The notes below the pieces were generated by a model. It was not told where the DNA came from and ran no database searches. It saw nothing but the letters and a program-made list of their open reading frames with translations. From an uncultured Candidatus Saccharibacteria bacterium (GTDB taxonomy: Bacteria > Patescibacteriota > Saccharimonadia > UBA4664 > CAZOQX01): a DNA stretch of 64,000 bases. Numbering within the stretch: position 1 is the first letter of the stretch; the number at the start of each line of letters is the position of its first letter. Of the stretch, positions 1 to 64,000 are shown one piece after another. The translations under genes were made by a program, and so were the position numbers. The stretch is taken from NCBI GenBank assembly GCA_964582465.1, contig CAZOQX010000003.1, positions 1,115-65,114 on the forward strand, in the 5' to 3' direction.

Positions 1-1
1 C

Positions 2-1684
2 TTGGATTTGCACCTCGTTAGTTGTAGCTCGATCGGTCAGCAATCGTTCCATAGTGCCGGACATATGGAAGACTTCAAAGATACCGAGACGACCCTTGTA
101 ACCATTGTTGCACTCCTTGCAGCCCTTCCCCCTGTACAAAGTATAAGCTTTTTGGCCAGCAACTGGCAAATTTTCATATCCCAGGTCTTGACGCAAAGAT
201 TCGACTTCGCTCGCGGACTTGGGTAAGAGTGAGCTAAGAGCGTTCATAATAGAGAGAGTCTGGGCCGGTGTACTGTCGTAACTCTCGGCACAGTGCTCAC
301 AAACTTTACGCACTAAACGTTGACCAATCACTGTATTAACCGTTGAGGCAATTAGGAAGGGTTCTACGCCCATATCGAGTAGTCGCGGCAAAACTCCGGA
401 AGCAGAGTTCGTGTGAAGCGTAGAGAGCACAACGTGACCTGTGAGAGCTGCCTGTACCGCCAAGTCAGCCGTTTCACCGTCGCGAATCTCCCCTACCATC
501 ACCACATTCGGGTCTTGGCGGAGAATTGATCGTAAGCCCGAGGCGAAAGTGAGTCCAACCTCCGGGCTAACCTGCATCTGGTTAATGCCGTCCATTTTGT
601 ACTCCACTGGGTCTTCCAGCGTCACAATATTAATCGTTGGACTCTTGATTTGGGCGATAACGGCGTAAAGCGTAGTTGACTTACCCGAACCGGTTGGGCC
701 AGTCGAAAGCGTCATACCATGAGGGCGGTGAATGCCGTCGGTGATGAGGCGAAGTGATCGACCCTTGAACCCCAGCGCATCGAGGGTCAAAATCGAACCA
801 TCCTTGTCCAGCAGTCTGATAACCACCTGCTCTCCAAATACAATAGGTGCGATGGAAACACGTACGTCAATCTCCCGCCCGGCGGCTTTGAACTGAAATT
901 GACCGTCCTGCGGAATACGGTGTTCGTCGATTTTCAGATTGGATAAAATTTTGATACGAGAAATCAACGCCGCCTCCACCTCCTTCGGTAGCGTCATGGT
1001 TTCTTGCAAAATACCATCGACGCGCAGGCGCACCTTAACTTCTTTCGCCCGCGGTTCAATATGGATATCAGAAGCCCTGGAGTTGGCGGCATACTCCAAA
1101 ATAGTATTCAAGGCGCGAGTAATCGGGGCGTCCTGCACCAGATTAGAAACATTGTCTTTATTCTTCTTGTCCTCCGAAGAATTTTTCGGAGAGTTATCCG
1201 CCATTTCATTGACGGAATCAATCACAGCTGATACTTCCTGCGACACATCAGCTTTGTACTGCCCCAAAACATGCTCAACGCTGGATTCTGATACCATGAA
1301 CGGGATTAGATTGCGCCCGATCTTGCGGCTTATAAAGTCAATGGCCTGCACATTCGTCGGATCAACTGTGCCAATAGCCAAACGCCCACGCATTTCACCA
1401 AAGGGCACCGTCATGTAGCTTTTGGCCAGATCGCGAGGCATGGCAGCCAGAATATTGTCAGCCACCGTCACATTGTGCAAATCAGCATATGGGATGCCGT
1501 TAGCCTGCGCCATCACTCGGGTTAAATCCTCCTCACCCACAACTTTTTGCTGGGTCAGAAGTGCTACCAGAGTAGTTTTTTGTTTCTTGGCATCGCTTCT
1601 AAGCGTACTCAACTTTTCCTGCGTTACTAGCCCCTGCTGAGCTAAAAGCTGCTCAAGTAGTTGTTGTGTTTCGAGGGCAAGCAT
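2..1684 (-). CDS. pilB: Type IV pilus assembly ATPase PilB (GspE family), 3' end truncated by the window edge
   Basis: Missing from the ORF track because the ORF runs off the window. My minus-strand translation from the ATG at 1684 reads MLALETQQLLEQLLAQQGLVTQEKL... It contains Walker A GPTGSGKST, the IHIEP/RVDG T2SS-E core and a C-terminal CEHC...CKEC tetracysteine. The small + ORFs listed here are antisense to it. Confidence 0.93.
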   Translation of the reverse strand, partial: MLALETQQLLEQLLAQQGLVTQEKLSTLRSDAKKQKTTLVALLTQQKVVGEEDLTRVMAQANGIPYADLHNVTVADNILAAMPRDLAKSYMTVPFGEMRGRLAIGTVDPTNVQAIDFISRKIGRNLIPFMVSESSVEHVLGQYKADVSQEVSAVIDSVNEMADNSPKNSSEDKKNKDNVSNLVQDAPITRALNTILEYAANSRASDIHIEPRAKEVKVRLRVDGILQETMTLPKEVEAALISRIKILSNLKIDEHRIPQDGQFQFKAAGREIDVRVSIAPIVFGEQVVIRLLDKDGSILTLDALGFKGRSLRLITDGIHRPHGMTLSTGPTGSGKSTTLYAVIAQIKSPTINIVTLEDPVEYKMDGINQMQVSPEVGLTFASGLRSILRQDPNVVMVGEIRDGETADLAVQAALTGHVVLSTLHTNSASGVLPRLLDMGVEPFLIASTVNTVIGQRLVRKVCEHCAESYDSTPAQTLSIMNALSSLLPKSASEVESLRQDLGYENLPVAGQKAYTLYRGKGCKECNNGYKGRLGIFEVFHMSGTMERLLTDRATTNEVQIQ

Positions 1685-1690
1685 ACGGCA

Positions 1691-2764
1691 CTACACAAGA
1701 GACCTTTCGGCCAAACCAATTGCGACCGGATATTCCAAGGCCATTTGGTTCAGCTGTTCCTGCATCACTGCGGGGAAGCTGACATGAGCCCAAGGATTCG
1801 CAATCGTGACAGGCAGGCCAGTTGCATTTGCTAGGTAGGTCGGTAAATCTGGTAGGGCCGCCGCACCTCCGGTCAAAATAATCTTTTCAATTTTGACAGT
1901 TTCATCTTTGGAAGCAAAAAACTTTTCCGATTTGTCCAGCTCACTGACCAATAGGTCGAGTGACGGCTTAATGGCCTTGTAAACTTGTCCTTCTAGCTTG
2001 TCTTGCATTAGACCGAACTTTTTTGTGAATTGCTCGGCTTGTTCGGCCGCCAAACCCAACGATTGGCTCACCGCCTTGATAAATGTCGACCCACCAACGT
2101 TAATCGAGCGCACCAGCTTTGGAGCCTGTTTGTGTACTACCGCGATATCGGTGTAAAGGCTTCCGACGTCTACGATCATCACGGCCGTATCTTCACGAGG
2201 CATCAAGCTACGAATCAGCGCGACGGCGTTCATCTCCAGCGCTTCAAGTTGTAACCCAGCCCGGTCAATGATATTCATGTATTTATTTACGCCGGTGTTG
2301 GGCGCAGACACCAAAAGAACTTCCATCTGATTGGGATCTTTCGCTGGCCCCACCACTTGCCAGTCCATTTTTACTTGATCAGCCGCAGTCGGAATGTATT
2401 GATCGGCCTGCAATTTAATGGCCTTGGCTAGCTCCTGATCATTCAGTTTGGGCGTCGTGATCACAGTAGCAAAAGCCAAAGCGGAAGGAATCCCTGCCAC
2501 CACGTTTTTAGTCGTGATTTTGGCGTCCTTCACTAGCTGTTTAATAACGTCCGCCACCTTCGATTGGTCCATCGGTGAGTCGCTAGTTGATAGTCCCGGT
2601 GGCAAATCAGCCGAGCCATAGGTCACAAGCGCCGGATTACCGCCACCAGCCCGAAGCTGCACCACCCTGACGCCAGTGGTTCCGATGTCTAGACCGAAAT
2701 AGCTATCTGAGCCTTGGAATAAGTTCATTAGCCAAATCATACCATAAGCAATATGGCTTGCCAA
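1691..2764 (-). CDS. pilM: Type IV pilus assembly protein PilM (actin-like ATPase fold)
   Basis: 357-aa ORF with YFGLDIGTTGVRVVQL and VDVGSLYTDI actin/FtsA-like phosphate motifs, adjacent to pilB. The start is uncertain: TTG at 2764, or the ATG at 2728 giving MNLFQGSD. Confidence 0.85.
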   Translation of the reverse strand: MASHIAYGMIWLMNLFQGSDSYFGLDIGTTGVRVVQLRAGGGNPALVTYGSADLPPGLSTSDSPMDQSKVADVIKQLVKDAKITTKNVVAGIPSALAFATVITTPKLNDQELAKAIKLQADQYIPTAADQVKMDWQVVGPAKDPNQMEVLLVSAPNTGVNKYMNIIDRAGLQLEALEMNAVALIRSLMPREDTAVMIVDVGSLYTDIAVVHKQAPKLVRSINVGGSTFIKAVSQSLGLAAEQAEQFTKKFGLMQDKLEGQVYKAIKPSLDLLVSELDKSEKFFASKDETVKIEKIILTGGAAALPDLPTYLANATGLPVTIANPWAHVSFPAVMQEQLNQMALEYPVAIGLAERSLV

Positions 2765-2771
2765 CTAGAAA

Positions 2772-3761
2772 CTAGCGTAGTTGCGGCAATAGTTTCAGGA
2801 TATGCGCTGTTTGGCTTTGTGCGGCGAGCCAGCGCGCAAGCGTGGGCGGCTTAAGTAAGATTATTCTGGCTAAAACAACGCCGTCGACTGTTTTTTCTCG
2901 CTTCAATATGTAGGTATTACCCTTAGCCGTGACCGCACCCGTAACTAACTGACCATCAGCCACGGCTGTGACTGCGTCGGCCACCGAAATCGGCAAGTTG
3001 CCGGCGCTAACCAACATGGCGTCTCCTGTTTTAGTCGCCGATACATCCTGCGAGTAGAGCTGCTGCAAATTAGTAAAATCCGCACCTTGTTTCAGCTTCT
3101 GGAGCAAACTCGCCGCCTGATCTTGGCTTTGCTTCACTAAAGTCGGATCTTGCTGCAGAGCCAGCGTCACCTTCTGATCTAAAAGCTGCTGCTTAGCACG
3201 GTAGCTAAACTCGAAACTATCTAGTCCGTATTGCTTCTTAATGTCACTAAGCGCCTTCTTTTTACCACCACCGTCCTTGTACAAACCATCCAGCGCTTTT
3301 GTACTCTCCTGATCAGTTAGCTCGATATGATGACTGCGCGCCCAGGCCGAGATTAAGGCCTGATTAGCGGACTCGGCCATAGCCTGTTCGTTTTGCTGTT
3401 TAGCGGTGAGCTTTTGGTTTACTTTATGTATTTCGAAATATTTTGCCTGGCTGCGCAGATTCAACAAGTAATCGTAGACGCTAACGGGGGTACGATTAAC
3501 ATACGCTGCCGGGATTGGTAATATGCGGGACATCCGATAAGCGAAGTCATTCTGCCAACCCAGTAAATATATGCCGACGGTTGCAGTCAGAATGGCAAAA
3601 CCTGCCGCCACCATTAGCGCTACAGCTGTTACAGCAGTCACTTTGCGCTGAGACTTGTTCGTATGAGCCAACACAAAGCGACTCACTACCTTCGCACTAT
3701 CCCCAATGAGCGACTTAAGCTGCTCACCTGCCTCTCGAAAAGTATCGCGAATCTCGCTCAT
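2772..3761 (-). CDS. Membrane-anchored SurA-N/parvulin-like (PpiC-type) peptidyl-prolyl isomerase-like protein
   Basis: One N-terminal TM helix (VTAVTAVALMVAAGFAILTATVGIYLL). It is followed by a SurA_N-like region (IPAAYVNRTPVSVYDYL) and a C-terminal parvulin-like segment (LQKLKQGADFTNLQQLYSQD...GNTYILKRE). The stop overlaps the next gene (ATGA at 3758-3761). Family call rests on motif recognition only. Confidence 0.55.
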   Translation of the reverse strand: MSEIRDTFREAGEQLKSLIGDSAKVVSRFVLAHTNKSQRKVTAVTAVALMVAAGFAILTATVGIYLLGWQNDFAYRMSRILPIPAAYVNRTPVSVYDYLLNLRSQAKYFEIHKVNQKLTAKQQNEQAMAESANQALISAWARSHHIELTDQESTKALDGLYKDGGGKKKALSDIKKQYGLDSFEFSYRAKQQLLDQKVTLALQQDPTLVKQSQDQAASLLQKLKQGADFTNLQQLYSQDVSATKTGDAMLVSAGNLPISVADAVTAVADGQLVTGAVTAKGNTYILKREKTVDGVVLARIILLKPPTLARWLAAQSQTAHILKLLPQLR

Positions 3762-4963
3762 TGGTTCACCACCGAATTATTTAAAGCACAGCTATTATAG
3801 ATGCCAGCGCCGTTTTGATCCGTAGACTGCGGTCCCACCTTGCAAACCGGAGAGGTACTGCTCCCCGAGAACAGGGCGTAATCAAATATACCAATCAGCT
3901 GCCCCGTCAGGGTTTTGGTCGCCACCACGCGTCGGCGGATGTCGCCCGACTGCCCTACTACGTCGATCACCAACTGCGACCCCGGAATTTGTAAATCTGG
4001 ACCGTTCGCGTAAATGCCATCCGATAGCAGCTTCACTTGGTAATCAACTGAATAGGCTTTGCCATTTACGTCCTGATCAGCCGTACTCACTAACCGAACG
4101 CGGAAAATATATCCACGGCTACGATTATTGGGCGTACCGCTGCTCGCGATTTGATACAAAACACAGCTATAATTCGCCACCGTCGTAGTGTCGAGCACGA
4201 CGGTATTTCCAGTCTGCGGCAACGTCGAAGGGCTCGGCGTCGTAGAGGTAAACTGGGTTTTTTCCACCTTCACATCCTGAGAAGTACTGCCGTTGAAAGA
4301 CACCGCTGTTAACTCGAAGGCGGCACTGGGGTCAACTGCCAATATTTTATCAACACCATTGACGCCGCTCGAGGAAGTGCGCGCCCAGCAGAAACGGAAA
4401 GCTGAATAATCCTGAAAGAGTTTGTACGCGCTGTTACAATCTGGCGGGTTCTGGCCGATTGTACCTGTAGCCGCCACAGTGGCGCTGCACTTACGTGTCA
4501 AATAACTGGTATCAAATTGTAGGCTTTGATCCTTCAACACCGAGCCAGCAAAATTAGCATTGGTGCTCGGATAAACCTTACGTTGGCGCCACGATACCAG
4601 CCCGGGCGGATCAGTCGCCGGTGGCTCCTTGGTAATGGTGTAGTTCGGCCAGTTTGAGCTGGTAGTATCGGGCAGCACGGCGTAGTCCCCTACCAGCGTG
4701 CCATTATCGTATTGATTCGGGAAAAGCGTCTGGAGCTGACTCGTCGGGTTCGCCACACCGTCCAAAGTTTTAAGAGCATCCTCAATGCCCGCCTCGGCCG
4801 CATAAAAGGCATCCTCCGAGCGATCAACTTGACTCGATTGATTCAGCTCATTAATCGTCAGCTTCGCCGCATAGCTAGTCGTTACCACCAATAAGATGGC
4901 AATAATTGACACCAGGTAAATGGCGATGGCGCCGCGCTCGTTAGTTTTAACTACTTGCTTCAT
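3758..4963 (-). CDS. PilX-N-like pilus-associated protein (pseudopilin-like N-terminus, large Thr/Ser/Asn-rich ectodomain)
   Basis: The N-terminus MKQVVKTNERGAIAIYLVSIIAILLVV resembles the PilX N-terminal ERG + hydrophobic helix and lacks Glu at +5. It is translationally coupled to the flanking minor-pilin gene. Confidence 0.6.
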   Translation of the reverse strand: MKQVVKTNERGAIAIYLVSIIAILLVVTTSYAAKLTINELNQSSQVDRSEDAFYAAEAGIEDALKTLDGVANPTSQLQTLFPNQYDNGTLVGDYAVLPDTTSSNWPNYTITKEPPATDPPGLVSWRQRKVYPSTNANFAGSVLKDQSLQFDTSYLTRKCSATVAATGTIGQNPPDCNSAYKLFQDYSAFRFCWARTSSSGVNGVDKILAVDPSAAFELTAVSFNGSTSQDVKVEKTQFTSTTPSPSTLPQTGNTVVLDTTTVANYSCVLYQIASSGTPNNRSRGYIFRVRLVSTADQDVNGKAYSVDYQVKLLSDGIYANGPDLQIPGSQLVIDVVGQSGDIRRRVVATKTLTGQLIGIFDYALFSGSSTSPVCKVGPQSTDQNGAGIYNSCALNNSVVNQ

Positions 4964-5472
4964 TATTTGCCCCTCAAGGTTGCAACTGTCGACAAGCTAT
5001 AGGCGTAGGCGTAGGGATCACTTGAGCTAACGCTCCCAGGTTGCTTCAGCCAAACTGCCATATCAACCTGAAGCGCCTCTTTGTCACCCGCTGGGGCTAG
5101 GTTTTGATAGCGCACCGCCTGAATAAATACTCCGTCGGTCACTGACACACCGTTTCTGAGGATGGCATTATTTGCAAAAGTATAATTCACGTCCGTCGCG
5201 GCTTGACCATTCAAGTTTTGGTTGTATTGCAAGGTTAGCGCAGTGGGACTGTTCACGGCGGCAGCCTTGGCGTTTCTAATGTCTCGCGCAATGCCCTCTA
5301 GTACATAGCGGCCGTTTTGCTGTACCGCTCGCTGCGTGGCACCCTTTTGCTGCAGCTTAGAGATCGAGGTGAAGGTCAGGCTGGCCGTAATCATAGCGGA
5401 TGATAAAAGTGCCATGCCAATCACCACTTCAACCAGAGTAATGCCATCTTCGCGCCTCACGACTGCGTCCAA
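4963..5472 (-). CDS. Minor pilin (prepilin-type N-terminal cleavage/methylation domain)
   Basis: N-terminus MDAVVRREDG|ITLVEVVIGMALL gives the G-x-T-L-x-E prepilin signature with Glu+5. 169 aa. Confidence 0.8.
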   Translation of the reverse strand: MDAVVRREDGITLVEVVIGMALLSSAMITASLTFTSISKLQQKGATQRAVQQNGRYVLEGIARDIRNAKAAAVNSPTALTLQYNQNLNGQAATDVNYTFANNAILRNGVSVTDGVFIQAVRYQNLAPAGDKEALQVDMAVWLKQPGSVSSSDPYAYAYSLSTVATLRGK

Positions 5473-6011
5473 TCGGTTAAAACGGTCCGCTCAATTACCT
5501 GCCTGGTACCGTTACTCTCCGTCCAGTTCACCTGCACCTGCACGTTTTTAGTATGAGAATCACCGTTGGCATCGCAGATTGTGAGCATACGGGAATAACT
5601 TGAATAAATCTGGCCAAAGTTGACACTATTACCATTAATGTCCAAGCTAGTGCCATCGAGTGCACCGGAACTGTAGGCGGTCGGACTAGCCACGGTCGCC
5701 TTACTCCAGCCACCTGGTCCGGCCACGCTCGGACGCATTATCCACTGGTGAGCTTGATCATTGGCGCAGCCGGTGATGCCATCCAAAAATGTGGCTGTAT
5801 CGCGTAGCTCACTATCACGGTAGGCTCGAAGCGCTTCCATCTCTCGATCAGCCAGTGCCACGGCCTGACTGCGCCGCCCCGCTTCTCCACTGGTTTTGGA
5901 TGATACACTCGCAAGCGCCGCGGCTGATGTGATCGACATCGCCATTAACGCCAGCGCTACCACTAGCTCGACCAAGGTTTGTCCAGATTGATTAGTCTTC
6001 AATGCCGCCAC
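5457..6011 (-). CDS. Minor pilin (prepilin-type N-terminal domain, PilV-like)
   Basis: N-terminus MAALKTNQSG|QTLVELVVALALMAM. 184 aa. Overlaps the downstream minor pilin by 16 nt. Confidence 0.8.
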   Translation of the reverse strand: MAALKTNQSGQTLVELVVALALMAMSITSAAALASVSSKTSGEAGRRSQAVALADREMEALRAYRDSELRDTATFLDGITGCANDQAHQWIMRPSVAGPGGWSKATVASPTAYSSGALDGTSLDINGNSVNFGQIYSSYSRMLTICDANGDSHTKNVQVQVNWTESNGTRQVIERTVLTDWTQS

Positions 6012-6017
6012 GAATTA

Positions 6018-6671
6018 TTACTTTACTGATACGTCAATCTTACCATTAGCGGGATAAAAAATCACTGTGCCGGTAAGTGCGACGTAATCAGCCGTTAGTG
6101 TAAATGTGACGTTTTGAGCGCCCGTATAGGGTTTGCCGGTAGAGGTTGTGACGGCCGCACACGGCGTACCGGAATCATCACAGCTAGTAAAACTCTTGCC
6201 GTCCGGGGCCAGAAATGCCAGCGATATGCTACTTGGCGCCGAGTTGCCGGCATTGTTTACGGCGATAGCCGAGATCTTGAGCCCCTCGGCGGTCAAGCTG
6301 GTCGAAGCGGCGAAAACTGGATCACTAATACCCGTCTGCTGAGTGTTATCGGTAGCAACCGACGTGTTTGTAAAATCACTGCCGTTTAATAGCATCGAAT
6401 CATACTTGTTCCCGGCCGAATTGTTATAAAAATTTAGGGCCGTCCCCCGCCAATAGCAGGGCGAGGTGGCACAGGTGCCAACTTGGCCAGTGTACGAATG
6501 CACCTGGGCCTGGCGAATGTCGTTCGCGAAGGCCTTGACCTCATCACTAAAACGCTCAGTTTTGATACTTGTCCCAGCTCCCCGGATTAAAACTAACGTC
6601 AACAATCCTATGATAGCCAGAGCCACCGTAGTTTCGATCAAAGTGTAGCCTTGTTTCCTAGGTAGTATCAT
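6018..6671 (-). CDS. Minor pilin (prepilin-type N-terminal domain, FimT/GspH-like)
   Basis: N-terminus MILPRKQG|YTLIETTVALAIIGLL. 217 aa. Confidence 0.8.
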   Translation of the reverse strand: MILPRKQGYTLIETTVALAIIGLLTLVLIRGAGTSIKTERFSDEVKAFANDIRQAQVHSYTGQVGTCATSPCYWRGTALNFYNNSAGNKYDSMLLNGSDFTNTSVATDNTQQTGISDPVFAASTSLTAEGLKISAIAVNNAGNSAPSSISLAFLAPDGKSFTSCDDSGTPCAAVTTSTGKPYTGAQNVTFTLTADYVALTGTVIFYPANGKIDVSVK

Positions 6672-6748
6672 TCTTAAAGTCCTTGAGCTTATACTACCAA
6701 ATAAATCCAGGAATACTAAATCCGGTTTTACCTAGGAGTAGAGGAACG

Positions 6749-7180
6749 CTATCTCACCGGGAATAAACCGGCGCCTTCGGTACAAACCGAAAGTTCGAAG
6801 TCACGATTATTGGCAGATTGAGCATAGAGTACTTCATATCTACTGGCATCAGTCGTAGCCGCACAGGCACCCGTCAAGTTTCCTGACGCAACATAAGTAC
6901 CAGCGGTAAAAGTATACTTGCCACCCAGCTTTGCGTCTAAGGTCGTCACGGCCGTTTTAGCAGCCGCATTGCTCGCAGGATAACTCGCGCCGTTATTAGC
7001 CGCATACTGATCAAGCAAGCCACCCATGCGGCCAGCCTCAGTCTTACGCGTAGTGTCACGTTGGGACTTCTGGGCACTGGCAATGGCGTTAAAGACCACC
7101 AGTATGATCAGGGCAGCGATGGCTAGCACGATCACTACTTCGATTAATGTAAACCCTTTAGATTTTTTCAATTCTCTCAC
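6749..7180 (-). CDS. pilA: Type IV major pilin-like protein, paralog 1
   Basis: N-terminus (V)RELKKSKG|FTLIEVVIVLAIAALIILVV with a short leader, Gly-1, Phe+1 and Glu+5. The small size (143 aa) and C-terminal Cys pair (C...C) are typical of T4a pilins. GTG start as listed. A TTG two codons later, preceded by GGTGAGAG, is an alternative. Confidence 0.85.
   Translation of the reverse strand: MRELKKSKGFTLIEVVIVLAIAALIILVVFNAIASAQKSQRDTTRKTEAGRMGGLLDQYAANNGASYPASNAAAKTAVTTLDAKLGGKYTFTAGTYVASGNLTGACAATTDASRYEVLYAQSANNRDFELSVCTEGAGLFPVR
7026..7161. repeat. Direct repeat copy A (pilin N-terminal coding segment)
   Basis: 136 bp matches 7556-7691 at an offset of 530 bp. I counted only 4 mismatches by eye. 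Confidence 0.85.
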
Positions 7181-7224
7181 CCACTTGATGCTTATGTTTA
7201 CCTATTTATACCACTTCTCCCGTC

Positions 7225-7251
7225 AAAAACAAAACCGGGAGCACGGCCCGG
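7225..7251 (-). terminator. Rho-independent terminator after pilin paralog 2
   Basis: Minus strand reads CCGGG-ccgtgct-CCCGG followed by TTTTGTTTTT, about 20 nt after the stop at 7272. Confidence 0.6.
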
Positions 7252-7271
7252 CTTAGTTTTTGACTTTCGGA

Positions 7272-7712
7272 TTATTTAACTTGGACTAGTCCGCCACCTT
7301 CTGTACAAACACTCAACTCGTAGTCGCGGTTCGTTGCTCCATTTGTGACATATAACACCTCATATATCGCAGCCGTTGTTGGGCTAGTAGCACAGGCACC
7401 GGTTAAGGCCCCATTGGCGACGTAGGTGCCTGCTGTAAAGGTGTACTTAGCACCTAGTTTAGAGTCAAGACCGGTTACAGCCGTCTTGGCTAAGGCAGTG
7501 GTAGATGGATATACACCAGAAGCATTAGACGCGGATTGTTCTAGTAGACTCACAATGCGGCCAGCCTCAGTCTTACGCGTAGTGTCACGTTGGGACTTCT
7601 GGGCACTGGCAATGGCGTTAAAGACCACTAGCAGGATCAGGGCAGCGATGGCTAACACGATCACTACTTCGATTAATGTAAACCCTTTAGCCTTATTTAG
7701 TTTCCGTAACAT
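7272..7712 (-). CDS. pilA: Type IV major pilin-like protein, paralog 2
   Basis: The listed ORF (7272-7784) has a 24-aa implausible extension. The ATG at 7712 gives MLRKLNKAKG|FTLIEVVIVLAIAALILLVV and is preceded by AAAGGTGAG. N-terminal 50 aa and the C-terminal motif (YEVLY...NRD-ELSVCTEG-GL) are shared with paralog 1. Confidence 0.85.
   Translation of the reverse strand: MLRKLNKAKGFTLIEVVIVLAIAALILLVVFNAIASAQKSQRDTTRKTEAGRIVSLLEQSASNASGVYPSTTALAKTAVTGLDSKLGAKYTFTAGTYVANGALTGACATSPTTAAIYEVLYVTNGATNRDYELSVCTEGGGLVQVK
7556..7691. repeat. Direct repeat copy B (pilin N-terminal coding segment)
   Basis: Partner of 7026-7161. Confidence 0.85.
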
Positions 7713-7790
7713 AATATTTGTGCTCACCTTTCTATTACTTATAGTGCTTACGTTTAATTTAAAGTCTTTCAGCTCAGTTGTCAACCTCCC

Positions 7791-9017
7791 CTACCTAGTT
7801 GGCCCACTGCTGACGCCCGACACTAAGCCGTAAATCGGCAGAAGCACGGCGCCGATCAGGAAGGCCACCATCACGCCCAAAACTACCATGGTAGCAGGCT
7901 CAATCAGGGTGGAGATATTTTTGACGGCCTGATCGACCTCATCTTCATAATAAGAAGCTACCTTCTCCAGACTATCGCCGAGCGTACCTGTTTGTTCACC
8001 GACCGCGAGCATTTGGCCAACCAGCGGCAAAAACATCGGGTGGTCCGTAATTAATTCCGATAGCGATGTGCCGCTTTTGACACGATTAGTGATATCTAAA
8101 ATAGCCCGCTCGAAATTAACATTATTGATGGATTGGGCCACAATAGTGAGCGCCTGCAAAATAGGCACGCCAGTTGAGATCAGTGAACCCAGCGTCCGCG
8201 CGAACCGCGCCATGTAAACTTTTTCCATCAATTGACCAAATAACGGCACCTTCGTCTTCAAGCTATCCAGCTGGCTGCGGCCAGGCGCAGATTTAATATA
8301 CATCCGTAGGCCATAGCCTGCCCCGATCAGCACTAACACGGTAATGTACCAATAGTGGGTGGTGAAATTGGAGAGAGCGAGCATTATTCGCGTAAAAACT
8401 GGCAAGGGCTTTTTGAGATCTTCATACATCTTGCCCACCTGCGGTAAGACCAAAGTTAGCATCAAGGTTGACACACCCAAAAGCACAGCCAGCACCACAG
8501 CAGGATAGGTTAAAGCGCCTCTGATTTTTGACCTAATCGCCTGGTTTTTCTCCTCCTGGTCGGCCAGCTTGAGCAAAACTTCGTCCAGATTACCGCTCAC
8601 CTCCCCCGCCTCGACCATGCTGATATAAATCGTGCTAAATATGTCGGCATGCTGAGCAAGCGACTGCGATAAACTCACGCCCCCCTCTAGACTGCTCGAC
8701 AGGCTTCGAATTATCTCCTTAAGCTTCGGGTTGGTCATCTGTTGCTCTAGCATACGCAGAGCTTTGGCAATTGGCAGGCCGGCCTTTACCATGGTGGCCA
8801 GCTGGCGGGTAAAGATGACCTTCTCTTTCGTGCTAACACGGTGCAAGATTTTATCGAGGAAAGAAGAATCTAGGCCCGGTTTTTTGGTGCCAATTTCCAG
8901 AGGAAACAACTGTTTTGCAACCAAGAGTTTGGTGGCTTCTTTTTCGCTCGCCGCCTCAACTTCGGCTTTGACCAGTTGCCCGGTCGCGTCTTTAGCTACG
9001 TAGTAATACTGCTGCAT
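7791..9017 (-). CDS. pilC: Type IV pilus platform protein PilC (GspF family)
   Basis: 408 aa with two T2SS-F repeats (FTRQLATMVKAGLPI... and FARTLGSLISTGVPI...) and three TM segments. Confidence 0.92.
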   Translation of the reverse strand: MQQYYYVAKDATGQLVKAEVEAASEKEATKLLVAKQLFPLEIGTKKPGLDSSFLDKILHRVSTKEKVIFTRQLATMVKAGLPIAKALRMLEQQMTNPKLKEIIRSLSSSLEGGVSLSQSLAQHADIFSTIYISMVEAGEVSGNLDEVLLKLADQEEKNQAIRSKIRGALTYPAVVLAVLLGVSTLMLTLVLPQVGKMYEDLKKPLPVFTRIMLALSNFTTHYWYITVLVLIGAGYGLRMYIKSAPGRSQLDSLKTKVPLFGQLMEKVYMARFARTLGSLISTGVPILQALTIVAQSINNVNFERAILDITNRVKSGTSLSELITDHPMFLPLVGQMLAVGEQTGTLGDSLEKVASYYEDEVDQAVKNISTLIEPATMVVLGVMVAFLIGAVLLPIYGLVSGVSSGPTR

Positions 9018-9026
9018 CGAAGTCTC

Positions 9027-9305
9027 CTACTGAAAGGGATCACTCTTACCTAGATCGCCTGATTTCGGCGAAACATCGGGGTAATCCGTGTCCTTTGACT
9101 GGAGTTGCTGAAGAGCATTTTGATCAAAAGAGGTGTTGATCCTAGCGGGGCCGGCAGCCGGCAAGTTGCCAGATTTTTGGGACTTTTTGTGGTGCGGGAA
9201 AAGCATCCAGCCTAGCACACCGACGATTAAGACTAAAATAACGATTTCTTTTACGAGCTTGCTTTGAGCCCGATTCTGAGGCATGGCAACTTTGGGCATT
9301 TTCAT
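9027..9305 (-). CDS. Small bitopic membrane protein, possibly PilP-like
   Basis: 92 aa with one TM (IVILVLIVGVLGWMLF) and a C-terminal SDPF, reminiscent of the DPF motif of PilP-type proteins. ATGA overlap with the upstream pilO-like gene. Function is inferred from position only. Confidence 0.4.
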   Translation of the reverse strand: MKMPKVAMPQNRAQSKLVKEIVILVLIVGVLGWMLFPHHKKSQKSGNLPAAGPARINTSFDQNALQQLQSKDTDYPDVSPKSGDLGKSDPFQ

Positions 9306-9877
9306 TGCGTCCCTCCTGTAGTGCTAGCGGGCGGCGCCGCCTGATAGTAGGCTGTAATGTTTACGGCTGCCTGCACATTAGTACTCCCGGCACCATTAGG
9401 TGCCAAGTTGACGGATTGAACGTCAATATAGCGAGCAGCGTTTTCGAGTTTTTGCAATAAGCTTTGGACGCCGGCGTAAGATGCACTGATGGCTAGATTT
9501 ACGGGATAAGTAGCGACCCCTGTTGCTGCGCTGGCGGCGACACCACCCGGCGAAAACGTAGTCATTACCGCACTGCTTTTGGACGTCAAATCACTTACCA
9601 TCGCCACCAGCCTCTCCTCTTCGTTAGCTGTAGGTAGTAGGTGCAGAATTTGATCATGCTGATCTTTGACGGCGGCGTAATTTTGGCGCAGGGTCTGAGT
9701 ATCTTGATCCAGCTGCTTTAAGGCAGTGATTTTATTGTTGTAATCTGCGATCTGCTGCCCATCCTTCCCGGCTGTGTTTAAAATTGGCTTAATGATAAAG
9801 AAGCCAACTACGGCCGCAGTTGCAAGCCCAATCAATAAATACAGCCCGACTAGGTTCAGTAATTTGTGATCTTTCAT
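9302..9877 (-). CDS. pilO: PilO-like pilus alignment protein
   Basis: 191 aa with an N-terminal TM, a coiled-coil (KITALKQLDQDTQTLRQNYAAVKDQ) and a C-terminal ferredoxin-like region. Sits directly after pilN with overlapping stop/start. Confidence 0.65.
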   Translation of the reverse strand: MKDHKLLNLVGLYLLIGLATAAVVGFFIIKPILNTAGKDGQQIADYNNKITALKQLDQDTQTLRQNYAAVKDQHDQILHLLPTANEEERLVAMVSDLTSKSSAVMTTFSPGGVAASAATGVATYPVNLAISASYAGVQSLLQKLENAARYIDVQSVNLAPNGAGSTNVQAAVNITAYYQAAPPASTTGGTQ

Positions 9878-10476
9878 TTCGCCAAACCTCCGGTGGGATA
9901 AACATAGGTTGCGGAGAGCGAAAATGCCACGCGGGTTCCTTGGACGCTGGCTCCACTAAATGCTACGGAGTTAAAGTAGATTTGTCCTCCCGCATTCGCC
10001 ACACTGGTCGTACTTGGGTCGGGTGTTGGACTAGACTGCTTAAGCGCCGCGATGGCTGTGCCCACTTCATTGTAGGAACCAGCCGTGCCGGCAATGACAA
10101 CTTTCTCGCCATCGACATTAAGCGATTGCAGTGTGACCCCCTTCGGCAAAAGATCAGTCACCCGCTTAAAGATGGCCGAAAACTTATGTTGATTGCTAAA
10201 CAGCCCGTTCAATTCTTGTAGGCTAGCCTGGACAGCCAGGGCTTCTTTACGAAATGCGACGTTATCCGGTGAATTCACCTGAGCGTTGAGGGTGGTATAG
10301 CTATTTTTGGCCGAAGTCAGCCGCACTTTCTGGACGCCCAAGTACACGCCAGCAAGAACTGCCAAGCCCGCCACTAAAATTAGCCAGCCAACAATACTTG
10401 CCGTGGCTATCTTCTTAAACTTCTCCTCACGCTGACGGTTAAGGACTAAATCTGGTAGTAGGTTTACCTTGATCAT
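9874..10476 (-). CDS. pilN: PilN-like pilus alignment protein
   Basis: N-terminus MIKVNLLPDLVLNRQREEKFKK followed by a TM helix, which is the classic PilN INLLP signature. Confidence 0.75.
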   Translation of the reverse strand: MIKVNLLPDLVLNRQREEKFKKIATASIVGWLILVAGLAVLAGVYLGVQKVRLTSAKNSYTTLNAQVNSPDNVAFRKEALAVQASLQELNGLFSNQHKFSAIFKRVTDLLPKGVTLQSLNVDGEKVVIAGTAGSYNEVGTAIAALKQSSPTPDPSTTSVANAGGQIYFNSVAFSGASVQGTRVAFSLSATYVYPTGGLAK

Positions 10477-10520
10477 GGTTTATGCCTAAAGCTTACACTA
10501 TCCCGCTTATGCTAACAAGT

Positions 10521-13500
10521 TTAATTACTTGGTACCGCCTCATTCCACACCGCCGGAGCACTATTAAGAGTACTGAACCATGGCGGCGGGTTGCTCACCA
10601 CCGTGCCATCGTAGACGAAGTTCTCGGATGGGTTGATGTCAGGATCTAGTTGTGTGCCAGGCTGGCGCTGTAAGTTGAATGATGAGGCAATTATCAAACC
10701 GTTGAGTGTCAGCGGTTGGTCGACATTGACGCGATCATTGTTCCCCACTAAGCTGGTGCCCGAGCTAAATGCACCATTCGCAAAGTAGTTGCCGGCTAGA
10801 TTACTCACGCAATCGTCGGAATTGAAACACTTAACGATGATATTGCCGGTCACAATGAATCCAACTGACGTCTGCTGGCTGCGATCAGTACCGCTATAGC
10901 CGTTATAAGAGACATCACCGTTTACAATTAGATCGCCATTTACAACTATTGTGCCCGCTCCGCCTGCAAAACTGAGCGCGGTATGGGTAGCAGGATCGCC
11001 TAAGTTCAAATTACCATTAGCATAATAGGTTCTCCCGTTGGCGAGCGTAAAGGTGTCGTCCATCGTATAGTAATTTTGCCCGCTGACCTTAGTGAGGTTC
11101 GTGGCCTTCCCCACAATATTATTATTGTAATTGGTCTGCCCCCAGATGGCGTAAATCGGATTATTAGCATTGTCATACGTTCCCGAATTGCCGGTGTTGA
11201 GAGCGTAGGGGCTGAAGGCTTTTCCTTGACTAGGATGACCCGATACGCCTGGGCTGGTGAAGTCAAAGTGATTAATTAGTCCTTTGGTGTACAAGAACGC
11301 CGATTGCGCCAGGGAGTGCGCGAAGTAGCTATCGATCTTCCCGCCAGCGTAAACGTCGGAATTTTGGAAAGATATGGTCGGATTATAAATGGTAGCAACC
11401 CCGCGGTCGGGCTTGGCAGCACTATCCGATTCTATACCGTAAAGCACATTATCGGGCTTGGAGGCGCTCACGTCGCGCGATCCGAGGTCTCGGGTGTGTC
11501 CCTTAAAGGTACTCTCGTAGCGAGCGCGCTGGACGTTACTTGACCAACCCCAGTCGACATTGACTAAACCGTCCTTGGTGCCATCGTATGTTACGTCGCA
11601 TTCCCCATCGAAGTTAGCGGGACAATTGGCCGTATCTTCCTGAAGTAATTGGCCAGCGCCGGTGTAGTACTTGGTGTTGGCGGCACTCGCGGTCAGGTTA
11701 AAGAAACCGCCGGGCCAATAGGTTGCCGTCACATTTTGAGTGCCAGACTTGGTGTCATCAAAGCCCGTGATTACCGGCTCCACCACCTGCGTGTCATAAA
11801 TCATGCGATTCGTATAAAGCGGATCGGCGCGATCAAATGCCCAGCTTACTCCAGCGCCGTGAGCAAGCGGTGTCGAATCCCCCGAGTTATCCATCGTAGT
11901 AACGGTGGTCGAGTCCTGCCAATAAGTGGGGAGGTCGGCCGTTGCTGGGTCATTATCACCATCGGCCCAAGTCGGGTTGGTCTTGTTAAATCCCCCACCA
12001 AAGTAACTATCTTGGCCTAACACTTGACCTTGAATCGTGGCATTGGGATTCAGCCACCCCCACTTGGTCTCTCTTCTGCCCAAGTAGTAGGTAAAGTTGC
12101 TGACGATAAATTTATTGCTAATCTTTAGCGTCACGGTGGTACCAGCAGTCCCGTCGGCAGTTCCAGGGCTATAGGTGAAGCCGGCCGCGCCGCTGGCATT
12201 GGTTGCACCCCCCAACTTCACGCCGATCGGCGTGTCGTGAGCAGCAGCGTTTTTGGTTGGATACCAGTGGCCCTTGTCGTCTAGTTGCGACCAATTCACG
12301 TACTCATCCCACTTAAGCTGCGCATTATCGACGTGTGTAATGCCCGTAGTGTAGGTCAACGGTTCTTGGTTATTGGCCTTATATTTGAGTGTGCCGTTGT
12401 CCTGACTGTCCTGCAAAAGCGACGTCACAGTCGTAGTGCCCCACGATTTCAGTGGCAAATCACTTACACCCAAGCCGCCCTTCAAAATATTGTCTGGATC
12501 AAGCGTAAAGTTAGTCGGTACATCAGTATTGTCCGAATCAGCCTGATTGGTGAAGTTAGCATCGTTAATTGAGGCACTATACGTACTCGGGAAAAGTTGT
12601 GGATTTCGAACGTTATCCCAAGTGTTGGGCTTTGGCGAGTTATCGGCCTTAACTGGTCCAGCACTATTATCGGGCAATGACTGCCGCGGATCCGCTCCCT
12701 TATTGGTATCGCGCTGCAATAGATTTTTGTCGATGCCGCCCTGCCACTGAACGCCGTGGTCGCCCACCACTGAGACATCATCTGAGTTGTTAGCCGGCGA
12801 TTTAATTCCTTGGGCGTTAATATGGAGGTTAGAGATCTCGACAGCGTTGATGTGATTACTGCCGCCGCAGTCCCATACTTGTTTGCCGTCAGTATAAAAG
12901 TAGCTGCCGTCTTGGCAGGCGATGCCGCCGTGGCGGGGGTCAAAAGCATTGCTATCGCTGGTCGAGAAGTTCACGTCGCGAATGGGTTGCCACTTATTGC
13001 CACCAGGAGTGGACGAGCCGGACGTCACGGTGCCGTCGTTCTTCGGTACGTAAGCGAGCGGGATGCGCTGCAAGCAACCGGTGGCCGCAAACGAAGCCGG
13101 GCAACCAATCTCCGCCTTGTTATTAAAGACACTCATGCTGTTTAGGTCCGTATCGAGATTTTCGCTGGTGGTATTGGTATCCCCAAAAGCCGATCCCCAA
13201 GTACCAGCCAGCCAGAAGTTAGTCGAATGATCGTTGCCTTGGTATGTTCCTTGATCGGTTTTGCCGCGATTGCCCGCATCCGGCCACATGTAGGCCTGCA
13301 GGTTAAAGAGCGGATATTTAAAGTTATCGCGCACGAACTGTAAAACGGGGTGAATGAAGTTGGCTAAGTAGACTTTCGCTGGCGTGTTTAGAGATTTAAT
13401 GGTGATAGCGCAGGTGTCGCCGAATAGGTCATATACACCGGCCACGAGACTAGGCGTACCCATCTGGAAGGTTAGGCGATAGACGCCGGGGGTCGCTGGT

Positions 13501-14993
13501 GTTACATAGCTCGCATTCGAGAAAGTAGTAGTCTGATTGGGGCCGATAGGTGGACTATTAATCGACTGAGTCGTAGGTCCAGTTACAGGAGTGTCATCAG
13601 TACGAACTAGCTTATACGAGCTGGTCCAAGCCACATCGCCGGTATTCTTTAATGACTGGGTAATTTTTACAGTCGACCCCGGCGCGACAGGGTTCGGAAT
13701 AGAGCTTTGGATGCTTTGGCAGTTTGAGTTCTGGGAGCAAGTATCGTTGTAGGTTTCACTATCGTACGGGATCCAAATTTGCGGATCGTTATTGTAGCTA
13801 ATGTTGTGCCATACCCACATAAACTGCATACTATACGCCGCGGCAAAGTCTAGAGTTTTAGTTTCACCGTTGCCGCCAATAAATTCAGGGTATTTATCCG
13901 GATTCTGATCGGCAACTGCCGTCTTTACATCATAGCCCCGCCGATGAGCACTTCCCCCATTGAAAATATCTGGAGTTATCTTCCACGGCCCGGGACTAGT
14001 CCCGCCAACGTCGCGATAATATAAATCAAAGTAGATTTGTGGGTTAACCGGAGAAGAGTCGCTAGCCCCGTCCGCATCCTGCCACCTCAGCTCGTTATAA
14101 AGAATAGGATAAACCTCTTTTTGCGACAAGCAGGGGGTTGCAAACGGAATATAGAGGTCGTAGGTTCCACTCGTGTTGGTCGTATCAAGCGTGATAGGCT
14201 GATCACCTTTATCAAACCTCGCCCACAAGCCCACACGGTTCCCACCACAAGGGAAATTTTGATTTGCCCCCTGATTATTTACATCTTGTTGCATGCAACC
14301 ATCAGCTTGTGTCCCGGAGCTATAAGCTTGGATCCTGAAGTTCGCCCACCGGTCGTGACCAGGCTCAACGACCACACTGTCATCTGTGTTCATCGCCGAA
14401 ATATACCCAACTGCAAGTCGGTATACATAGTATCCGTTGCTCTTATTACTAGGCGATGATAAACATCCGCCATCGCCGTAGTTGTCAGAGTCGGTATCAA
14501 ACTTAATAGGGTCGCTCCACTGACCCGGGCTTGTAAAGAATACGGACCCTTGCTTGCCCTGAGAGATACATTTTTTGGCGTTATTATTATCGTCGAAGAT
14601 TTTGTAGGATTCGTCAGCGTTGGCGGGGGTAAAGAAAAATTTCATGCTTTTGAAATCTTGGTCAGAAGAACTTCCAGTACCTGTCCGAATTCTTATGTAG
14701 GTATTGTGGGGATCTTTGAAGTATAGCTTGATGTAAGATACGGGCGTATCGATAGCTCGACCTGTAGTGCCAGCATTGCATTGGTGGTTTGGATTGGTAA
14801 AGTAGCCTGAACATGCTTGGCTAACATCGACTTGAATATCGCCGTTCCCTCCATCGACTGTTTGATTCGGTAGAACATCATTTACTCTTACAAAGCTAAA
14901 GTCCGGGGCAGCCTGGGCTGGCTTAACCAAACTGAACAGGTTAACCGGCAGAAGCACCGCCAAAATAGTTAGCCACCTAATAAGCTTAGCCAT
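10521..14993 (-). CDS. Giant secreted protein (1490 aa), putative pilus-associated adhesin or surface protein
   Basis: Signal peptide MAKLIRWLTILAVLLPVNLFSLVKPAQA|AP. An Ig-like NBR1/CARDB-type segment lies around aa 425-535 (KITQSLKNTGDVAWTSSYKL...GVYRLTFQM). The body is Asn/Thr/Gly/Asp/Trp-rich. The C-terminus has beta-helix-like repeats (GTIVVNGDLIVNGDVSY, VGFIVTGNIIV, LTLNGLIIAS). Its stop is 44 bp upstream of pilN on the same strand. Confidence 0.8.
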   Translation of the reverse strand: MAKLIRWLTILAVLLPVNLFSLVKPAQAAPDFSFVRVNDVLPNQTVDGGNGDIQVDVSQACSGYFTNPNHQCNAGTTGRAIDTPVSYIKLYFKDPHNTYIRIRTGTGSSSDQDFKSMKFFFTPANADESYKIFDDNNNAKKCISQGKQGSVFFTSPGQWSDPIKFDTDSDNYGDGGCLSSPSNKSNGYYVYRLAVGYISAMNTDDSVVVEPGHDRWANFRIQAYSSGTQADGCMQQDVNNQGANQNFPCGGNRVGLWARFDKGDQPITLDTTNTSGTYDLYIPFATPCLSQKEVYPILYNELRWQDADGASDSSPVNPQIYFDLYYRDVGGTSPGPWKITPDIFNGGSAHRRGYDVKTAVADQNPDKYPEFIGGNGETKTLDFAAAYSMQFMWVWHNISYNNDPQIWIPYDSETYNDTCSQNSNCQSIQSSIPNPVAPGSTVKITQSLKNTGDVAWTSSYKLVRTDDTPVTGPTTQSINSPPIGPNQTTTFSNASYVTPATPGVYRLTFQMGTPSLVAGVYDLFGDTCAITIKSLNTPAKVYLANFIHPVLQFVRDNFKYPLFNLQAYMWPDAGNRGKTDQGTYQGNDHSTNFWLAGTWGSAFGDTNTTSENLDTDLNSMSVFNNKAEIGCPASFAATGCLQRIPLAYVPKNDGTVTSGSSTPGGNKWQPIRDVNFSTSDSNAFDPRHGGIACQDGSYFYTDGKQVWDCGGSNHINAVEISNLHINAQGIKSPANNSDDVSVVGDHGVQWQGGIDKNLLQRDTNKGADPRQSLPDNSAGPVKADNSPKPNTWDNVRNPQLFPSTYSASINDANFTNQADSDNTDVPTNFTLDPDNILKGGLGVSDLPLKSWGTTTVTSLLQDSQDNGTLKYKANNQEPLTYTTGITHVDNAQLKWDEYVNWSQLDDKGHWYPTKNAAAHDTPIGVKLGGATNASGAAGFTYSPGTADGTAGTTVTLKISNKFIVSNFTYYLGRRETKWGWLNPNATIQGQVLGQDSYFGGGFNKTNPTWADGDNDPATADLPTYWQDSTTVTTMDNSGDSTPLAHGAGVSWAFDRADPLYTNRMIYDTQVVEPVITGFDDTKSGTQNVTATYWPGGFFNLTASAANTKYYTGAGQLLQEDTANCPANFDGECDVTYDGTKDGLVNVDWGWSSNVQRARYESTFKGHTRDLGSRDVSASKPDNVLYGIESDSAAKPDRGVATIYNPTISFQNSDVYAGGKIDSYFAHSLAQSAFLYTKGLINHFDFTSPGVSGHPSQGKAFSPYALNTGNSGTYDNANNPIYAIWGQTNYNNNIVGKATNLTKVSGQNYYTMDDTFTLANGRTYYANGNLNLGDPATHTALSFAGGAGTIVVNGDLIVNGDVSYNGYSGTDRSQQTSVGFIVTGNIIVKCFNSDDCVSNLAGNYFANGAFSSGTSLVGNNDRVNVDQPLTLNGLIIASSFNLQRQPGTQLDPDINPSENFVYDGTVVSNPPPWFSTLNSAPAVWNEAVPSN

Positions 14994-15074
14994 TAGAGTT
15001 ATTGTATGAGCTTATCCACTACCAGTCAAACCCCTTAAGCTTATTGACATCATGACTGCTCCGGTAGACTATTA

Positions 15075-15707
15075 ATGTTAATGGCTAAGCGCAAAAGGAA
15101 AATGACCAGACTACTCCCATCGCTCGGCAAGCTCTCTAACCTTTCTTTCGTAGCGATCGTATGTGGCGTGGTGACTTTTGGAATACTTGCCTACTACGTG
15201 GTACACGCGCTCTCTTATCACAGAATCGGCATACTACAAGAACACGGCCAAACTTTTTACTACACCAACCCCACAACCGGCCACGTAACTGCTGAAAAAG
15301 TTATTCATCCTGATCAAGGTGATGGCGGTAAACTGTCATGTAGCAATACTTGCTGGCTCTCGGCTAAAGCAAGTTCAACCTTCCAAGACGCCTGGACTGG
15401 TCCAGGGTTTCACGTAGCGTCCAGCGGCGTAAACTCAACTAACAAGAATCAACGCGCGTGCTTTGTTATTCGGGTTGCTCCAGGTGCATCCTCAGCAATA
15501 GCAGGAATATCCGTCGATGGGACACCAGTAGGACAATCTACATCTGTTACAAAAGATTTCAAGTGTTATTGGCTGAACTACACAGTCAAAGCAGGCCAGA
15601 CCGGCCTCAGCTGGACCATCCATGTTCAGTCTGGGCAAGTTCAGATTGACCGTGTAGAACTGTGGCAGGGCGGTGCTAGTGGCAAGAGTGTTTTTGTAGA
15701 ACTGTAG
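15075..15707 (+). CDS. Membrane-anchored or secreted beta-sandwich-like protein, tandem paralog 1
   Basis: 210 aa with an N-terminal basic stretch plus TM/signal anchor (LSFVAIVCGVVTFGILAYYVV). The C-terminal 124 aa are identical to paralog 2 and end in a CBM/galactose-binding-like ...VQIDRVELWQG. No confident family assignment. Confidence 0.7.
   Translation: MLMAKRKRKMTRLLPSLGKLSNLSFVAIVCGVVTFGILAYYVVHALSYHRIGILQEHGQTFYYTNPTTGHVTAEKVIHPDQGDGGKLSCSNTCWLSAKASSTFQDAWTGPGFHVASSGVNSTNKNQRACFVIRVAPGASSAIAGISVDGTPVGQSTSVTKDFKCYWLNYTVKAGQTGLSWTIHVQSGQVQIDRVELWQGGASGKSVFVEL
15334..15701 (+). repeat. Perfect 368-bp direct repeat, copy A (3' part of paralog 1)
   Basis: Base-for-base identical by my reading to 15958-16325 (offset 624 bp). 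Flanks diverge immediately at both ends. Confidence 0.9.
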
Positions 15708-15755
15708 CTTGCTTTTGCCGTAAACATGTGATACAGTTGCATTCAACTAAACACT

Positions 15756-16334
15756 ATGTTGAAGTTTCGTTTTTCTATACTAACAGTCTACCTGGCCAGC
15801 ATAATTGCTGGCTTCTTAGCTTGGAGCTTCCCTGCCCAGGCTATTACGTATCACAAAGTCTCCACTCTCCAGGAACACTCAACTTTCTCTTATACAAATG
15901 ATGGGAAAACGATTAAAGAGAAGGTTCAGCATCCTGACTGGAGGGACGGCGGGCACATGTCATGTAGCAATACTTGCTGGCTCTCGGCTAAAGCAAGTTC
16001 AACCTTCCAAGACGCCTGGACTGGTCCAGGGTTTCACGTAGCGTCCAGCGGCGTAAACTCAACTAACAAGAATCAACGCGCGTGCTTTGTTATTCGGGTT
16101 GCTCCAGGTGCATCCTCAGCAATAGCAGGAATATCCGTCGATGGGACACCAGTAGGACAATCTACATCTGTTACAAAAGATTTCAAGTGTTATTGGCTGA
16201 ACTACACAGTCAAAGCAGGCCAGACCGGCCTCAGCTGGACCATCCATGTTCAGTCTGGGCAAGTTCAGATTGACCGTGTAGAACTGTGGCAGGGCGGTGC
16301 TAGTGGCAAGAGTGTTTTTGTAGAATTACAGTAA
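15756..16334 (+). CDS. Secreted beta-sandwich-like protein, tandem paralog 2
   Basis: 192 aa with signal peptide MLKFRFSILTVYLASIIAGFLAWSFPAQA|I. The C-terminal 124 aa are identical to paralog 1. Confidence 0.7.
   Translation: MLKFRFSILTVYLASIIAGFLAWSFPAQAITYHKVSTLQEHSTFSYTNDGKTIKEKVQHPDWRDGGHMSCSNTCWLSAKASSTFQDAWTGPGFHVASSGVNSTNKNQRACFVIRVAPGASSAIAGISVDGTPVGQSTSVTKDFKCYWLNYTVKAGQTGLSWTIHVQSGQVQIDRVELWQGGASGKSVFVELQ
15958..16325 (+). repeat. Perfect 368-bp direct repeat, copy B (3' part of paralog 2)
   Basis: Partner of 15334-15701. Confidence 0.9.
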
Positions 16335-16335
16335 A

Positions 16336-17490
16336 CTAAACCACTACCTCTTTAGGCCTGTCGCGCAAATTATAATCCGAACTCATCACATAGCCGTAGG
16401 CGCCGGCGTTCAGTATTGCTAAAATCTCTCCTTCTTTCGGCATGGTAAGCTCCCGCTCCTGGGCCAATAAATCGCCAGACTCACACACATTCCCAGCTAC
16501 ATACACCACCGCCTGCTCGCCCTCTACTCTACTTGCATTCATAATTTGGTGATATGAGCCGTACATGGCCGGTCGAATTAAATGATTAAAGCCCGTGTTT
16601 ACGCCTACAAATGTGCGATCCGGGTTCTTTTTTATATCCGTCACTTTGGTGAGCAAAAAGCCGGTCTCGGCCACCAAATAACGCCCGGGCTCGAGCCGCA
16701 TTGCAACCGGCGAGCCATACTCCCGCGTAAATTTCGCCATCAGCTCGCTCGCCTGCTTACCGAATTCGGCTACGTCCAGGGGTTGCTCGCTAGGTCGATA
16801 CGGCACGCCCAAACCGCCGCCAAAATCTAAATACTTCAACCCCTCAAACCCCCGTGCCGTTTCGAGTAATACACTCATGGCGTGAATTAGAATAGCGACA
16901 TCTAACACGTTCGATCCAATGTGCTGATGCAAGCCCACGATCTTTAGGCCGTGTTTTTTCGCGATTGCTTTGGCCTCGTCGAGCTGCGAAATATCAATCC
17001 CAAATTTACTAGCCGGGCCGCCGGTAATCACATGAGCGTGGTGACCGGCCCCAATTCCTTGGTTAACCCGAATCCCCACTTCCTTTCCCAGCCCTAAGCT
17101 TCCCCACTTTTCCAGCTGGCCAAGCGAATCGAGGTTTACGGCCATTCCCTGCTCGGCCAACCATGCGAGCTCGCTCGCATCAATATTGCTACAGGTAAAT
17201 ACCAGGCGGTCAGTCGTAAAACCGGCCGCCTTTGCCCGCTCGACTTCGCCGGGACTGACGCATTCGGCACTAGCCCCTAGTTCACGAAGTTGCTTTAAAA
17301 CTTCCAAATTAGAATTAGCCTTAACCGCAAAATGGATCTGTGCCGGTTGATAAGAAATCGCCTGCTCGAGCGTCTGGTAGCGCTCCTTGATTGTCTCTAA
17401 CTCATAAACATAGAGCGGCGTGCCGTATTTTGTCGCGAGCTTGGTCGCCAGGTCCCCGCTGATATCGAGTTTATTGTCGCGTACCTGCAT
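16336..17490 (-). CDS. lysA: Diaminopimelate decarboxylase (PLP-dependent, Orn/DAP/Arg decarboxylase family 2)
   Basis: FAVKANSNLEVLK (PLP lysine), HQHIGSNV, EPGRYLVAETG and CESGD motifs. 384 aa. Related family-2 decarboxylases cannot be excluded without a search. Confidence 0.8.
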   Translation of the reverse strand: MQVRDNKLDISGDLATKLATKYGTPLYVYELETIKERYQTLEQAISYQPAQIHFAVKANSNLEVLKQLRELGASAECVSPGEVERAKAAGFTTDRLVFTCSNIDASELAWLAEQGMAVNLDSLGQLEKWGSLGLGKEVGIRVNQGIGAGHHAHVITGGPASKFGIDISQLDEAKAIAKKHGLKIVGLHQHIGSNVLDVAILIHAMSVLLETARGFEGLKYLDFGGGLGVPYRPSEQPLDVAEFGKQASELMAKFTREYGSPVAMRLEPGRYLVAETGFLLTKVTDIKKNPDRTFVGVNTGFNHLIRPAMYGSYHQIMNASRVEGEQAVVYVAGNVCESGDLLAQERELTMPKEGEILAILNAGAYGYVMSSDYNLRDRPKEVVV

Positions 17491-17522
17491 TCCCCGATTA
17501 TAAAGGAAGAGCGCTAGGCCGG

Positions 17523-18383
17523 CTAATAAACGTCGACGGCAATATGAATGTGGTCGCGGTGATCAGCTTCCGTGGCCGGGTCATAGTGATGAGGCACACC
17601 TTGGTCGAGATTAAGGGGCGAGTTCCAGTAGATTAGCTCATCCACATGATACTCGGCGCGATGATTAAAGACGTAAGGCATGATCGAGACATGCTGCTCC
17701 TGGTTGGCAATATCAACCGCTAGACCGCGGTAATGGAAGCTATTTGTCACATGATGACCATTAGTGAGGTACGCTATCACAATCGGAATGCCACGATTTG
17801 CCATGTCGTTCACGAGTTTGAGCAAGTCCGCGCTCACACGCACGCATTGGCCAGTGGCTTCCACGGGTGCACACTCCCCCCGTGCCACTCGCTGCATAAT
17901 ACCTACCGTCTGCGGCTGAATCGAAATGTGCGGATTCTGCAAAATTAGCTGGGCGTAATAGGCGGCATTATTTACAGGTTGCGTTAAGCTCGCACAACTC
18001 TTGCCCTGGGTGCGGTAAATGGCACACCAAGTGTTGAGGTTAGCAACGCCAATGTTTGCCGCACTTTGCCCCAGTGGCTTGTTACCTAGCCCGCGGTGAT
18101 TGGGATCAAGCTGGTAATAAATCAGAGCTGATTTGGTTGGCCAATCGAAGTAGCCATTAATTTTGAGCGCCTGCCTGGCAGCAAAGGATACGCTTCCGGA
18201 ATTCTTGAGGTGCCACTGTAAATTCTTCACGCAGACGCCTGTGCTGTTCATGCTAAGCACTGGCTTAACGGGACAGGCAAAGGGATCTTGGCCAGTCGCA
18301 TGCGCTGGGGCAACTGCAATAAGCGGCATCACTACCGCAACCAGCGCTACTATAATTTTTGCAAACTTCAACTTCATAGCCAA
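17523..18383 (-). CDS. Secreted peptidoglycan hydrolase: PG-binding-like domain + LAS/M15-type zinc peptidase domain
   Basis: Signal peptide (...PLIAVAPAHA|T). PG_binding_1-like segment (NLQWHLKN...INGYFDWPTKSALIYYQ). C-terminal SFHYRGLAVDI ... DHRDHIHIAV matches the H-x(n)-D...H-x-H zinc ligand pattern of M15/LAS peptidases. Confidence 0.7.
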   Translation of the reverse strand: MAMKLKFAKIIVALVAVVMPLIAVAPAHATGQDPFACPVKPVLSMNSTGVCVKNLQWHLKNSGSVSFAARQALKINGYFDWPTKSALIYYQLDPNHRGLGNKPLGQSAANIGVANLNTWCAIYRTQGKSCASLTQPVNNAAYYAQLILQNPHISIQPQTVGIMQRVARGECAPVEATGQCVRVSADLLKLVNDMANRGIPIVIAYLTNGHHVTNSFHYRGLAVDIANQEQHVSIMPYVFNHRAEYHVDELIYWNSPLNLDQGVPHHYDPATEADHRDHIHIAVDVY

Positions 18384-18512
18384 AACTGGCTGCCCGAGGG
18401 CAGCTCACTTAATTTACGTGAACTTTAACATTTTTTGGGCTTAGTGTCAACATAACTACTCTCTTAGGCTAGCAATCACCGCTTCAGTTGATAAATGCCG
18501 GACACTTGGGGC

Positions 18513-18547
18513 ACAAACAAAAAGTTAAGCCCCGAAGGGCCTAACTT
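18513..18547 (-). terminator. Rho-independent terminator after the 18565-18966 gene
   Basis: Minus strand reads AAGTTAGGCCC-ttcg-GGGCTTAACTT followed by TTTGTTTG. Confidence 0.7.
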
Positions 18548-18564
18548 GGTGAGGTGGTTTTGGT

Positions 18565-18966
18565 CTACTGGCTAATCGGACCGAGGCCTTGCAGCAAATG
18601 CTGGCGTACCTGTAGATGCTGATCAAATTGGCTCAGCCGCTCCTTGATCTGGCTATCGCTTAGGCCCTTGCCCCTAAGCTTAGATGTCAGATCATCTCGA
18701 AGCTTCTGGTGGAATTGATCAAGCGTCATTCCATGCTCCTGCACAATTTGCTGAAGAGTTTTGGTCTTCAGCTCACTCCGCAGGTCAGCTGGCTTCACGC
18801 CTAGCACACTGGCTACTCCATCAAGCGGATGCCGATGCATTTGCCGCATCGAAGTCATCCCAGGATGTGCAGGCCGGTTTGAGCTCGCGAAAGAGCTCGC
18901 TCCCACCATAGCCGCAGCTCCAACTAAGATCCCGCCGGCCATTAAAGCAATTTTTTGTTTAACCAC
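18565..18966 (-). CDS. Small secreted helical protein, unknown function
   Basis: 133 aa with a signal peptide (ALMAGGILVGAAAMVGASSFASS). The rest is helical and charged (LDQFHQKLRDDLTSKLRGKGLSDSQIKERLSQFDQHLQ). Confidence 0.6.
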   Translation of the reverse strand: MVKQKIALMAGGILVGAAAMVGASSFASSNRPAHPGMTSMRQMHRHPLDGVASVLGVKPADLRSELKTKTLQQIVQEHGMTLDQFHQKLRDDLTSKLRGKGLSDSQIKERLSQFDQHLQVRQHLLQGLGPISQ

Positions 18967-19028
18967 GGTTCCCCTTTAATTAACTTCCCTATTAAAACAC
19001 TGTCGGCTGAGAAATCGCTTAACACAGA

Positions 19029-19058
19029 GGTAGCCTGGAGCGTTTGCTCCAGGCTACC
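19029..19058 (-). terminator. Perfect 13-bp stem hairpin downstream of the 19076-19471 gene
   Basis: GGTAGCCTGGAGC-gttt-GCTCCAGGCTACC. Only a weak U-tract follows on the minus strand (tctgtgtt). Confidence 0.5.
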
Positions 19059-19075
19059 AGTCGATCGACGCCGCC

Positions 19076-19471
19076 CTACTTGGAAACCGCACAGGCCTGA
19101 GCGAAGGAGGCGTGGTAGCCTTTCTTCGCCGCGAGGTGGGACGCCCAAGGGTACATGTCGCCAGACCGGCGAGTCAGCAGGACGTTGTAGTCCTCCTGGG
19201 CGCCTGCCGGGTCGGTGACGAAGTACACATAGGCCCGAACCGGCCGGTAGCTGCTAGACACGGGCCAGGTCAAGCGTTGCCGCCCATCCCTCCACCCGAT
19301 CTGGATTTTGACCGGACCAGTGAACTTGTAGCGATACGGCCGGTGCTGCCGTGTGGGCTTCGCGATACCATGAATCTGGTTACCACGACAGACCTTGCCG
19401 CTCGCCTGAGCAGGCAAAGCGCCCATCGCCACGACGGACACAATCACTGCCAACCAAATGAAACGCCGCAT
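19076..19471 (-). CDS. Secreted protein of unknown function in a GC-rich islet
   Basis: 131 aa with signal peptide MRRFIWLAVIVSVVAMGALPAQA|SG, two Cys (near the N- and C-terminus), and Arg/Tyr/Trp/Pro-rich GC3-rich codons. GAGAGGAG lies upstream of the ATG. Confidence 0.6.
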   Translation of the reverse strand: MRRFIWLAVIVSVVAMGALPAQASGKVCRGNQIHGIAKPTRQHRPYRYKFTGPVKIQIGWRDGRQRLTWPVSSSYRPVRAYVYFVTDPAGAQEDYNVLLTRRSGDMYPWASHLAAKKGYHASFAQACAVSK

Positions 19472-19564
19472 TCGACGGCTCCTCTCGGTGGGATTGTCAA
19501 TACTTAACCATGATGTGTGCGTGCTGTCAATGACAGTAGCTCCGGCTCTGTTAAAATTACTGCT

Positions 19565-20635
19565 ATGAGTTTAAAAATCGGCATCGTGGGTTTACCAAAC
19601 GTTGGCAAGTCTACCCTCTTCAATGCCCTAACTAAAAACAACGTCCTTGCGGCCAATTACCCATTTGCGACCATTGAACCGAACGTTGGCATTGTGGCGT
19701 TGCCCGACAAACGTCTGGATGAACTCGCAATGCTTTTTCATCCAGAAAAGATCACCCCGGCCACAGTTACCTTCGTAGACATCGCCGGGCTCGTCGCCGG
19801 TGCCCACAAGGGGGAAGGGTTGGGGAATCAATTCTTGGCACACATCCGCGAAACTGATGCGATTTGCCAAGTTGTGCGGGCGTTCAAGGACCCCAACGTC
19901 ACTCATGTCGACGGCCAGGTTGAACCAAAACGCGATATCGAAACCATTCGTACCGAACTTGCCCTAGCCGACCTCGAGCAGCTTGAGCGTCGAGAAGGAA
20001 AATTGACCTCGGAGGCAAAATCGAGCCACGAAGCCGCCGCAGCACTAGAAGCGGTGCAAAAAGCCAAGCAAGCGCTAGATCAAAAACAATTCTTGGAGTC
20101 GAAGCTTGTCGAGAAATTACCTCCGGACCTTAACCTGCTCACGGCTAAACCGTTCATTTACGCCTTTAATCTAGACGAGGCCGACCTAGGCAACCAATCG
20201 TATCAAAAGGAATTGGCGGCTCTTGTTGATCCATCAAAATCGATTTTTTTATCGGCCAAAATCGAGGCCGAGCTAGCAGACTTGCCGCTCACAGAAGCGA
20301 GCAGTCTCTTGCAAGATCTCGGCCAGAGTCAGTCCGGCCTGGATCAGCTCGCACAAGCTGGTTTTGAAATCTTGGGCTTACAAACTTTCCTCACCGCCGG
20401 ACCAAAAGAAGTACGCGCCTGGACGATTCATCAAGGTGATACGGCACCACAAGCCGCCGGCGTCATTCACACTGACTTTCAAAAGGGCTTCATTCGGGCT
20501 GAGGTGGTAAGTTTTTTCGATTTAATCGCCACCGGCTCCGAATCTGCCGCCAAAGCCGCCGGTAAAGTCAGGTCCGAGGGCAAAGATTACGTCATGCAAG
20601 ATGGAGACGTCGTTGAGTTTAGGTTTAACGTTTAA
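19565..20635 (+). CDS. ychF: Ribosome-binding ATPase YchF (Obg-family)
   Basis: MSLKIGIVGLPNVGKSTLFNALT and a C-terminal TGS-like domain (RAWTI..GDTAPQAAGVIHTDFQKGFIRAEV). The listed ORF starts 16 codons earlier (19517). I prefer the ATG at 19565. Confidence 0.93.
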   Translation: MSLKIGIVGLPNVGKSTLFNALTKNNVLAANYPFATIEPNVGIVALPDKRLDELAMLFHPEKITPATVTFVDIAGLVAGAHKGEGLGNQFLAHIRETDAICQVVRAFKDPNVTHVDGQVEPKRDIETIRTELALADLEQLERREGKLTSEAKSSHEAAAALEAVQKAKQALDQKQFLESKLVEKLPPDLNLLTAKPFIYAFNLDEADLGNQSYQKELAALVDPSKSIFLSAKIEAELADLPLTEASSLLQDLGQSQSGLDQLAQAGFEILGLQTFLTAGPKEVRAWTIHQGDTAPQAAGVIHTDFQKGFIRAEVVSFFDLIATGSESAAKAAGKVRSEGKDYVMQDGDVVEFRFNV

Positions 20636-21347
20636 TCAACACAAAGAAGCGCTCTACGTTGCCCTTGGTACCGGCAATCTTAGAATCAGCCTCTGCTTTG
20701 ATCTCATATTGATCACTTAATTGTTCACGAAATCGCTGCAATATCTGGATGCGCAAATTATCGTCTTTGATGACACCCCGCGCCCGATTAGCCTCACGCC
20801 TGGTCGCCTCAAATTGCGGTTTGGCAAGCACAACGATTGGCCCGCCCGGTTTAATCAAGGCGGCCATGCTACTGAGTATTTGTCCCAGCGCTATAAAAGA
20901 AACATCTGCCAGTGCCACATCGGGTATCACGGGCAAGCTGGTGACCTGCCTGATATCAGTTCGCTCCATCACTGTGACGCGGGGGTCATTGCGCAATGCA
21001 TAAGCCAGTTGACCATGTCCGACATCAACCGCAATAACCTCAGTCGCGCCGTGCTTAAGAGCAAAGTCAGTAAAACCACCTGTGGAAGCACCGACATCCA
21101 GAACCACCTTGTCCTCTACATTTAGACCAAGTTCGCCAAAGACAGAGGCCAGCTTATCCCCTCCCCGTGAGACATACTTCGGCATCGGCTTTAGGTCGAT
21201 ATCTGCATTTGAATCAACTGCAAGACCAGGTTTCGCGAGCCTACGCCCGCGTGAAAAAACCTCTCCCGCCATGATCATGGCTTGAGCCGCACGCAAATCC
21301 TGAGCCAGGCCTCGTCTGACAAGAAGTGAGTCCAGGCGCTCCTTCAT
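20625..21347 (-). CDS. tlyA: TlyA-family rRNA 2'-O-methyltransferase (S4 + FtsJ-like domains)
   Basis: RLDSLLVRRGLAQDLRAAQAMIMAGEV (S4 domain), SRGGDKL and LDVGASTGGFTD (SAM-binding motif). Confidence 0.88.
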   Translation of the reverse strand: MKERLDSLLVRRGLAQDLRAAQAMIMAGEVFSRGRRLAKPGLAVDSNADIDLKPMPKYVSRGGDKLASVFGELGLNVEDKVVLDVGASTGGFTDFALKHGATEVIAVDVGHGQLAYALRNDPRVTVMERTDIRQVTSLPVIPDVALADVSFIALGQILSSMAALIKPGGPIVVLAKPQFEATRREANRARGVIKDDNLRIQILQRFREQLSDQYEIKAEADSKIAGTKGNVERFFVLIKR

Positions 21348-21910
21348 TTGGCTCGTTCGAGGTATTGACCAGTGCGAGTATCAACTTTAATACTGTCACC
21401 AACTTGGATAAAGAGGGGCACCTGGGTTTTTAGCCCGGTTTCAAGGGTGCACGCCTTAAGCGCGGCCGTAACTGTATCGCCGCGGGCACCGGGCTCACAC
21501 TCTGTGACTTTCATGTAGACGGTGTTGGGCAAGTCGATCCCTACCACCCGATCCTGAAATTTGAGAAGCGTTACGGTTGCACCGTCAGCCAAATAATTTA
21601 CCTGCTCTCCCAGCTTGGATGCATCAATTGCCTCTTGTTCAAAGCTGGTTTGGTCCATGAAGTAATACTGATTCCCCTCGCGGTAGAGGTATTGTAGGGC
21701 GGCCCGCTCGAGTTCGGCCGATTGGATTTTATCGGCCGCGCGGAAGGTCTTCTCCACCAGTGCCCCGGTCAGTAAGTTTTTAACCTTAACCCGCGCTACG
21801 GCACCGCCGCGGCCCATAGCCGCATGGGAATAATCCACCACGCGGTAAAGCTCACCGTCGAGCTCGATGAGAGTATCTTTGCGTAAATCCGTGTGACCAA
21901 GCATTGCCAT
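21344..21910 (-). CDS. efp: Elongation factor P
   Basis: 188 aa with DLRKDTLIELDGELYRVVDYSHAAMGRGGAVARVKVKNLLTG, an EF-P KOW-like N-domain. Confidence 0.95.
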   Translation of the reverse strand: MAMLGHTDLRKDTLIELDGELYRVVDYSHAAMGRGGAVARVKVKNLLTGALVEKTFRAADKIQSAELERAALQYLYREGNQYYFMDQTSFEQEAIDASKLGEQVNYLADGATVTLLKFQDRVVGIDLPNTVYMKVTECEPGARGDTVTAALKACTLETGLKTQVPLFIQVGDSIKVDTRTGQYLERAK

Positions 21911-21919
21911 AATTTTCTC

Positions 21920-22138
21920 CTAGCGCACTACAAAGGGCAAAAGCGACAGATGACGAGCTCGCTTCAGAGCCAAGCTTAGGCGGCGCTGGTGCTTGGCGCA
22001 AGTACCGGTGCGTTTGCGCGATTCGATTTTGCCATAGCTCGACAGGTAACGTTGCAACATTTTCACGTCCTTGTAGTCGATGTCATCAATCTGATCGACG
22101 CAAAACCGGCAAACTTTTTTGGAATAGAATTGGTTCAT
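21920..22138 (-). CDS. rpsR: 30S ribosomal protein S18
   Basis: CRFC...[50 protein letters not shown]. Confidence 0.96.
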
Positions 22139-22147
22139 TTGGGTCTC

Positions 22148-22594
22148 CTAAAACGGAATATCGTCTAAGTTAACTGCTTCATCAGGAACGTCTTCAATCA
22201 CTACGTCATCGCTTTGAGCGGCAGCAGGTGCGGGACGACTCGGCGCCTCACCAGAAGCATCTCCAGCGCGATCCAAGAAGCTGATATCGTTTGCAACTAT
22301 CTCGGTCCGGCGCTGTTTGACGCCGTCTTTTTCCCAAGTCCTGGTTTGCAAACGACCCACCACCATTACCTTACGGCCTTTTGATAAGTACTGGCTGGCC
22401 AGTTCAGCAAGCTTGCCCCAGGCCACAATCTCATGAAATTCCACGGCTTCCTGGCGCTCACCATTTTGATCCTGCCACATTCGGTTGGTCGCAACTGCAA
22501 ATGATGCCACGTTCTGGCCGTTCGGTGTAGTCCTAAGCTCGGGGTCGCGCGTTAAATTACCCAGCACGATCGCTTGATTAAAACTTCTAGCCAC
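22148..22594 (-). CDS. ssb: Single-stranded DNA-binding protein
   Basis: OB-fold N-terminus (NQAIVLGNLTRDPELRTTPNG) and acidic C-terminal tip ...LDDIPF. Confidence 0.95.
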   Translation of the reverse strand: MARSFNQAIVLGNLTRDPELRTTPNGQNVASFAVATNRMWQDQNGERQEAVEFHEIVAWGKLAELASQYLSKGRKVMVVGRLQTRTWEKDGVKQRRTEIVANDISFLDRAGDASGEAPSRPAPAAAQSDDVVIEDVPDEAVNLDDIPF

Positions 22595-22958
22595 TTACTT
22601 CCTCACTTTCTGCGAGAGGGGCGGCTTCTTTGGCCGCGGCCTTCGCCTTTATCTTAGCTTCCTTTTGGGGACGCGGTTCCGGGCGGCGGACCAGCAGATG
22701 TCGCATAACCTCGTCTGTAATCAGTAGATTGGATTCCAGGCCCCTGACTTTCGCTCCATCCATTAATACTTCAAAAAGTACATAAACACCGAATTCTTGA
22801 TGTTTAACTTTATAAGCCAGGCGGCGCTTGCCCCAATTATCGCGCTTCACCACCTTTCCCCCGGTCGATTCAATCAATTTCTCGATCTTCGCAATCGGGG
22901 TATCAATATCTATTTCTAGATCTGGGTGGAAAACCACTACCAGTTCATATGGTCGCAT
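22587..22958 (-). CDS. rpsF: 30S ribosomal protein S6
   Basis: MRPYELVVVFHPDLE...RLAYKVKHQEFGVYVLF. Conserved rpsF-ssb-rpsR order. Confidence 0.95.
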   Translation of the reverse strand: MRPYELVVVFHPDLEIDIDTPIAKIEKLIESTGGKVVKRDNWGKRRLAYKVKHQEFGVYVLFEVLMDGAKVRGLESNLLITDEVMRHLLVRRPEPRPQKEAKIKAKAAAKEAAPLAESEEVSG

Positions 22959-23046
22959 GTTGCTCCTTTCTGCGGAAATCCTTTGCGGATTGCGGTCTGC
23001 TGACTAGCAGAGCGCCAAAAGGCATGTTAGTTGCTTTCGACGTCTA

Positions 23047-23075
23047 ATCATAGCCGCTTCAGATCGCCAGGTCAA
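23047..23075 (-). promoter_or_regulatory. Sigma-70-type promoter for rpsF-ssb-rpsR
   Basis: Minus strand reads TTGACC - 17 nt - TATGAT, about 90 nt upstream of the rpsF ATG. The intervening leader contains small hairpins. Confidence 0.55.
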
Positions 23076-23098
23076 GCTTACCTGTTACAATTGGGCTA

Positions 23099-23617
23099 AT
23101 GTATATCTTGGCCAGTCAGTTTAAAGGTCTTGCCGTAATTAGTCTGCAACATGGTCCGCTCGGCCATGTCACCAGACCCCTGATTGACCTAGGCCGGCTG
23201 TCGCTCATGGCCTTTTTGTGTGAGGTGCCGGAAGAAGGTGAACGCGTTTTGCTTGTTAGAGACGTCCGCCAGGTTAAAGCGAAGGAAATTGTAATCGAGT
23301 CGGCTGACGATCTAAGCCCGCCCGCTGACATCGTGCGCCTCCAGGGCTTACTTTCCAGACGTACTGATCTAGTCAAGCTGCCCGTGGTCAACGAATCCGG
23401 GCTAAAACTCGGAAGGGTCGAAGACTTTACGGTTAGCCCGCCCGATTTCATTGTGCAAAAATTGCACATTAGGCAAACCCCACTCAAGAACCTCCTCATG
23501 AATCGCCTGGTTGTAGATCGCAGCCAAATCATCGAGGTAACACCGAAGAAAATCGTCATCCAAGATGCTACCGTTAAAGGTGCCCTCTTTGCGCCGGGAT
23601 CAGTCGCCCCAGAGTAA
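23099..23617 (+). CDS. PRC-barrel domain protein (two PRC-like repeats)
   Basis: FKGLAVISLQHGPLGHVTRPLIDL... and PVVNESGLKLGRVEDFTVSPPDFIVQKLHI resemble PRC-barrel repeats. Confidence 0.5.
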   Translation: MYILASQFKGLAVISLQHGPLGHVTRPLIDLGRLSLMAFLCEVPEEGERVLLVRDVRQVKAKEIVIESADDLSPPADIVRLQGLLSRRTDLVKLPVVNESGLKLGRVEDFTVSPPDFIVQKLHIRQTPLKNLLMNRLVVDRSQIIEVTPKKIVIQDATVKGALFAPGSVAPE

Positions 23618-23765
23618 ACCGCCCTTGCTTCCGCATGCCGCTTACGCTAAGATGGGAAAAGCAAAAGGAGTTTAACTGTGGCAATTGTGGTTGTACTGTG
23701 GGGACTGGCCTTCGCTCTAGCTTACCGGCTAATCGTAGCTAACCGCGCCTAAAATCTAGTCCGCT

Positions 23766-24371
23766 TTAGTTGTCCTTCGTAAACCGATCGACAACTTTTT
23801 TGATACTTTCGTAAGTAAACCCTTTGCGCCCCAAGTGCGCCATTAGCTTTTGACGATCGGGGTACTTGACCATCAGTTTTTGGCGCTCAACTAGATCTGC
23901 CAAGACTTCTTCCTCATCATGTCCCCCCAGCGCCTCTTCAATCTCGTCAGTTCCCAGGCCTTTTTGGCGCAATTCCTGCACAAGCTGTAAACGCGAGCGT
24001 GGGCGCAGCAGACGGCGGCTTTCTACCCAGCTTGCAGCAAAATCGCTATCGTTCAGGAGGCTCCGTGCCACCAGCTCACGGACAATGTCGGCTGTTTGCT
24101 CCTTTGAATAGCCCTTTCTCTCGAGGTATTGCAGCACCTCATCTTGACTGCGTGGCCGAATGGCAAGATACGATAGCGCCTTTTCCAAAGCCTTGTTCTT
24201 TTCGGCCGCTGACTTAAAGCGTTCAAGTTCCTCAGCGCCAACTTCACTCCCCTCACGCAGACCACTGTCCGCCAGAAACAAAGCGGAGCAAGCAAACGAG
24301 TATTTACCGTCCACGAAGATTGAATAGCGTTCGCGGGCCGCTTGCTTCTTGATCTTGGTAATTTGCGGCAT
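23766..24371 (-). CDS. recX: Recombination regulator RecX
   Basis: 201 aa of three-helix repeats (ALSYLAIRPRSQDEVLQYLERKGYS..., LNDSDFAASWVESR). Immediately downstream of recA. Confidence 0.88.
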   Translation of the reverse strand: MPQITKIKKQAARERYSIFVDGKYSFACSALFLADSGLREGSEVGAEELERFKSAAEKNKALEKALSYLAIRPRSQDEVLQYLERKGYSKEQTADIVRELVARSLLNDSDFAASWVESRRLLRPRSRLQLVQELRQKGLGTDEIEEALGGHDEEEVLADLVERQKLMVKYPDRQKLMAHLGRKGFTYESIKKVVDRFTKDN

Positions 24372-24373
24372 TA

Positions 24374-25402
24374 CTAAGTAGTTTGGGCTTTTTTGCGTAC
24401 GGCGCCTGCAAGTTCTTCCAGGATCTTGGGATTATCCTTCAGATATTGCTTGGCCGCCTCGCGTCCTTGGGCGATCTTCTCTTCTTTGTACTCGTACCAA
24501 GCGCCTGTTTTTTGCACTAACTCGTGCTTAACCGCCAGATCGAGCACATCACCAGCGCGCGAGATGCCCTCGTTAAACATAATGTCGAACTCGGCCACCT
24601 TGAAAGGCGGTGCGACCTTATTTTTAACTACCTTGACCTTTACGTGATTCCCTACTGGCGTATCAGCGTCCTTAATTTGCTCGGTACGGCGGATGTCCAA
24701 ACGCACCGAAGCATAGAATTTCAAAGCGTTACCGCCGGGCGTAGTTTCCGGATTGCCGAACATAACGCCGATCTTCATGCGCAGCTGGTTGATGAAAATG
24801 ACAGTAGTTTTGGACTTGCTGATGACTCCAGTGAGTTTGCGTAAAGCTTGAGACATTAGCCGCGCCTGCAGACCCACGTGCGCATCGCCCATGTCGCCCT
24901 CAATTTCAGCCCGGGGCACCAAGGCTGCGACAGAATCAATAATCACGACATCAACAGCGTTTGAGCGCACCAAAGTTTCGGCGATTTCTAAAGCCTGCTC
25001 GCCTGTATCGGGCTGCGAGATTAGCAGATCGTCGAGATTAACCCCAATTCTTTTAGCGTACTCGGGATCCAGAGCGTGCTCTGCATCCACAAAAGCCGCC
25101 ATGCCGCCCGATTTCTGGGTGCTTGCTACCACATGCAGCGCCAGCGTGGTTTTTCCGCTCGATTCCGGCCCATAAATTTCGATAATTCGGCCCTTCGGTA
25201 TACCTCCACCGAGAGCGAGATCCAGCGACAAACTACCCGTAGGAATAGTTTCGACATCAATTTTGTGCGACTCGCCCAGGCGCATAATAGCGCCCTTACC
25301 AAATTGCTTTTCGATTTGCTCGACCGCAAGACCAATCGCTTGCATGCGCGAGGATCTATCGCCCTTTTGTTCCACGATTTTCTCCGCTACTGCTGTTGCC
25401 AT
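24374..25402 (-). CDS. recA: Recombinase RecA
   Basis: [20 protein letters not shown] Walker [10 protein letters not shown], and L1/L2 loop region. Confidence 0.98.
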
Positions 25403-25468
25403 TTTACCTACCTTTACCTTTATTTTCTAGATAAAATGACTATACCCGAACAAAACCCGAATTGTCAA

Positions 25469-26155
25469 CTACGGCTTTGGTCTGACAGGAGTGGAGGGTA
25501 AGTGCACCAGCAGGCTGCGACTCACCACAGTGCTCTTACCGAGCTTACTTTTGGCCGTAAACTTAATAGTGTTTAGGCCATCTTGCAGCGTCAGTTGGTC
25601 ACTAAAATGGCCGCCAGCATCGGAGATTACTGCTACCCCATTAATGAATAGGTCCGCCCCAGGCTCGACTTTGCCGGAGGTTTGAATAGTGGAAGCTGTA
25701 ACCACTTGGTTATCCTTGGGACTATCCACCCGAAGCTTCGGGGCGCCGGCGAGTGTACTCACCTGCCACAAGAGGTAGGCTAGGACAGCAACAATGGCCA
25801 GACCAATTCCCAAGATCACCAGGATTTTGGGTGTAAAAATGAAGCGACGCTTTAACGGCCGGCGGCGGGCGCTCGATTTGGCCGCCAGCTGGCCGCGCTG
25901 GGCATCATATAAAGCCATGACTTCTCCTCCATTCAGCCCGAGAAACTCGCCGTAGCGGCGCACAAAACCACGCACGTAGACGTCATTGGGTAAATCGCTA
26001 TAATCATCAGCCTCGAAGCGAGTTAAATAACGGCCGCGAATTTTAGTCACAACTTCCACCTCGCTTAGCTTGATACCAGAGCGCTGCCGCTGCTGTTTTA
26101 GCAGAGCCCCTAGTTTGGTTTCAGGTGTAGAATTATTCCTCGTAGCCGGCGCCAT
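25469..26155 (-). CDS. RodZ-like HTH membrane protein (HTH_25 + TM + DUF4115-like)
   Basis: LGALLKQQRQRSGIKLSEVEVVTKIRGRYLTRFEADDYSDLPNDVYVRGFVRRYGEFLGL, followed by a TM helix and a C-terminal beta-domain. Confidence 0.7.
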   Translation of the reverse strand: MAPATRNNSTPETKLGALLKQQRQRSGIKLSEVEVVTKIRGRYLTRFEADDYSDLPNDVYVRGFVRRYGEFLGLNGGEVMALYDAQRGQLAAKSSARRRPLKRRFIFTPKILVILGIGLAIVAVLAYLLWQVSTLAGAPKLRVDSPKDNQVVTASTIQTSGKVEPGADLFINGVAVISDAGGHFSDQLTLQDGLNTIKFTAKSKLGKSTVVSRSLLVHLPSTPVRPKP

Positions 26156-28229
26156 CGCTTGGCTCAGAAATGCTACTTACCAGAATCTCACGCGGCCTGG
26201 CGCCATCGGCCGGGCCAACGATGCCGCGTTCTTCCATTAAATCGATCAACCGAGCCGCCCGCGCATAGCCAATTCTAAGTCGCCGTTGGAGGAGCGAGGC
26301 TGAGGCCTTACCGGAGCGAATCACCATATCGGCTGCCTCCTTAAACAAATCATCATCCACGCCGTCCATACCACCCTCGTAGCCACCACGACCACCGCCG
26401 AGGCGCACCGGCTGAGCCAAAACTTCATCGTTATACTGCGGGGCTCGGGCTTGGCGGAGATAGTCCGTCACTCCCTTAACTTCCTTCTCACTCACGAATG
26501 AGCCCTGCATACGCCTGGGTTTAATGAGCTCGGGACTCAAGAACAGCATGTCACCTTTTCCAACCAGTTTTTCGGCCCCACCCTGGTCAATGATCGTGCG
26601 CGAATCAACTTGGGAGGCGACGGTAAAGGCGATGCGCGCCGGCACATTAGCCTTGATCAAACCCGTAATGACGTTAACACTCGGCCGCTGCGTAGCAAGT
26701 ACCAGGTGAATTCCCGTGGCGCGCGCCAGTTGAGCCAGCCGCACAACCAGCGCTTCCACATCGGATGCTGCTAAACTCATCAGGTCGGCCAACTCATCGA
26801 TCACGATCACGATATAGGGCATCCCCTCTTCTTTGCTCGAAGCGTTATACTCAGCAATGTTACGCTTGCCGCGCTCAGCAAAGAGTTTGAGGCGTCGCTC
26901 CATTTCCGCAACCGCCCACTTGAGCGCCGAAATACACTTCTCCGGCTCCACAATTACCGGGGTCAGCAGGTGCGGCACATCATTATATAAACTGAGCTCC
27001 ACCCGCTTGGGGTCGACCAGGATTAGTTTGAGATCAGCTGGCGAATTGCGATAAAGCAGGCTTAAAAGCAAAGTATTAATCATGACACTTTTACCAGATC
27101 CGGTAGCACCGGCGATCAAAAGATGGGGCATTTTGGCGAGATCAGCCACCTCGGGCGTGCCCGCGACATCGCGCCCGAGGACAAAGCTCAGAGGCGACTT
27201 AGCATCTTTGACCTCCGGCGAGGTCAGAATGTCCTTGAGCCGGACGGTCGCACCAATCTTATGCGGCACCTCAATACCTACCAGGCTCTTACCCGGGATG
27301 GGTGCTTCGACGCGCAAAGGGTGAGCCGCCAGGGCCAAACTCAAGTTATGCTGTAATTCGGTGATTTTGTTGAGCTTCACACCGCTTTCCGGCTTTAAGG
27401 TGTACTGCGTTACGGTCGGGCCCACGTTTACCTCCCCCATCGCAACTTCTATACCGAAGCTCGCGAGGGTTTGCTGAATTGTGCTAGCATTTTCCTTAAT
27501 ATTCCCGGCATCGGCCTGACCCTTAGTTTCTTCCAGCAGATCCAGGCTGGGTGGCTGCCAGTCAGGATCAACCCCGGCGGTCAGAGCTTCGAAGTCCTTC
27601 TCGCTCTTTTCCCCTCGAGCGTTCAGGGTGCCGCGAATCGGCAACTTATTATTTACGACCAGCCCCGCCGGCTCATTAATTTGCAAGTCGGCCTGGCGTC
27701 GGTTCTTGAATAATTCAACAATTTTCTTGATCAAATCGCTCAACTTGGCATTAAAGGCAACTACCAGCGCAATTAGCATGAATGCAACCAGCAACGCCGA
27801 GGAAGCTGCCACATTAAACATCTTTAATAAGAGGAAGCTCAGCCCATAACCAATCAGGCCTCCGCCCCCGCCTTGACTTGCTACATGAGCCGCTTGAGCG
27901 GGATCGGCGCCGATATGGAGCAGGCCGGCCACGGTAATGACGAAGAGGAGAAAGCCGACGTATATATTTACGCGTGATTCGAACTTTTCCGGCAAAAATA
28001 ACATCCAGGCCACTAGTCCCAAGATAATCGGAAGTAAAAAGGCCTCGAGACCGATTAACAGCCTAAACCCGTGAAAAACTCCGCCGGGCAAAAAACCGCC
28101 GACATTAAAGATAGCAAGCAGTAGAATGATCGCGAGCACTGCAAGCAAAATCGCGACAATTTCTTGAACAATGTTGGCATCCAAGCTGGGCTTAAGCTTG
28201 GAAACTTTGGCTTTGCGGCGTCTGGCCAT
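26133..28229 (-). CDS. ftsK: DNA translocase FtsK/SpoIIIE
   Basis: N-terminal 4-5 TM segments. Motor domain with HLLIAGATGSGKSV Walker A and VIVIDELADLM Walker B. C-terminal gamma winged helix (ASASLLQRRLRIGYARAARLIDLME). Confidence 0.96.
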   Translation of the reverse strand: MARRRKAKVSKLKPSLDANIVQEIVAILLAVLAIILLLAIFNVGGFLPGGVFHGFRLLIGLEAFLLPIILGLVAWMLFLPEKFESRVNIYVGFLLFVITVAGLLHIGADPAQAAHVASQGGGGGLIGYGLSFLLLKMFNVAASSALLVAFMLIALVVAFNAKLSDLIKKIVELFKNRRQADLQINEPAGLVVNNKLPIRGTLNARGEKSEKDFEALTAGVDPDWQPPSLDLLEETKGQADAGNIKENASTIQQTLASFGIEVAMGEVNVGPTVTQYTLKPESGVKLNKITELQHNLSLALAAHPLRVEAPIPGKSLVGIEVPHKIGATVRLKDILTSPEVKDAKSPLSFVLGRDVAGTPEVADLAKMPHLLIAGATGSGKSVMINTLLLSLLYRNSPADLKLILVDPKRVELSLYNDVPHLLTPVIVEPEKCISALKWAVAEMERRLKLFAERGKRNIAEYNASSKEEGMPYIVIVIDELADLMSLAASDVEALVVRLAQLARATGIHLVLATQRPSVNVITGLIKANVPARIAFTVASQVDSRTIIDQGGAEKLVGKGDMLFLSPELIKPRRMQGSFVSEKEVKGVTDYLRQARAPQYNDEVLAQPVRLGGGRGGYEGGMDGVDDDLFKEAADMVIRSGKASASLLQRRLRIGYARAARLIDLMEERGIVGPADGARPREILVSSISEPSDGAGYEE

Positions 28230-28298
28230 ATGCCTAAATTATACCGCTAATGGATAAGGTTGACCAGATATGATGAAGCTGCGGCCGCTTCTTGAACG

Positions 28299-28508
28299 CT
28301 AGTTGTCTTTTTCTTCATCTTCGTCTGCGAAGTTCTGCAAAAAACGATTGAAATTCGAAATATAACCCTTGTCTGATCCTAGTAGAGTCAAAAGGTCATC
28401 GTTATTCTGGTCGGTAGGCTCCCTGATCTCTGGTTCGTTTTGATCAGGCTCTTCGTCAACTGATGCCACTGGCGCAAAACTCCCTACTATTAAATACTCA
28501 CAAGACAA
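28299..28508 (-). CDS. Small highly acidic hypothetical protein
   Basis: 69-aa ORF with a TTG start as listed. No motif recognised and may not be coding. Confidence 0.3.
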   Translation of the reverse strand: MSCEYLIVGSFAPVASVDEEPDQNEPEIREPTDQNNDDLLTLLGSDKGYISNFNRFLQNFADEDEEKDN

Positions 28509-28637
28509 GACTGCATTATACCGCTAGCCTTATTAGATGGAGTCAGTCAAAGACATGAAAACTGCTCGCGAAATCATCAGGCTTTTTTGCAACTTATACA
28601 ATTGCTTACTTGGCTGGGATCTGCTTGTTCGACTAAA

Positions 28638-30440
28638 CTAGATTTCGTTAATTACAGGGATGACCATGGGACTGCGACCGGTGCGGTCGTACAGAAACTG
28701 GCCAATATCATCGCGTAGAGATAGTTTAAAGCGATTCCAGTCCACGGGTTGATTGGGATTGCGGCGTGCAAAAATTTTACGCACCTCATTGCGCGCTTCA
28801 GCAATTAACTGCTCGTTTTCCTTCATGTACACAAAGCCGCGGGAAATGATATCGGGGCTGGTCACCAGCTTGCCCGTTTTTTGGTCTACCATCGCAATCA
28901 CCATGAAGATGCCTTCCGAGGCCATGGTCAGCCGGTCGCGTAGCACAATGCCTTCGACATCCCCTACCCCGTTGCCGTCGATCATGATGAGACCGGCCTG
29001 GACGCGCTGGCCCTTGCGCACGCCGCTGGGAGCTATTTCCAGGCTATCACCATTATTCAGCACAAAGATATTCTCGCGCGGGATTTTAGTTTTGGCGGCG
29101 GCAAACTCGGCGTGGTGTACCTGCATGTGAAACTCGCCGTGAATCGGGATGAAATACTTCGGCCGAATCAGCTCGAGCATTTCGGCGAGCTCCTCGCGAT
29201 GAGCGTGGCCGGACACGTGCAGGATGCCACAATCGTCAATGCGCCGGAAGTAATTATGGTAAACTTTGGAGCCTTCGCGCATCAGATTATCCCAAGTCAT
29301 CACCACGGATTTTTCATTACCGGGAATGATGCTTGAGCTCATAATGACGGCGTCGCCTGGCTTAATCTTTACGAATGGGTGGTCACCGGTAGACATGCGC
29401 GTCAGTGCCGAATTAATTTCACCTTGTGAGCCAGTGCAAATAATACACACCTGATTATCCGGCATGTTCACGATATCTTGCATCCGCGTCACAATCCCCC
29501 GCGGAACTTTAAGGTAACCAAGTTTTACAGCCAGCTCCACGTTTGCAAGCATGCTCCGCCCGTTGAACGATACCTTGCGGCCGGTCCTTTCGGCAGCATT
29601 GATGATGAGCTGCACACGGTTAATCTGGCTGGAGAACGAGGAGATAATGATGCGGCCATTCTGACGCTTAAAGAGCTCCTCGAATGTGGGCTGAATCTCC
29701 ATTTCGCTAGGGGTTCGGCCCTCGATCTCGCAAGCCGTCGAGTCGGACATTAGCACCGTTACACCCTCGTCGCCAATTTCTTTAAGGCGAGTTAGGTCGG
29801 TGGGCTTGTTATCGGCTGGTGAAGGGTCAAAACGGAAGTCGCCGGTGTGCACCACGCGCGCAGCCGGAGTATCAATCACCACGGCGCAAGCGTCCGGAAT
29901 GGCATGCGTCACCCGCACCAGCTCAACTTTGAACTGGCCGAGTTGCACCTTCTCGTGCTTATCGGGGTCAACCACGATCAAGCGTGGTTGAGTTTGCAGG
30001 TGGAATTCCACCAACTTCTTTTCAATCATACCGATGGTAAAGCGAGCTCCATAGAGTGGCGCCTGCAATTTGGGCAGAATGTAGGGAATACCACCCATGT
30101 GGTCTTCGTGAGCGTGCGTAATGACGTGCCCACGGATTTTGGCCTTATTTTTCTCTAAATATGTGACATCGGGAATGACGTAATCAATGCCGGGCTGCTC
30201 GTTCGTGGGAAACATAAATCCCATATCGACTACGATAATGTCGTCGCCAAATTCAAAGGCGGTCATGTTCTTGCCGACTTCTCCCAGGCCACCTAGGGGC
30301 ACAATTTTTAGTTTGGGCTCGTGAGTCGGCTGGTTGGCAATCTGGCCACGATGAGCCTTGTTCTCGCCATTAAACTCCGATCGGTTAACCGGGTCAGCTG
30401 GCGGTAAAGGGTTTTTTACGAGCGGCGGTTTACGCTTCAT
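28638..30440 (-). CDS. rnj: Ribonuclease J
   Basis: Metallo-beta-lactamase HAHEDHMGG motif, beta-CASP region and RNase J C-terminal domain. 600 aa. Confidence 0.93.
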   Translation of the reverse strand: MKRKPPLVKNPLPPADPVNRSEFNGENKAHRGQIANQPTHEPKLKIVPLGGLGEVGKNMTAFEFGDDIIVVDMGFMFPTNEQPGIDYVIPDVTYLEKNKAKIRGHVITHAHEDHMGGIPYILPKLQAPLYGARFTIGMIEKKLVEFHLQTQPRLIVVDPDKHEKVQLGQFKVELVRVTHAIPDACAVVIDTPAARVVHTGDFRFDPSPADNKPTDLTRLKEIGDEGVTVLMSDSTACEIEGRTPSEMEIQPTFEELFKRQNGRIIISSFSSQINRVQLIINAAERTGRKVSFNGRSMLANVELAVKLGYLKVPRGIVTRMQDIVNMPDNQVCIICTGSQGEINSALTRMSTGDHPFVKIKPGDAVIMSSSIIPGNEKSVVMTWDNLMREGSKVYHNYFRRIDDCGILHVSGHAHREELAEMLELIRPKYFIPIHGEFHMQVHHAEFAAAKTKIPRENIFVLNNGDSLEIAPSGVRKGQRVQAGLIMIDGNGVGDVEGIVLRDRLTMASEGIFMVIAMVDQKTGKLVTSPDIISRGFVYMKENEQLIAEARNEVRKIFARRNPNQPVDWNRFKLSLRDDIGQFLYDRTGRSPMVIPVINEI

Positions 30441-31059
30441 GCGATCTTTTGTCCTTGGTTAGGTTAATTTTTGGTTGTTCAACTTTAGTAGAAGCAGCCG
30501 GAATTTGGGCCAGAATTTTGGGAATCTTGGCGAAATCCTCTAGTAGAGTCTGCTTCATCGTGTTGTTATAAAGGGCGACGGCCGGGTGATACAGGGGCAA
30601 ATAAACTTGAGCACCCTTGCGCTTGGGCTGGCCGTGAACCTGGCTAATTTTCAGGTCCGGCAAAAATAAATTCATGGCATGCCGACCGAGCAAAATGATT
30701 AACTTGGGCTGGATAATAGCGACCTGCTGTTCGAGAAAGGGCCAGCAATCACGGATTTCCTCCGGCAAGGGATCGCGATTCCCGGGCGGCCGGTACTTCA
30801 CCACATTGGTAATGTAAACGTCGTCGCGGCCCAGCCCTATAGTTTCAAGCATCTCTGTAAGCAAGCGGCCGGCAGCTCCCACAAACGGTCGTCCCTGCTT
30901 ATCCTCTTCTGCGCCCGGCGCCTCACCGACGAACACCAGCTCCGCGTCGGGATTTCCCTCTCCGGGTACAGCATTGGTGGCCGACTGGCAAAGGGCAGTA
31001 CACACTCTACAGCTTGCAATATCTTGGGCTACTTCGGCCAAAGCCTCAGTTTTACTCAT
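30430..31059 (-). CDS. Uracil-DNA glycosylase, family 4
   Basis: CRVCTALC Fe-S cysteines and VFVGEAPGAEEDKQGRPFVGAAGRLL signature. Confidence 0.9.
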   Translation of the reverse strand: MSKTEALAEVAQDIASCRVCTALCQSATNAVPGEGNPDAELVFVGEAPGAEEDKQGRPFVGAAGRLLTEMLETIGLGRDDVYITNVVKYRPPGNRDPLPEEIRDCWPFLEQQVAIIQPKLIILLGRHAMNLFLPDLKISQVHGQPKRKGAQVYLPLYHPAVALYNNTMKQTLLEDFAKIPKILAQIPAASTKVEQPKINLTKDKRSHEA

Positions 31060-33172
31060 TAGGTTCGCGCGGGAGAATCGCTTTGCGGCTGAAATTCAGC
31101 CGACCCTGCGGATCAACTTCAGTCAATTTAACGTCAATCACGTCGCCCAGTTTTACTACGTCTGTGACTTTTTCGACTCGATTTTGAGCCAGCTGTGAGA
31201 TGTGCACCAGACCCGATAAACCGGTCGGAGTTTCAACAAAGGCACCAAAGTCCATAATGCGGGCGACCTTGGCGCGGTAAACCTTCCCTACCTCAGGATC
31301 TTCCGTAATGTCCTTGATCCAATCGATGGCCTTGCGCGAGGCTTCGGCGTCTGTCGAGGCAATCATCACCAGACCAGTATCTTCGATATCGATCTGCACG
31401 CCAGTTTCAGCAATGATCTTATTAATCATTTCGCCGCCCTTACCGATCACATCTTTAATCTTTTCTGGGCGAATCATTAGCTTCGAAATACGCGGGGCAT
31501 GAGCTGCCACTTCGGCCCGCGGTTTATCAAGGACGGCAAGCATTTTATCGAGAATGTACTTTCGCCCCTCCTTGGCCTGAGCCAAGGCCTGACGCATAAT
31601 GTCGGGCGTGATACCCTTTACTTTAATGTCCATTTGCAGCGCCGTGATACCGAGCTCGGTACCTGCGACTTTAAAGTCCATGTCGCCGGCAAAGTCCTCA
31701 GCACCCTGAATGTCAGATAGAATGACATGCTTCTTACCGTCCGTCACAAGTCCCATAGCAATACCAGAAACCGGCCGCGTTATCGGCACACCGGCGTCCA
31801 TTAGGCTAAGCGTCGAGCCGCAGACACTAGCCATTGAGGTTGAACCATTCGAGCTCAAAATTTCCGTGACAACTCGAATCGTATAAGGAAATTCCTCGAC
31901 TGGCGGGATGACAGTCACAAGCGCACGCTCGGCCAAAGCACCGTGACCAATTTCGCGGCGGCCAGGGCTACGCATAGGGCGCACTTCCCCTACCGAATAG
32001 GGTGGGAAATTGTAATGGTGCATGTAGCGCTTAGAGGTATCTTCTTCCATGGTATCAATCAACTGAGCGTAGCTAGTTGAGGCGAGCGTCGTGATCGTAA
32101 GCGCTTGGGTGCTGCCGCGAGTGAACAGGGCTGACCCATGGGCACGCGGCAAAAGGCCAACGTCAGCACTAATCGGCCGGATCTCACTTGGCTTGCGGCC
32201 GTCGGGCCTGGCATCGTCTTCCAGGATTGCGCGACGAATATCAGCGTCAATCACCTTGGTGAAGGCCTCACGCACTGGCACCTCATCGTCGTCCTGCTGG
32301 ACGAACTTCGCCACCACGTCACTCTCAAGATTTCTAATGGCGTCGTGACGCAAATATTGATTCTCGTGCCGAATTGCCGCACCAAGACGGCCTTTCAGGA
32401 AGGCTTCGATTTTTTCAACTAGCGGCTTTTCGGGTACGTGCAGGTCAAATTCTTTAGGAGTAACACCAATTTCCTTGGCAATGCGCAGCTGTAGTTCGAT
32501 TACCGGTTGAATCGATTTATGCGCCAGTTCAATCGCTGCAATCATCGTAGCCTCATCAACTTCGTTCGCGCCAGCTTCCACCATCATGATGGCATCTTTG
32601 GTGCCAGCCACGGTCAAATCCAGTTTGCTTGCGAGCATCTCAGCCGTAGTCGGATAAGCCACCAGCTCACCATTAGCCTCGCCGATCTGTACACCAGCTA
32701 CTGGACCCTCAAACGGCGCGCCAGAGAGCATCAGGGCCGAGGAGACGGCAATCATGCCAATGATGTCGGCGCTATAAACCAGGTCGGCCGACAGTACTGT
32801 CGCAATACCTTGCACGTCATTCCGAAATCCCTTGGGGAAGAGTGGTCGGATTGGTCGATCAATTAAGCGGGCGGCTAGCGTAGCGTTTTCGCTGGCACGA
32901 CCCTCCCTTTTAATAAATCGGCTACCAGAAATTTTACCGCTTGCATACATCCGCTCCTCGTAATCGATTAAGAGTGGAAAAAAATCAATATCGGGACGCG
33001 GCGACCGGCTAACCACTGCCGTTCCCAGTACGATCGTGTCGCCATAACGCACCAGCACCGCTCCGTCGGCCAAAAAAGCCGCGCGGCCGGTCTCGATGGT
33101 GAGTTTGCGGCCACAAAATTCGGTCTCAAACTGCACTGTTTTACCACCAAAAGGGTGGATGATGTCTGACAT
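31052..33172 (-). CDS. pnp: Polyribonucleotide nucleotidyltransferase (PNPase)
   Basis: Two RNase PH domains, a KH domain (VIGKGGEMINKI) and an S1 domain (VGKVYRAKVARIMDFGAFVE). 706 aa. Confidence 0.97.
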   Translation of the reverse strand: MSDIIHPFGGKTVQFETEFCGRKLTIETGRAAFLADGAVLVRYGDTIVLGTAVVSRSPRPDIDFFPLLIDYEERMYASGKISGSRFIKREGRASENATLAARLIDRPIRPLFPKGFRNDVQGIATVLSADLVYSADIIGMIAVSSALMLSGAPFEGPVAGVQIGEANGELVAYPTTAEMLASKLDLTVAGTKDAIMMVEAGANEVDEATMIAAIELAHKSIQPVIELQLRIAKEIGVTPKEFDLHVPEKPLVEKIEAFLKGRLGAAIRHENQYLRHDAIRNLESDVVAKFVQQDDDEVPVREAFTKVIDADIRRAILEDDARPDGRKPSEIRPISADVGLLPRAHGSALFTRGSTQALTITTLASTSYAQLIDTMEEDTSKRYMHHYNFPPYSVGEVRPMRSPGRREIGHGALAERALVTVIPPVEEFPYTIRVVTEILSSNGSTSMASVCGSTLSLMDAGVPITRPVSGIAMGLVTDGKKHVILSDIQGAEDFAGDMDFKVAGTELGITALQMDIKVKGITPDIMRQALAQAKEGRKYILDKMLAVLDKPRAEVAAHAPRISKLMIRPEKIKDVIGKGGEMINKIIAETGVQIDIEDTGLVMIASTDAEASRKAIDWIKDITEDPEVGKVYRAKVARIMDFGAFVETPTGLSGLVHISQLAQNRVEKVTDVVKLGDVIDVKLTEVDPQGRLNFSRKAILPREPNE

Positions 33173-33188
33173 ATGTCTCCTACTTCCA

Positions 33189-33243
33189 GGTAAGTGTCGG
33201 GGCTATTCGATTAAAACTTAATCGGGCAGCTCCACCACTTACC
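33189..33243 (-). promoter_or_regulatory. Nested stem-loop in the rpsO-pnp intergenic region (candidate pnp leader/processing hairpin and rpsO terminator)
   Basis: Outer 8-bp pairing GGTAAGTG (33189-33196) with CACTTACC (33236-33243). It encloses an inner 7-bp hairpin CGATTAA-aac-TTAATCG (33208-33224). The position matches the RNase III-processed pnp leader known in other bacteria. Confidence 0.45.
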
Positions 33244-33284
33244 CCGTTATTTAGTTGTTTAACCTACATTATCGGTTTCTAGCA

Positions 33285-33551
33285 CTATCGCCTCAAATCG
33301 AGCTTCTTAATAATGGCATTATAGCGCTCGGGCTCGGTCTTACTCAAGTAATCGAGCAGGCGGCGGCGTTTGCTCACCATCATGAGGAGTCCGCGGCGGG
33401 AGTGATTATCTTTTTTGTGAGTCTGCAAATGACCCGTCAGCTGACGAATTTTCTCGGTAAAAATACCGACCTGGACCTCTGGAGAACCAGTGTCCTTCTT
33501 GTGAGTCGCAAGCGTCCCAATAATTTTAGATTTTGTCTCAGTGTCTAACAT
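33285..33551 (-). CDS. rpsO: 30S ribosomal protein S15
   Basis: 88 aa with [48 protein letters not shown]. Confidence 0.96.
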
Positions 33552-33593
33552 CAGCTTGGGGTATGTTATCAGATCAAAATCGATTTTACAAGA

Positions 33594-34250
33594 TTAGACA
33601 AGCAAAAAGTCCGGATGAGCCTGAATGGCACTTAAGGCGGCAGCAGATTCGAGTTTAATATCCCCAATCGAAGTCCGGACAAGCCCACTCAAATAGGCTC
33701 CGGCGCTGAGTTTTTCGCCCAGATCACGGGCCAAACTCCGGATGTAAGTGCCACTGGACACCCGCACTACGAACCTCACCTTCGGATAGATGTAGCCAAG
33801 TAATTTGGCCGAGTGAATAGTGACTTCTCTCGGTTCAATTGTCACATCCTGACCGGCTCGGGCAGACTTGTAAGCGCGCCGGCCTCCCACTTTGATAGCC
33901 GAAAACTGCGGTGGGGTTTGCGTAATCCGGCCAACGAACGAATACAAGGCTTGCTCAATTTCCTTCTTAGTTGGTTGGGCCGTTGAAACTGCAGTCTTTT
34001 CGCCCTCGTTATCGTCCGTTGTGCTCGTTTCGCCCAACGTAATTTCCGCCACATAGGTTTTATCGAGTTTGGAAAATTCGGCGGCCCGTTTGGTAGCGGC
34101 ACCAAAGAGCATGATCATCAGTCCCGACGCCAGGGGATCAAGTGTGCCGGCGTGACCAATTTTGCGCTCTCCGGTTACCCTTCTAAGCTCACGAACGCAA
34201 TCAAACGAGCTGATGCCCACCGGTTTATCAATTAAAAGAACGCCGTTCAT
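33594..34250 (-). CDS. truB: tRNA pseudouridine(55) synthase TruB (short form)
   Basis: NGVLLIDKPVGISSFDCV and KIGHAGTLDPLASGLMIMLFG (catalytic Asp motif). Confidence 0.93.
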   Translation of the reverse strand: MNGVLLIDKPVGISSFDCVRELRRVTGERKIGHAGTLDPLASGLMIMLFGAATKRAAEFSKLDKTYVAEITLGETSTTDDNEGEKTAVSTAQPTKKEIEQALYSFVGRITQTPPQFSAIKVGGRRAYKSARAGQDVTIEPREVTIHSAKLLGYIYPKVRFVVRVSSGTYIRSLARDLGEKLSAGAYLSGLVRTSIGDIKLESAAALSAIQAHPDFLLV

Positions 34251-35257
34251 TTGTTGGTGTCACTGGATCCGCCTGTCTCTTTGTCAGACTCTTGTTCTGG
34301 CCTAGCCTTGGTCTCGGGTTTAGGCTGCTCGCTCCTTGTGTCGCGGCGCTTATCCCGTGAGTCACGCTTCCCTCTGTCGTGGCGGCGTTCGCGGTCGTGA
34401 TCTCCGCCGCTACGATACAGGTTTTGAATTACTGTTTGTTGCTTGGCGCCGGCAGCGATCATTTGCGCTGCCACGGTGAGGGCTTTCGCCGATGTGTGCG
34501 TGGCGGTAAAACGATCCGTGCTGGCGACAATTCCAGTTAAGAGCACGGTTGCGATCGGCTCATCAATCACGCCCTGCTGCAAAGATTCGGCAATTGAAAC
34601 CAAAATCTCGCATAGGCTGGCAGCGTACGGATCAATCATGTTAACGCCGCCGTAATTATCGTTTGTGCGGTGAAAATCCAGGTTAATAATTGGTACTTCG
34701 GCGAGCTGGGGGTGGCTCGATACAACTTTGTCTACCCTAGCCTTCGTCGGCACGCCAAGCACGATGACCACATCAAAATTAGGCAAATCGGAACTGGCTA
34801 CTTCCGGTGCACTGACCGTCTCGACTTCCGCCGGCGCCTCGGCCGACACGTGGCGAAAGTGCACATCGCTTGCAGTTAATTTATCCGTGGGCGTGAGGAA
34901 AATACTCAGTTTGCCGTCGGTGACACTGTAACGTAGCTTGTCTACCTTGGCTTTTTCAATTTCAACCACTAAGTCGCCGCCTTCCGTTTTGGGGGCCGGC
35001 GCTGAAGCAGGTTTAGCTACCTTAGTCTCGCCAAAACCGCTTGTAAGCTGATCAACGGGCAGAAAGCTAACCGACTTTGGCAGCTGGTCCGAGATCACGC
35101 CATACACCTTCTTGCCCAATTTCTTCAAAATTAAAGTGAGCCCTAGGACTGCCGCGACCTGATCGACGCTAGGAAATTGCCCGCTCGTAATAAGTATGGT
35201 TTCAGCTTCGCCAATAGCCTGCGAGGCTTGTTGTTTAGGTGTTAAATCTGAATTCAT
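34247..35257 (-). CDS. DHH-family (NrnA-like) protein with degenerate catalytic motifs and a basic disordered tail
   Basis: The layout matches the DHH domain (ILITSG..P..D...LGLTLILKKLGKKV ... VVIVLG ... INLDFHRTN ... TGIVASTDRF). The canonical DGD and DHH motifs read SVDQ and DFH. No DHHA1/GGGH region is recognisable. C-terminal tail is DRERRHDRGKRDSRDKRRDTRSEQPKPETKARPEQ. Confidence 0.6.
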   Translation of the reverse strand: MNSDLTPKQQASQAIGEAETILITSGQFPSVDQVAAVLGLTLILKKLGKKVYGVISDQLPKSVSFLPVDQLTSGFGETKVAKPASAPAPKTEGGDLVVEIEKAKVDKLRYSVTDGKLSIFLTPTDKLTASDVHFRHVSAEAPAEVETVSAPEVASSDLPNFDVVIVLGVPTKARVDKVVSSHPQLAEVPIINLDFHRTNDNYGGVNMIDPYAASLCEILVSIAESLQQGVIDEPIATVLLTGIVASTDRFTATHTSAKALTVAAQMIAAGAKQQTVIQNLYRSGGDHDRERRHDRGKRDSRDKRRDTRSEQPKPETKARPEQESDKETGGSSDTNK

Positions 35258-35400
35258 AACTTCATTATACCTTCGGATAAGAGTAGTTGGCGTAAAAGTT
35301 GTCTCCTATCATACCATAAGAATAATATTCAGTCAAGAGCAGTAGAAAGAACCTCCGAGGGGCCGCGGCTAGCAGCCCCCCGGAACATGCGATTCGATCG

Positions 35401-35640
35401 CTAGGTGAGTGGGTTGGGTTTCTCGAAGTTAACTCCCTTCGCGGCCCCCACCGAAAAGATGGCCACCCAGAGAAGGCCAAGCGCCAGGGCTGCGATGCCG
35501 ACCCACTTGGGGCCCCAGCCGAAGGTGGCGGCCACAACCCCAGCGACCATCAGAATCGTCAACCACGTGAACCAGCGGCGCCAGCGGCGATCGCGCTCCT
35601 CGTTTCGCCCCATCTCGTCATAGATCTTCCCGTTCAGCAT
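35401..35640 (-). CDS. Small two-TM membrane protein in a GC-rich islet
   Basis: The ATG at 35640 is preceded by AAGGGGGAGG and gives MLNGKIYDEMGRNEERDRRWRRWFTWLTILMVAGVVAATFGWGPKWVGIAALALGLLWVAIF... The listed ORF (to 35679) has 13 extra codons. Confidence 0.5.
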   Translation of the reverse strand: MLNGKIYDEMGRNEERDRRWRRWFTWLTILMVAGVVAATFGWGPKWVGIAALALGLLWVAIFSVGAAKGVNFEKPNPLT

Positions 35641-35687
35641 GGCCTCCCCCTTCGAAAGCGTCGATACGAGTAGCATCATTCTACACC

Positions 35688-35716
35688 TTTACAGCCAAGT
35701 TGAAATCCGTTATAGT
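35688..35716 (+). promoter_or_regulatory. Sigma-70-type promoter for rpsT
   Basis: TTTACA (35688-35693) - 17 nt - TATAGT (35711-35716). GAGGT RBS precedes the GTG start at 35743. Confidence 0.5.
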
Positions 35717-35742
35717 CAATCTTCGATAATCCGAGGTTCGAA

Positions 35743-36153
35743 GTGCCCATTATAAAATCCGCTATCAAGCGCGCTCGCCAGCAAGTTAAACGCCGCGAGC
35801 ATAATGTTGAGATCAAGAAGGCCATCAAGCTAGATGTGAAGGCCTTGGCGGCGGCTGTGGAGAGCAAAAATAGCGCCAAAGTGACCGAAACCTTGCGGGC
35901 AACGATCTCAGAAATTGATCGCGCTGCCAAAAAAGGACTAATCCACAAGAATACGGCCAGCCGACGCAAGTCCCGCCTGACCTTACTCGCAAATCAAGTC
36001 GCAAAACCGACCCGTTCAGCCAAGAGCAAGCCGACTAAGCCCGCTGCAAAAGCTGTCGCCAAAACCACTCCTAAAACCACCCCTCAAAAGACCACTGCAA
36101 AGCCTAAGGCCACAGCCAAGGCCAAGCCCAAAGCCAGTGGCCAGGCCAAGTAA
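35743..36153 (+). CDS. rpsT: 30S ribosomal protein S20 with a Lys/Ala/Pro/Thr-rich C-terminal extension
   Basis: (M)PIIKSAIKRARQQVKRREHNVEIKKAIK... is the S20 core of about 85 aa. A roughly 50-aa tail follows (KPTRSAKSKPTKPAAKAVAKTTPKTTPQKTTAKPKATAKAKPKASGQAK). GTG start. Confidence 0.9.
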   Translation: MPIIKSAIKRARQQVKRREHNVEIKKAIKLDVKALAAAVESKNSAKVTETLRATISEIDRAAKKGLIHKNTASRRKSRLTLLANQVAKPTRSAKSKPTKPAAKAVAKTTPKTTPQKTTAKPKATAKAKPKASGQAK

Positions 36154-36343
36154 GCCCGAAGATACCCCCAGCGGGCGTTATTTGCAGCTCTGCCAAGAGC
36201 TAATCGACCGTGTCGGTGCAATGCGTAATTTTGGCATGCGGAAGCACGATGTGTGGCTGGCCAAGGGCGAACTAAATCGAATCGTCGAGCTGACGGGCGA
36301 GCTACAAGCCCTCCTCGAAGAAATCAAAACGACCGACACCTAG
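36137..36343 (+). CDS. Small hypothetical helical protein (uncertain)
   Basis: 68-aa ORF overlapping the rpsT stop and converging on the holA stop. No motif recognised. Confidence 0.3.
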   Translation: MARPSKPEDTPSGRYLQLCQELIDRVGAMRNFGMRKHDVWLAKGELNRIVELTGELQALLEEIKTTDT

Positions 36344-37275
36344 GCCGTTATGCCAGTCGCAATCTTATTAATCAGCTGCTCTACCAGTAAACTCGGCTCA
36401 CCCTGCCCGGTTTTGATAGCGTAATTCGTTTGTAGCGCCGCCAAAAAGGCCTGTCTAAGCACGGCCTCATTAATACTTTCCTGTCTGGACAGCGCCTTCG
36501 CCGCCACGTACGGTGACATGCCGGCTGATTTCGCGAGTTCACCAGGAGATATGCGGCCAGCGGCCTTAGCGAGAATCAAGTTCCTAAGCTGCCACGTCAC
36601 CATGCTTAAAACATAAATTTCTTCCGTGCGCTCGGCGAGCAGGCGCCGGTAAAGTTGCAGTGCCTCCCCCACCTTGCCGTTCGTCATCGCGTCCACCAGG
36701 TCAAAAATAGTTTGTTGAAAACCCGGCTCCACCATTTGCCGCACCGCGTCTACAGTAATCACGTTTTGGAAGTTAACCAATTTTAAAATCTCTTGGTGCA
36801 GGCGCCACTGATCATCCCCCGCCCGCTCAATTAGTTGGTCTACGGCCGCGGGCTCGATCTCACCACCTAAGCGCCTAGCCTCATCAGTCACCCATTTCTT
36901 CAAATGCGAGCCCGCCAAAAGTTCAAATTTGAAGGTTTGAGCCCGTTTTTTTAAATCCTTGAAGTAAATCGTCCGCTCGTCCACGGCTCGCTCAAAGAAT
37001 AAGGCCACGGTCGAATCGGGAATCTTATCGAGCAAGTTCAAAGCTTCCTTGGCTACATTCTTATTTACCCCCAGGTTCTCGATGATCACAAGGCGGCTAC
37101 CGGCCAGGAATGGCACGGCTTGCAGGGCCGACTCCAAACTTTTAAGATCAATTGTTTCGCCATTTATCCGTTCGATGCCAAAGTCGTTGCCGTTTTTCTT
37201 AATATATTGATCGACCAATTCACCGACTTTGCGGCGACCAGCAAAAATATTCGGCCCATAGAAAAATAGGATCAT
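36340..37275 (-). CDS. holA: DNA polymerase III delta subunit
   Basis: 311 aa. MILFFYGPNIFAGRRKV... N-terminal clamp-loader delta fold, and C-terminal helical domain (IFDLVDAMTNGKVGEALQLYRRLL). Confidence 0.8.
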   Translation of the reverse strand: MILFFYGPNIFAGRRKVGELVDQYIKKNGNDFGIERINGETIDLKSLESALQAVPFLAGSRLVIIENLGVNKNVAKEALNLLDKIPDSTVALFFERAVDERTIYFKDLKKRAQTFKFELLAGSHLKKWVTDEARRLGGEIEPAAVDQLIERAGDDQWRLHQEILKLVNFQNVITVDAVRQMVEPGFQQTIFDLVDAMTNGKVGEALQLYRRLLAERTEEIYVLSMVTWQLRNLILAKAAGRISPGELAKSAGMSPYVAAKALSRQESINEAVLRQAFLAALQTNYAIKTGQGEPSLLVEQLINKIATGITA

Positions 37276-37820
37276 TGCGAATTATCCAAAAGTTTAATTA
37301 CCTCGGCATTGGGAATAACGTCTAGCCTAACGATGTCAGAAGCAGGCAATCCTCTGCTCGTAATCTGCATCATGCGGCCAATTCCATTACTCGACACCAC
37401 CAGTACACTTCTTTTTTTGTGCTTAAGCTTTTCGACCATCCTGATAGCTCTTTCATAAAGCTGAGATCGAGTTTCAATTCCAGGGACATTGTCGGGGGCG
37501 CCAGCAAGGCTCTTGGCTTGCTGCAATAAATCCAACGATCTACCCGTTAGCTCACCCATGTTGCGCTCTTTCAACTCATCGTCTAGTTCAATTTTATCCA
37601 TGGGGTAACCAATCACTTCAGCTACTACCTCAGCTGTTTGCCGAACGCGCTTGGAGGGCGCCGAAATAATCTTGTCTATCTTCAATCCGCGAGCCTTTTC
37701 ACCAGCCTGACGGGCCTGTTCGAATCCAAGCTCAGTCAATTCATCGTTGAGCTCACCTTGGCCCACGATTACTCGTTTTAAATTCCCTAAGCTTTGGCCA
37801 TGTCGCAAAAAGTAGATCAT
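37272..37820 (-). CDS. Histidine phosphatase family protein (PGAM-like)
   Basis: MIYFLRHGQS catalytic RHG motif. 182 aa. Confidence 0.85.
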   Translation of the reverse strand: MIYFLRHGQSLGNLKRVIVGQGELNDELTELGFEQARQAGEKARGLKIDKIISAPSKRVRQTAEVVAEVIGYPMDKIELDDELKERNMGELTGRSLDLLQQAKSLAGAPDNVPGIETRSQLYERAIRMVEKLKHKKRSVLVVSSNGIGRMMQITSRGLPASDIVRLDVIPNAEVIKLLDNSQ

Positions 37821-37903
37821 TGCTTTAGTTTAGCAGCCCGAGACTTCAAAATTTGAGGGCTCAGGCCGGAGCGCTCTCGCGTCCGGGTCGAACACGTGAA
37901 CGC

Positions 37904-38287
37904 TCATGCAGGGAATGGTTCGGGCTCCGGGGCTGGATCCAGGAACACGAACTTCGCGATGTCGGAAAGGGCGAAGTAGTAGGTGTCACCGGAGCACTTG
38001 ATGCACCACACGGCCTCGGCCTTCCTGCGATCGGGCAGAACACGCTCCTCGAATCTTCCACCCAGCTGGCCCACACGTGAGCGCGGTCCAGTGGAATCGG
38101 GCTCCATGAATTGATCACGGCTCTCCTGGAACCACGGCCGGTCCATGAAGAGCTCAACCCTAATTCGTAGGGAGCTTGAGAAGACCTCCCGGTGGAACTC
38201 GGCCAGGATCTTGGTCGTCGCCTCTTGGCCGGCTAGAGCAGCGTAGTAAGCCCGCACGGTCTGGAGGTACGTCTCGCCACTATCCAT
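37904..38287 (-). CDS. Hypothetical cytoplasmic protein in a GC-rich islet
   Basis: The ATG at 38287 is preceded by GCGGGAGGAAGAA and gives MDSGETYLQTVRAYYAALAGQEATTKILAEFHREVF... (127 aa). The longer listed ORF (to 38467) runs into mutM in another frame. Confidence 0.5.
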   Translation of the reverse strand: MDSGETYLQTVRAYYAALAGQEATTKILAEFHREVFSSSLRIRVELFMDRPWFQESRDQFMEPDSTGPRSRVGQLGGRFEERVLPDRRKAEAVWCIKCSGDTYYFALSDIAKFVFLDPAPEPEPFPA

Positions 38288-38351
38288 TTCTTCCTCCCGC
38301 TCCAGGATAAGGTCATTCTCCGGCCTATTCAGGTTCGGCGCAAGCTTAAGG

Positions 38352-39224
38352 TTAATGCTTTTGGCAATGCGGGCAAAAATGAGTGCCGCGGCCGGCCACC
38401 CGGATTTTCTCGATTGGAGTGCCACAGACGGGGCAAGCCTGACCTTCACGGCGAAACACCCGCGCATTCTGCAAATAATTACCCCTCACGCCCAAGATAT
38501 TCACAAAGTTGGTAAAGCTTGTGCCACCATAATCGATGGCTTGGCGCAGTACTTCCCGAATGGAGCCGTGCAAGGCCTCTATTTCCTTTTTGGTGAGGGA
38601 GCCTGCAAGCCGTGCTGGATGAACCTTAGCCAGGTGCAGCGACTCATCGGCATAAATATTACCAATCCCCGAGACAGTCGATTGATCCAAAATCACGGCC
38701 TTTATAGGCGCCTTGGGGTGGCGTTTGATCTGCTGCAAAAAGCCTTCAAGGGTAAAATCGGCCGTTAGCGGCTCGGGACCTAGCCGGCTAATGAGCGCAT
38801 CGGCCGGCACTTCCTCGGCGTGTACCAGCTTCACCCAGCCAAACTTGCGCTGGTCGTTAAAAAAAAGTCGGTCGCCGGAAGCAAATTCAAAAATAACCCG
38901 TGTGCTCCTGTCGGGCAGCTCCCGCATCATGCTGTCGGTCGGATGGCCACCGGCAAACCGCTCACCCCGTCGGGGCTGAAAAACTAATTGGCCCGTCATT
39001 TTGAGGTGAACCATGAGGTTGTAGCCGTTTTCTAGTTCCAAAAATAACACTTTGGCCCGGCGGGCAATACCTTTAATCTTTTGCCCCAGCACAAATTGTT
39101 GCAGTTGTGCTGACGTAATTTGCAGGCTCTTCGCCCACGTTGTTTCCACCGATTTAATCATCTGCCCACGAATCAGCTGGTCCAACCCTAATCTGATCGT
39201 CTCAACCTCGGGCAGCTCAGGCAT
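38352..39224 (-). CDS. mutM: Formamidopyrimidine-DNA glycosylase (Fpg/MutM)
   Basis: MPELPEVETIRLGL catalytic N-terminus, H2TH region, and C-terminal zinc finger CPVCGTPIEKIRVAGRGTHFCPHCQ. Confidence 0.95.
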   Translation of the reverse strand: MPELPEVETIRLGLDQLIRGQMIKSVETTWAKSLQITSAQLQQFVLGQKIKGIARRAKVLFLELENGYNLMVHLKMTGQLVFQPRRGERFAGGHPTDSMMRELPDRSTRVIFEFASGDRLFFNDQRKFGWVKLVHAEEVPADALISRLGPEPLTADFTLEGFLQQIKRHPKAPIKAVILDQSTVSGIGNIYADESLHLAKVHPARLAGSLTKKEIEALHGSIREVLRQAIDYGGTSFTNFVNILGVRGNYLQNARVFRREGQACPVCGTPIEKIRVAGRGTHFCPHCQKH

Positions 39225-39595
39225 TAAAGCTCCTCGACTTTTACAATGTGCTCTGCGGAGATAGGAGTTAAGGAGGCAACCTGAAATGTCCTAGGTAGGT
39301 CCGTTGAACGGAATAGAGGTTGGTCCAACTCTAAATGCAGCCGCACAACCTTTTCGTGCTTGGCTTTTACATGCGCCAGGACGTCAGCCAAAGTTTTTTC
39401 ATAAAGTGAGTCGGTCGGATCTGCCATAAACACCGCTACCATACCGGCCCAATGTTTGGGCGCTGGATCACGCGGCTTAATAAAACCCTGTTCTACTATT
39501 TTGGCATAATTTTCTGCCGTCGTCAGGTGATACAAAACCCCGGCTGGCTTATAAGGCACCCAAAAATTCCCATACTCTTCGGGGATGCTAGGCAC
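39224..39595 (-). CDS. Hypothetical protein
   Basis: 123-aa ORF coupled to flanking genes. No family recognised with confidence. Confidence 0.5.
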   Translation of the reverse strand: MPSIPEEYGNFWVPYKPAGVLYHLTTAENYAKIVEQGFIKPRDPAPKHWAGMVAVFMADPTDSLYEKTLADVLAHVKAKHEKVVRLHLELDQPLFRSTDLPRTFQVASLTPISAEHIVKVEEL

Positions 39596-39893
39596 TGGGC
39601 ATTACCTCATCAAACGGTTCGTCGAATTCTCCGCGAAAAATCAGCTCGCTTCCGGGATAGCTGCTCTCGCGTTCGGGATGTTCGGTATCGACTCGCCGTC
39701 TAGCTTCATCCCGCGCTCCTTTGCTCTCCCATCTCGCGATAGCCATAAAAGTTCCCGGCTCGGTCAAGGATCGATGTAATTTTGTGCCTTGGGCTCCAGG
39801 ATAGGATTGCAAAAATCGGCTGTTGCGTTTCCAATGCTCGACGAACTTCTCTTTTTCGCCTTCTGGCACACGCCAAACAAAAATACCTTTCAT
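39588..39893 (-). CDS. ABM (antibiotic biosynthesis monooxygenase-like) domain protein
   Basis: 101 aa with a ferredoxin-like ABM pattern (FVEHWKRNSRFLQSYPGAQGTKLHRSLTEPGTFMAIARWESKGA). Confidence 0.6.
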   Translation of the reverse strand: MKGIFVWRVPEGEKEKFVEHWKRNSRFLQSYPGAQGTKLHRSLTEPGTFMAIARWESKGARDEARRRVDTEHPERESSYPGSELIFRGEFDEPFDEVMPSA

Positions 39894-42607
39894 TACATTT
39901 CGCCCCAGTTCTTGCCGATCTTCGTGTCAACGTCGAGCTTAACTTTAAATTTGTGAACTTTCTCCATTTTGTCCTTAAGGTAGGCGGCGACAGACTCGGC
40001 CTTCTTTTCAGACACTTCCACTATTAACGAATCATGCACCTGCAAAAGCATCTTGGCGTCGGAATCCATCTCCTGGCCGATTTGGATCATCACCAGCTTC
40101 ATCAAATCCGCCTCAGTGCCTTGGATGGGCATGTTAATAGCCGCCCGCTCCGCCGCCTGGCGCACCACAAAATTAGCGCTTTTTACATCCGGCGTCGGAC
40201 GGCGACGACCAAACAGCGTCTCCACATAACCATCTTTGTGCGCCTTCTCGCGCAAGCTCTCCAGATAAACGAGCAGCTGTTTGCGCATACCGAAATAGCG
40301 ATCAATGAAAGCCTTCGCCGTATCGTGATCCATGCCGGTCGCCACGCTCAAACCGTGCGGACTCATGCCGTAGAGCACGCCAAAGTTCACTGTTTTGGCG
40401 GCCGCGCGCATATCTTTCGTGACTTTATCCTCGGGCACGTTAAATAATTCCGCTGCCGTCTCCACATGAATATCGACGCCGCGATTGAACGTTTCAATCA
40501 TGTCTTGGTCGTCCGCCAGTACCGCCGCCAAGCGCAGTTCAAATTGTGAGTAGTCAGCCGAGATTAATAGTTTGCCGGCACCGGCCACAAAGGCCTTGCG
40601 GATTTCGCGACCCAGCTCGGTTCGCACCGGAATGTTTTGCAAATTGGGGTTATTCGAGCTCAGGCGACCGGTCGCGGCAATGGTTTGGTTATAGCTCGTA
40701 TGCAAGCGACCGTTTTTATCGACCAGGAGCGGCAAAGCATCGATGTACGTGCTTTTGAGCTTGGTCAGCTCACGGTATTCCATAATTAAATCGATAATCG
40801 GGTGAGTACCCTGGAGCTTTTCTAGCTCGCTTGCAGCCGTAGACACGCCACTCTTCACCCGTTTTAAACCTACCGATCCAAGATTCAACCTATCAAATAA
40901 AACCGCTTTGAGCTGCTGGGTAGAACTAATATTGAATGAACCGCCGGCCATTTCCCAAATGTCTTTTTCGAGCTTGGTGATGCGCTTGCCCACCACATCA
41001 GCAAGTTCTTTTAGGTAAACCGAGTCGAGTTTAATGCCCTCGATCTCCATGGCAGCAAGCACTGGGATGAGGGGCCATTCCTGTGTCTCGGCCACCTTCT
41101 GCAGACGGTCGGTTTTTTTTAGCTCCGGTCGCAACTTTTCGTACAGGCGCCAGGTGATATCAGCATCCTCGCAGGCGTAGCAATGGGCGTCTTCGATAGT
41201 CGTAACGTCAAACGTCGTTTGCCCACGACCCGTGCCGATTAAACGTTCAATTGGAATCATCTCCAAACCAAGTTCGTTAAAAGCCAGATCACTTAATCCT
41301 GGCGATCGGCGCAAAGGGTTGAGCAAAAATGCCGCCACCATAGTGTCGAACACTACCGGGCCAAGCTCCACCCCACAGGTACGAAACACCTCATAATCGA
41401 ATTTGATGTTGTGGCCAACTTTGCCGATTTTAGGATTTTCGAGCACCGGCTGGAGCAGTCGGAAGATCTCATCTTTTTTAAGTTGGTTGCCACTTTGATG
41501 GCCCACCGGGATATACCACGATTGCTTGGCCTTAAAGCTGATGGAAATCCCCACCAGTGTCGCGGTAATAGAATCTACACTGTTTGTTTCCGTATCAATC
41601 GCGATCACAGGCTGCTGCTCGAGCAACTTCACCAGTTTTGTGAGTTTTTCGGCTGTATCTACAATCTCGTAATCCACGTCCACCGGTTTTTCGATGGTTG
41701 CCTCGGCCTGATCGAACAAGCTCGGCACCTTGGCCTTTGCCGGTTGGGGTAATTTATCGAGCAAACTCTTAAATTCGAAGCGTTGGAAGAGCTCAAAAGC
41801 CCGATCCCGGTCGATCTCACCCCACCGGGATTTGTCCAGGTCGAGCTTGATTGGCATATCGGTCACAATGGTTGCAAGCTTGCGGCTGAGCATGGCCTGG
41901 TCCTTATTCTCCCGCAATTTGTCGGCTACCGCTGGCTTCAGCTCATCCAGGTGTTCATAAATCCCCTCGAGCGAACCATGCGTTTGAACTAAACTCATCG
42001 CCGTCTTCTCACCAATCCCCGGCACGCCGGCAATATTATCGCTGGCATCACCCTTGAGCGCCTTAAAATCCACGAACTGCGCTGGCGTCATGCCGTAAGT
42101 TTCCTGCATGGCCGCAGTATCAAAGATCACCGTGTCCGTCATGCCGCGCCGCATCGTGTAAACTCGCGTATTGTGGTCAATCAGCTGCAGCTCATCCTTG
42201 TCGCCCGTTACAATCACCGTATCTAAATTTTGGACCGAGGATTGTTTTGCGAGCGTGCCAATAATGTCGTCAGCCTCGTAGTCTTCCACTTCTACAAGCG
42301 GAATGGCGAGAGCGTCAATTACTTCTTTGACCAGGGGAATTTGCTGGCGCAGATCATCCGGCATTTCCGCTCGGTTAGCCTTATATGTGGGTGAGAGGTC
42401 ATTGCGAAATGTCTTCTTCGATTTATCCCAAGCCACTACCACATAGTCTGGCTTCAAGTCGCGAATGCTGTTTAGGAGCATCAGCGTAAAGCCGTACACA
42501 GCGTTAGTGGGCGTACCGTCTTTAGTGGAAAGTCCCGGGATAGCATGATAACCGCGGTGAAATACCGCGTTGCCATCAAATAGTACTATCCTCTTCTTTG
42601 CTGCCAT
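39893..42607 (-). CDS. polA: DNA polymerase I
   Basis: 904 aa with a 5' nuclease domain (VLFDGNAVFHRGYHA), a 3'-5' exo domain (IAIDTETNS) and a polymerase domain (ISADYSQFELRLAA, RAAAKTVNFGVLYGM, LQVHDSLIVE). Confidence 0.98.
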   Translation of the reverse strand: MAAKKRIVLFDGNAVFHRGYHAIPGLSTKDGTPTNAVYGFTLMLLNSIRDLKPDYVVVAWDKSKKTFRNDLSPTYKANRAEMPDDLRQQIPLVKEVIDALAIPLVEVEDYEADDIIGTLAKQSSVQNLDTVIVTGDKDELQLIDHNTRVYTMRRGMTDTVIFDTAAMQETYGMTPAQFVDFKALKGDASDNIAGVPGIGEKTAMSLVQTHGSLEGIYEHLDELKPAVADKLRENKDQAMLSRKLATIVTDMPIKLDLDKSRWGEIDRDRAFELFQRFEFKSLLDKLPQPAKAKVPSLFDQAEATIEKPVDVDYEIVDTAEKLTKLVKLLEQQPVIAIDTETNSVDSITATLVGISISFKAKQSWYIPVGHQSGNQLKKDEIFRLLQPVLENPKIGKVGHNIKFDYEVFRTCGVELGPVVFDTMVAAFLLNPLRRSPGLSDLAFNELGLEMIPIERLIGTGRGQTTFDVTTIEDAHCYACEDADITWRLYEKLRPELKKTDRLQKVAETQEWPLIPVLAAMEIEGIKLDSVYLKELADVVGKRITKLEKDIWEMAGGSFNISSTQQLKAVLFDRLNLGSVGLKRVKSGVSTAASELEKLQGTHPIIDLIMEYRELTKLKSTYIDALPLLVDKNGRLHTSYNQTIAATGRLSSNNPNLQNIPVRTELGREIRKAFVAGAGKLLISADYSQFELRLAAVLADDQDMIETFNRGVDIHVETAAELFNVPEDKVTKDMRAAAKTVNFGVLYGMSPHGLSVATGMDHDTAKAFIDRYFGMRKQLLVYLESLREKAHKDGYVETLFGRRRPTPDVKSANFVVRQAAERAAINMPIQGTEADLMKLVMIQIGQEMDSDAKMLLQVHDSLIVEVSEKKAESVAAYLKDKMEKVHKFKVKLDVDTKIGKNWGEM

Positions 42608-42614
42608 TACATTA

Positions 42615-42620
42615 ATTATA
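42615..42620 (-). promoter_or_regulatory. Candidate -10 box for polA (near-leaderless)
   Basis: The minus strand reads a perfect TATAAT 7 nt upstream of the polA ATG. No convincing -35 was seen. Confidence 0.3.
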
Positions 42621-42722
42621 GCGAAATTGCTTACTTTCGTGCCGCTTAAGGTTGCTAATCAGGTTGTCAGATTGCAAAATTGCTTTATTGGCATTGCCCG
42701 CTCTTCGACAAAAGGAGCAAAG

Positions 42723-43286
42723 TTGAGCACTCCGACCCTGACACGCCCGGCCCGAACCTACTGGAAGGTCGAGCGCCTGAAGCTGAGCTACAGTGGCATC
42801 GAGGAACGTCGCGAACAGGTACGGCTGCAATCCGAGGCCAACCTCATCGCCTCGCTGTGCGCAAATGGTCTCCACGCCCCGGCACTGGATCTCGACTTTG
42901 AGGTCGATACAGTGAACGTCGGAGACCGAACCCTGCTGACCTTCCACAAGCGAGTGCCTATGCGAGGCTTCAAGTCTCTGCTCAGGGCCTGGCAGGCCTC
43001 GGGCATGTGGCCTGGAGGTGAATGGTGGTGGCAGCCAGGAAGCGTGACACTCATGACTCTGTATCCGACGCGCCTAGTCGCCTCCAGCACGCCCGGCCAC
43101 CACCACCTCTACTACGATCGAGAGATCACCTGGGAGGAATACGCCGAGCTGCTACGTGGACTTCGCGACGCCGGGCTCATCCAGCGCGGGTTCTGTCGCA
43201 TGAGCCTCCGGCGCAAAATGACCATGTTGCGCCTCCCCGGGCACACCAAGAAGACCACACCTCTTCAACCCAGGTTCTCCGACTAG
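42723..43286 (+). CDS. Small protein with archaeo-eukaryotic primase (AEP/Prim-Pol)-like motifs; first gene of the GC-rich island operon
   Basis: The TTG at 42723 is preceded by AAAGGAGCAAAG and is in frame with listed ORF 42570-43286, whose 5' part overlaps polA. Ordered motifs are ALDLDFE (DxD-like), SSTPGHHHLYYD (compare the sGxGxHxYF-type motif) and MLRLPGHTKK (R-x-PG-x-x-K-like). Family assignment is from motif resemblance only. Confidence 0.5.
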   Translation: MSTPTLTRPARTYWKVERLKLSYSGIEERREQVRLQSEANLIASLCANGLHAPALDLDFEVDTVNVGDRTLLTFHKRVPMRGFKSLLRAWQASGMWPGGEWWWQPGSVTLMTLYPTRLVASSTPGHHHLYYDREITWEEYAELLRGLRDAGLIQRGFCRMSLRRKMTMLRLPGHTKKTTPLQPRFSD

Positions 43287-43320
43287 TGTCGGCACGCGGA
43301 CAGTTTGATTGGAGGTTCCA

Positions 43321-43527
43321 GTGGCAAAGTTGAAGCCACGACAGAGGCAAATCCTCGCAGCCCTGGTTTCCCTCGGCGGCGAGGGCAGTACCCGCGAGAT
43401 CGCCGAGAAAGCTGGACTCTCTCCGAACGGTGTAGCCCAGACGCTGGGCTCCCCCGCCTTCGACGACATTGTCGAAGGCTTGGACGGCAAGGCCGGCGAC
43501 TACCGGTGGAAACTGCGCGTTCGCTGA
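43321..43527 (+). CDS. Winged-helix DNA-binding protein (island gene 2)
   Basis: The GTG at 43321 lies 5 nt after GGAGG. (V)AKLKPRQRQILAALVSLGGEGSTREIAEKAGLSPNGVAQTL... is a typical wHTH of the MarR/ArsR type. Confidence 0.6.
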   Translation: MAKLKPRQRQILAALVSLGGEGSTREIAEKAGLSPNGVAQTLGSPAFDDIVEGLDGKAGDYRWKLRVR

Positions 43528-43731
43528 TGCCGAATTTCGGAATCAGCCAATTCGCCGCTGGTTTCACCTACTTCGTCGGTGCGAAACTTCAGCCGATCGC
43601 CGATCTTTTGACCGAACGCCGGTTACATGTGCTCGGCTGTGAGGACCGATTCAACAAGGACCGGCGGCGTCGGAAATTCGGCTGCATGCATTACCCCAAG
43701 GCAGCCATCAGACAATGGAGGAGGCACTGAC

Positions 43732-44154
43732 ATGGGTGAGATGTTGGTCGACGGCAGGGATGCCAAGGTCTACATTCTCTGCCGCCAGCCCGGTGACGTC
43801 CCGTTCGCGTGGTACGAATATTGGGTGGTGTTTCGCGATGGCGAAGTGATCGAGGGCGCTAGCACCAGCGTGCACGATCTCTCCATCGTCGGGGACACGC
43901 TCATGCACAGTCGCCGCATCAACAACGCCCAGTTCCAAACCCCGCCCACGCCGGGGCGAGGCAAGTCGTCGGAACGTTGGCCGGTTCGAGTCATTGAACT
44001 CGGCCACTACTACGGCGAGACCGATGAGGTGGACGATGATCCCCTCTTCTGTCGCTACGACTGCGGCGCCTTCATCACCTGGTATGAGGGTGATGCGCCA
44101 TCAGGCGTCGACCCGTTCGGCGAGTGCCCCAACCATCCGGAGGCCAAGCGATGA
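43732..44154 (+). CDS. Hypothetical protein (island gene 3) with a C-terminal CxxxC...CxxH pattern
   Basis: The ATG at 43732 is preceded by GGAGGAGG. 140 aa with strongly GC3-biased codons. CRYDC...ECPNH lies near the C-terminus. Confidence 0.55.
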   Translation: MGEMLVDGRDAKVYILCRQPGDVPFAWYEYWVVFRDGEVIEGASTSVHDLSIVGDTLMHSRRINNAQFQTPPTPGRGKSSERWPVRVIELGHYYGETDEVDDDPLFCRYDCGAFITWYEGDAPSGVDPFGECPNHPEAKR

Positions 44155-44417
44155 GAGCTAGGCACTCCCCCACACCCAGTGGCACCCCGATCCGTGATTC
44201 AGAGTCAATCGGGCTCAGAAGCACGTTACTGCGGCAGGCCGCTCCCTTGCGGCGGGCCGCTCTGGACCTTGATCCGGATGCGTGGCGACGAGCGGTTAAA
44301 GTGATCGGCTCTCCCACGGATGTCCGTTATGTGCTCGCCATGTTCGACGACGAACTGCCGGCACAGGCGCTGGAGTTCGCCCGACGCATGCTGGCAAAGA
44401 CGGAGGCATCAAAATGA
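44151..44417 (+). CDS. Hypothetical protein (island gene 4)
   Basis: ATGA start/stop overlap with gene 3. 88 aa, Arg/Ala/Pro-rich. Confidence 0.45.
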   Translation: MRARHSPTPSGTPIRDSESIGLRSTLLRQAAPLRRAALDLDPDAWRRAVKVIGSPTDVRYVLAMFDDELPAQALEFARRMLAKTEASK

Positions 44418-44530
44418 GCAAGCAAAAGACAGCTGTGATCGGTGCGGTCGGCCTGCTCGGGCTAGCGATGTTCTACCTCGGGCGGTTCATGGCCAGGCAC
44501 TCGCACGACCTCGGACCCTGCGGCGATTAG
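44414..44530 (+). CDS. 38-aa single-TM peptide (island gene 5)
   Basis: ATGA overlap with gene 4. MSKQKTAVIGAVGLLGLAMFYLGRFMARHSHDLGPCGD. Below the ORF-track length cutoff; found by reading the frame. Confidence 0.4.
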   Translation: MSKQKTAVIGAVGLLGLAMFYLGRFMARHSHDLGPCGD

Positions 44531-44539
44531 GAGGTCAAG

Positions 44540-44638
44540 ATGCGCAAGCTTGTAGGCTACACGCTTCTGGGCATCGCGGCCTACCTCGTTGCCAAGATCA
44601 TCTGGGATTTCCTCGGCCATCTCAGTGAACGGCCATGA
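44540..44638 (+). CDS. 32-aa single-TM peptide (island gene 6)
   Basis: The ATG is preceded by TTAGGAGGTCAAG. MRKLVGYTLLGIAAYLVAKIIWDFLGHLSERP. Confidence 0.4.
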   Translation: MRKLVGYTLLGIAAYLVAKIIWDFLGHLSERP

Positions 44639-44645
44639 GCGCCTC

Positions 44646-45038
44646 ATGAGATCTAGCCCACTCCTCAGCCTGCGTGAGCGTGAAGTCGCCGAACTCGCAA
44701 GCTCCGGTCTGACCAACAAGGAGATTGCCGCTCAGCTCGGCCTCTCGCCCGAAACCATCAAGAATCACTTGTCTCATGCCTTCACGAAACTCGGCGTACA
44801 CAACCGAATTGAGCTGGCTCGCGAGATGGTGCACCGCGAGATGATCCGCGCGAGCAGCACGAGGGTGACAATTCTCGCCACGTCCTTTGACGACGGATCT
44901 TGGTTCGTTGCCATCAAGGAGGACGAAACAGTCAGCGTCGTTCCGTTCAGCAAACGTGAGGAATGGGAGGCTTTTCGCCAAGCACTGGAAGTCCTCCAGC
45001 CCTACCTCTGCGCCCAACTGCGGATAATCGAGCGGTGA
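44646..45038 (+). CDS. LuxR/GerE-type HTH protein with the HTH at the N-terminus and an unknown C-terminal domain (island gene 7)
   Basis: LSLREREVAELASSGLTNKEIAAQLGLSPETIKNHLSHAFTKLGVHNRIELA is a canonical GerE HTH. A 65-aa uncharacterised C-terminal part follows. The start could also be GTG 44625 or the listed 44589. Confidence 0.7.
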   Translation: MRSSPLLSLREREVAELASSGLTNKEIAAQLGLSPETIKNHLSHAFTKLGVHNRIELAREMVHREMIRASSTRVTILATSFDDGSWFVAIKEDETVSVVPFSKREEWEAFRQALEVLQPYLCAQLRIIER

Positions 45039-45058
45039 GCTCTAGCAGCCCGACACCG

Positions 45059-45099
45059 GGGCCCGGGATTCTAACGAATTCCGGGCCCTTGGCCGTTTT
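45059..45099 (+). terminator. Terminator of the island operon
   Basis: 13-bp stem (45059-45071 pairs with 45076-45088, one G-U) with loop taac, then ttggccgTTTT. Confidence 0.55.
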
Positions 45100-45112
45100 A
45101 ATTACAAAGAAA

Positions 45113-45144
45113 GCGCCCCTGGCTCGTGCAAAGCCTCGGGGCGC
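45113..45144. terminator. Hairpin terminator just downstream of rpoD (usable on both strands)
   Basis: GCGCCCC-...-GGGGCGC 7-bp stem. T-runs flank it on both strands (minus: TTTCTTTGT; plus: GTTTTT). Confidence 0.55.
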
Positions 45145-45152
45145 AGTCGTTT

Positions 45153-46301
45153 TTAATGCAGGTAATCGCGTAGTTTTTTACTTTCGCGGTGCTTGCGCAG
45201 TTTGGCGAGCGCCTTGGCCTCGATCTGACGAATTCGCTCGCGGGTCACGCCGAATTCCTGTCCCACCTCTTCCAGTGTGTGACTGCGGCCATCGTCTAGC
45301 CCGAAGCGCATGCGTAAAATTTTCTGTTCGCGTGGGGTAAGTAAGTCAAGCATCTCACCTACCTGCTCTTTCAGCAGCTGATCGGTGGCAGCCTCAAGCG
45401 GCGTGCGCGACTCTTCGTCCGGAATGAAATCGCCCAGCGTAGAGTCGGCTTCCTCGCCCACCGGCGCTTCGAGCGACACAATGTCTTGTTTGATCTTCAT
45501 AATGTGATTAACCTTCTCGACTTCCATGTCCATCTCGGCGGCGAGTTCTTCTACCATCGGTTCGCGTCCCAGTTCTTGCTGCAAGCGCCGCTGGGTGCGA
45601 ATCAACTTATTAATCGTCTCCACCATGTGGACGGGGATACGGATGGTACGGGCTTGGTCGGCAATAGCCCGGGTAATAGCCTGGCGAATCCACCAGGTCG
45701 CATAAGTCGAAAACTTGTAGCCCTTGGTGTAATCGAATTTCTCCACAGCGCGGAGTAGGCCAGTGTTACCCTCCTGAATTAGGTCGAGTAAGTCGAGCCC
45801 ACGCCCAATGTATTTTTTCGCGATCGATACCACCAGACGCATGTTGGCCTCAGCCATCTTGTCCTTAGCCCGCTTGCCATCGGCCGCAGCCAGCGTGTTT
45901 TTAGACGCGTTCACGCCCTTCTGGATCCGCTTCGCGAGCGCTACTTCTTCCTCGGCTTTCAGCAAAGGGATTTTACCAATTTCGCGCAGGTACAGCCTAA
46001 CCGAATCGTCGGCCACTGTGTCATCGATATACGTTTCGGGCTTCTCGGGCTGGGTTTCCTCTTCCTCTTCGCCCTGGCCCCACATCAGCTCATCGCGCTG
46101 ATCAATTACTTCAACGCCGGCATCAAACAGTTGCTGGTAAAACTCATCGAGCTCCTCGACATTATCCTCGGCCTCGCCATAGATCGCGCTAACTTCTTGC
46201 TGTGTGACATAGCCACGCTCCTTGCCCTTGGCAATCAGCTGTTCAACTTCGGAATTGGTCGACGCATCTTCTTCTTGTGGTTTCTGAACCTTTTTCGGCA
46301 T
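45153..46301 (-). CDS. rpoD: Primary RNA polymerase sigma factor (RpoD/SigA)
   Basis: Acidic region 1 is followed by regions 2-4 ([71 protein letters not shown]). Confidence 0.97.
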
Positions 46302-48034
46302 TATAACTCCTTTACCTTGGCCGACAGCGCTTGGTGTTCGGCCATCAACTTTTGGGCCAAATCGCGCCTACCGGCTCGCTCGGCCTCTTTAATTTGATGC
46401 GTAATTTCTTCGTGGCGTCTCCGGGTGGCCAACACGACTAGTTCTTTTGCCAAGTGGAAGGCTTCGAAACTGCGGTCTTGCGGTCCGATCTCGGAATATT
46501 CTTCTTCGCCCTTTAATGAAAGGATTTTAACATAATCTGACAGTTCTGTCAGATCTCTCGCTATCTGGTCAGAAGTAGCGGCCGGCCTGGCTTTGAGAAA
46601 TTTGCAAATAGCTTGGTGCTCACTCCGGCTGAACAATTCTTCGTCCATATCGGCCAGGCTAGCGCGCAGATCGGGAAAGACTAAGTTCAGAGCCAGCAAG
46701 TTCTCCTCCACCACCTCTTCGCGGCTCAACTGCAGTGGGTCAGCCTTCTCCTTCGCCTCCATCTGGCGGACAGGCTTCGGCTCGGCTTGACTCAGTTTTT
46801 CTTTAATTACGGCGGGCTCACCATCGACCCGTTCAGCCAAAAGTTTAATGTAATGCTCTTGCTCCACCGGATCACGCAGATATTTGAGTACGGGTATGAT
46901 TTGATCGGTAAAACTGCGCTTGCCCAGGGCACTCGCCAGATCGCTGCCTGCCGCGTGGCGCTCAAACAACCAGTCCATGACGTATTTAGCCTCGGAAACG
47001 GCGGTTTGCCACAGCTCTGGCTTTTGCTTAATAAGCTCGTCGGGATCCTTGGCGCCAGCCATATCCACGACCGAAAGTGTTAAATTCAGCTGCTGGCTCA
47101 GGTCAATAGCCCGCTCCGTGGCACGCAGTCCGGCGGCGTCTTGATCAAAGGCCAGTTTGACGTTCTTTGTCAGCCGGCCAACCATCTTCAATTGGTCGAG
47201 CGTAAGCGCTGTGCCGCTCGAGGCTACCACCTGTTTCACGCCGGCCTGGTGGCTTGCCACGACGTCCATGTTCCCCTCTACTATTACAAGTTCGTCATGT
47301 TGTTTGACCGCCTCTTTGGCCAAGTGGAAGCCGTAGAGCACCCGACCCTTGTCATAAATCAGTGTCTGCGGGGTATTAAAATACTTTGGCCCGGTGGCCG
47401 TCGGATCAAGAATCCTCGCGGCGATGCCCACCGGCTCCCCGCGCTCATTAGAAATCGGAAAAGTTATGCGCCCACGAAACATATCAAACGTGCGATTGTC
47501 GCGCTGGCCCGTCAGCCCAGCCTGGTTGAGCTCAGCTATTGTAAAGCCCTGCTTGGTCATAAAGGTGGTCAGCCCTGACTGCGTCACCGGTGCATAGCCG
47601 AGCCGAAAATCTAGAATTGACTGCTTGGTCAGTCCGCGCTGCTTCATATAATCGAGGGCTCGCGGGTTCTTGGTCAGGCTAAGCTGATAGTACTTGACGG
47701 CAAGCGTCATGGCAGCCTTAAGCCGGTCTTTCAGCTTGGTGTTGCTCGGCCCCCGGCTCTTTAATTCCACCCCGGCCCGTTTAGCTAGCACCTCCAAGGC
47801 CTGCCGGAAATCCAAGCCTTCCATTTTCATCACGAATTTAAAGATGTCGCCGCCCTCGCCGCAGCCAAAGCAGTGCCAAATACCCTTTTCGGCGCTCACC
47901 ATCATACTAGGCGTCTTCTCGTTGTGGAACGGACAAACGCCTTTCATATTGCGCCCGGCTGGCTTGAGCTGAACGTAGCTAGCCACCACCTCGGCCACAC
48001 CCAGGCGTTCTTTAATTTCCGCCACTTCATCCAT
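46301..48034 (-). CDS. dnaG: DNA primase DnaG
   Basis: The ATG at 48034 gives [58 protein letters not shown] (zinc ribbon), then a TOPRIM domain ([10 protein letters not shown]). The 61 extra codons in the listed ORF (to 48217) run into the GC-rich islet and are rejected. Confidence 0.93.
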
Positions 48035-48113
48035 TAGAAGTAATTGTAGCACTTGAAAGCAAGAGCCCCGCCGGATGACCGGCAGGGCCCGCTTGAACCG
48101 CTGTGCTGTGTCG

Positions 48114-48302
48114 TCACTGTGAGTTATAGATGCTGGCATCCTCGCGGATACTGGCGACACAGTGAGTGCACAGGAGGCAAGACCCCAGCCAGCAGTGCGA
48201 GCAATCCTCGCAGTCATGCGGCGGCCCCACCTTGAAGAAGTCCCGACGCCGCGTCGCGCTGTTCTGGCTCGGAGTCGCTTGCTCGGTACCCGGTGCTGCC
48301 AC
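48114..48302 (-). CDS. Candidate 62-aa Cys-rich ORF in a GC-rich islet (uncertain)
   Basis: GTG start preceded by AGAGAGGA. The C-terminal half contains C-x2-C-x2-C-x4-C-x2-C-x2-C (HDCEDCSHCWLGSCLLCTHC). Competing ORFs exist in other frames, so coding is unproven. Confidence 0.25.
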   Translation of the reverse strand: MAAPGTEQATPSQNSATRRRDFFKVGPPHDCEDCSHCWLGSCLLCTHCVASIREDASIYNSQ

Positions 48303-48571
48303 AGGGAATCCTCTCTGGAAGACGAAAACGGAGACTGGGAGGGACTTGTCCTAGCATCTCAGACTCACCCACATACGCAGCTGCCATGGTCACTGTGCGT
48401 CCTAGTCATACGTGCCGCCACCTGGCCTCGGGCCCGAGTCGCAAGTGGGCGTCGCAGAGAACTTCTTGAACGACCAGCCGTCCGCTAGATCTAGAATATG
48501 ACGACATCCTTTCACGTTACAAGCATAAGGGCAGTTCGAACTTAAGCGTTTTATGTGATTAAATTAAGCTG

Positions 48572-49111
48572 ATGGAACCAACCACCGCCGGCCCTAATTA
48601 CAAGAAAGTCGCCCTCTTCGGCGGCCTAGGCCTAGCCGTCCTCATCGCGATCATCCTCATTTTTGCTAATCACTCCGCCGGGCCGGACAAACAATTCATG
48701 GAGCGAGAGACGGCGAACTTCCAGCAAGCTGTGGCTGTAGCCGCTACCGCCACAACCCAAAACTCCCAAACACCCGACGTCTTAAACGCCGCCGCGAGCA
48801 TGCGCGTAGTAATGCCGAGCGAGATCAACCAAATGAAGGACTGGGACAAAAAGTGGTACGGCGCCAATCTACCCCGTAATGCCGGCTCAATCAAAGTCGT
48901 AAAAGCCAATGCTGAGGCTTTGAATGGCTCGAGCAGTTTTGATAACGACTTTGTTGCGGCGATTTTACCCTACCTGAAAGATAGCCTCAGCATTGCCAAG
49001 CAGTTCCAGCCCACCCTGCAACACTCCGAAACTAAGGATTTAGCTGCGAGCATCATCCGCGATGTCAGCGCCCAAATCTCAACACTCCAGAAGATTAAAA
49101 CTTCACAATAG
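48572..49111 (+). CDS. Membrane-anchored hypothetical protein
   Basis: 179 aa with an N-terminal TM (VALFGGLGLAVLIAIILIF) and a helical ectodomain. No family assigned. Confidence 0.6.
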   Translation: MEPTTAGPNYKKVALFGGLGLAVLIAIILIFANHSAGPDKQFMERETANFQQAVAVAATATTQNSQTPDVLNAAASMRVVMPSEINQMKDWDKKWYGANLPRNAGSIKVVKANAEALNGSSSFDNDFVAAILPYLKDSLSIAKQFQPTLQHSETKDLAASIIRDVSAQISTLQKIKTSQ

Positions 49112-49143
49112 CTCGGTAACTAGTAAAATTAGATCCTGGGCAA

Positions 49144-49233
49144 GGAGAGGTCGCATAGTGGCCTAGTGCGCTCGCTTGGAAAGCGGGTGAAGTCGCAAGG
49201 CTTCCGAGGGTTCGAATCCCTCCCTCTCCGCCA
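49144..49233 (+). tRNA. tRNA-Ser (anticodon GGA), CCA encoded
   Basis: Manual fold: acceptor GGAGAGG/CCTCTCC; anticodon stem CTCGC/GCGGG with loop TTGGAAA (GGA); long variable arm TGAAGTCGCAAGGCTTC; T-arm CGAGG-GTTCGAATC-CCTC(C); discriminator G then CCA. Confidence 0.9.
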
Positions 49234-49254
49234 ATTTCAAAAAGGTTTGACTTT

Positions 49255-49292
49255 AAAAAGTGATGCCCCGCCTCACGACGGGGCATCACTTT
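49255..49292. terminator. Bidirectional terminator between tRNA-Ser and the convergent islet gene
   Basis: AAAAGTGATGCCCCG - cctcacga - CGGGGCATCACTTTT. Perfect 11-bp GC-rich stem with an A-run and a T-run on either side. Confidence 0.75.
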
Positions 49293-49315
49293 TGATGCAT
49301 TGTCGATCAGCGGGA

Positions 49316-49651
49316 CTAAATGAGCTGGGAGAGAGCCGCTCGGTCCTCGGCCATCCACAGGTACCCCTTGCGGGTGGTGGTATTGACGAATCCCCCCACT
49401 GCCCACCTCTTGTGGGTCTCGATTACTTCGCCGTCCAACGTCTCAGACATGACCATGCCCTCGATGTTGTGCGTGTGACCAGAACCGTCCTCGTGCTCGA
49501 GACGGCGGATGCGTGCGTAGACGGTGTGGCCATTCGCGAGATCGAGCTTGGCGAACAGTTTCACCGGACTGAAGGCGAATTTATAGCAATCCGCCAGTCG
49601 ATCGTCAGAAGGACAATCGACTATCTCGAGCTTTTCCAACCAATTCGTCAT
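49316..49651 (-). CDS. Hypothetical protein in the GC-rich islet next to tRNA-Ser
   Basis: 111 aa. The ATG is preceded by AAAGGGGGTGGC. MTNWLEKLEIVDCPSDDRLADCYKFAFSPVKLF... No family recognised. Confidence 0.55.
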   Translation of the reverse strand: MTNWLEKLEIVDCPSDDRLADCYKFAFSPVKLFAKLDLANGHTVYARIRRLEHEDGSGHTHNIEGMVMSETLDGEVIETHKRWAVGGFVNTTTRKGYLWMAEDRAALSQLI

Positions 49652-49816
49652 GCCACCCCCTTTGGGGTACGGTGTCTGTCAGGCCGACACTCTCGCCGTT
49701 ACTCCTTTGGGGAGTCACCAGCCCATACGAGCTGGGATTTAATTAGGATAATACCACTTAAGCTTTAGTTTGTCAATTGATTAGCCAAACCACTGACGCG
49801 GATTTACAATTAGGCT

Positions 49817-50497
49817 ATGCTCGTAATCGCCCTCAAGCAAGTTAACAAAGTTTTTCACGACCAGGCCACCCCGACGCCCGTATTATTCGATATTAATATT
49901 GAAGTGAGTAAGGGCGATTTTGTAGCCATTAGCGGGCCGTCCGGGTCGGGCAAATCAACTCTAATGAACATCTTGGGCCTGCTAGATACTCCCACCAGCG
50001 GCCACTATCTGCTAGACGGCAAGGAAGTTGGTAATCTGCCCGACCGCAAGTTGGCCAAATTCCGGCGCCAGAAAATCGGCTTCGTTTTCCAGAACTTTAA
50101 TCTCATCCCCCGCCTAACGCTATTACAAAATATCGAGCTACCGATGATCTACGCCGGTCTTAGCGCCAAGGAGCGCCACGCCCGCGCCGCTCGGCTCTTA
50201 AAACAAGTCGGGCTAGACGCCTTCGCCGACTATAAACCCACCCAGGTCTCCGGCGGCCAAGCCCAGCGCGTCGCTATCGCCCGAGCCCTCGCCAATAAGC
50301 CAAGTCTGCTGCTAGCCGACGAACCCACCGGCAACTTGGACAGCAAAAATAGCCGGGCCATCATGGAGCAGCTCAAAGTCCTGAATAAAGCCGGCGTCAC
50401 CATTATCGTGGTTACCCATAATCCAGAGGTAGCCGCCTTTACCCACCGCACCATTACCGTTCGCGACGGCCGCATCCAACCCAGGAGAACCGTATGA
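49817..50497 (+). CDS. ABC transporter ATP-binding protein (MacB/LolD-type)
   Basis: GPSGSGKST Walker A, LSGGQAQRVAIARAL signature and LLLADEPTGNLD Walker B. Confidence 0.93.
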   Translation: MLVIALKQVNKVFHDQATPTPVLFDINIEVSKGDFVAISGPSGSGKSTLMNILGLLDTPTSGHYLLDGKEVGNLPDRKLAKFRRQKIGFVFQNFNLIPRLTLLQNIELPMIYAGLSAKERHARAARLLKQVGLDAFADYKPTQVSGGQAQRVAIARALANKPSLLLADEPTGNLDSKNSRAIMEQLKVLNKAGVTIIVVTHNPEVAAFTHRTITVRDGRIQPRRTV

Positions 50498-51717
50498 TCT
50501 GGGAAAACTTTAAAATGGCCCTACGTTCGCTACGTGGCGCCAAGCTGCGCTCATTCCTAACCATGCTCGGCATTATCATTGGTGTAGCATCGGTTACAAC
50601 AATCATCGCGATTGGCCAAGGCGTCAAAGTTGAGGTCGCCAAGCAAATTAATAGTTTTGGTGCCAATAGCGTTTTTATTACGCCGGGACAATTAATTACC
50701 ACCGACAAAAACGGCAAAACTTCCCTAAACCCCTCCGCCGGCGCTGGGACCACTACTCTAACCTCCCAGGACGTCGATTCGGTAAAAAAACTAGCCCACA
50801 TTACAAGTGTAGCCCCGATCAGTCTGTTCTCGGGTTTGATCTCTCAGGGAGCCAGCCAGGACCCGTCGGCCCTCCTACTTGCTACCACCCCGAGTTTTAA
50901 TGAAATTCAAAAACAAACCCTTGCGGCTGGCCGCTTCCTAAAGACTACCGATACGACTCAGGATGTGGTGGTACTCGGCAGCAAGGCTGCTGCCAGCTTA
51001 TTTGGCGATCACGCCGCCGTGGGCCAAACCGTTACAATTCGAACTACGCCGTTCAAAGTCGTTGGCGTTTTTGCTGCCTCACCAAACACCGGTTTTAATT
51101 TCGGCCCCAGTCTGGACGATGCCGTCTACATCCCCGAAAATAGCGCCGTTAAGCTCACCAAAAGCCCACTTCAGATCCTGAGAATCGTGGTCGAAGTTGA
51201 CTCAGCTAGCTCGGTAAACCCTGCCGTTTCCAGCTTAAAGCAGCAACTGCTTAAAAATCATGGCGGCCAAGAGGACTTCAGCGTGCTAAAGCAATCAGAT
51301 ATTATCAGCGCCACCGGCCAAATATTAAATCTGCTAACCACCTTCATAGTCGCCATCGCTTCGATCGCCCTCTTGGTTGGCGGCATCGGCATTATGAATA
51401 TCATGCTGGTGTCGGTCACCGAGCGCACTCGCGAGATCGGCATCCGCAAGGCCATCGGCGCCTCCGCTTCCATCATTATGCTGCAGTTTTTAATCGAAGC
51501 GGTGGTGATCAGCTTCATCGGTGGGCTCCTGGGCCTCGGCCTATCGCTTGTGCAGGGACAACTGGCGGAGAAATTCGCGAAAATTCATCCGGTCTATACG
51601 CTCGGTGCTATTTTGCTCGCCTTCGGTGTTTCAACGCTAATAGGCGTGGTCTTTGGCATCGCGCCAGCTATCAAGGCAGCCCGCAAGCGCCCAATCCAAG
51701 CGTTAAGATACGAGTAA
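50494..51717 (+). CDS. ABC transporter permease (MacB periplasmic domain + FtsX family)
   Basis: 407 aa. N-terminal TM, a large extracytoplasmic domain, and a C-terminal FtsX-like 3-TM bundle (RTREIGIRKAIGAS). ATGA-coupled to the ATPase gene. Confidence 0.9.
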   Translation: MIWENFKMALRSLRGAKLRSFLTMLGIIIGVASVTTIIAIGQGVKVEVAKQINSFGANSVFITPGQLITTDKNGKTSLNPSAGAGTTTLTSQDVDSVKKLAHITSVAPISLFSGLISQGASQDPSALLLATTPSFNEIQKQTLAAGRFLKTTDTTQDVVVLGSKAAASLFGDHAAVGQTVTIRTTPFKVVGVFAASPNTGFNFGPSLDDAVYIPENSAVKLTKSPLQILRIVVEVDSASSVNPAVSSLKQQLLKNHGGQEDFSVLKQSDIISATGQILNLLTTFIVAIASIALLVGGIGIMNIMLVSVTERTREIGIRKAIGASASIIMLQFLIEAVVISFIGGLLGLGLSLVQGQLAEKFAKIHPVYTLGAILLAFGVSTLIGVVFGIAPAIKAARKRPIQALRYE

Positions 51718-51720
51718 CAA

Positions 51721-52734
51721 CTAGCCTAATTCTTTTTTAAGCTCTTCAACCAAATCGACAGGCAGTGGATCAACCCGGTTTAGAAATGCGAGATACACGC
51801 TCACGAAATCGCCGAGCAGCGTCGTCCATAAAATCTGCTGGATCTTGGTTTCGCCCTTGGCCTCCACTACCAGGGGCTTAGGCATATGCCCAGCGAGCAG
51901 ACGGCTCACGATGTCGTAGCTTTTAACAACGCGTGGATGATCAAAGCTGGATTTAATCTGCACCACTTTCAGCTTTGGTTGCTCCGGGTGGAGCCATCCT
52001 TGGAATTCGTTGTGTTTAAATTCAGGCCAGAGGTAATAAAAAGCTAGATTCTTGGCGTTTTCATTCAGATCAATCTTCCACTTTAAAACTGCCGGCGCCA
52101 TTTGGGTGCTACCGTAAACCACCACGACGTGCCCCTGCAGATCCTGGGCCAGTTGCTTTGCGGGGTTATTCGCCACCGACTTGTCTTTACTCCAGCTAGC
52201 GATTTCTTTAATTAACCACTCCCCCGCTTCTTCCAGCTCAGCCGTTGCACCACTAACTAGACCGACCGACTCAAGTAGCGTCGCCAGTGCTTTGAGCGCA
52301 AAGAAAACGGCCAGGCGGGGCTGCAGGGCCGCTGGGACTTTGAGCATAGGGATTTGCTCGCGTTCGGCCACCTTTTCCAGATCTCCGCCAGAGGCTAAGA
52401 TGACAACTTTAGCATTCCTCCCCTTGGCGTCCTCGAGCGCAGATAGTGCCTCCTCGGTATCACCTGAGTAACTAGAAGCTATCACTAAAGTATTTTCACC
52501 CACCCAAGCCGGCAAATTATAATCACGCACGATTTCGAAGGGCACTTGCAGATCGTCACGCAACCAACACTTAATAAATTCACCTGGCAATGCCGACCCA
52601 CCCATTCCGACAAGAACCACGTTGCTGGGCAGAGGCAGATTAATAGCAAGCGGAAATTGCTGTTTCAGTTGGGTTAGTTGGCCGGCGATTACTGCCAGTG
52701 CATTACCTTGATCAACCTCACGAACATCAGACAT
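51721..52734 (-). CDS. Bifunctional phosphoglucose/phosphomannose isomerase (SIS domain family)
   Basis: VVLVGMGGSALPGEFIK and ASSYSGDTEE SIS motifs with the bifunctional PGI/PMI C-terminal region. 337 aa. Confidence 0.8.
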   Translation of the reverse strand: MSDVREVDQGNALAVIAGQLTQLKQQFPLAINLPLPSNVVLVGMGGSALPGEFIKCWLRDDLQVPFEIVRDYNLPAWVGENTLVIASSYSGDTEEALSALEDAKGRNAKVVILASGGDLEKVAEREQIPMLKVPAALQPRLAVFFALKALATLLESVGLVSGATAELEEAGEWLIKEIASWSKDKSVANNPAKQLAQDLQGHVVVVYGSTQMAPAVLKWKIDLNENAKNLAFYYLWPEFKHNEFQGWLHPEQPKLKVVQIKSSFDHPRVVKSYDIVSRLLAGHMPKPLVVEAKGETKIQQILWTTLLGDFVSVYLAFLNRVDPLPVDLVEELKKELG

Positions 52735-52815
52735 GTCTCTATTATGCCATAAACGTATGATGCAAGAAGCCCGCCATCCAGGCGAAACTCCTCGCGTCAG
52801 ATGACGGGCATGTGG

Positions 52816-53205
52816 CTAGTCGGGGTAGATGGGCTCATCCCCGGTCATAATGAAGTGAAGGAAGACGTCTGCTACCCCTGGCAAGGCTTCATCCTCTGCC
52901 GGCTTATCCTTTACCGGGTCGCGGCCCTTCCAGCTCAAGAACTCGACAGCTGCCCTCATCGACAGCGAGCGGCGCACCTCTTGAGCTGAGAGTCGTGTGT
53001 GCTCTCTTGGGACCTCTTCAACCGTGGTATCGGCGCCGCTTGCGTCGATGTAAGCAGAGATGACCAGGGTCGTGGCCAAGACATTGCGAATCCTCACTAT
53101 CCCAACGGGCGAATGTACCGCACCCGCCGCCCGGGGATGCCATAAAGACAGGGCCTGGAACAAAGCTGTGGCCCGAATGTCTTCTTCTCTTGAGAGCAGA
53201 CTCAC
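52816..53205 (-). CDS. Hypothetical protein in a GC-rich islet downstream of the groEL terminator
   Basis: GTG start preceded by GAGGAGGGAAA. 129 aa. No family recognised. Confidence 0.45.
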   Translation of the reverse strand: MSLLSREEDIRATALFQALSLWHPRAAGAVHSPVGIVRIRNVLATTLVISAYIDASGADTTVEEVPREHTRLSAQEVRRSLSMRAAVEFLSWKGRDPVKDKPAEDEALPGVADVFLHFIMTGDEPIYPD

Positions 53206-53270
53206 TTTCCCTCCTCGGGGCTGGGTCCAACCAATTTTTCATCACCTCGAAGTAATTTACAAGCATAACA

Positions 53271-53296
53271 AAAAAGGAGCACGCGGGCTCCTTTTT
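53271..53296 (-). terminator. Rho-independent terminator of groES-groEL
   Basis: AAAAAGGAGC - loop - GCTCCTTTTT. On the minus strand it is followed by TTTTTTGTT, 20 nt after the groEL stop. Confidence 0.8.
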
Positions 53297-53315
53297 GAAA
53301 ATCGTGGGTTAGGCC

Positions 53316-54989
53316 TTAGTAGTCCATGCCGCCCATGGGCATGCCGCCGCCCGGCGCGCCGCCGGCCGCAGGCGGTTCGGGAATATCCACTACCAGAGCA
53401 CCCATGGTCATGGCCGTCCCGGCCACACTCACAGCGTTTTGGATAGCTTCTTTCGTGACCTTGGCCGGATCCACAATCCCTTTAGTTTTCATATCAACCA
53501 GTTTATCCGGCTCGTTCACATCAAATCCATGACCGAACGCGCCGTCCCAAACTTGGGCTAGTTTTTGCTCGGCATTCAAACCGGCATTAGCCATTAACTG
53601 CTTAAACGGCTCCTGCAAAGCACTGGCGAGAATCTTGGCCCCAGCTAATTGGGTTTCCGAGAGCTTGGGGTTGTTCTGGCTGAGCACCTTCGCGAAGTTC
53701 ACTAGCGTCACTTCCCCGCCCGGCACAATCCCCTCGGCCACCGCCGCCTTGGTCGCAGCCACGGCATCATCAACTCGGAATTTCTTTTCTTCAATCTCAG
53801 TTTCGGTCGCGCCACCAACCTTGATGACAGCAACTTTGCCTTTTAGAGCAGCTAGTCGCTTCTCGAAGTTTTCCTTTTCGAATTCGCTAGTAGCCTTTTC
53901 GACCTGCAGCTTCAATTGAGAAATGCGATCTTTAATGGCCGCCGGGTCACCGTATCCCTCAACAATCGTGGTGTTATCCTTGTCGGCTACAATCTTGCGC
54001 GCGCTGCCGAGCATACTCACATCGGCATTCTCAAAGGTATGGCCCTGGTCCTCAGAGATCATGGTGGCACCAGTGAGAACGGCAATGTCTTCAAGAATGG
54101 CCTTGCGGCGATCACCAAAGGCCGGCGCCTTGATGGCGAGCGTATTAAAGACGCCTTTCAAACGGTTCAAGACAAGCGTGGCTAGAGCCTCGCCCTCAAC
54201 GTCTTCGGCAATAATGACGAGCTCTTTCTTCCCGCCCTGGGCAATTTTCTCGAGTAGCGGCAAAATTTCTTGAATTGAGCCGACCTTTTTGTCGGTCACC
54301 AAAATTAAAGGTTTTTCGTAAACGGCTTCCATGCGCCCCGGATCGGTCACCATATAGGCGCTGACGTAACCGCGATCAATTTGGAAACCTTCAACCACTT
54401 CGCTTTCAATCCCCAAGCTCTGGGACTGCTCGACGGTGACGGAGCCATCTTCGCCGACCGCCTCGATGACATTTGCGATCATCTGACCGATCTCGGGGTT
54501 GCCAGCCGAAACGGTGGCAACTTGAGCGATCTTTTCCTTCTTGCCTTTAATCTGCTCCGTCACTCCCGCTTTGCCGAGGTAGCCTAGGACAAAATCTTGG
54601 GCGTATTCCAAGCCTTTGCGCAGTTCCATTGGGTTATGACCAGCCGTAATAAGCTTGTTGGCCTCACTTAAGATGTGGTAGGCCAGAATTGTGGCAGTAG
54701 TGGTGCCGTCGCCAACTTGGTCGTTGGTCTTGGATGCGGCCTCTTTGATCAATTCGGCCCCGACTTTGTGGCCCAGCGTGTCAGTATCTTTATCTTGTTT
54801 TTCAGCCACTTCGATGGCCTTAGCCACTGTCACGCCATCATGCGTCACAGTCTGGTTACCATAACTTTTACCAATCACAACATTGCGGCCCTTCGGCCCC
54901 ATCGTCACGCGCACGGCGTCGTAGAGTTCTTTGGCGCCGGCGAGCACCCGATTGCGCGCTTCGTCATCATAGTAAACTTTCTTTGCCAT
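53316..54989 (-). CDS. groL: Chaperonin GroEL
   Basis: 557 aa with AKKVYYDDEARNRVLAGAKELYDAVRVTMGPKGRNVVI, DGTTTATILA, and a C-terminal GGMPMGGMDY repeat tail. Confidence 0.98.
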   Translation of the reverse strand: MAKKVYYDDEARNRVLAGAKELYDAVRVTMGPKGRNVVIGKSYGNQTVTHDGVTVAKAIEVAEKQDKDTDTLGHKVGAELIKEAASKTNDQVGDGTTTATILAYHILSEANKLITAGHNPMELRKGLEYAQDFVLGYLGKAGVTEQIKGKKEKIAQVATVSAGNPEIGQMIANVIEAVGEDGSVTVEQSQSLGIESEVVEGFQIDRGYVSAYMVTDPGRMEAVYEKPLILVTDKKVGSIQEILPLLEKIAQGGKKELVIIAEDVEGEALATLVLNRLKGVFNTLAIKAPAFGDRRKAILEDIAVLTGATMISEDQGHTFENADVSMLGSARKIVADKDNTTIVEGYGDPAAIKDRISQLKLQVEKATSEFEKENFEKRLAALKGKVAVIKVGGATETEIEEKKFRVDDAVAATKAAVAEGIVPGGEVTLVNFAKVLSQNNPKLSETQLAGAKILASALQEPFKQLMANAGLNAEQKLAQVWDGAFGHGFDVNEPDKLVDMKTKGIVDPAKVTKEAIQNAVSVAGTAMTMGALVVDIPEPPAAGGAPGGGMPMGGMDY

Positions 54990-54998
54990 TCTTCTCTC

Positions 54999-55265
54999 CT
55001 ACTTCTTTACGACTGCGAGGACATCTTCCTCTTTTAATAACAAAAGCTCTTCGCCACTCACCTTCACTTCGGTGGGCCCGTATTTGGTGTACATGATCTT
55101 GTCGCCCACCTTTACTTCTTTCACATCTTTGCCGACTGCCACTACCTCGCCCATTTGGGGTTTTTCTTTGGCAGTATCGGGCAAAATAATGCCTCCTGGT
55201 GAGCGGTCTTCGGCTTCCAGCGATTTTGCGACCAGACGGTCAGCCAAAGGCTGTAATTTCATCAT
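54999..55265 (-). CDS. groS: Co-chaperonin GroES
   Basis: 88 aa with KLQPLADRLVAKSLEAEDRSPGGIILPDTAKEKPQMGEVVAVG. Confidence 0.97.
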   Translation of the reverse strand: MMKLQPLADRLVAKSLEAEDRSPGGIILPDTAKEKPQMGEVVAVGKDVKEVKVGDKIMYTKYGPTEVKVSGEELLLLKEEDVLAVVKK

Positions 55266-55288
55266 TGCCTCCTTAAAGCGCTTAAGTA

Positions 55289-55315
55289 TTTAGCACTCGC
55301 AGTATATGAGTGCTA
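55289..55315. promoter_or_regulatory. CIRCE operator (HrcA-binding inverted repeat) upstream of groES
   Basis: Perfect consensus TTAGCACTC-N9-GAGTGCTAA, 24 nt upstream of the groES start. Confidence 0.9.
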
Positions 55316-55338
55316 ACGCTAGAAATATGGTAGCTAGA

Positions 55339-56109
55339 TCAATTCTTAGTGTCAAGCGTGGCCGCTTCGATCAGACCCTCTATCTGACGTGCCGTGTCCT
55401 CTGGGCCTTTCACCTTAATCACGTCATACCCAGCCAGCTTCACCACCTCGTCATTACCCCCTGGGGCGAGAGCATCACCAACGTAAACCACCTGGTCCCT
55501 CTCTAGGCCCAACACATCTTTAAGCTTAGTGATGGCGGTGGCCTTGTCCACTCCTTGCAGAGTTACATCAATCGAGGTTAGTCCGGCAGTATGTACGGCG
55601 TAATCAGGCAACTTGGGGATGAGCGCCGCGCGCAACCTGGCCCTCTTGATGCCATCAGGGTCCCAGGACTGCTTCTCTCCAAGCTTGGCCTGCTGCCCTA
55701 GGGCCGAAAATGTCATTTGGCTAACGCGGTCTTCAATAATTTCCCCAGCCGGCTGCGGTTCCCAGTAGCCGAGCTGCTTCGCCGTTTGTTCAATAATTGC
55801 GGCAATGCTTGCCTTCGCCGCCGCCGGAATCTCGTCCGCATAAATCTCGGTCCAAGCCGATCTATCCAAATCGTAACGAAAATAATTCGTGCCGTTCGTC
55901 GGCAAAATGTGCAGATTCTTTAGCTCCTCGACACTAGCCCGTAGCGGGTCAATCAGCTGGGTTTGGAAGCGCTCAAAGGCCGCCCCGCTAGTTACCGCCA
56001 CCTCGTATCGCGCGAGCAGTTTACGCATCAGCTCCGCCATCTCGGCACTAAGTTCCACTTTGCTTTCGGTGAGTGTGCCATCCAAATCAAAAACGATCAG
56101 CTTCTTCAT
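55339..56109 (-). CDS. HAD-IIB family hydrolase (phosphomannomutase-like)
   Basis: The ATG at 56109 is preceded by AGGTGA and gives MKKLIVFDLDGTLTESK (HAD motif I). The C-terminus has VYVGDALAPGGNDE (motif IV). Confidence 0.75.
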   Translation of the reverse strand: MKKLIVFDLDGTLTESKVELSAEMAELMRKLLARYEVAVTSGAAFERFQTQLIDPLRASVEELKNLHILPTNGTNYFRYDLDRSAWTEIYADEIPAAAKASIAAIIEQTAKQLGYWEPQPAGEIIEDRVSQMTFSALGQQAKLGEKQSWDPDGIKRARLRAALIPKLPDYAVHTAGLTSIDVTLQGVDKATAITKLKDVLGLERDQVVYVGDALAPGGNDEVVKLAGYDVIKVKGPEDTARQIEGLIEAATLDTKN

Positions 56110-56113
56110 AATT

Positions 56114-56509
56114 TCACCTAATCCCCGAATCAAATCGAATTACCACCCGGACGTCTTCGCCATCAGCCACTACCACTGGCTGTTGCCCGCCACCTATAGC
56201 CAGATTCACGGGGATGGCTGTACCGATCAAAGTATAGCGACCCGGCTTAACTTTAACTCTGAACTTACCATCCATATCAGATTTAGTTTTTGCCACTTTT
56301 TTTCCGGCAGAATCATTTACTTCAACCGAGTAGCTAAGGAGAGGCTTGCTGCACGGCCCGCCAAACTGGCATACGGGGCTGGTGGGACTAACCATGGCCG
56401 TACCGGAAATTGTCGCCGTTTGACCAGTGTGCGAGTGGTAATACAACCACAACCCAAAAGCACCTAGCACAACTACAATTACTACCAGCCAAGGCCATTT
56501 CTTCCTCAT
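56114..56509 (-). CDS. Membrane-anchored carboxypeptidase-regulatory-like (Ig-like beta-sandwich) domain protein
   Basis: N-terminal TM (WPWLVVIVVVLGAFGLWLYY). The SDMDGKFRVKVKPGRYTL motif is typical of CarboxypepD_reg-like folds. Confidence 0.55.
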   Translation of the reverse strand: MRKKWPWLVVIVVVLGAFGLWLYYHSHTGQTATISGTAMVSPTSPVCQFGGPCSKPLLSYSVEVNDSAGKKVAKTKSDMDGKFRVKVKPGRYTLIGTAIPVNLAIGGGQQPVVVADGEDVRVVIRFDSGIR

Positions 56510-56835
56510 TTGCGGCCAACTTCTTCATACGCGGAAACCACGATCGAGCTCAAATTAGCCCATAAAAGCGGCATCCAGATCGGTACGCCGGCCAGTTGAG
56601 GCCGGGCGTAAACCCAAGCATGGGAAATGTTAACTAAAAAAGCTTCAGCCAAAAACCCCATTATGAGAGTGAGCAAGAACCAACGCGATTCGTGCTTAAG
56701 CGGCAGGTGGCGGTGTTTGACTATGGCCGCCACAATTAGCGCAAACACTAGTAGAAATGGCCAGCGCCACAAGGCGGCTACAGCAAACATCAGGAAAGCA
56801 AAGTAAAAACTGAGCCAAGAAAGTTTCTTATTCAC
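56506..56835 (-). CDS. Small polytopic membrane protein, unknown function
   Basis: The GTG at 56835 overlaps the murE stop by 8 nt (GTGAATAA) and gives a roughly 109-aa, 3-4 TM protein. The longer listed ORF (to 56919) overlaps murE extensively. Confidence 0.5.
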   Translation of the reverse strand: MNKKLSWLSFYFAFLMFAVAALWRWPFLLVFALIVAAIVKHRHLPLKHESRWFLLTLIMGFLAEAFLVNISHAWVYARPQLAGVPIWMPLLWANLSSIVVSAYEEVGRK

Positions 56836-58138
56836 CTGGGCCTCGCTTGATTGCCCTGGCAGCCTCAGCCATCTCGTCCCACGGCCGTTTTTCCTTTCCG
56901 TGCAGAATATTTGATTCATGCCCCTTACCGAGCAGCAGAATCGTATCGTCTTTTTTAGCTAAATCGACCGCCTTTTTGATCGCTTTAGAGCGGTCATGCA
57001 CCAGGAAAAGATCCTGGTCAAGCTTTTTGCCAGCCTTCTTCGCGCCCGCCGCGATTTCGTCCATAATCACCAAGCCATCCTCGGTCCGATCATCCTCTTC
57101 CGTGATCACCACGATATCACACCACTTCCCCGCTACCTCGCCCTGCATCGGCCGCTTAGCGTGGTCGCGCTCACCGGCGCTACCGAATACCACAATCAGG
57201 CGCCCTTTGGTCACCGGTTTAATTTCGGCAAAGACCTTTTCAAACGACTCGGGCGTGTGGGCATAATCCACAATCAAGGTAAAATCCTGGCCCAAATCAA
57301 CCGTGTTCATTCGTCCCTCGACGCTTTTTACGCCAACAATCCCGTCTTCAATTTGCTTGTCGCTTAGTTTAAGCGCGATGCCGACTCCAATCGCCGCCAA
57401 AGCATTTAGCACGTTAAAGCTGCCGGGCAAATTCAGCCACAAATTCAATGTCCGGTCCCTATAACTGGCCGTAAAACCACTGCCGCCCGCCTCGGCAGTA
57501 ATATTAGACCCTCGCAATTCCCCTTTGGAAATCCCATACGTCAACGGTTTAGGTACCACCCCAGCGAACAAATCCGCACTAGGGTCTTCGGCATTCACCA
57601 CTCCCACACCTGAACTGTGAGGATTTTGGGCCACCCGTTTAAACAGTCGCAGCTTCGCATCACGGTAACGTTCAAAAGAGCCGTGATAATCCAGATGCTC
57701 ATGCGTCACATTTGTCATCACAGCCAGCGAATAACGAATCCCCCACAGCCGACCCTGAGCCAGAGCATGGCTGGTCGTTTCAATAATGATCCAATCAAGC
57801 TGGTGGGCCCGGGCTTGCTTCAAAATCTTCACTAGCGGAAAAGCCTGGATCGCCGTCATCCGAGTCGGATTTGGCCGCAGCCCATCTCCCACATCCACGG
57901 AAACGGTCGTCACCAACCCAACCTTAAACCCCGCCGCTTTCAGCATGCTATGAATTAAGGTGCTGGTCGTGGTTTTGCCGTCTGTACCAGTTACACCGAT
58001 AATTTTCAATTTTCGCGCCGGAAAGCCACCGAGCAGCTGCGCGAGCATCATTTCGCCGGTGTGCCCCCACGGCTCAATTAATTTGAACAGCCGCTTCGGA
58101 ATAAAGAACTTTACTAATCTGCGAAATTTTTCTTCCAT
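56828..58138 (-). CDS. murE: Mur ligase, MurE-like (UDP-MurNAc-L-Ala-D-Glu:2,6-diaminopimelate ligase), short N-terminus
   Basis: IIGVTGTDGKTTTSTL P-loop, DYAHTPESFEKVF and FGSAGERDHAKRPMQGEVA motifs. At 436 aa it lacks most of the usual MurE N-terminal domain. Confidence 0.75.
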   Translation of the reverse strand: MEEKFRRLVKFFIPKRLFKLIEPWGHTGEMMLAQLLGGFPARKLKIIGVTGTDGKTTTSTLIHSMLKAAGFKVGLVTTVSVDVGDGLRPNPTRMTAIQAFPLVKILKQARAHQLDWIIIETTSHALAQGRLWGIRYSLAVMTNVTHEHLDYHGSFERYRDAKLRLFKRVAQNPHSSGVGVVNAEDPSADLFAGVVPKPLTYGISKGELRGSNITAEAGGSGFTASYRDRTLNLWLNLPGSFNVLNALAAIGVGIALKLSDKQIEDGIVGVKSVEGRMNTVDLGQDFTLIVDYAHTPESFEKVFAEIKPVTKGRLIVVFGSAGERDHAKRPMQGEVAGKWCDIVVITEEDDRTEDGLVIMDEIAAGAKKAGKKLDQDLFLVHDRSKAIKKAVDLAKKDDTILLLGKGHESNILHGKEKRPWDEMAEAARAIKRGPGE

Positions 58139-59178
58139 CAGTAGAACAGCTCGTGCTTAACTTTCACATTATAGGCCTGGACGAGACGTTCACCGAGCTT
58201 AGTCCAGACTCGGTAGCGGGCACTCGCCAGCGGCAAATCCCACAGCCCGACGTATTCAGTGATATATGGATTAAAGCCAGTTTTGAAGCGGGCCAAACCG
58301 GCAAAACGGTGGTCTGGGTTATCGATTTCGGCGGCCGGAGGTGTGCCGTGCAAATCATATTCCGTAACACCGCGGGCTTTCAGCCAGCGCATCACTTCCC
58401 ACTGCAGTAAATAGGCCGCTTGCAGATCTGAGTGCTCTCGGGTCGAGCCACCATCCTTATACAGGCCCTTTTTACCCAGAAAAGTAGCGAAAACTCCGGC
58501 GAGCACCTGACCCTCGTAACGCGCAAAGAACATCTGGCCAGTTCCGCCGGCAGCGTGCAAGTGCCAAAAGTCTGCAAAGTAATCAATTGAGCGCAGATAA
58601 AATCCGGCGCGCTCCTTGGTGGCTTGCATGAGCTTATACATTTGTTGAATTGAATCGCGATCCGTGGGCACCGGCTCAATGAGGACTCCTTTGCGCTCGG
58701 CCAGCCGAATATTATAGCGAGTTTTTTGTTTGAAACTCGCGATAATTTCTTCCTCCTCCGGCGCTAAGTCCACCACTACAGTATCAACATTTAACTGCAA
58801 ATCGTGGGCCTTGATCAGCCCCAGTCGGGAGAGTTGATCGGCTTTAACATCTTCGCGCAACAATTCTGGTTCAACTTTGACCAATAGGGCGCCTGTGGCT
58901 GCTGCCGCCAACTGGGGAAGGAGTTTTTGGAATTGATCGAAATCTGCTACGCCGGGGCCCTTGGGCACATACCACAATTCGCCCAGCGCTGTCCGCCGGC
59001 TGAGGGCCAGCACCGCCACCTCTCCTGCCGCTAATTCTCCGATTAAATAATGGGGGTTCCAGCCGTGGCGCTGCTTGGTCTCGGCAAATGCCGCTACCTG
59101 GAGTACGTTGCCGCCATCAGGGTTCGCCGCCACCAGCTCGTCCCACTTTGCTGTTTCAGCCGGGGTCGCAGACCTCAT
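58138..59178 (-). CDS. FemAB-family peptidoglycan interpeptide-bridge aminoacyltransferase, paralog 1
   Basis: The ATG at 59178 (ATGA overlap with the upstream paralog) gives MRSATPAETAKWDELVAANPDGGNVLQVAAFAETKQRHGW... The FemX-like N-terminus, paired GNAT-like halves and C-terminal GLARFKTGFNP are present. Confidence 0.75.
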   Translation of the reverse strand: MRSATPAETAKWDELVAANPDGGNVLQVAAFAETKQRHGWNPHYLIGELAAGEVAVLALSRRTALGELWYVPKGPGVADFDQFQKLLPQLAAAATGALLVKVEPELLREDVKADQLSRLGLIKAHDLQLNVDTVVVDLAPEEEEIIASFKQKTRYNIRLAERKGVLIEPVPTDRDSIQQMYKLMQATKERAGFYLRSIDYFADFWHLHAAGGTGQMFFARYEGQVLAGVFATFLGKKGLYKDGGSTREHSDLQAAYLLQWEVMRWLKARGVTEYDLHGTPPAAEIDNPDHRFAGLARFKTGFNPYITEYVGLWDLPLASARYRVWTKLGERLVQAYNVKVKHELFY

Positions 59179-60143
59179 CGGCGCACCAATTTGATCAGCC
59201 GTCGACCAACAGGTTTCAGCACCGGCCACAATCCGACCAATACGTTATACAGGGCAAAATTAAAGGGCAGGTCCAAGCTACCAATATAGTCGGTTTCGGC
59301 TGGTCCAAAGTTGGCTTTAAACTGGCTGACGCCCTCGTTCAGCCGACCGTTAAAGTCATAGGTGCTGAGCCCCGCCGCCTGCATCGCTTCAATGGCCCGC
59401 CACTTTAGTAAATAATTTGCCCGGGCTGCCGCCCCCGCGGCCGTCATGCCACCGTAAAGCTCAAAAGCTACTCCCCCACCTGTCATTAGCCAGACAAACG
59501 CCTCCGGGCGGCTGCCAACCTCGGCGTAGGCTACGAAATTCCGCTCGGGCGCAAGCTCGAACAAGTGTTTGTAATAATCAAAATCATGCAGCCCAAAACC
59601 GGCCCGCTTGGCCGTATCCGCGTAAATGCGCCAGAAGTCGGCCAACTCATCAGGGGAGGTGACCCGTCTAACTTTCACCCCCTCAGCTTCAGCCTTACGC
59701 ATGTATTGCCGTGCCTTTGGCCGCATGTCCGCCATTATCTCCGTTTGATCGCGCCGCAAGTTGATCGTGTAGGTTTCACTCATAAGTACCGGCTGCCTGG
59801 ATCGCCGCCAGCCGTGCGGCAGAGTGCCGGGTGGCCAGGCCGGTTCAACTTTTAAATACAACGCCTTGCGCGTACGCACCAGTTCCGCCAACTCCCTCAG
59901 CAACCCCGCGGCCCTAGTCGGGTCAGCTACTGGTCCTCGCGGCACATATGCAACCTTGAAACCCGTTCCAGGAATCGGCCAAAAAAGCACTTGAGCAGCA
60001 CCGTGTTCACCCTGCCACCGTCTCGGCTCCCAACCATTCAAACGCTTCAATTCGCCCCACTCCCATAGTTGCAAAGGATGGCCATAGGGGCTAGCCTCGA
60101 CCAGTTCGTTCCACTGCTTTTGGTCCGTCACTTCCGTGAGCAT
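59175..60143 (-). CDS. FemAB-family peptidoglycan interpeptide-bridge aminoacyltransferase, paralog 2
   Basis: The ATG at 60143 gives MLTEVTDQKQWNELVEASPYGHPLQLWEWGELKRLNGW..., ending in GVSQFKANFGP. The listed longer ORF (to 60305) overlaps the divergent tsaD start. Confidence 0.75.
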   Translation of the reverse strand: MLTEVTDQKQWNELVEASPYGHPLQLWEWGELKRLNGWEPRRWQGEHGAAQVLFWPIPGTGFKVAYVPRGPVADPTRAAGLLRELAELVRTRKALYLKVEPAWPPGTLPHGWRRSRQPVLMSETYTINLRRDQTEIMADMRPKARQYMRKAEAEGVKVRRVTSPDELADFWRIYADTAKRAGFGLHDFDYYKHLFELAPERNFVAYAEVGSRPEAFVWLMTGGGVAFELYGGMTAAGAAARANYLLKWRAIEAMQAAGLSTYDFNGRLNEGVSQFKANFGPAETDYIGSLDLPFNFALYNVLVGLWPVLKPVGRRLIKLVRR

Positions 60144-60197
60144 AAGGTTATTGTAGCTGAACTTGGTGACCAAAGGCGAGCCCGTTAAAATAGAGGC

Positions 60198-61232
60198 ATG
60201 AATATTCTGGGCATCGAAACCTCCTGCGATGAAACTGCCGCCGCGGTCGTGGCAGATGGCAAACACATTTTGTCGAACATCGTGGCCTCTCAGATCGACT
60301 TGCACGCCCAGTACGGCGGCGTCATTCCCGAGCTTGCTGCCCGCTCACACATCGGGGAAATCGTGCCCGTGGTGGCGCTCGCCCTGAAGGAAGCAAAGCT
60401 CAACTGGGGTCAGATTGATGGCATCGCCGTGACGGCTGGCCCCGGGCTTCTAGGCTCTCTCATGATCGGCACGCTCACGGCTGCAACCCTGGCTGAGATC
60501 AAGCACATACCGCTTTACGGCGTCGATCATGTCGAAGCGCATGCCTACGCCAATTTTCTAGACACAAAACGCCCCCCGGCCTTCCCTCTACTGGCGTTAA
60601 TCGTCTCTGGTGGCCACACCCAGCTAGTACTGTTTAAGAAACATTTGGACTACACCGTTTTAGGCCAAACCCGAGATGACGCCGCTGGTGAGGCATTCGA
60701 TAAAGTGGCAAAGCTGCTTGATCTCGGATATCCCGGCGGCCCCGCCATTGCCAAGTCCGCTCTGGGCGCAAATGAAGCCGCTTACGCTCTGCCAAAACCC
60801 AAACTCGACTCAAACTACGACTTTAGTTTTTCGGGCCTTAAAACGGCTGTATTACGCCTCGTTCAAAACCTAGTCGGCAAGGACTTCACTGCTCCTTCCG
60901 CCGGGCTCGCCAAATCTTTATCCAAGAATCAGATTAATGACCTCGCCGCCTCGTTCCAAAAAACGGTCGTGGATATCCTGGTTAACGCTACCCTATCAGC
61001 CTATGAACAATTCCATCCCCAATCTGTTGTAATCGCAGGAGGAGTTGCCGCTAACCAAAGGTTGCGTGACGAGCTCAAAGCCCGTCTACCCATCGCCATC
61101 GAATACGCTCCGATGAACTTGTGTACCGATAACGCCGCCATGGTCGCCGCGCTGGGCTATCACCTTGCCCACGCCGGCCGCGCGACCGATCCTACCAAGC
61201 TGAAAGCCAATCCGATTCTGAGCATGAGCTAG
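60198..61232 (+). CDS. tsaD: tRNA N6-adenosine threonylcarbamoyltransferase TsaD
   Basis: MNILGIETSCDETAAAV, HIGEIVP, VDHVEAHAYA and SGGHTQL motifs. Confidence 0.96.
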   Translation: MNILGIETSCDETAAAVVADGKHILSNIVASQIDLHAQYGGVIPELAARSHIGEIVPVVALALKEAKLNWGQIDGIAVTAGPGLLGSLMIGTLTAATLAEIKHIPLYGVDHVEAHAYANFLDTKRPPAFPLLALIVSGGHTQLVLFKKHLDYTVLGQTRDDAAGEAFDKVAKLLDLGYPGGPAIAKSALGANEAAYALPKPKLDSNYDFSFSGLKTAVLRLVQNLVGKDFTAPSAGLAKSLSKNQINDLAASFQKTVVDILVNATLSAYEQFHPQSVVIAGGVAANQRLRDELKARLPIAIEYAPMNLCTDNAAMVAALGYHLAHAGRATDPTKLKANPILSMS

Positions 61233-61265
61233 CAGACACCTGGCAGAAATTGTAAGATTAGCCTT

Positions 61266-63596
61266 ATGGAAATGGAGAAAGCTTACAATCCGGCCAAATA
61301 CGAGGCCGCTATTTATAAGTTGTGGGAAGAATCCGGTGTCTTTGAACCCGATCTTAAGGCTAAAGGCCAGCCCTTTTCGATTATTTTGCCGCCCCCCAAC
61401 GCTAATGGCGATCTGCACCTGGGGCACGCTATGTATGTGGTGGAGGATATTCTGGTGCGTTACCACCGCATGAGTGGCCATCCAACTTTATGGTTACCGG
61501 GTACGGATCACGCCGGCATTGAGACGCAAGTAGTGTTCGAGCGGGAACTAGCCAAACAAGGTAAATCTCGATTTGATCTGGGGCGCGAAGAGTTTTACCA
61601 ACAAGCGTTGGCATTTACGCTGAACAACCAGCCCAAAATCATTAGCCAACTCCGGTCACTGGGTTTTTCTTTGGACTGGTCGCGTCTTAAATTCACGCTC
61701 GACCCCGATATTATCGAAATCGTCTACCAGACTTTCAAGCAAATGATGGCGGACGACCTGATTTATCGTGGCAATCGGATTGTGAACTGGTGCACCAATT
61801 GCCGCTCCAGCTTTGCCGACATCGAAGTGAAGCATGTGGATCAAACCGACGAGCTTTACACGCTTGATTACGACACCGTCCAGATAGCTACGACTCGGCC
61901 TGAAACCATCTTCGCCGACGTAGCCGTAGCTGTCAGCCCCGATGATCCCCGCTTCTCGAAGTTAGTGGGCAAGAATGCCACTGTTCCCCTGGTTGACCGG
62001 CCCGTGCCCATCATCGCCGATACCTATGTTGATCCCAAGTTTGGCACCGGTGCGCTGAAAATCACTCCTGGACACGATACGAACGATTATGAAATCGGGC
62101 GGCGCCATAATCTGCCTGAAATCAGCGTTATCGATCTGGAAGGCCGAATGATCAATGTACCGGATGAACTAGCCGGGCTAACCGTCACGGAGGCTCGCGC
62201 CAAAACTCTGGAACTCCTGAAGAAGGCCGGCAAACTGATTAAAACCACTCCCCTCACCCACGCCGTGGGCACCCACGAACGCTGCGGTACCATCATTGAG
62301 CCACTCATCACCGAGCAATGGTTCCTTCGGATCGAACGGTTAAACCAGCCCGTCATCAAAGCTATCGAATCTGATGAAGTGAAGATTGTACCTGGCCGCT
62401 TCAAAAAGGTCGCCTTGGATTGGCTTAGATCTGAGCATGATTGGAATATTAGCCGGCAAAACTGGTTTGGTATCCGCATACCGATCTACTACAAAACCAG
62501 TAATGACCCCACCAAGGACGCGCACATCTTCGCCACTTCCGATCAAGCAGCCGAAGCCTACTACGGCAAAGACGGCTACCGAGCCGAGACCGACACCTTT
62601 GATACCTGGTTTTCTTCCGGACAATGGCCCTATGCCACCCTTACGGCAACTGGCGACTTCGACCGCTTCTACCCGAGCTCGGTAATGGAGACCGGTCGTG
62701 ACATTTTGACCAAGTGGGTCACCAAAATGGTCCTCTTTGGTCTTTACCGATCTGGCAAAGTTCCCTTTCACACCGTTTACTTACATGGACTGGTGAACGA
62801 CGCCCAGGGCCAGAAAATGAGCAAATCAAAGGGCAATGTAATTAATCCTCTCGATATGACCACCAAGTACGGCACCGATGCGCTCAGGCTCGCCCTAATA
62901 ACGGGAGTCACTCCCGGCAATGACGGTAGTTTGAGCGAAGAAAAAATCGTCGGCTACCGCAACTTCTGTAATAAACTGTGGAACGTGGCCAGATTTACGC
63001 TTGGTAAAGCCGTAAACTACTCCCCCACCCTTCCCGAGTTAAAGTCCGAGGCCGATCATTGGATGGCTACTCGGCTCAATGAAGCCACCGATCGGGTGAC
63101 CAAATCGATTGAGACCTTGCGCTTCTCTGACGCCGCCCAGACGGTTTACCAGGTGCTCTGGAACGACCTAGCCGATGTCTATCTGGAAGCCTCGAAGCAA
63201 TCGGCCAATGTGCCGCTCCTGGTGTACTTCCTCGAGACCATTTTGAAGCTAACCCATCCATTCGCTCCGTTCGTGTCAGAGCAAATCTGGCAGCATATGG
63301 CTTGGCAGAGCCGTAATTTGATAAATTCACCCTGGCCGGATAGGGGAGAGCTAAAACCATCGCAGTCACACACCGACAGTTTCGCGGCTAAGCTGGCGGC
63401 CCGGGCCTTAGCTGATGGCCGATCCCGCCTTGAAAAGGAGCTGAAAGATAAGCGAGCCTACATCAAGTTGCTCGAGAGCCGGGTGGCTGATCCAGGTTTT
63501 GCCAAAGCTTCGGCCCAATTTCGGGATGACACAAAAACCAAGTTGGAGCAGGCCAGATCAGATGTGGCAAGTCTTGACAAACAGCTCAAAGCCTAG
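61266..63596 (+). CDS. valS: Valine--tRNA ligase (compact, 776 aa)
   Basis: PPPNANGDLHLGHA (HIGH), KMSKSKGN (KMSKS), editing-domain signature GTGALKITPGHDTNDYEIGRRHNLP, and a C-terminal coiled coil. Confidence 0.93.
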   Translation: MEMEKAYNPAKYEAAIYKLWEESGVFEPDLKAKGQPFSIILPPPNANGDLHLGHAMYVVEDILVRYHRMSGHPTLWLPGTDHAGIETQVVFERELAKQGKSRFDLGREEFYQQALAFTLNNQPKIISQLRSLGFSLDWSRLKFTLDPDIIEIVYQTFKQMMADDLIYRGNRIVNWCTNCRSSFADIEVKHVDQTDELYTLDYDTVQIATTRPETIFADVAVAVSPDDPRFSKLVGKNATVPLVDRPVPIIADTYVDPKFGTGALKITPGHDTNDYEIGRRHNLPEISVIDLEGRMINVPDELAGLTVTEARAKTLELLKKAGKLIKTTPLTHAVGTHERCGTIIEPLITEQWFLRIERLNQPVIKAIESDEVKIVPGRFKKVALDWLRSEHDWNISRQNWFGIRIPIYYKTSNDPTKDAHIFATSDQAAEAYYGKDGYRAETDTFDTWFSSGQWPYATLTATGDFDRFYPSSVMETGRDILTKWVTKMVLFGLYRSGKVPFHTVYLHGLVNDAQGQKMSKSKGNVINPLDMTTKYGTDALRLALITGVTPGNDGSLSEEKIVGYRNFCNKLWNVARFTLGKAVNYSPTLPELKSEADHWMATRLNEATDRVTKSIETLRFSDAAQTVYQVLWNDLADVYLEASKQSANVPLLVYFLETILKLTHPFAPFVSEQIWQHMAWQSRNLINSPWPDRGELKPSQSHTDSFAAKLAARALADGRSRLEKELKDKRAYIKLLESRVADPGFAKASAQFRDDTKTKLEQARSDVASLDKQLKA

Positions 63597-63633
63597 CGTT
63601 TCACACGAAACGGTTTTGCTTTAGAATAGAATC

Positions 63634-63999
63634 ATGCCGGACAAAAACCCCAAAACCCGTTTCTTTGCCTTGGCTGCCACAGTGGTCGCTGCCAGTCTGT
63701 TGTTTTTTATCTTGATCCGGCCGGCTGTTTCCTCCTGGGGAAAGAGTAGGGCAGTCAGTTTAGATCTTACAGCCAGCCACTCCAAAAACACCGGCAAACA
63801 AATCGCTTTATATGAGCTTGCGCTGATGCTATATCCTCACGATAAAGTGGCAGCTTTCGGCCTAGCCGACGTTTTGGCCAGAAGAGGGGATAGGGGAGCG
63901 GCCATTCGCGTACTGGGCCTCCTGCCGCTTACAGAAAGCGGCGAGCGCATCGCTACATTACGCTACGCAGCTGGCAACTATACCGGCGCTATTGCTACC
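63634..63999 (+). CDS. Membrane-anchored protein, possibly TPR-like; 3' end beyond the window
   Basis: The ATG at 63634 gives MPDKNPKTRFFALAATVVAASLLFFILI (TM), then helical repeats (ALMLYPHDKVAAFGLADVLARRGDRGAAIRVL). Open to the window end. Confidence 0.5.
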   Translation, partial: MPDKNPKTRFFALAATVVAASLLFFILIRPAVSSWGKSRAVSLDLTASHSKNTGKQIALYELALMLYPHDKVAAFGLADVLARRGDRGAAIRVLGLLPLTESGERIATLRYAAGNYTGAIAT

Positions 64000-64000
64000 G

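What the first reader, a model, noticed from the sequence alone, without database searches (positions are those of the whole stretch)
10521..14993. 1490-aa secreted protein heading the type IV pilus operon: candidate novel pilus-linked adhesin
Seen: this is the largest gene in the window. It lies on the same strand as pilN and 44 bp upstream of it, and it has a cleavable signal peptide. I recognise no catalytic motifs.

It contains one Ig-like NBR1/CARDB-type module (around aa 425-535). There are long Asn/Thr/Gly/Trp-rich stretches. The C-terminal roughly 200 aa carry beta-helix-like repeats (GGAGTIVVNGDLIVNGDVSYNG, VGFIVTGNIIVKC, LTLNGLIIASSFNLQR), ending in SNPPPWF...VWNEAVPSN.

Known: T4P tip or associated adhesins (PilY1, PilC1/2, ComZ) are large and diverse.

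Inference: in an organism without an outer membrane or secretin, this protein may be the host- or substrate-binding component presented by or working with the pilus. There is no LPXTG or S-layer-homology anchor, so how it stays on the cell is unclear.
Basis: partly seen in the sequence, partly recalled or inferred. Interest (0 to 1): 0.65.

Follow-up and report, generated by a model that had tools for sequence, protein, structure and literature searches.

The report
Conserved exoprotein heading CPR pilus operons
This 1490-residue secreted protein belongs to an unannotated family whose conserved C-terminal beta-solenoid module is encoded next to type IV pilus genes in nearly all of the roughly 70 Saccharibacteria and other candidate-phyla-radiation (CPR) loci I could examine, so it is a strong candidate for the cargo or adhesin that these tiny episymbiotic bacteria couple to their pili.

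Summary
ORF 10521-14993(-) encodes a 1490-aa protein with a Sec signal peptide. It lies 44 nt upstream of pilN and heads a pilus operon that runs to pilB at the window edge.

The protein is not an orphan. An exhaustive HMMER search found about 16 full-length relatives, and more than 100 proteins that share only the last ~190-290 residues, almost always at their extreme C-terminus.

- **Synteny:** All 4 homologous loci in Saccharibacteria genomes keep the order big gene-pilN-pilO-pilC-pilins.
- **Wider linkage:** Of 65 metagenome loci picked only by the C-terminal motif, 53 have pilM or pilN as the next gene. Four more have pilus genes within four genes, and three sit just after a pilX-like pilin gene.
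- **Variability:** N-terminal parts are hypervariable, giving proteins of 468 to over 4300 aa.

Best reading: a non-pilin exoprotein coupled to the pilus through the conserved C-terminal module, with the variable part as the binding end. Pilus linkage is shown. Adhesion and tip docking are inferred. Pfam and NCBIfam have no model for the family.

The parts
15001..15029 (-). Best sigma-70-like promoter match (TTGACT-17-TACAAT). The -10 hexamer ends 7 nt before the ATG and there is no Shine-Dalgarno sequence, so the mRNA is probably leaderless.
   Evidence: This is a consensus match only (10 of 12) and is not evidence of function.
10521..14993 (-). Gene for the 1490-aa exoprotein (mature form about 158 kDa, pI 4.7).
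14910..14993 (-). Sec-type signal peptide, aa 1-28, with an AQA|A cleavage site. There is no prepilin motif.
13374..14909 (-). Variable N-terminal region, aa 29-540. It averages 17.6% identity to the 15 full-length relatives, and only 63% of its residues can be aligned.
13413..13688 (-). NBR1-type Ig-like domain, aa 436-527.
   Evidence: PF16158, E=4.5e-7, above the gathering score. It is also found in relatives P0003 and P0015. 25 unrelated hits match only this region.
11397..13373 (-). Saccharibacteria-specific conserved core, aa 541-1199. It averages 34.8% identity and has many invariant W/Y/D/E/Q residues, for example WDEYVxWxQxDDKGHW. The fold is unknown.
10524..11396 (-). CPR-wide C-terminal module, aa 1200-1490. 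It consists of a GDIY...NATY-like element (about aa 1200-1245), a linker with a helix (aa 1279-1294), a triangular beta-solenoid (about aa 1314-1460) and a tail.
10524..10625 (-). Most conserved tail, aa 1457-1490. The family consensus is E-x-(I/F)-x-Y-D-G-R-x3-N-(P/T)-P-P-G-(F/L)...P-x-W-x-E. Here it reads ENFVYDGTVVSNPPPWF...AVWNEAVPSN. It is mostly non-regular in the model and is a candidate docking peptide.
9874..10476 (-). pilN.
   Evidence: PF05137.
9302..9877 (-). pilO.
   Evidence: PF04350.
9027..9305 (-). Small 92-aa membrane protein. A gene of about 80-160 aa (larger, about 290-420 aa, in some loci) holds this position in most related loci.
   Evidence: The positional equivalent SEML1_0107 is essential in S. 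epibionticum.
7791..9017 (-). pilC platform protein.
   Evidence: PF00482.
6749..7784 (-). Two tandem paralogous pilin genes (7272-7784 and 6749-7180).
4963..6671 (-). Three minor pilin genes (6018-6671, 5457-6011, 4963-5472).
   Evidence: N_methyl.
3758..4963 (-). PilX-like large minor pilin of 401 aa. It is the positional equivalent of the GspK-like SEML1_0116 and is the presumed tip pilin.
2772..3761 (-). SurA_N/PpiC-type peptidyl-prolyl isomerase encoded inside the operon.
1691..2764 (-). pilM.
   Evidence: PF11104, E=8e-54.
1..1684 (-). pilB extension ATPase, cut by the window start.
   Evidence: tblastn, 68% identity to L002 PilB over 558 aa.

Best explanation
The gene encodes a non-pilin exoprotein that is functionally coupled to the type IV pilus of a Saccharibacterium (CPR/Patescibacteria).

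**Proposed steps**
1. The protein is exported by Sec and its signal peptide is removed. This is predicted from the sequence and is not experimentally shown.
2. The conserved C-terminal ~290-aa module attaches it to the pilus system. The module is an ice-binding-protein/ComZ-type triangular beta-solenoid followed by an invariant proline-rich tail. The most likely attachment point is the minor-pilin priming/tip complex, made of the GspK-like PilX plus three minor pilins encoded downstream. This step is inferred.
3. Pilus extension then presents the rest of the protein beyond the cell envelope. That part is the lineage-specific core plus the hypervariable N-terminal ~510 aa with an Ig-like domain. 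There it binds a host-cell or substrate ligand, probably a glycan. This step is inferred.

**Analogies**
- In function it resembles PilY1/PilC: a Sec-exported non-pilin with a conserved C-terminal docking domain and a variable N-terminal adhesive part.
- In structure it looks like ComZ split into two genes. In ComZ the same kind of solenoid is inserted into a GspK-like tip pilin. Here the solenoid protein and the GspK-like pilin are separate polypeptides.
For: **Export**
- A Sec signal peptide is the only hydrophobic segment. There is no prepilin motif, LPXTG-like motif or C-terminal TM segment.
- All 15 full-length relatives also begin with a hydrophobic N-terminal segment consistent with a signal peptide, and none has a prepilin motif.

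**Pilus linkage (the strongest evidence)**
- In 4 of 4 genome loci the homologue heads the same operon.
- In 65 metagenome loci selected only through the motif YDGR[VLI][LV][AV]N[PT]P, the next same-strand gene is pilM in 52 and pilN in 1, with a median gap of 64 nt.
- Four more loci have pilus genes within four genes. In L009, L024 and L025 the gene sits directly after a pilX-like minor pilin and a ~205-aa gene.
- Pfam confirms PilM_2, T2SSE and T2SSF in two sampled loci.
- In the window the gap to pilN is 44 nt, with no predicted terminator or promoter in it. The best promoter match lies just upstream of the big gene.

**Module architecture**
- 125 of the top 150 hits share the C-terminal domain, and 122 of 127 domain copies end within 15 residues of the C-terminus.
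- Full proteins range from 468 to 3830 aa when complete, and exceed 4300 aa when cut by a contig end.
- Within the Saccharibacteria family, identity rises from 17.6% (N region) to 34.8% (core) to 40.7% (C module).

**Fold**
- The model has pLDDT 84.2.
- ComZ is a tip-located competence pilin whose solenoid resembles ice-binding proteins (PMC6561018).
- 10 of 39 family members give weak DUF7305 matches, best E=4.5e-5.

**Binding-type parts**
- An NBR1 Ig-like domain in this protein.
- Weak GH2_N sugar-binding and H-lectin hits in relative P0013.

**Precedent**
Against: - There is no direct evidence of binding, of tip location or of interaction with minor pilins. No multimer modelling could be run.
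- The usual gene position is next to the alignment-complex genes pilM/pilN/pilO, not next to the minor pilins. That fits a machine component equally well.
- The N-terminal parts of other family members contain almost no recognisable adhesion domains.
- The cultured S. epibionticum has an essential pilus locus without this gene, so the protein is not required for piliation in every Saccharibacterium.
- The window protein departs from the family at two nearly invariant tail positions: T for R at 1464 and W for G at 1472.
- The similarity to ComZ is structural only. No sequence match to any PDB chain was found.
Confidence: 0.5

Rival explanations
1. It is a structural or gating component of the pilus machine. 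The conserved C-terminal module would be built into the envelope-spanning part of the machine, for example contacting the PilN/PilO ectodomains. It would guide or plug the pilus on its way through peptidoglycan and S-layer in a cell that has no secretin. The variable part would be decoration.
For: - The gene is adjacent to pilM or pilN in 53 of 65 loci. In Saccharibacteria, where pilM has moved to the operon end, it stays with pilN.
- It is conserved across distant CPR lineages.
- CPR bacteria lack PilQ (PMC6744442).
- PilY1 itself has been proposed to plug the secretin (PMC11525922).
Against: - A nine-fold size range and an unalignable N-terminal region are unusual for a fixed structural part.
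- There is no membrane anchor after the signal peptide and no cell-wall-binding domain.
- S. epibionticum has an essential, functional pilus locus without the gene at that position.
- In some loci the gene follows pilX instead.
Confidence: 0.2
The conserved C-terminal module or tail would be the recognition signal for the minor-pilin tip. After release, the variable part would act on the host, as a binding protein or as an undetected glycan- or wall-active enzyme.
For: - It is a Sec-exported soluble protein encoded in the pilus operon.
- It has a highly conserved, largely unstructured terminal motif.
- The core has many invariant aromatic and acidic residues, as in carbohydrate-active sites.
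Against: - No enzyme family was detected in Pfam or NCBIfam for this protein or 20 relatives.
- Lyases and hydrolases score clearly lower than ice-binding proteins and ComZ.
- A monoderm cell has less need of a piston-type secretion step.
- This rival overlaps with the best explanation, because both require docking to the pilus tip.
Confidence: 0.15
3. It is a general surface or S-layer-type protein, or a DNA receptor, that merely lies next to the pilus genes. The conserved C-terminal domain would anchor it to the wall, or bind DNA as ComZ does.
For: - The acidic, N/T/G/S-rich and Cys-poor composition resembles surface-layer proteins.
- ComZ binds DNA (PMC6561018).
- ComEA is missing from many CPR genomes (PMC6744442).
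Against: - Adjacency to pilus genes in about 60 of 65 independent loci is far beyond chance neighbourhood.
- There is no SLH or other wall-binding family.
- The C-terminal domain is acidic: median pI 4.96, and 90 of 100 copies have a net charge of zero or below. That argues against a conserved DNA-binding role.
- The short gap without a terminator is unlike a strongly expressed monocistronic S-layer gene.
Confidence: 0.08

Closest known systems
PilY1 / PilC (non-pilin type IV pilus tip adhesins of Pseudomonas, Neisseria and Myxococcus)
   Same: Large Sec-exported non-pilin encoded with pilus genes. The C-terminal domain is conserved and the N-terminal part is variable. It is presumed to be loaded on the minor-pilin priming complex (PMC11525922).
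   Different: There is no sequence or fold relation. PilY1 ends in a beta-propeller, while this protein ends in a beta-solenoid. PilY1 is encoded among the minor pilins, whereas this gene usually precedes pilM or pilN.
ComZ of Thermus thermophilus (PDB 6qvi), a tip-located competence pilin
   Different: ComZ is itself a pilin, with the solenoid inserted in a GspK-like pilin domain. This protein has a Sec signal peptide and no pilin domain. No sequence similarity is detectable. The solenoid here is acidic and is not expected to bind DNA.
Ice-binding proteins, DUF3494 / IBP-1 fold (5uyt, 3wp9, 7bwx, 6bg8)
   Different: There is no Pfam DUF3494 match. The context is pilus operons of CPR bacteria, and an ice-binding function is not expected.
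Tapirins of Caldicellulosiruptor (4wa0, 6n2b, 6n2c)
   Same: Secreted binding proteins encoded next to a type IV pilus locus in a monoderm bacterium, with a C-terminal beta-helix (10.1101/359786).
PilX1/PilX2 of Nanosynbacter lyticus TM7x and SEML1_0116 of Southlakia epibionticum
   Same: Candidate pilus-tip adhesins of Saccharibacteria with lectin-like accessory domains (PMC11623550; PMC10633639).
   Different: Those are pilin-like proteins, equivalent to the 401-aa gene at 3758-4963. They are not the protein studied here. The oral species' main pilus locus starts with pilM right after ychF and has no big upstream gene.

Membership tests
PilY1/PilC tip adhesins (PF05567) | C-terminal PilY1/PilC beta-propeller domain | tested here: not met
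   No Pfam hit at E<=1. The C-terminus models as a beta-solenoid.
PilY1/PilC tip adhesins (PF05567) | Non-pilin with a Sec signal peptide, encoded with pilus genes | tested here: met
PilY1/PilC tip adhesins (PF05567) | Physical association with minor pilins at the pilus tip | not testable with these tools
   This needs multimer modelling, pull-downs or immunolabelling.
ComZ-like / PilX_N-DUF7305 solenoid pilins | N-terminal pilin (GspK-like) domain with a class III signal | tested here: not met
   The signal peptide is Sec-type with an AQA|A site. No prepilin motif was found in this protein or in any of 150 relatives.
ComZ-like / PilX_N-DUF7305 solenoid pilins | Triangular ice-binding-protein-like beta-solenoid | tested here: met
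ComZ-like / PilX_N-DUF7305 solenoid pilins | Pfam DUF7305 (PF23981) match above the gathering score | tested here: not met
   The window protein gives no hit. 10 of 39 relatives give sub-threshold or weak hits, best E=4.5e-5.
Ice-binding proteins (DUF3494) | Sequence membership in the family | tested here: not met
   No Pfam hit. Only pAdhesive_15 appears, at E=0.023 in 2 of 39 relatives.
NBR1-type Ig-like domain (PF16158) | Match above the Pfam gathering score | tested here: met
   aa 436-527, 30.8 bits against 28.
Sortase (LPXTG), SLH or PGF-CTERM surface anchoring | Sorting motif followed by a C-terminal TM segment, or SLH repeats | tested here: not met
   No LPXTG-like motif, no C-terminal hydrophobic segment and no SLH hit. 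The PPPGF-like tail motif is not followed by a TM helix.
Proposed new family: CPR pilus-operon exoproteins with the C-terminal solenoid module | About 190-290-aa module at the extreme C-terminus with the tail motif YDGRxxxN(P/T)PPG(F/L) | tested here: met
   The domain is matched at E=4e-75 to the family HMM. The tail is present but has T for R and W for G.
Proposed new family: CPR pilus-operon exoproteins with the C-terminal solenoid module | Encoded directly upstream of pilM or pilN on the same strand | tested here: met
   44 nt upstream of pilN. The family shows this in 4 of 4 and 53 of 65 loci.

The most novel reading that the evidence does not exclude
The C-terminal solenoid-plus-tail module is a universal pilus-coupling domain of CPR/Patescibacteria. 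It would let hypervariable and sometimes giant (over 4000 aa) exoproteins ride on the pilus tip. These proteins, rather than the pilins, would then be the main determinants of which host cell an episymbiont recognises. On this view ComZ-type tip pilins and this family are two solutions built from the same solenoid: fused to the tip pilin in one case, and on a separate polypeptide in the other.
Probability: 0.3. Interest if true: 0.85.

Novelty: new variant of a known kind. Interest (0 to 1): 0.66.

Why it matters
CPR/Patescibacteria make up a large share of bacterial diversity and, as far as is known, live attached to other cells. Type IV pili are their best-supported attachment device, and they are essential in the one species studied by Tn-seq (PMC10633639).

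How these bacteria recognise a host is an open question. Work so far has focused on pilins (PMC11623550). This finding points instead to a conserved, unannotated, non-pilin gene at the head of most CPR pilus operons examined. Its conserved C-terminal module suits docking, and its fast-evolving remainder suits specificity.

That gives a concrete candidate for host-range determination. It also gives a sequence handle, the C-terminal motif, for finding such proteins in any CPR genome. The resulting hypotheses can be tested by multimer modelling, pilus proteomics and deletion.

If the rival reading is right and this is a machine part, the protein would be a missing component of a secretin-less pilus machine, which would also be of interest.

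Tried and rejected
**Searches that returned little or nothing**
- Word-indexed homology searches. The full-length query and the family profile found only the query itself. The C-domain profile found 12 'hypothetical proteins'.
- Exact-sequence contig look-ups found nothing for this protein or for PilC. The cluster look-up gave no name.
- A genome scan with the single protein found nothing. It worked only with the family alignment.
A 12-sequence alignment worked.
- PDB sequence searches with the protein and with the C-domain profile gave nothing significant. Only short hits to phage T4 gp5 (tail-associated lysozyme) appeared, at E>1.
- The AlphaFold database library was not available.

**Regions still unresolved**

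**Ideas considered and rejected**
- An enzyme: no family hit in this protein or 20 relatives.
- A pilin: no class III signal.
- Internal repeats or paralogues in the window: none found.
- A conserved DNA receptor: the module is acidic.
- A PGF-CTERM or LPXTG sorting signal: there is no terminal TM segment.

**Literature.** No paper mentions DUF7305. In the passages retrieved by term searches, the CPR and Saccharibacteria pilus papers I checked do not mention this gene. This was a limited search and is not proof of absence.

Full report
**1. The observation**

The ORF at 10521-14993 on the minus strand starts with ATG and encodes 1490 aa. It is the largest ORF in the window; the next largest is DNA polymerase I at 904 aa.

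The N-terminus, MAKLIRWLTILAVLLPVNLFSLVKPAQA|AP, is a typical Sec signal peptide and the only hydrophobic stretch. The protein is rich in G, T, N, S and D, has 2.1% Trp, and carries 18 Cys, mostly in near pairs. The mature protein is about 158 kDa with pI 4.7.

Pfam finds a single family, the NBR1-type Ig-like domain at aa 436-527 (E=4.5e-7, above the gathering score). NCBIfam finds nothing meaningful. There is no LPXTG-like motif and there are no internal repeats or paralogues in the window.

Downstream on the same strand lie these genes:
- pilN, 44 nt away
- pilO
- a 92-aa ORF
- pilC
- two pilin paralogues
- three minor pilins
- a 401-aa PilX-like protein
- a SurA/PpiC-type isomerase
- pilM
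- pilB, cut by the window start

The 44-nt gap holds no predicted terminator or promoter. The best promoter-like site in the region (TTGACT-17-TACAAT) ends 7 nt before the ATG of the big gene.

**2. The organism**

The rest of the window carries housekeeping genes: recA, ftsK, RNase J, PNPase, polA, dnaG, rpoD, groEL and leuS. The closest loci found are metagenome-assembled genomes of Saccharibacteria/Saccharimonadia. They also share the upstream genes efp, tlyA/ftsJ and ychF. CPR bacteria are reported to lack the secretin PilQ (PMC6744442).

**3. The protein is not an orphan**

Word-indexed searches found only the protein itself. An exhaustive HMMER scan of 1.84 billion representatives with aa 291-1490 gave 177 hits at E<=1e-3. 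They fall into three groups.

- **Full-length relatives.** About 16 proteins of 1219-1756 aa at 35-41% identity. All begin with a hydrophobic N-terminal segment consistent with a signal peptide.
- **C-terminal-domain sharers.** More than 100 proteins of about 150-1500 aa share only the C-terminal ~190 aa. A local HMM finds the domain in 125 of the 150 listed hits, and 122 of 127 domain copies end within 15 residues of the C-terminus. None has a prepilin motif.
- **Ig-only hits.** 25 hits lack the C-terminal domain; nearly all of them match only the Ig-like region.

Within the full-length family, identity to the window protein is 17.6% in aa 29-540 (with only 63% of residues alignable), 34.8% in aa 541-1199 and 40.7% in aa 1200-1490.

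The part shared with other CPR lineages starts near aa 1200, with a GDIY...NATY...G.I..F-like element. It ends in a very conserved tail: E-x-I-I-Y-D-G-R-x3-N-(P/T)-P-P-G-(F/L)...L-P-x-W-x-E.

The sources call these proteins 'hypothetical', for example in Candidatus Buchananbacteria and Portnoybacteria. Pfam and NCBIfam have no model for the module.

**4. Linkage to pilus genes**

*Genome collection.* A scan with the family alignment returned four loci, all Saccharibacteria. In all four the homologue is followed by pilN-pilO-(small ORF)-pilC-pilin-minor pilins-pilX-like-(isomerase)-pilM-pilB.

*Metagenome collection.* A scan used only the C-terminal motif YDGR[VLI][LV][AV]N[PT]P, so it was blind to pilus genes. 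It returned 78 loci. I called ORFs and classified neighbours with phmmer against the window's own Pil proteins. Among the 65 loci with at least 600 nt downstream of the C-domain gene:
- pilM is the next same-strand gene in 52 loci.
- pilN is the next same-strand gene in 1 locus.
- A pilus gene lies within four genes in 4 further loci.
- No pilus gene was found downstream in 8 loci.

The median intergenic gap is 64 nt. The typical order is C-domain gene-pilM-pilN-pilO-small ORF-pilB-(pilT)-pilC-pilin.

Of the eight loci without a downstream pilus gene, three (L009, L024 and L025) have the gene directly after a pilX-like minor pilin and a ~205-aa gene. In L009 these close a cluster that also holds a pilin, pilO and candidate minor-pilin genes. 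Several of the others are short contigs.

Pfam confirmed PilM_2, T2SSE and T2SSF in two sampled loci. The C-domain proteins range from 468 to 3830 aa when complete, and exceed 4300 aa when cut by a contig end. The family is therefore a conserved, variable-length first gene of CPR pilus operons.

The reverse is not universal. In the cultured oral species Southlakia epibionticum, the essential T4P1 locus starts with pilM immediately after ychF, with no such gene (PMC10633639 supplement). In the passages my term search retrieved, the TM7x pilus study does not mention one (PMC11623550).

**5. Structure**

AlphaFold2 on aa 540-1490 with 19 sequences gave a moderate model (pLDDT 61). The C-terminal part is well defined. 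The core is poorly defined and shows long beta-strands.

The C-terminal 190 aa with a 39-sequence alignment gave pLDDT 84.2 and pTM 0.82. The model is a beta-solenoid followed by a mostly irregular tail.

|---|---|---|

ComZ is a competence pilin of Thermus thermophilus. Its large solenoid was itself described as ice-binding-protein-like, and the protein is argued to sit at the pilus tip with PilA2 (PMC6561018).

At the sequence level, 10 of 39 family members give weak DUF7305 matches (best E=4.5e-5) and 2 give an 'ice-binding-like adhesive domain' match. The window protein gives none. No PDB sequence is matched. The resemblance to ComZ is therefore one of fold class, not demonstrated homology.

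**6. How it most likely works**

*Established from sequence, context and modelling*
- It has a Sec-type signal peptide with a predicted cleavage site, is not a pilin and has no recognisable wall anchor.
- It carries a conserved C-terminal solenoid module found across CPR.
- It is tightly linked to pilus genes.
- The remainder of the protein is hypervariable.

*Inferred*
- The conserved module couples the protein to the pilus system.
- The most likely partner is the minor-pilin priming/tip complex. Three arguments support this. The only pilus protein with this kind of solenoid is a tip pilin. Non-pilin tip proteins with a conserved C-terminal docking domain and a variable N-terminal part are known, namely PilY1 (PMC11525922). 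An alternative gene arrangement places the gene directly behind pilX.
- The variable part would then be the ligand-binding end. Support for this is limited to one Ig-like domain here and weak lectin-type hits in one relative.

I put this reading at about 0.5.

*Rivals*
- **A part of the machine.** It would contact PilN/PilO or guide the pilus through the wall in a secretin-less cell. The usual position next to pilM/pilN favours this. The nine-fold size range and the absence from an essential pilus locus in S. epibionticum argue against it. Confidence is about 0.2.
- **A cargo secreted by the pilus machine, possibly an undetected glycan-active enzyme.** It overlaps with the main reading in requiring tip recognition. 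Confidence is about 0.15.
- **A surface-layer-type protein or DNA receptor that is merely adjacent.** The synteny statistics argue against the former. The acidity of the module argues against the latter: median pI 4.96, and 90 of 100 copies are not positively charged. Confidence is about 0.08.

**7. Comparison with known systems and novelty**

- It works like PilY1/PilC but fails that family's defining feature, the C-terminal beta-propeller.
- It shares a fold class with the ComZ solenoid but lacks the pilin domain.
- It shares genomic context and general design with tapirins (10.1101/359786), but the beta-helix similarity is only generic.
- It is distinct from the PilX1/PilX2 candidates studied in TM7x, which correspond to the 401-aa gene downstream.

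I found no Pfam or NCBIfam model and no mention in the CPR pilus papers I could search. That is a limited search. I class the finding as a new variant of a known kind: a non-pilin pilus-associated exoprotein, defined by a new conserved module.

**8. Limits**

- The synteny counts rest on my own ORF calls and on phmmer classification with the window's Pil proteins. Pfam spot checks agreed.
- I did not measure how many CPR pilus operons lack the gene.
- The central core and the N-terminal region have no reliable structure.
- No interaction modelling could be run.
- Co-transcription with pilN is inferred only from spacing and consensus scans.

Noticed in passing
window 15001-15029 (-) and ATG at 14993: The best promoter-like site ends 7 nt before the start codon and there is no Shine-Dalgarno sequence. 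The operon's first gene may therefore be translated from a leaderless mRNA.
   Followed up: partly
window 15075-15707 (+) and 15756-16334 (+): Two tandem paralogous genes (210 and 192 aa) are transcribed divergently from the big gene. They have different N-termini, nearly identical C-terminal ~130 aa and no Pfam family. A 300-nt direct repeat (15294-15593 / 15918-16217) is 95% identical, which points to a recent duplication or gene conversion.
   Followed up: partly
window 9027-9305 (-); the same position in L001-L064: A small single-pass protein gene sits between pilO and pilB/pilC in most CPR pilus loci examined (about 80-160 aa, larger in some loci). Its positional equivalent SEML1_0107 is essential in S. 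epibionticum (PMC10633639 supplement). It may be an unnamed core pilus component.
   Followed up: no
window 2772-3761 (-): A SurA_N/PpiC-type peptidyl-prolyl isomerase is encoded inside the pilus operon, between the pilX-like gene and pilM. A gene also occupies this position in L001, L002 and L004. It may be a dedicated folding factor for pilins or for the big exoprotein.
   Followed up: no
window 10524-10625 (-), aa 1464 and 1472: The window protein has T instead of the nearly invariant R, and W instead of the nearly invariant G, in the tail motif (YDGT...NPPPWF against the consensus YDGR...NPPPGF). The meaning is unknown.
   Followed up: no
window 7272-7784 (-) and 6749-7180 (-): There are two tandem major-pilin paralogues with very similar sequences. 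The upstream copy's ORF has a ~27-aa N-terminal extension if the first TTG is used, so its true start is probably further downstream.
   Followed up: no
L058, L062, L063, L064, L068, L081 (metagenome loci): Some pilus operons are headed by giant C-domain proteins of 3100 to over 4300 aa, several of them cut by the contig end. Only L068 and L081 were scanned against Pfam: L068 carries a dockerin-type calcium-binding motif and a BNR-like region, and L081 a DUF7948, and both are otherwise without Pfam matches.
   Followed up: partly
P0021, P0026, P0031, P0045 and many other ~520-aa family members (for example L015:8960-10540): The short CPR versions carry repeated GW(A/I)WS(E/S)N(I/L/F)GW(I/V/F)S-type motifs and Cys-rich stretches between the signal peptide and the C-terminal module. 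No Pfam family matches them.
   Followed up: no
L009:7287-10507 and L024:95-3404: In an alternative arrangement the C-domain gene follows a pilX-like minor pilin and a ~205-aa membrane protein. In L009 these lie at the end of a cluster that also holds a pilin, pilO and candidate minor-pilin genes, instead of the C-domain gene preceding pilM.
   Followed up: partly

Follow-up and report, generated by a model that had tools for sequence, protein, structure and literature searches.

Probable recent gene conversion inside a single protein domain of two tandem, putatively exported paralogs from an uncultured Candidatus Saccharibacteria bacterium

Concerted evolution of bacterial paralogs is exemplified by tufA/tufB and by the rRNA operons. 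In Neisseria, pilin-type antigenic variation proceeds by gene conversion between pilE and pilS. RecA-dependent exchange requires tens of bases of near-identical sequence. PMC6053082 surveys prokaryotic cases of gene conversion and concerted evolution, and PMC12046097 describes gene conversion among Mycobacterium tuberculosis paralogs.

Herein, we describe two tandem genes, paralogs A and B, which lie within a 64,000-nucleotide stretch of contig CAZOQX010000003.1 (the window, to which all coordinates refer). We conclude with good confidence that A and B are ancient tandem paralogs whose 3' 368 bp were recently homogenised by interlocus gene conversion. The phenomenon itself is an ordinary one of a known kind, the concerted evolution of bacterial paralogs. 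As in described instances of interlocus conversion, a tract with sharp boundaries and no synonymous differences lies beside old divergence, RecA is present, and the tandem layout favors exchange. Unlike the tuf and rRNA cases, only part of one domain is homogenised here, and the genes belong to an orphan, putatively exported family rather than to the dosage-sensitive core genes. The locus also recalls pilE/pilS in that the two copies share a constant segment giving homology next to a variable segment, and in that it adjoins pilus genes. This resemblance to pilin-type cassettes is superficial. Unlike pilE/pilS, A and B are two full-length, apparently expressible genes, with no silent copies and no G4 or other initiator element seen, their variable parts are anciently diverged and not shuffled, and they lack the N_methyl motif and are not pilins.

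Paralog A (15075..15707, plus strand) is an intact open reading frame of 210 aa, annotated at NCBI as P0002 with 208 aa from the ATG at 15081. Its product begins with a basic n-region and ~21 hydrophobic aa, which are followed by VHA|LS and the domain. Paralog B (15756..16334, plus strand; P0001) is likewise intact, and its 192 aa comprise a classical Sec-type signal followed by the domain. The diverged 5' segment of A (15075..15333, plus strand) spans the export signal plus ~42 residues at the start of the mature domain, and its counterpart in B (15756..15957, plus strand) spans the signal plus ~39. Both segments keep Y, QE, V.HP, and GG, which are invariant in the family. Between the genes lies a spacer of 48 bp (15708..15755, plus strand), which is unlike both the region upstream of A and the region downstream of B. 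A terminator-like site was not found between them, suggesting that A and B are probably co-transcribed. The regions upstream of A and of B are unrelated to each other at the nucleotide level, as are the two signal peptides.

The N-terminus of B reads MLKFR, followed by an 18-aa h-region and AQA|ITYH. That of A (KRKRK...) has a longer basic n-region than B, followed by a 21-aa h-region and VHA|LSYH. By inspection, both copies have the basic n-region, h-region, and small residues at -3 and -1 of a Sec signal; both satisfy the -3/-1 rule, and the putative cleavage sites coincide in the alignment. We infer that A and B would both be exported with their signals cleaved, and A may perhaps be cleaved less well than B. 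The first-pass annotation had read the two signals as one transmembrane anchor and one cleavable signal peptide, and had proposed that one form may stay tethered while the other is released. The aligned -3/-1 motif leaves the first reading unsupported, and the second has no anchor/signal dichotomy to build on.

A direct scan of the window at offset 624 showed that 15334..15701 and 15958..16325 (both plus strand) are identical over 368 bp with 0 mismatches. A repeat finder gave the same result. Each copy holds 122 whole codons, from SCSNTC to SVFVE. The sole further run of at least 8 nt at this offset is 15306-15313. Each 20-mer of the tract occurs exactly 2 times in the window, with 0 occurrences on the opposite strand. 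A six-frame search with the family profile revealed no third copy of the A/B family in the window, and no inverted repeats were found at the locus. At the 5' edge, the first mismatch is a C in A against an A in B at 15333, which is the first base of a Leu/Met codon directly before SCSN. At the 3' edge, A continues past 15701 with CTG TAG and B with TTA CAG TAA, after which similarity ends. The 3' boundary of the tract coincides with the stop codons, where homology between the paralogs ends. The exact identity of the two tracts, their abrupt boundaries at both ends, and the peptides quoted from upstream of them had all been reported correctly in the first-pass annotation. Its count of 124 identical C-terminal residues is corrected here to 123 (S88-L210 of A).

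A codon alignment of the mature N-terminal parts just upstream of the tract (39 codons) gave 58 % nucleotide identity and 54 % amino acid identity between A and B. Over these codons pS was 0.81, a saturated value that lies outside the range of the Jukes-Cantor correction, and dN was 0.41. The residues common to both copies in this 5' part (LQEH, HPD, and DGG) are encoded by different codons in each. The tract, in turn, offers ~87 synonymous sites and holds 0 differences, which rules out chance (P ~1e-62 at the upstream pS). Since a saturated pS lies beside a tract with 0 synonymous differences, the 5' part and the tract must differ greatly in age. Selection at the protein level cannot freeze ~87 synonymous sites, and a recent non-reciprocal exchange is therefore needed. 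Identity in the tract is thus far above that of the adjacent homologous sequence, synonymous sites included, as gene conversion predicts. This identity may be somewhat less than exact if a few inter-copy SNPs were merged during assembly. Recent or ongoing gene conversion, which the earlier reading had already proposed, is the best explanation for saturated 5' synonymous sites next to an unchanged tract. The machinery for such an exchange is encoded at 23766-25402 in the same window, where recA (24374..25402, minus strand; PF00154, E 1.6e-141; homologous recombination) is adjoined by recX (23766-24371).

On this basis, an ancient duplication would have given rise to tandem A and B, each encoding one small exported protein with a domain of ~165 residues. 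RecA-type homologous recombination would later have copied the 3' 368 bp of one gene over the other in a non-reciprocal manner. On the 3' side, exchange would have ended beyond the stop codons, where no homology is left for pairing. On the 5' side, the copies would have been too diverged for strand exchange; at the 5' limit of the tract, identity has fallen to ~58 %, which is far under what RecA requires. Such a boundary would reinforce itself. The 3' three quarters of the domain would be re-homogenised by repeated conversion, and the signal peptide together with the first ~40 mature residues would escape conversion and keep diverging. We infer both the recombination mechanism and its recurrence from the pattern of divergence.

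A second mosaic tract was found in the tandem pilin genes at 6749-7180 and 7272-7784. Here, 7026-7161 and 7555-7690 differ by 4 mismatches over 136 nt, third positions included, and the rest of the pilin pair shows third-position identity of only 20-40 %. This observation supports recurrent conversion activity in the genome. Taken with the A/B locus, the pilin tract 8 kb away suggests that intragenomic recombination actively shapes exported proteins in this organism.

The position of the 5' boundary within the protein was resolved by comparison with homologs. Searches of Pfam and NCBIfam gave no family for A/B (E <= 1 or 0.1), and a PDB sequence search with A/B gave nothing better than E 0.9. 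A, B, and P0006 were the only proteins retrieved by a word-indexed search of 5.8 billion clustered proteins, run with a single sequence and with an alignment. Two true relatives, P0006 and P0004, came from an exhaustive HMMER scan that covered 1.84 billion representatives. The A/B family comprises three lineages among ~15 billion proteins, with only two distant homologs of A/B. P0006 (237 aa) has the A/B architecture along its full length. In P0004 (594 aa), the domain forms a C-terminal module after beta-propeller repeats of the PQQ/SBBP type. Four further candidates, P0003, P0005, P0007, and P0008, are built of multiple cadherin-, Ig-, or Fn3-like repeats and were rejected. P0003, which scored highest among them, reached 91 bits over 4 near-identical cadherin repeats, or ~23 bits per repeat. 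Its alignment crosses a cadherin domain boundary and rests on DGTPVG and AGQTG, which are missing in P0004 and P0006. The match was therefore treated as repeat-multiplied chance similarity.

The alignment of A, B, P0004, and P0006 contains 34 invariant columns. Those 5' of the identity boundary include Y32, Q39, E40, V57, H59, P60, G65, and G66. Those 3' of it include W88, G90, P91, Q107, C110, F111, and V112, as well as I172, D173, L177, Q179, G180, and G181. Aligned with P0004 and P0006, the domain spans ~165 residues and starts at YH[KR]V..QE. The boundary falls at residue 68/69 of B, inside this single domain, and domain shuffling was rejected for this reason. Conversion had been described earlier as homogenising a domain, and the alignment with P0004 and P0006 shows instead that the boundary cuts one domain. 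All of the invariant residues in the diverged part are retained by A and B alike, a point in favor of both being functional. The locus therefore offers a clean and well-bounded case of probable partial conversion within a single protein domain, in a lineage sampled once.

The main rival explanation is a recent tandem duplication of the whole gene, followed by replacement of one 5' end. The new 5' end would have been acquired from another strain or species by recombination with a diverged allele, or by unequal crossing-over in an array that was once larger. The young part would then be the default state and the 5' mosaic the import. Such a history would likewise leave the 3' part identical and the 5' part saturated, and the unrelated upstream regions and signal peptides would fit an imported 5' cassette. 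However, it requires two events and a donor that carries this family, of which 15 billion proteins contain almost no members. Neither the spacer nor the downstream flanks carry any trace of a duplicated unit past the stop codon, and, as the pilin pair shows, conversion tracts do arise between genes of this genome. We consider this history unlikely, and gene conversion between A and B is preferred.

An assembly artefact would account for the exact repeat without any exchange. In its strong form, a single gene or two strain alleles would have been strung in tandem. In a milder form, similar copies would have been made identical by bubble-popping or polishing. The assembly is of the metagenome type, and the exact repeat of 368 bp is longer than usual k-mer sizes, so that the path through it was resolved by the assembler. 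The lineage is sampled once: among ~15 billion proteins, each of RecA, EF-P, the decarboxylase described below, the giant protein, A, and B is a singleton at 90 % identity and comes from one NCBI contig of 66,623 bp. The search of genome contigs with the A/B alignment gave no relatives of A/B. The decarboxylase had only distant matches in genome contigs, at most 53 % identical, of which the best were in candidate-phyla-radiation MAGs, and none carried the paralogs. Metagenome contigs gave no match to the four-sequence alignment or to the giant protein, and the phage DNA search gave no match. The Logan contigs of this organism are short (~2 kb), and the full-length A and B proteins are on none of them.

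Reads nevertheless speak against the artefact. The Logan contig SRR9179560_849186 (L044; run SRR9179560), recovered via the decarboxylase gene, has 2347 bp and corresponds exactly to 16296-18642 of the window. It starts at 16296, exactly 30 nt inside the second tract copy, which ends at 16325. With the k of 31 used by Logan, these 30 nt equal k-1. A de Bruijn contig stops where the sequence has two different continuations in the reads. A contig end k-1 inside the tract therefore indicates that the read graph branches at the tract edge, as expected with two different 3' continuations, and provides independent read-level evidence for two different tract flanks. For ~2-kb contigs, the chance of that exact end position is ~1 in 1000 to 2000. 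That full-length A and B are missing from Logan is consistent with contigs breaking at the repeat.

The junctions point the same way. All four are unique, and the upstream flank of A, the spacer with the 5' half of B, and the downstream flank of B are mutually unrelated. Only a tandem path therefore uses all of them, with the spacer and the 5' half of B between the copies, whereas two alleles at one locus would share flanks. Both open reading frames are in frame and keep the family-invariant residues, and in the 136-nt pilin repeat the same assembly retains 4 mismatches. It is unlikely that the duplication is spurious; a few SNPs may have been collapsed, as in the milder form, but this would leave the conclusion unchanged. 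The artefact explanation, which the first-pass annotation had offered as its alternative, is weakened by the independent contig end and is very unlikely as a whole. Because the repeat breaks short-read graphs, genes of this kind would be systematically fragmented in k-mer assemblies, and the point at which a Logan contig breaks offers an inexpensive test of whether a repeat is real.

Purifying selection on the protein and programmed diversification, by a diversity-generating retroelement or a cassette switch, are extremely improbable, with selection and the retroelement effectively refuted: the constant-plus-variable layout is superficially like variable surface-protein systems and the C-terminal tract encodes most of the conserved fold, but protein selection fails at the ~87 synonymous sites, the template and variable repeats of a retroelement differ at adenines where the present copies show 0 differences and both lie in full open reading frames, only two copies occur in the window, the locus has no inverted repeats, and the scanned window ORFs (most of those of at least 120 aa) yielded no RVT domain or reverse transcriptase, transposase, invertase, or integrase.

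The closest described folds are those of the beta-jelly-roll CBMs and the galactose-binding-domain-like proteins (CBM4/6/15/22/29/35/36, Cry toxin domain III, and the receptor-binding domain of the binary toxin Ib), which A/B would resemble in an all-beta sandwich of ~12 strands predicted at low confidence. AlphaFold (AF2) models of A/B were built from only 4 sequences and are of low confidence (pLDDT 59 and pTM 0.55 for the precursor; pLDDT 66 and pTM 0.65 for the mature domain). Both models were all-beta, and the mature one had ~12 strands at this low confidence. Its least confident loop, mature residues 30-43, covers the HP..GG / CSNTC region where identity starts. The identity boundary itself would lie in this low-confidence loop between strands 3 and 4, after the invariant HP..GG. 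Fold comparison with these low-confidence models gave CBM22, CBM15, CBM35, CBM6, CBM36, and a porphyran-binding CBM, and further gave Cry toxin domain III and the receptor-binding domain of iota toxin Ib. The structural alignments showed 5-13 % identity.

As in the CBMs, A and B are predicted to be exported, and P0004, a larger protein of surface type, carries the domain as its C-terminal module. Unlike the CBMs, A and B have no Pfam, NCBIfam, or PDB sequence match that would place them in a described CBM family. Their family invariants (Y, QE, HP, GG, W.GP, Q..CFV, and IDR..L.QGG) match no known CBM motif, and they lack a catalytic partner domain. The A/B domain is probably a CBM-like beta-jelly-roll, a label that we use tentatively, and the proteins may bind a ligand. 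The CBM-like beta-sandwich proposed in the first-pass annotation is probable, as far as models with pLDDT 59-66 go. Public data contain almost nothing of this family of ~165-residue domains, and it may represent a new binding module.

The gene divergent from A (10521..14993, minus strand) encodes a giant secreted protein of 1490 aa, in which one Ig-like domain is the only Pfam match. It is separated from A by an intergenic region of 81 bp (14994..15074) with a minus-strand promoter-like site at 15029-15001. As noted in the first-pass annotation, the giant gene is pilus-linked; it stands at the head of a minus-strand type IV pilus operon, which encodes PilM, a PPIase-like protein, five N_methyl pilins, PilC, PilO, and PilN. 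A and B themselves carry neither an N_methyl nor a Pil domain and so lack the marks of type IV pilus components. The proposal of a pilus or surface-interaction locus fares less well, as the adjacency is seen in one genome only. P0006 lies on an actinobacterium-like contig, 25 bp behind a secreted Ser/Gly-rich protein of 522 aa and close to genes for an ECF sigma factor and an integrase and to an Lsr2-like gene, with no pilus genes at that locus, and P0004 is a beta-propeller fusion. As far as these gene neighborhoods indicate, pilus adjacency is not conserved in the A/B family.

One could still picture A and B as a two-form system, a new glycan- or surface-binding family of a possibly host-attached bacterium that is tied to the pilus and to the giant adhesin-like protein. 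Recurrent conversion would keep the beta-sandwich core identical, and the N-terminal ~40 residues and the export signal would vary specificity or localization (for example, tethered versus released). We regard this picture as quite improbable.

On the other side of the pair, B is convergent with a gene of the diaminopimelate/ornithine decarboxylase family (16336..17490, minus strand), with 1 nt between the two ORFs. Beyond it lies a secreted protein with weak peptidoglycan-binding and LAS-peptidase-like matches. This is followed by YchF, EF-P, SSB, S6, RecX, RecA, FtsK, RNase J, PNPase, PolA, sigma-70, and primase, and then by GroEL, a Mur ligase, two FemAB genes, and a class I tRNA ligase. 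The gene content of the window is that of ordinary chromosome.

Besides the exact 368-bp repeat common to the tandem exported paralogs A and B, the window probably contains a second gene-conversion tract, located in a pair of neighbouring type IV pilin paralogs (6749-7180 and 7272-7784, minus strand). Segments 7026-7161 and 7555-7690 of these genes, covering approximately codons 9-51, differ at only 4 of 136 nt with third positions counted. Outside this segment, third-position identity between the two pilin genes was 20-40%. A further tandem paralog pair was observed beside a Mur ligase gene, where two adjacent FemAB-family genes overlap slightly (58138-59229 and 59175-60305, minus strand). 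The search for repeats detected no 20-mer common to these two genes.

In the Logan contigs of run SRR9179560, the organism is present as pieces of about 2 kb. One of these contigs, SRR9179560_849186 (k = 31), corresponds to window 16296-18642, and one of its ends lies exactly k-1 nt (30 nt) within the A/B repeat. No repeat in the window accounts for its stop at 18642. Positions 23-1949 of another contig, L045, correspond to window 9775-11701. The window has no match for the initial 22 nt of L045, a sign of a variant or of branching in the graph near 11701, inside the gene for a giant secreted protein.

This 1490-aa protein (10521-14993, minus strand) is encoded by the first gene of the pilus operon. 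Its sole Pfam match was one Ig-like domain (N_BRCA1_IG, residues 436-527). The protein was a singleton at 90% identity, and the metagenome scan returned no relatives. Similarly, no member within 90% identity was found among approximately 15 billion proteins for RecA, EF-P, the diaminopimelate/ornithine decarboxylase-family protein (16336-17490, minus strand), or the other proteins checked. The top matches of the decarboxylase among species representatives were candidate-phyla-radiation MAGs at 52-53%. The lineage of the window seems to have been sampled a single time to date.

The cadherin-repeat protein P0003 was considered as a relative of A and B and rejected. Paralog residues 86-173 aligned with each of its four cadherin repeats at about 35% identity over about 95 residues, and the alignment straddled a cadherin domain boundary. 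The whole-protein E-value was 5.6e-21, yet each single repeat contributed only about 23 bits. We judged this similarity to be chance because the matching strings are missing from the true distant homologs, P0004 and P0006. On the actinobacterium-like contig that carries P0006 (L001), a gene 25 bp upstream of it (4577-6145) encodes a 522-aa secreted protein with long (S-G-x) repeats and stretches rich in His and in Cys. This protein, which had no Pfam match, may be a partner of the A/B domain family. In the window, the minus-strand product of 17523-18383, which is 286 aa long and carries a signal peptide, gave weak, sub-threshold Pfam matches to a peptidoglycan-binding domain and to a Hedgehog N-terminal (LAS zinc-peptidase-like) fold; this protein may act as a cell-wall hydrolase after secretion.

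Follow-up and report, generated by a model that had tools for sequence, protein, structure and literature searches.

The ORFans of Escherichia coli were reportedly traced by Daubin and Ochman, in 2004, to horizontally acquired islets that lie between conserved operons, and classic ORFans and mobile DNA are usually A+T-richer. Seven segments in the 64,000-nucleotide stretch of Candidatus Saccharibacteria DNA analysed here (the window) resemble the E. coli islets, as they are short, lineage-specific and compositionally atypical, lie in gaps of a syntenic backbone and in many cases have no homologue. They differ in exceeding the host genome in G+C, in being led by Shine-Dalgarno (SD) sequences where the backbone is leaderless-like, and in carrying no mobility genes. 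Accessory islets are already a known kind, and what is unusual here is the direction of the G+C shift, above the level of the host genome. On balance, the segments are probably accessory islets gained repeatedly from a higher-G+C mobile gene pool (phages and similar elements). They would fill inter-operon gaps of the conserved Saccharibacteria backbone, each with at least one real or probably real small gene, most of these genes having their own strong SD site and several their own terminator. Horizontal gain may have been followed by partial drift toward the composition of the recipient, and insertion, following DNA uptake or contact with a phage, may have relied on illegitimate or homology-facilitated recombination.

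As the original prediction stated, all seven segments are intergenic and leave the adjoining reading frames intact. Seven flanking genes (TruB, DHH, HolA, His_Phos, Fpg, PGI and ABC) are confirmed with Pfam and the flanking tRNA-Ser with ARAGORN/Rfam, while polA, rpoD, dnaG and groEL are identified from alignment to relatives or from their own sequence.

The G+C richness of the segments, first judged by eye, holds for all of them (0.590, 0.568, 0.601, 0.605, 0.603, 0.569 and 0.570, in order, against 0.523 for the window). Only the segment at 42700-45110 is a strong outlier in raw G+C (z 3.8, 99.9th percentile), the other six having z 1.3-2.4, and 300-nt stretches of equal G+C are also found within housekeeping genes. 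The deviation is clear at the codon level, where the 14 islet ORFs, pooled, have GC1/GC2/GC3 of 0.615/0.470/0.735 compared with 0.582/0.405/0.579 in 45 backbone genes. GC3 of the islet ORFs lies between 0.65 and 0.83, the per-gene maximum in the backbone is 0.661 (n=45), and just 27 of the 1167 in-frame 110-codon windows of the backbone reach GC3 >=0.70. Of the claimed enrichment in Arg, Trp and Pro, the first two are borne out (9.1% vs 4.9% and 2.5% vs 1.0% in the backbone) and Pro is raised only slightly (5.4% vs 4.4%); the islet ORFs are also poor in Lys and Asn, and this Arg/Trp-rich, Lys/Asn-poor make-up is typical for higher-GC genomes. The six SD sites quoted earlier as unusually strong all lie 5-9 nt 5' of a start codon, and an SD core of at least 5 nt precedes 10 of the 14 islet ORFs vs 13 of the 45 backbone genes; in nine or more genes of the backbone, a -10-like box whose end lies 6-8 nt ahead of the ATG is present instead. 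The highly expressed native genes groEL, rpoD and rpsT do not have high GC3, so expression does not explain the composition of the islets. The pile-ups of overlapping ORFs described in these segments are present, because stop-poor GC-rich DNA yields them, and one frame per segment has the coding pattern GC3>GC1>GC2.

Five of the single-gene islets carry the following ORFs:

19076-19471, minus strand: O1, a 131-aa ORFan of islet 1 (intergenic 18967-19564) whose N-terminal segment resembles a signal peptide
35401-35640, minus strand: O2, a putative small membrane protein of 79 aa with two hydrophobic helices (92 aa if the start is at 35679)
37904-38287, minus strand: O3, a 127-aa ORFan with mutM on one side and the histidine-phosphatase (PGAM-type) gene on the other
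48114-48302, minus strand: O5 candidate, a 62-aa Cys-rich ORF of uncertain coding status, in the 537-nt gap upstream of dnaG
52816-53205, minus strand: O7, a 129-aa ORFan with the groEL terminator on one side and pgi on the other

O1 (GC3 0.765) has the SD GAGAGGAG 7 nt before its ATG and a 13-bp terminator hairpin (19029-19058) directly past its stop; it is a called gene and a singleton in a 15-billion-protein collection, and a full HMMER search of 1.84 billion representative proteins returned O1 alone. The same search returned only the query for O3 (GC3 0.727; SD GGGAGGAAG), whose 127-aa form is library entry P0128, and for O7, also a singleton in the 15-billion-protein collection, which has the weakest compositional signal (GC3 0.662) and the SD GAGGAGGG ahead of a GTG start. 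O2 (GC3 0.825) has the SD AAGGGGGAGG ahead of the ATG at 35640 and a 14-bp terminator at 35353-35385, and its matches in Pfam and NCBIfam are all sub-threshold, to small membrane families such as DUF3040, Rv2743c/PspM and SepX. The O5 candidate (GC3 0.746) is the only ORF of its segment with an SD-like site (GAGAGGA) and a terminator (12 bp, 48063-48090, past the stop); a family search with it gave no family, and it is uncalled on the Logan contig L124 by the gene caller behind the public collection. The start of dnaG at 48034 is set from alignment to relatives. Taken at face value, O1 would be secreted, O2 a membrane protein with two helices, O5 perhaps a Cys-rich peptide, and O3 and O7 cytoplasmic ORFans, a set that may belong among the fast-turnover surface or regulatory genes traded among phages and epibionts.

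The segment between polA and rpoD is the largest, at 2.5 kb, and contains eight gene calls (187, 68, 67, 140, 88, 38, 32 and 130 aa):

42608-45152, plus strand: polA/rpoD island, eight small genes packed tightly in one orientation, opposite in strand to both neighbours
42723-43286, plus strand: O4a, 187 aa, member of an actinophage protein family, with a tentative AEP (primase-polymerase)-like fold
43321-43527, plus strand: O4b, 68 aa, helix-turn-helix-like, SD GGAGGT
43527-43730, plus strand: 67-aa ORF, the weakest gene call, called in L121
43732-44154, plus strand: O4c, 140-aa ORFan, GC3 0.773, SD AGGAGG
44151-44417, plus strand: O4d, 88-aa ORFan, its start overlapping the stop of O4c
44414-44638, plus strand: two called mini-ORFs of 38 aa (44414-44530) and 32 aa (44540-44638)
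44646-45038, plus strand: O4e, 130-aa LuxR/GerE-type helix-turn-helix (HTH) regulator, C-terminal half without assignment

The island (G+C ~0.60, z 3.8) has several stops and starts that touch or overlap, and no flanking repeats were found around it. It may be compared with the early/DNA-metabolism cassettes of actinobacteriophages (phrog_10893 / phrog_18245; Microbacterium phage Barnstormer gp37, Arthrobacter phage Peas gp48), as O4a shares with that family the core HxxxxDxD ... SSTPGHxHLYxD ... GY..AS..RG.T.LR.PW.KK, and as both consist of runs of small co-oriented genes with stops touching starts. Unlike those loci, the island lies in a Saccharibacteria chromosome, has ~60% rather than 65-70% G+C and is without structural, lysis and integration genes; none of its other genes was found in those actinophages. 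O4a matches phrog_10893 (E 5e-13), with 133 of 133 matching phage records being actinobacteriophages, a proportion that overstates its specificity because the collection searched is rich in actinophages. A profile search gave 220 relatives, the named ones being actinophages, Rhodococcus or Nocardia; the family is otherwise named only from actinobacteriophages and Actinobacteria, and it sits mostly on phage-sized contigs. O4a is 31-50% identical to these relatives, and the nearest (~39%) is on a phage-like contig of 69% G+C, so the transfer would be neither recent nor from a sampled donor. An insertion of ~65 aa is common only to O4a and P0099, whose contig (69% G+C) also carries Ku and DUF3631. 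The protein may tentatively be likened to AEP-superfamily primase-polymerases such as RepB' of plasmid RSF1010 and the PrimPol of cyanophage S-2L.

For O4b, the Pfam HTH matches are sub-threshold only (Sigma70_r4_2 with E 1e-3, HTH_24 and LexA_DNA_bind), while O4e matches GerE at E 7.8e-20 (70.7 bits vs a cut-off of 23.5), its phage and plasmid gene matches covering the HTH part alone and coming from mixed phyla. Family searches gave no family for the 67-aa ORF (GC3 0.676, without SD) or O4d, and the full HMMER search returned only O4c itself when queried with O4c. The mini-ORFs have one hydrophobic helix apiece and the SDs GGAGG and AGGAGGT. Contrary to the original prediction that no encoded protein could be assigned to a family, three genes have such links, namely O4e (GerE/LuxR), O4a (phrog_10893) and O6 (four distant relatives, see below). 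O4e is thereby a DNA-binding protein, and the functions of the other islet proteins are putative. The island has the look of part of an early-gene cassette of phage type, and its products would be a small AEP-type primase-like protein, a pair of DNA-binding regulators, two mini membrane peptides and three ORFans. CRISPR spacers of Actinobacteria also target some predicted Saccharibacteria phages (Liu et al. 2023, PMC10746230), and such phages are a known means for phage genes to be shared between an epibiont and its actinobacterial host; the links there are spacer matches to oral phages, whereas a chromosomal cassette with distant protein similarity only is found here.

O6 would be the exception among the islets, a member of an older family of Saccharibacteria-like contigs, whose placement is patchy and whose own structured leader would sequester the SD:

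49316-49651, minus strand: O6, 111 aa, member of a rare family with the motif LEHEDGSG found in Saccharibacteria-like contigs
49652-49776, minus strand: promoter (49748-49776) and conserved leader (~95 nt) of O6

The full HMMER search gave four distant relatives (E 3e-6 to 4e-4), with 12 invariant columns in the family alignment; these relatives sit among housekeeping genes, including a femAB-femAB-leuS block resembling 58-63.6 kb of the window. The AF2 model of O6 has a pLDDT of 85, and fold comparison with it gave no informative match. The promoter (TTGACA-17-TATTAT with TG) is the best promoter match in the region. It is followed, as in translational riboswitches and RNA thermometers, by a multi-hairpin leader whose last helix is predicted to occlude the ribosome-binding site by pairing CCCC with the SD GGGG. 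The leader is kept in L125 and L127, whose proteins are ~32% identical to O6, so that, again as in such leaders, it is more strongly conserved than the coding sequence; compensatory changes occur in 5 of the 25 predicted pairs (three sequences). Unlike the known SD-sequestering leaders, it is known in three distinct copies only and matches none of 4227 Rfam families, even at E<=10.

Among relatives, the order dnaG-rpoD-polA-mutM-holA-rpsT-nrnA is kept in L001, L005, L010 and L053 and partly in L002, and none of the islet genes was found at these syntenic loci. Between rpsT and nrnA (rpsT|nrnA), L005, L010 and L053 have 178-182 nt without a gene, compared with 486 nt here; mutM lies right next to holA in L010 and L002; and the rpoD-polA gap of L001, L005 and L010 is 451-679 nt without island genes. 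The islet genes are thus absent from relatives at all three comparable junctions, which are those of O2, O3 and the polA/rpoD island; past dnaG (O5-O7) the gene order is no longer kept, and O1 falls outside the stretch compared. The nearest relatives are distant (RpoD at most 73% identical in the matched part, PolA at most 57%), so absence there cannot separate gain here from loss elsewhere. A mosaic at single-gene grain had been called unusual, which is overstated, as small ORFs of high GC3, some of them membrane- or lipoprotein-like, occupy the corresponding slots in L001 and L053. They are parallels to the islets here, as are two WhiB-family genes between rpoD and polA in L008, and both agree with the gain of accessory islets.

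These slots also bear on the reading that the islets hold native, vertically inherited, fast-evolving lineage-specific genes (host-interaction, envelope or regulatory), whose high GC3 and SD sites come from gene-specific selection or mutation bias. O6 fits it well, since its relatives exceed their neighbouring genes in GC3 in each of four genomes, with three sharing the leader. O6 looks vertically or intra-phylum inherited, and high GC3 alone is therefore no proof of foreign origin. Rapid divergence would also leave genes without homologues, as for the four fully searched islet genes, and no integrase, transposase, att site, target duplication or shared repeat was found at the islets. As an account of the islets in general it is nevertheless rather unlikely, as O4a is clearly in a phage-borne family, GC1, GC2 and the amino-acid make-up are shifted besides GC3, high GC3 is absent from highly expressed native genes, and the islet-type ORFs of relatives show no sequence relationship to those of the window.

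Gain from a mobile gene pool differs in its source from the version first put forward, in which the T4P/competence machinery imported pieces of an actinobacterial host chromosome for direct integration. The acquisition of foreign high-GC DNA agrees with the composition, the absence in relatives and the actinophage link of O4a, but no donor emerged for O1, O3, O4c and O7, which have no relative at E<=1e-3 among the 1.84 billion representatives searched (O2, O4b, O4d and O5 were searched with weaker tools), and the islets have no nucleotide match to phages. The direction and the source of transfer are inferred. Actinobacteria are densely sampled, and the lack of relatives of these four genes argues against direct capture of host chromosomal genes; O6, with its family in Saccharibacteria-like contigs, is not an actinobacterial gene. 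The islet GC3 of ~0.73 is well below the roughly 0.9 expected for high-GC Actinobacteria, Pfam gives no match for the other frames of the segments, and the phage-sized contigs of the O4a family point away from a host chromosome. A survey of profiled host-epibiont pairs lacked evidence of transfer between them (PMC8406219). In favour of direct capture are the shift toward high G+C, the weak O2 matches to small membrane families noted above, two WhiB-family genes at the rpoD-polA junction of L008, the T4P genes PilM and PilC encoded in the window, and the natural competence of Saccharibacteria, which live on Actinobacteria (PMC10633639). Uptake through competence is plausible; the host chromosome as direct source is distinctly improbable.

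It is very doubtful that the ORFs arose de novo, as young genes that gained SD sites in stop-poor GC-rich DNA (foreign or non-coding). Several long overlapping ORFs in every segment, the strict ORFans O1, O3, O4c and O7, the doubtful coding status of O5 and the unrelated GC-rich ORFs filling the same slots in relatives would agree with such an origin; O4a, O4e and O6, however, clearly belong to old families, each segment has one frame with the coding pattern, a well-spaced SD and often a terminator, and no source for such DNA was found.

That high-GC fragments were chimerically joined into a Saccharibacteria contig during assembly or binning is extremely improbable, as, although the window comes from a metagenome-type assembly and the composition changes sharply at the island borders, syntenic Saccharibacteria genes flank every insert on both sides, the inserts end in native-looking promoters and terminators, and contigs from a different assembler (Logan, run SRR9179560) match six of the seven segments at every base, flanks on both sides included, the O7 junctions being the ones outside this comparison. 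Both junctions are covered for the O1 islet (L132), O2 (L133), O3 (L135) and, exactly, the polA/rpoD island (L121), while L134 covers the ABC-side junction of O6 and reaches 26 nt into the tRNA-Ser.

Seven GC-rich segments, here termed islets, lie between the housekeeping genes of the window, and their open reading frames (ORFs) are as follows:

19076..19471 (-), O1
35401..35640 (-), O2
37904..38287 (-), O3 (127 aa)
42608..45152 (+), the polA/rpoD segment or O4 island, with O4a, O4b, a 67-aa ORF, O4c, O4d, two mini-ORFs and O4e
48114..48302 (-), O5 candidate
49316..49651 (-), O6
52816..53205 (-), O7

The G+C content of the segments is 0.57–0.605 (n = 7) versus a window mean of 52.3%. In raw G+C, the 2.4-kb segment is the sole outlier (z 3.8); z values for the remaining six are 1.3–2.4, and ordinary genes hold internal G+C peaks similar to those of the six smaller segments. 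The signal becomes clear at the codon level when the right frames are read: pooled G+C at codon positions one, two and three (GC1/GC2/GC3) is 0.615/0.470/0.735 in the islet ORFs (n = 14) versus 0.582/0.405/0.579 in the backbone genes of the window (n = 45), which confirms the compositional deviation that the original prediction had proposed as a test. The backbone maximum of GC3 per gene is 0.661, and a GC3 of 0.70 or more is seen in only 2.3% of the backbone windows of 110 in-frame codons. The departure extends beyond GC3 to GC1, GC2 and the amino-acid make-up: of the richness in Arg, Trp and Pro described originally, Arg and Trp occur at roughly double their backbone frequency and Pro is barely raised; Lys and Asn are depleted. 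The public gene calls include exactly O1, O2, O3, O4a, O4c, O4e, O6 and O7, and the choice of frame is therefore not the analyst's alone. The pile-ups of ORFs in several frames reported earlier are present, and are an expected by-product of stop-poor GC-rich DNA. For the islet proteins that could be looked up, the recorded sources are one NCBI contig and Logan contigs of run SRR9179560. Six Logan contigs of that run are exact substrings of the window, each spanning one islet and both of its flanks:

18700-21918, L132, spanning O1
33144-37318, L133, spanning O2
37343-38835, L135, spanning O3
40356-45219, L121, spanning the O4 island
47852-49171, L124, spanning O5
49208-51144, L134, spanning O6

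The Logan and NCBI contigs probably derive from identical reads, the assembler being different; as a different assembler gives the same sequence across six islets, chimeric joins at these six (O1–O6) are unlikely. The neighbouring genes are intact, seven being identified by Pfam and tRNA-Ser by ARAGORN and Rfam, while polA, rpoD, dnaG and groEL, named as neighbours in the original prediction, were recognized via alignment to relatives or from their own sequence. The long ORF of dnaG (46301-48217) runs 61 codons past the conserved start (48035-48217); the start is placed at 48034 by alignment to eleven relatives and by the public gene call, and the fifth GC-rich segment is therefore entirely intergenic.

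The best matches of RpoD, PolA, DnaG, MutM, HolA, RpsT and the DHH (NrnA-like) protein are found in Candidatus Saccharibacteria MAGs, which have the gene order dnaG-rpoD-polA-mutM-holA-rpsT-nrnA in common with the window. The nearest genome (locus L001) is nevertheless distant (RpoD 68% and PolA 57% identical), RpoD identity being at most 73% among the relatives in the scan of genome contigs and DnaG identity, over substantial matches in the metagenome scan, no more than 44%. An exact look-up of the RpoD sequence returned no record. The divergent gap between rpsT and nrnA measures 178–182 nt in L005, L010 and L053 versus 486 nt with O2 in the window; mutM directly adjoins holA in L010 and L002, while in the window the two are separated by O3 and a histidine-phosphatase gene of low G+C (0.466); and the rpoD-polA gap is 451–679 nt in L001, L005 and L010 versus 2545 nt in the window. 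In the comparison with related genomes, as proposed originally for sister genomes, O2, O3 and the O4 island are thus absent from these five Saccharibacteria relatives, but all relatives compared are distant (PolA at most 57% identical), and gain in the window is for that reason inseparable from loss elsewhere. O1 and O5–O7 lie outside the fetched or conserved synteny. None of the islet proteins has a tblastn match in 16 related loci (13 of Saccharibacteria type and three other CPR loci).

The O4 island comprises eight public gene calls on the + strand, opposite to both neighbours, of 187, 68, 67, 140, 88, 38, 32 and 130 aa in order, and the stops and starts of several of them touch or overlap. 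O4a (42723-43286) matches phrog_10893 (E 5e-13), and hits 133 phage records by tblastn; the phage host is in every case Gordonia, Mycobacterium, Microbacterium, Arthrobacter, Rhodococcus or Curtobacterium, and plasmids gave no match. The homologues in these phages are hypothetical proteins of 140–200 aa surrounded by genes for exonuclease, primase/helicase, DnaE, thymidylate synthase and MazG. A profile search extended the family to 220 relatives. Many of these lie on phage-sized contigs, and those with a name come from actinophages, Rhodococcus hoagii and Nocardia. O4a retains the family residues H51, D56xD58, S121-T123-G125-H126-x-H128 and D132, of which all except H51 were found invariant or nearly so across 120 family members; by our reading, they may correspond to the AEP motifs (an acidic DxD, a Ser/His motif and a further Asp). 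No sequence match to O4a was found in Pfam (Prim-Pol and primase families included), NCBIfam or PDB. Its AlphaFold model (AF2), built from the 120-sequence alignment, is of high confidence, with a pLDDT of 85.5. Between the DxD and SSTPGH motifs, normally spaced by about 12 residues in the family, O4a carries an insertion of about 65 residues (residues ~59–120; 42870-43090), modelled as extra strands and one helix, which it has in common only with P0099, a relative on a phage-like contig of 103 kb and 69% G+C that contains Ku and DUF3631 genes.

The last island gene, O4e, encodes a LuxR/GerE regulator (PF00196, 70.7 bits versus a cut-off of 23.5, E 7.8e-20, residues 26–78 of a 149-aa ORF), whose matches elsewhere are confined to the HTH, come from mixed phyla and point to no donor. 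O4b looks, on weak evidence, like a small HTH protein, and the two mini-ORFs (38 and 32 aa) encode one hydrophobic helix each. The inverted repeats upstream of the rpoD stop at the island end, which are absent from the terminator-scan list, are read here as probable terminators. No structural, lysis, packaging or integration modules were detected by PHROG, Pfam and NCBIfam in the six larger island genes (67–187 aa); the island, only 2.5 kb in size, is a fragment or cassette rather than a prophage.

Few homologues were found for the remaining islet genes. When O1, O3, O6, O7 and O4c were joined in one query and searched by full HMMER against 1.84 billion representative proteins, O1, O3, O7 and O4c matched themselves alone, and O6 had in addition four weak relatives. 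Word-indexed searches with concatenated orphans also gave no match, but they missed the 220-member O4a family too and are thus untrustworthy, so that the full HMMER search was relied on instead. O1, O3, O4c, O4d, O5 and O7 have nothing in Pfam, PHROGs, NCBIfam, PADLOC or tblastn against phages and plasmids; for the islet genes as a whole, the defence-system models of PADLOC and those of NCBIfam gave nothing meaningful, islet DNA has no blastn match to phages, and alternative frames of the segments searched against Pfam for decayed foreign genes gave nothing. The matches of O2, to the small membrane-protein families DUF3040, Rv2743c/PspM and SepX, are all sub-threshold and probably stem from the two hydrophobic helices of the protein. 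Outside the recipient clade, a donor lineage with homologues is seen for O4a (actinophages and Actinobacteria), the relatives of O6 lying in Saccharibacteria-like contigs. No recombinase or repeat signature of insertion remains: no integrase or transposase occurs among the islet genes, and the islet borders show no att sites, flanking direct repeats or target-site duplications (chance 7–8-mers only).

The best-supported explanation is that small gene cassettes would have been gained repeatedly from a higher-GC mobile pool into the gaps between operons. The phage connection is demonstrable for the largest island, and since phage genes are diverse and poorly sampled, such a pool would explain the ORFans. 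Saccharibacteria have tiny genomes and live as obligate epibionts on Actinobacteria, and to our knowledge their gene gain, and any drawing on hosts or host phages, is poorly documented; the polA/rpoD island, with a lead gene family named only from actinophages and Actinobacteria, offers a concrete case in which such gene flow can be tested. A known kind of feature is represented by accessory islets and ORFans that sit between conserved operons. The present case contributes the direction of the composition shift, which is the reverse of the usual since foreign DNA is usually not GC-richer than the host genome, together with an actinophage-type cassette in an epibiont chromosome, a leaderless-looking backbone and a candidate leader RNA. 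Current views are not overturned, and most islet genes are without assigned function. An actinophage-linked route is plausible given the published context, in which natural competence is described in Saccharibacteria (PMC10633639) and nine Saccharibacteria phages are also targeted by bacteria that do not belong to the three CPR lineages studied, seven of the nine by Actinobacteria spacers (PMC10746230). Few 'originations' were found in a survey of gene content, which noted that evidence for host-epibiont transfer was lacking in the profiled pairs (PMC8406219).

The main rival holds that the islet genes are native, small and fast-evolving, with gene-specific composition, and it draws on O6 and on the GC-rich slot-fillers of relatives. 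The four relatives of O6, which have the motif set DGPS..RL.DA.K.AY ... LEHEDGSG in common, sit among housekeeping genes of Saccharibacteria-like genomes, which contradicts O6 as an actinobacterial import. One of the contigs reads rlmH-[O6 homologue]-leuS-femAB-femAB-tsaD, which matches a femAB-femAB-leuS block at the window's right end, and the Mur ligase of L125, another contig with an O6 homologue, is 55–63% identical to that of the window. The gene exceeds its neighbours in GC3 in all four genomes; as O6 is GC3-rich yet Saccharibacteria-like, high GC3 alone is no proof of foreign origin. Unrelated small ORFs of high GC3 (0.76–0.83) occupy equivalent slots (polA-mutM, mutM-holA and rpsT-nrnA gaps) in two relatives:

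15064-15303, L001, GC3-rich ORF
16479-16871, L001, GC3-rich ORF
19340-19498, L001, GC3-rich ORF
18319-19008, L053, GC3-rich ORF

Two of these four have a Shine-Dalgarno (SD) sequence and some are membrane-protein- or lipoprotein-like. Non-conserved DNA exceeds conserved DNA in G+C in the window, L001 and L053, the reverse holding in most other loci. The mosaic is therefore not unique to this genome, contrary to the original view of it as unusual, and the pattern may be clade-wide. In other relatives, the rpoD-polA gap contains genes of ordinary composition (kinase, P-type ATPase, second sigma factor), and that of L008, a 1-Mb Saccharibacteria contig, holds two WhiB-family genes (12433-13146 and 13221-13694; PF02467, E 2e-14 and 2e-8); proteins of the WhiB type are considered characteristic of Actinobacteria and of actinophages. 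Against a purely native origin stand O4a and the shift that also affects GC1, GC2 and amino-acid composition.

Direct capture of host chromosomal genes, as originally proposed for an actinobacterial host, is unlikely, because O1, O3, O4c and O7 are without relatives among the 1.84 billion proteins and because the islet GC3 of about 0.73 is far below the roughly 0.9 expected of high-GC Actinobacteria. We consider it improbable, too, that the inter-operon gaps of this mid-GC Saccharibacteria clade act as landing slots for high-GC DNA arriving from the host's phages or from lysed host via the competence machinery, and seeding new SD-led small genes and the ORFan repertoire. Such genes would arise readily because high-GC DNA is stop-poor, and two cases would still be recognizable, the polA/rpoD cassette with its primase-like protein of actinophage type and the WhiB genes of L008; if this were true, the ORFans of the epibiont, secreted and membrane proteins included, would be continually seeded from the host virome. 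Structured RNAs of high G+C, such as rRNA fragments or RNase P, and repeated elements (MITE, REP, IS) were rejected as causes, as the only Rfam match at gathering score in the window is tRNA-Ser (49144-49230; 49144-49233 by ARAGORN) and the segments share no significant repeat.

The translation signals of the islets also differ from those of the backbone. All SD strings quoted in the original prediction are present, 5–9 nt from the start codon, and an SD core of at least 5 nt precedes 10 of the 14 islet ORFs versus 13 of the 45 backbone genes. At least nine backbone genes instead have, without an SD, a TAnnAT box ending 6–8 nt before the start codon, at the following starts:

42607, polA
48034, dnaG
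19565, ychF from Met-17
35257, nrnA-like gene
49817, ABC ATPase
14993, 1490-aa putative surface protein
17490, 23099 and 28229, further genes

Boxes of this kind without an SD suggest leaderless mRNAs, which would be widespread in this genome. That islet genes are SD-led and the backbone looks leaderless fits a different origin, and could alternatively reflect gene position or expression needs; this contrast provides a simple flag for accessory genes in these genomes. A strong hairpin-plus-T terminator lies 3' of each of O1, O2, the O5 candidate and O6.

O6 is preceded by the best sigma-70-type promoter of the region, which is near-consensus, and three genes of the family have a conserved leader of about 95 nt behind a promoter:

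49652-49776 (-), promoter and leader of O6 in the window
968-1066, leader in L125
7906-8003, leader in L127

The consensus forms four hairpins, the last of which pairs a CCCC stretch to GGGG in the strong SD noted originally, and 5 of 25 predicted pairs have compensatory changes among only three distinct sequences. The single-sequence fold z-score is -1.4, Rfam gave no match at E<=10, and the covariance model recovered, in 743 kb of related loci, no copy beyond the three used to build it. This leader is a candidate for a new cis-regulatory RNA of Saccharibacteria, a phylum in which we know of almost no regulatory RNAs. The position of the gene varies by genome (after rlmH, beside bipA and tRNA-Glu or, in the window, beside tRNA-Ser), and its adjacency to tRNAs, with O6 adjoining tRNA-Ser and the L127 homologue upstream of tRNA-Glu, is only suggestive of mobility. 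The protein model of O6 is confident, its fold matches being uninformative, and O6 represents an old, rare and probably regulated family of Saccharibacteria-like contigs. Between tRNA-Ser and the O6 stop codon, a perfect GC-rich hairpin with A-runs and T-runs at its sides (49256-49290) looks like a bidirectional terminator.

Further genes were observed in the window. The type IV pilus genes noted originally are present (PilM and a PilC/T2SS-F protein) and are followed by a gene for a 1490-aa protein (10521-14993, -) with only a weak Ig-like domain match, possibly a large protein that the epibiont uses at its surface or for adhesion. The histidine-phosphatase (PGAM-type) gene beside O3 (37272-37820; G+C 0.466, GC3 0.475) looks variable as well, since L010 and L002 lack a counterpart of it between mutM and holA, and its composition bias is opposite to that of the islets. 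A 68-aa ORF between rpsT and holA (36137-36343, +; GC3 0.652), which has no Pfam match and is called in Logan contig L133, may be a further small lineage-specific gene outside the segments listed originally.
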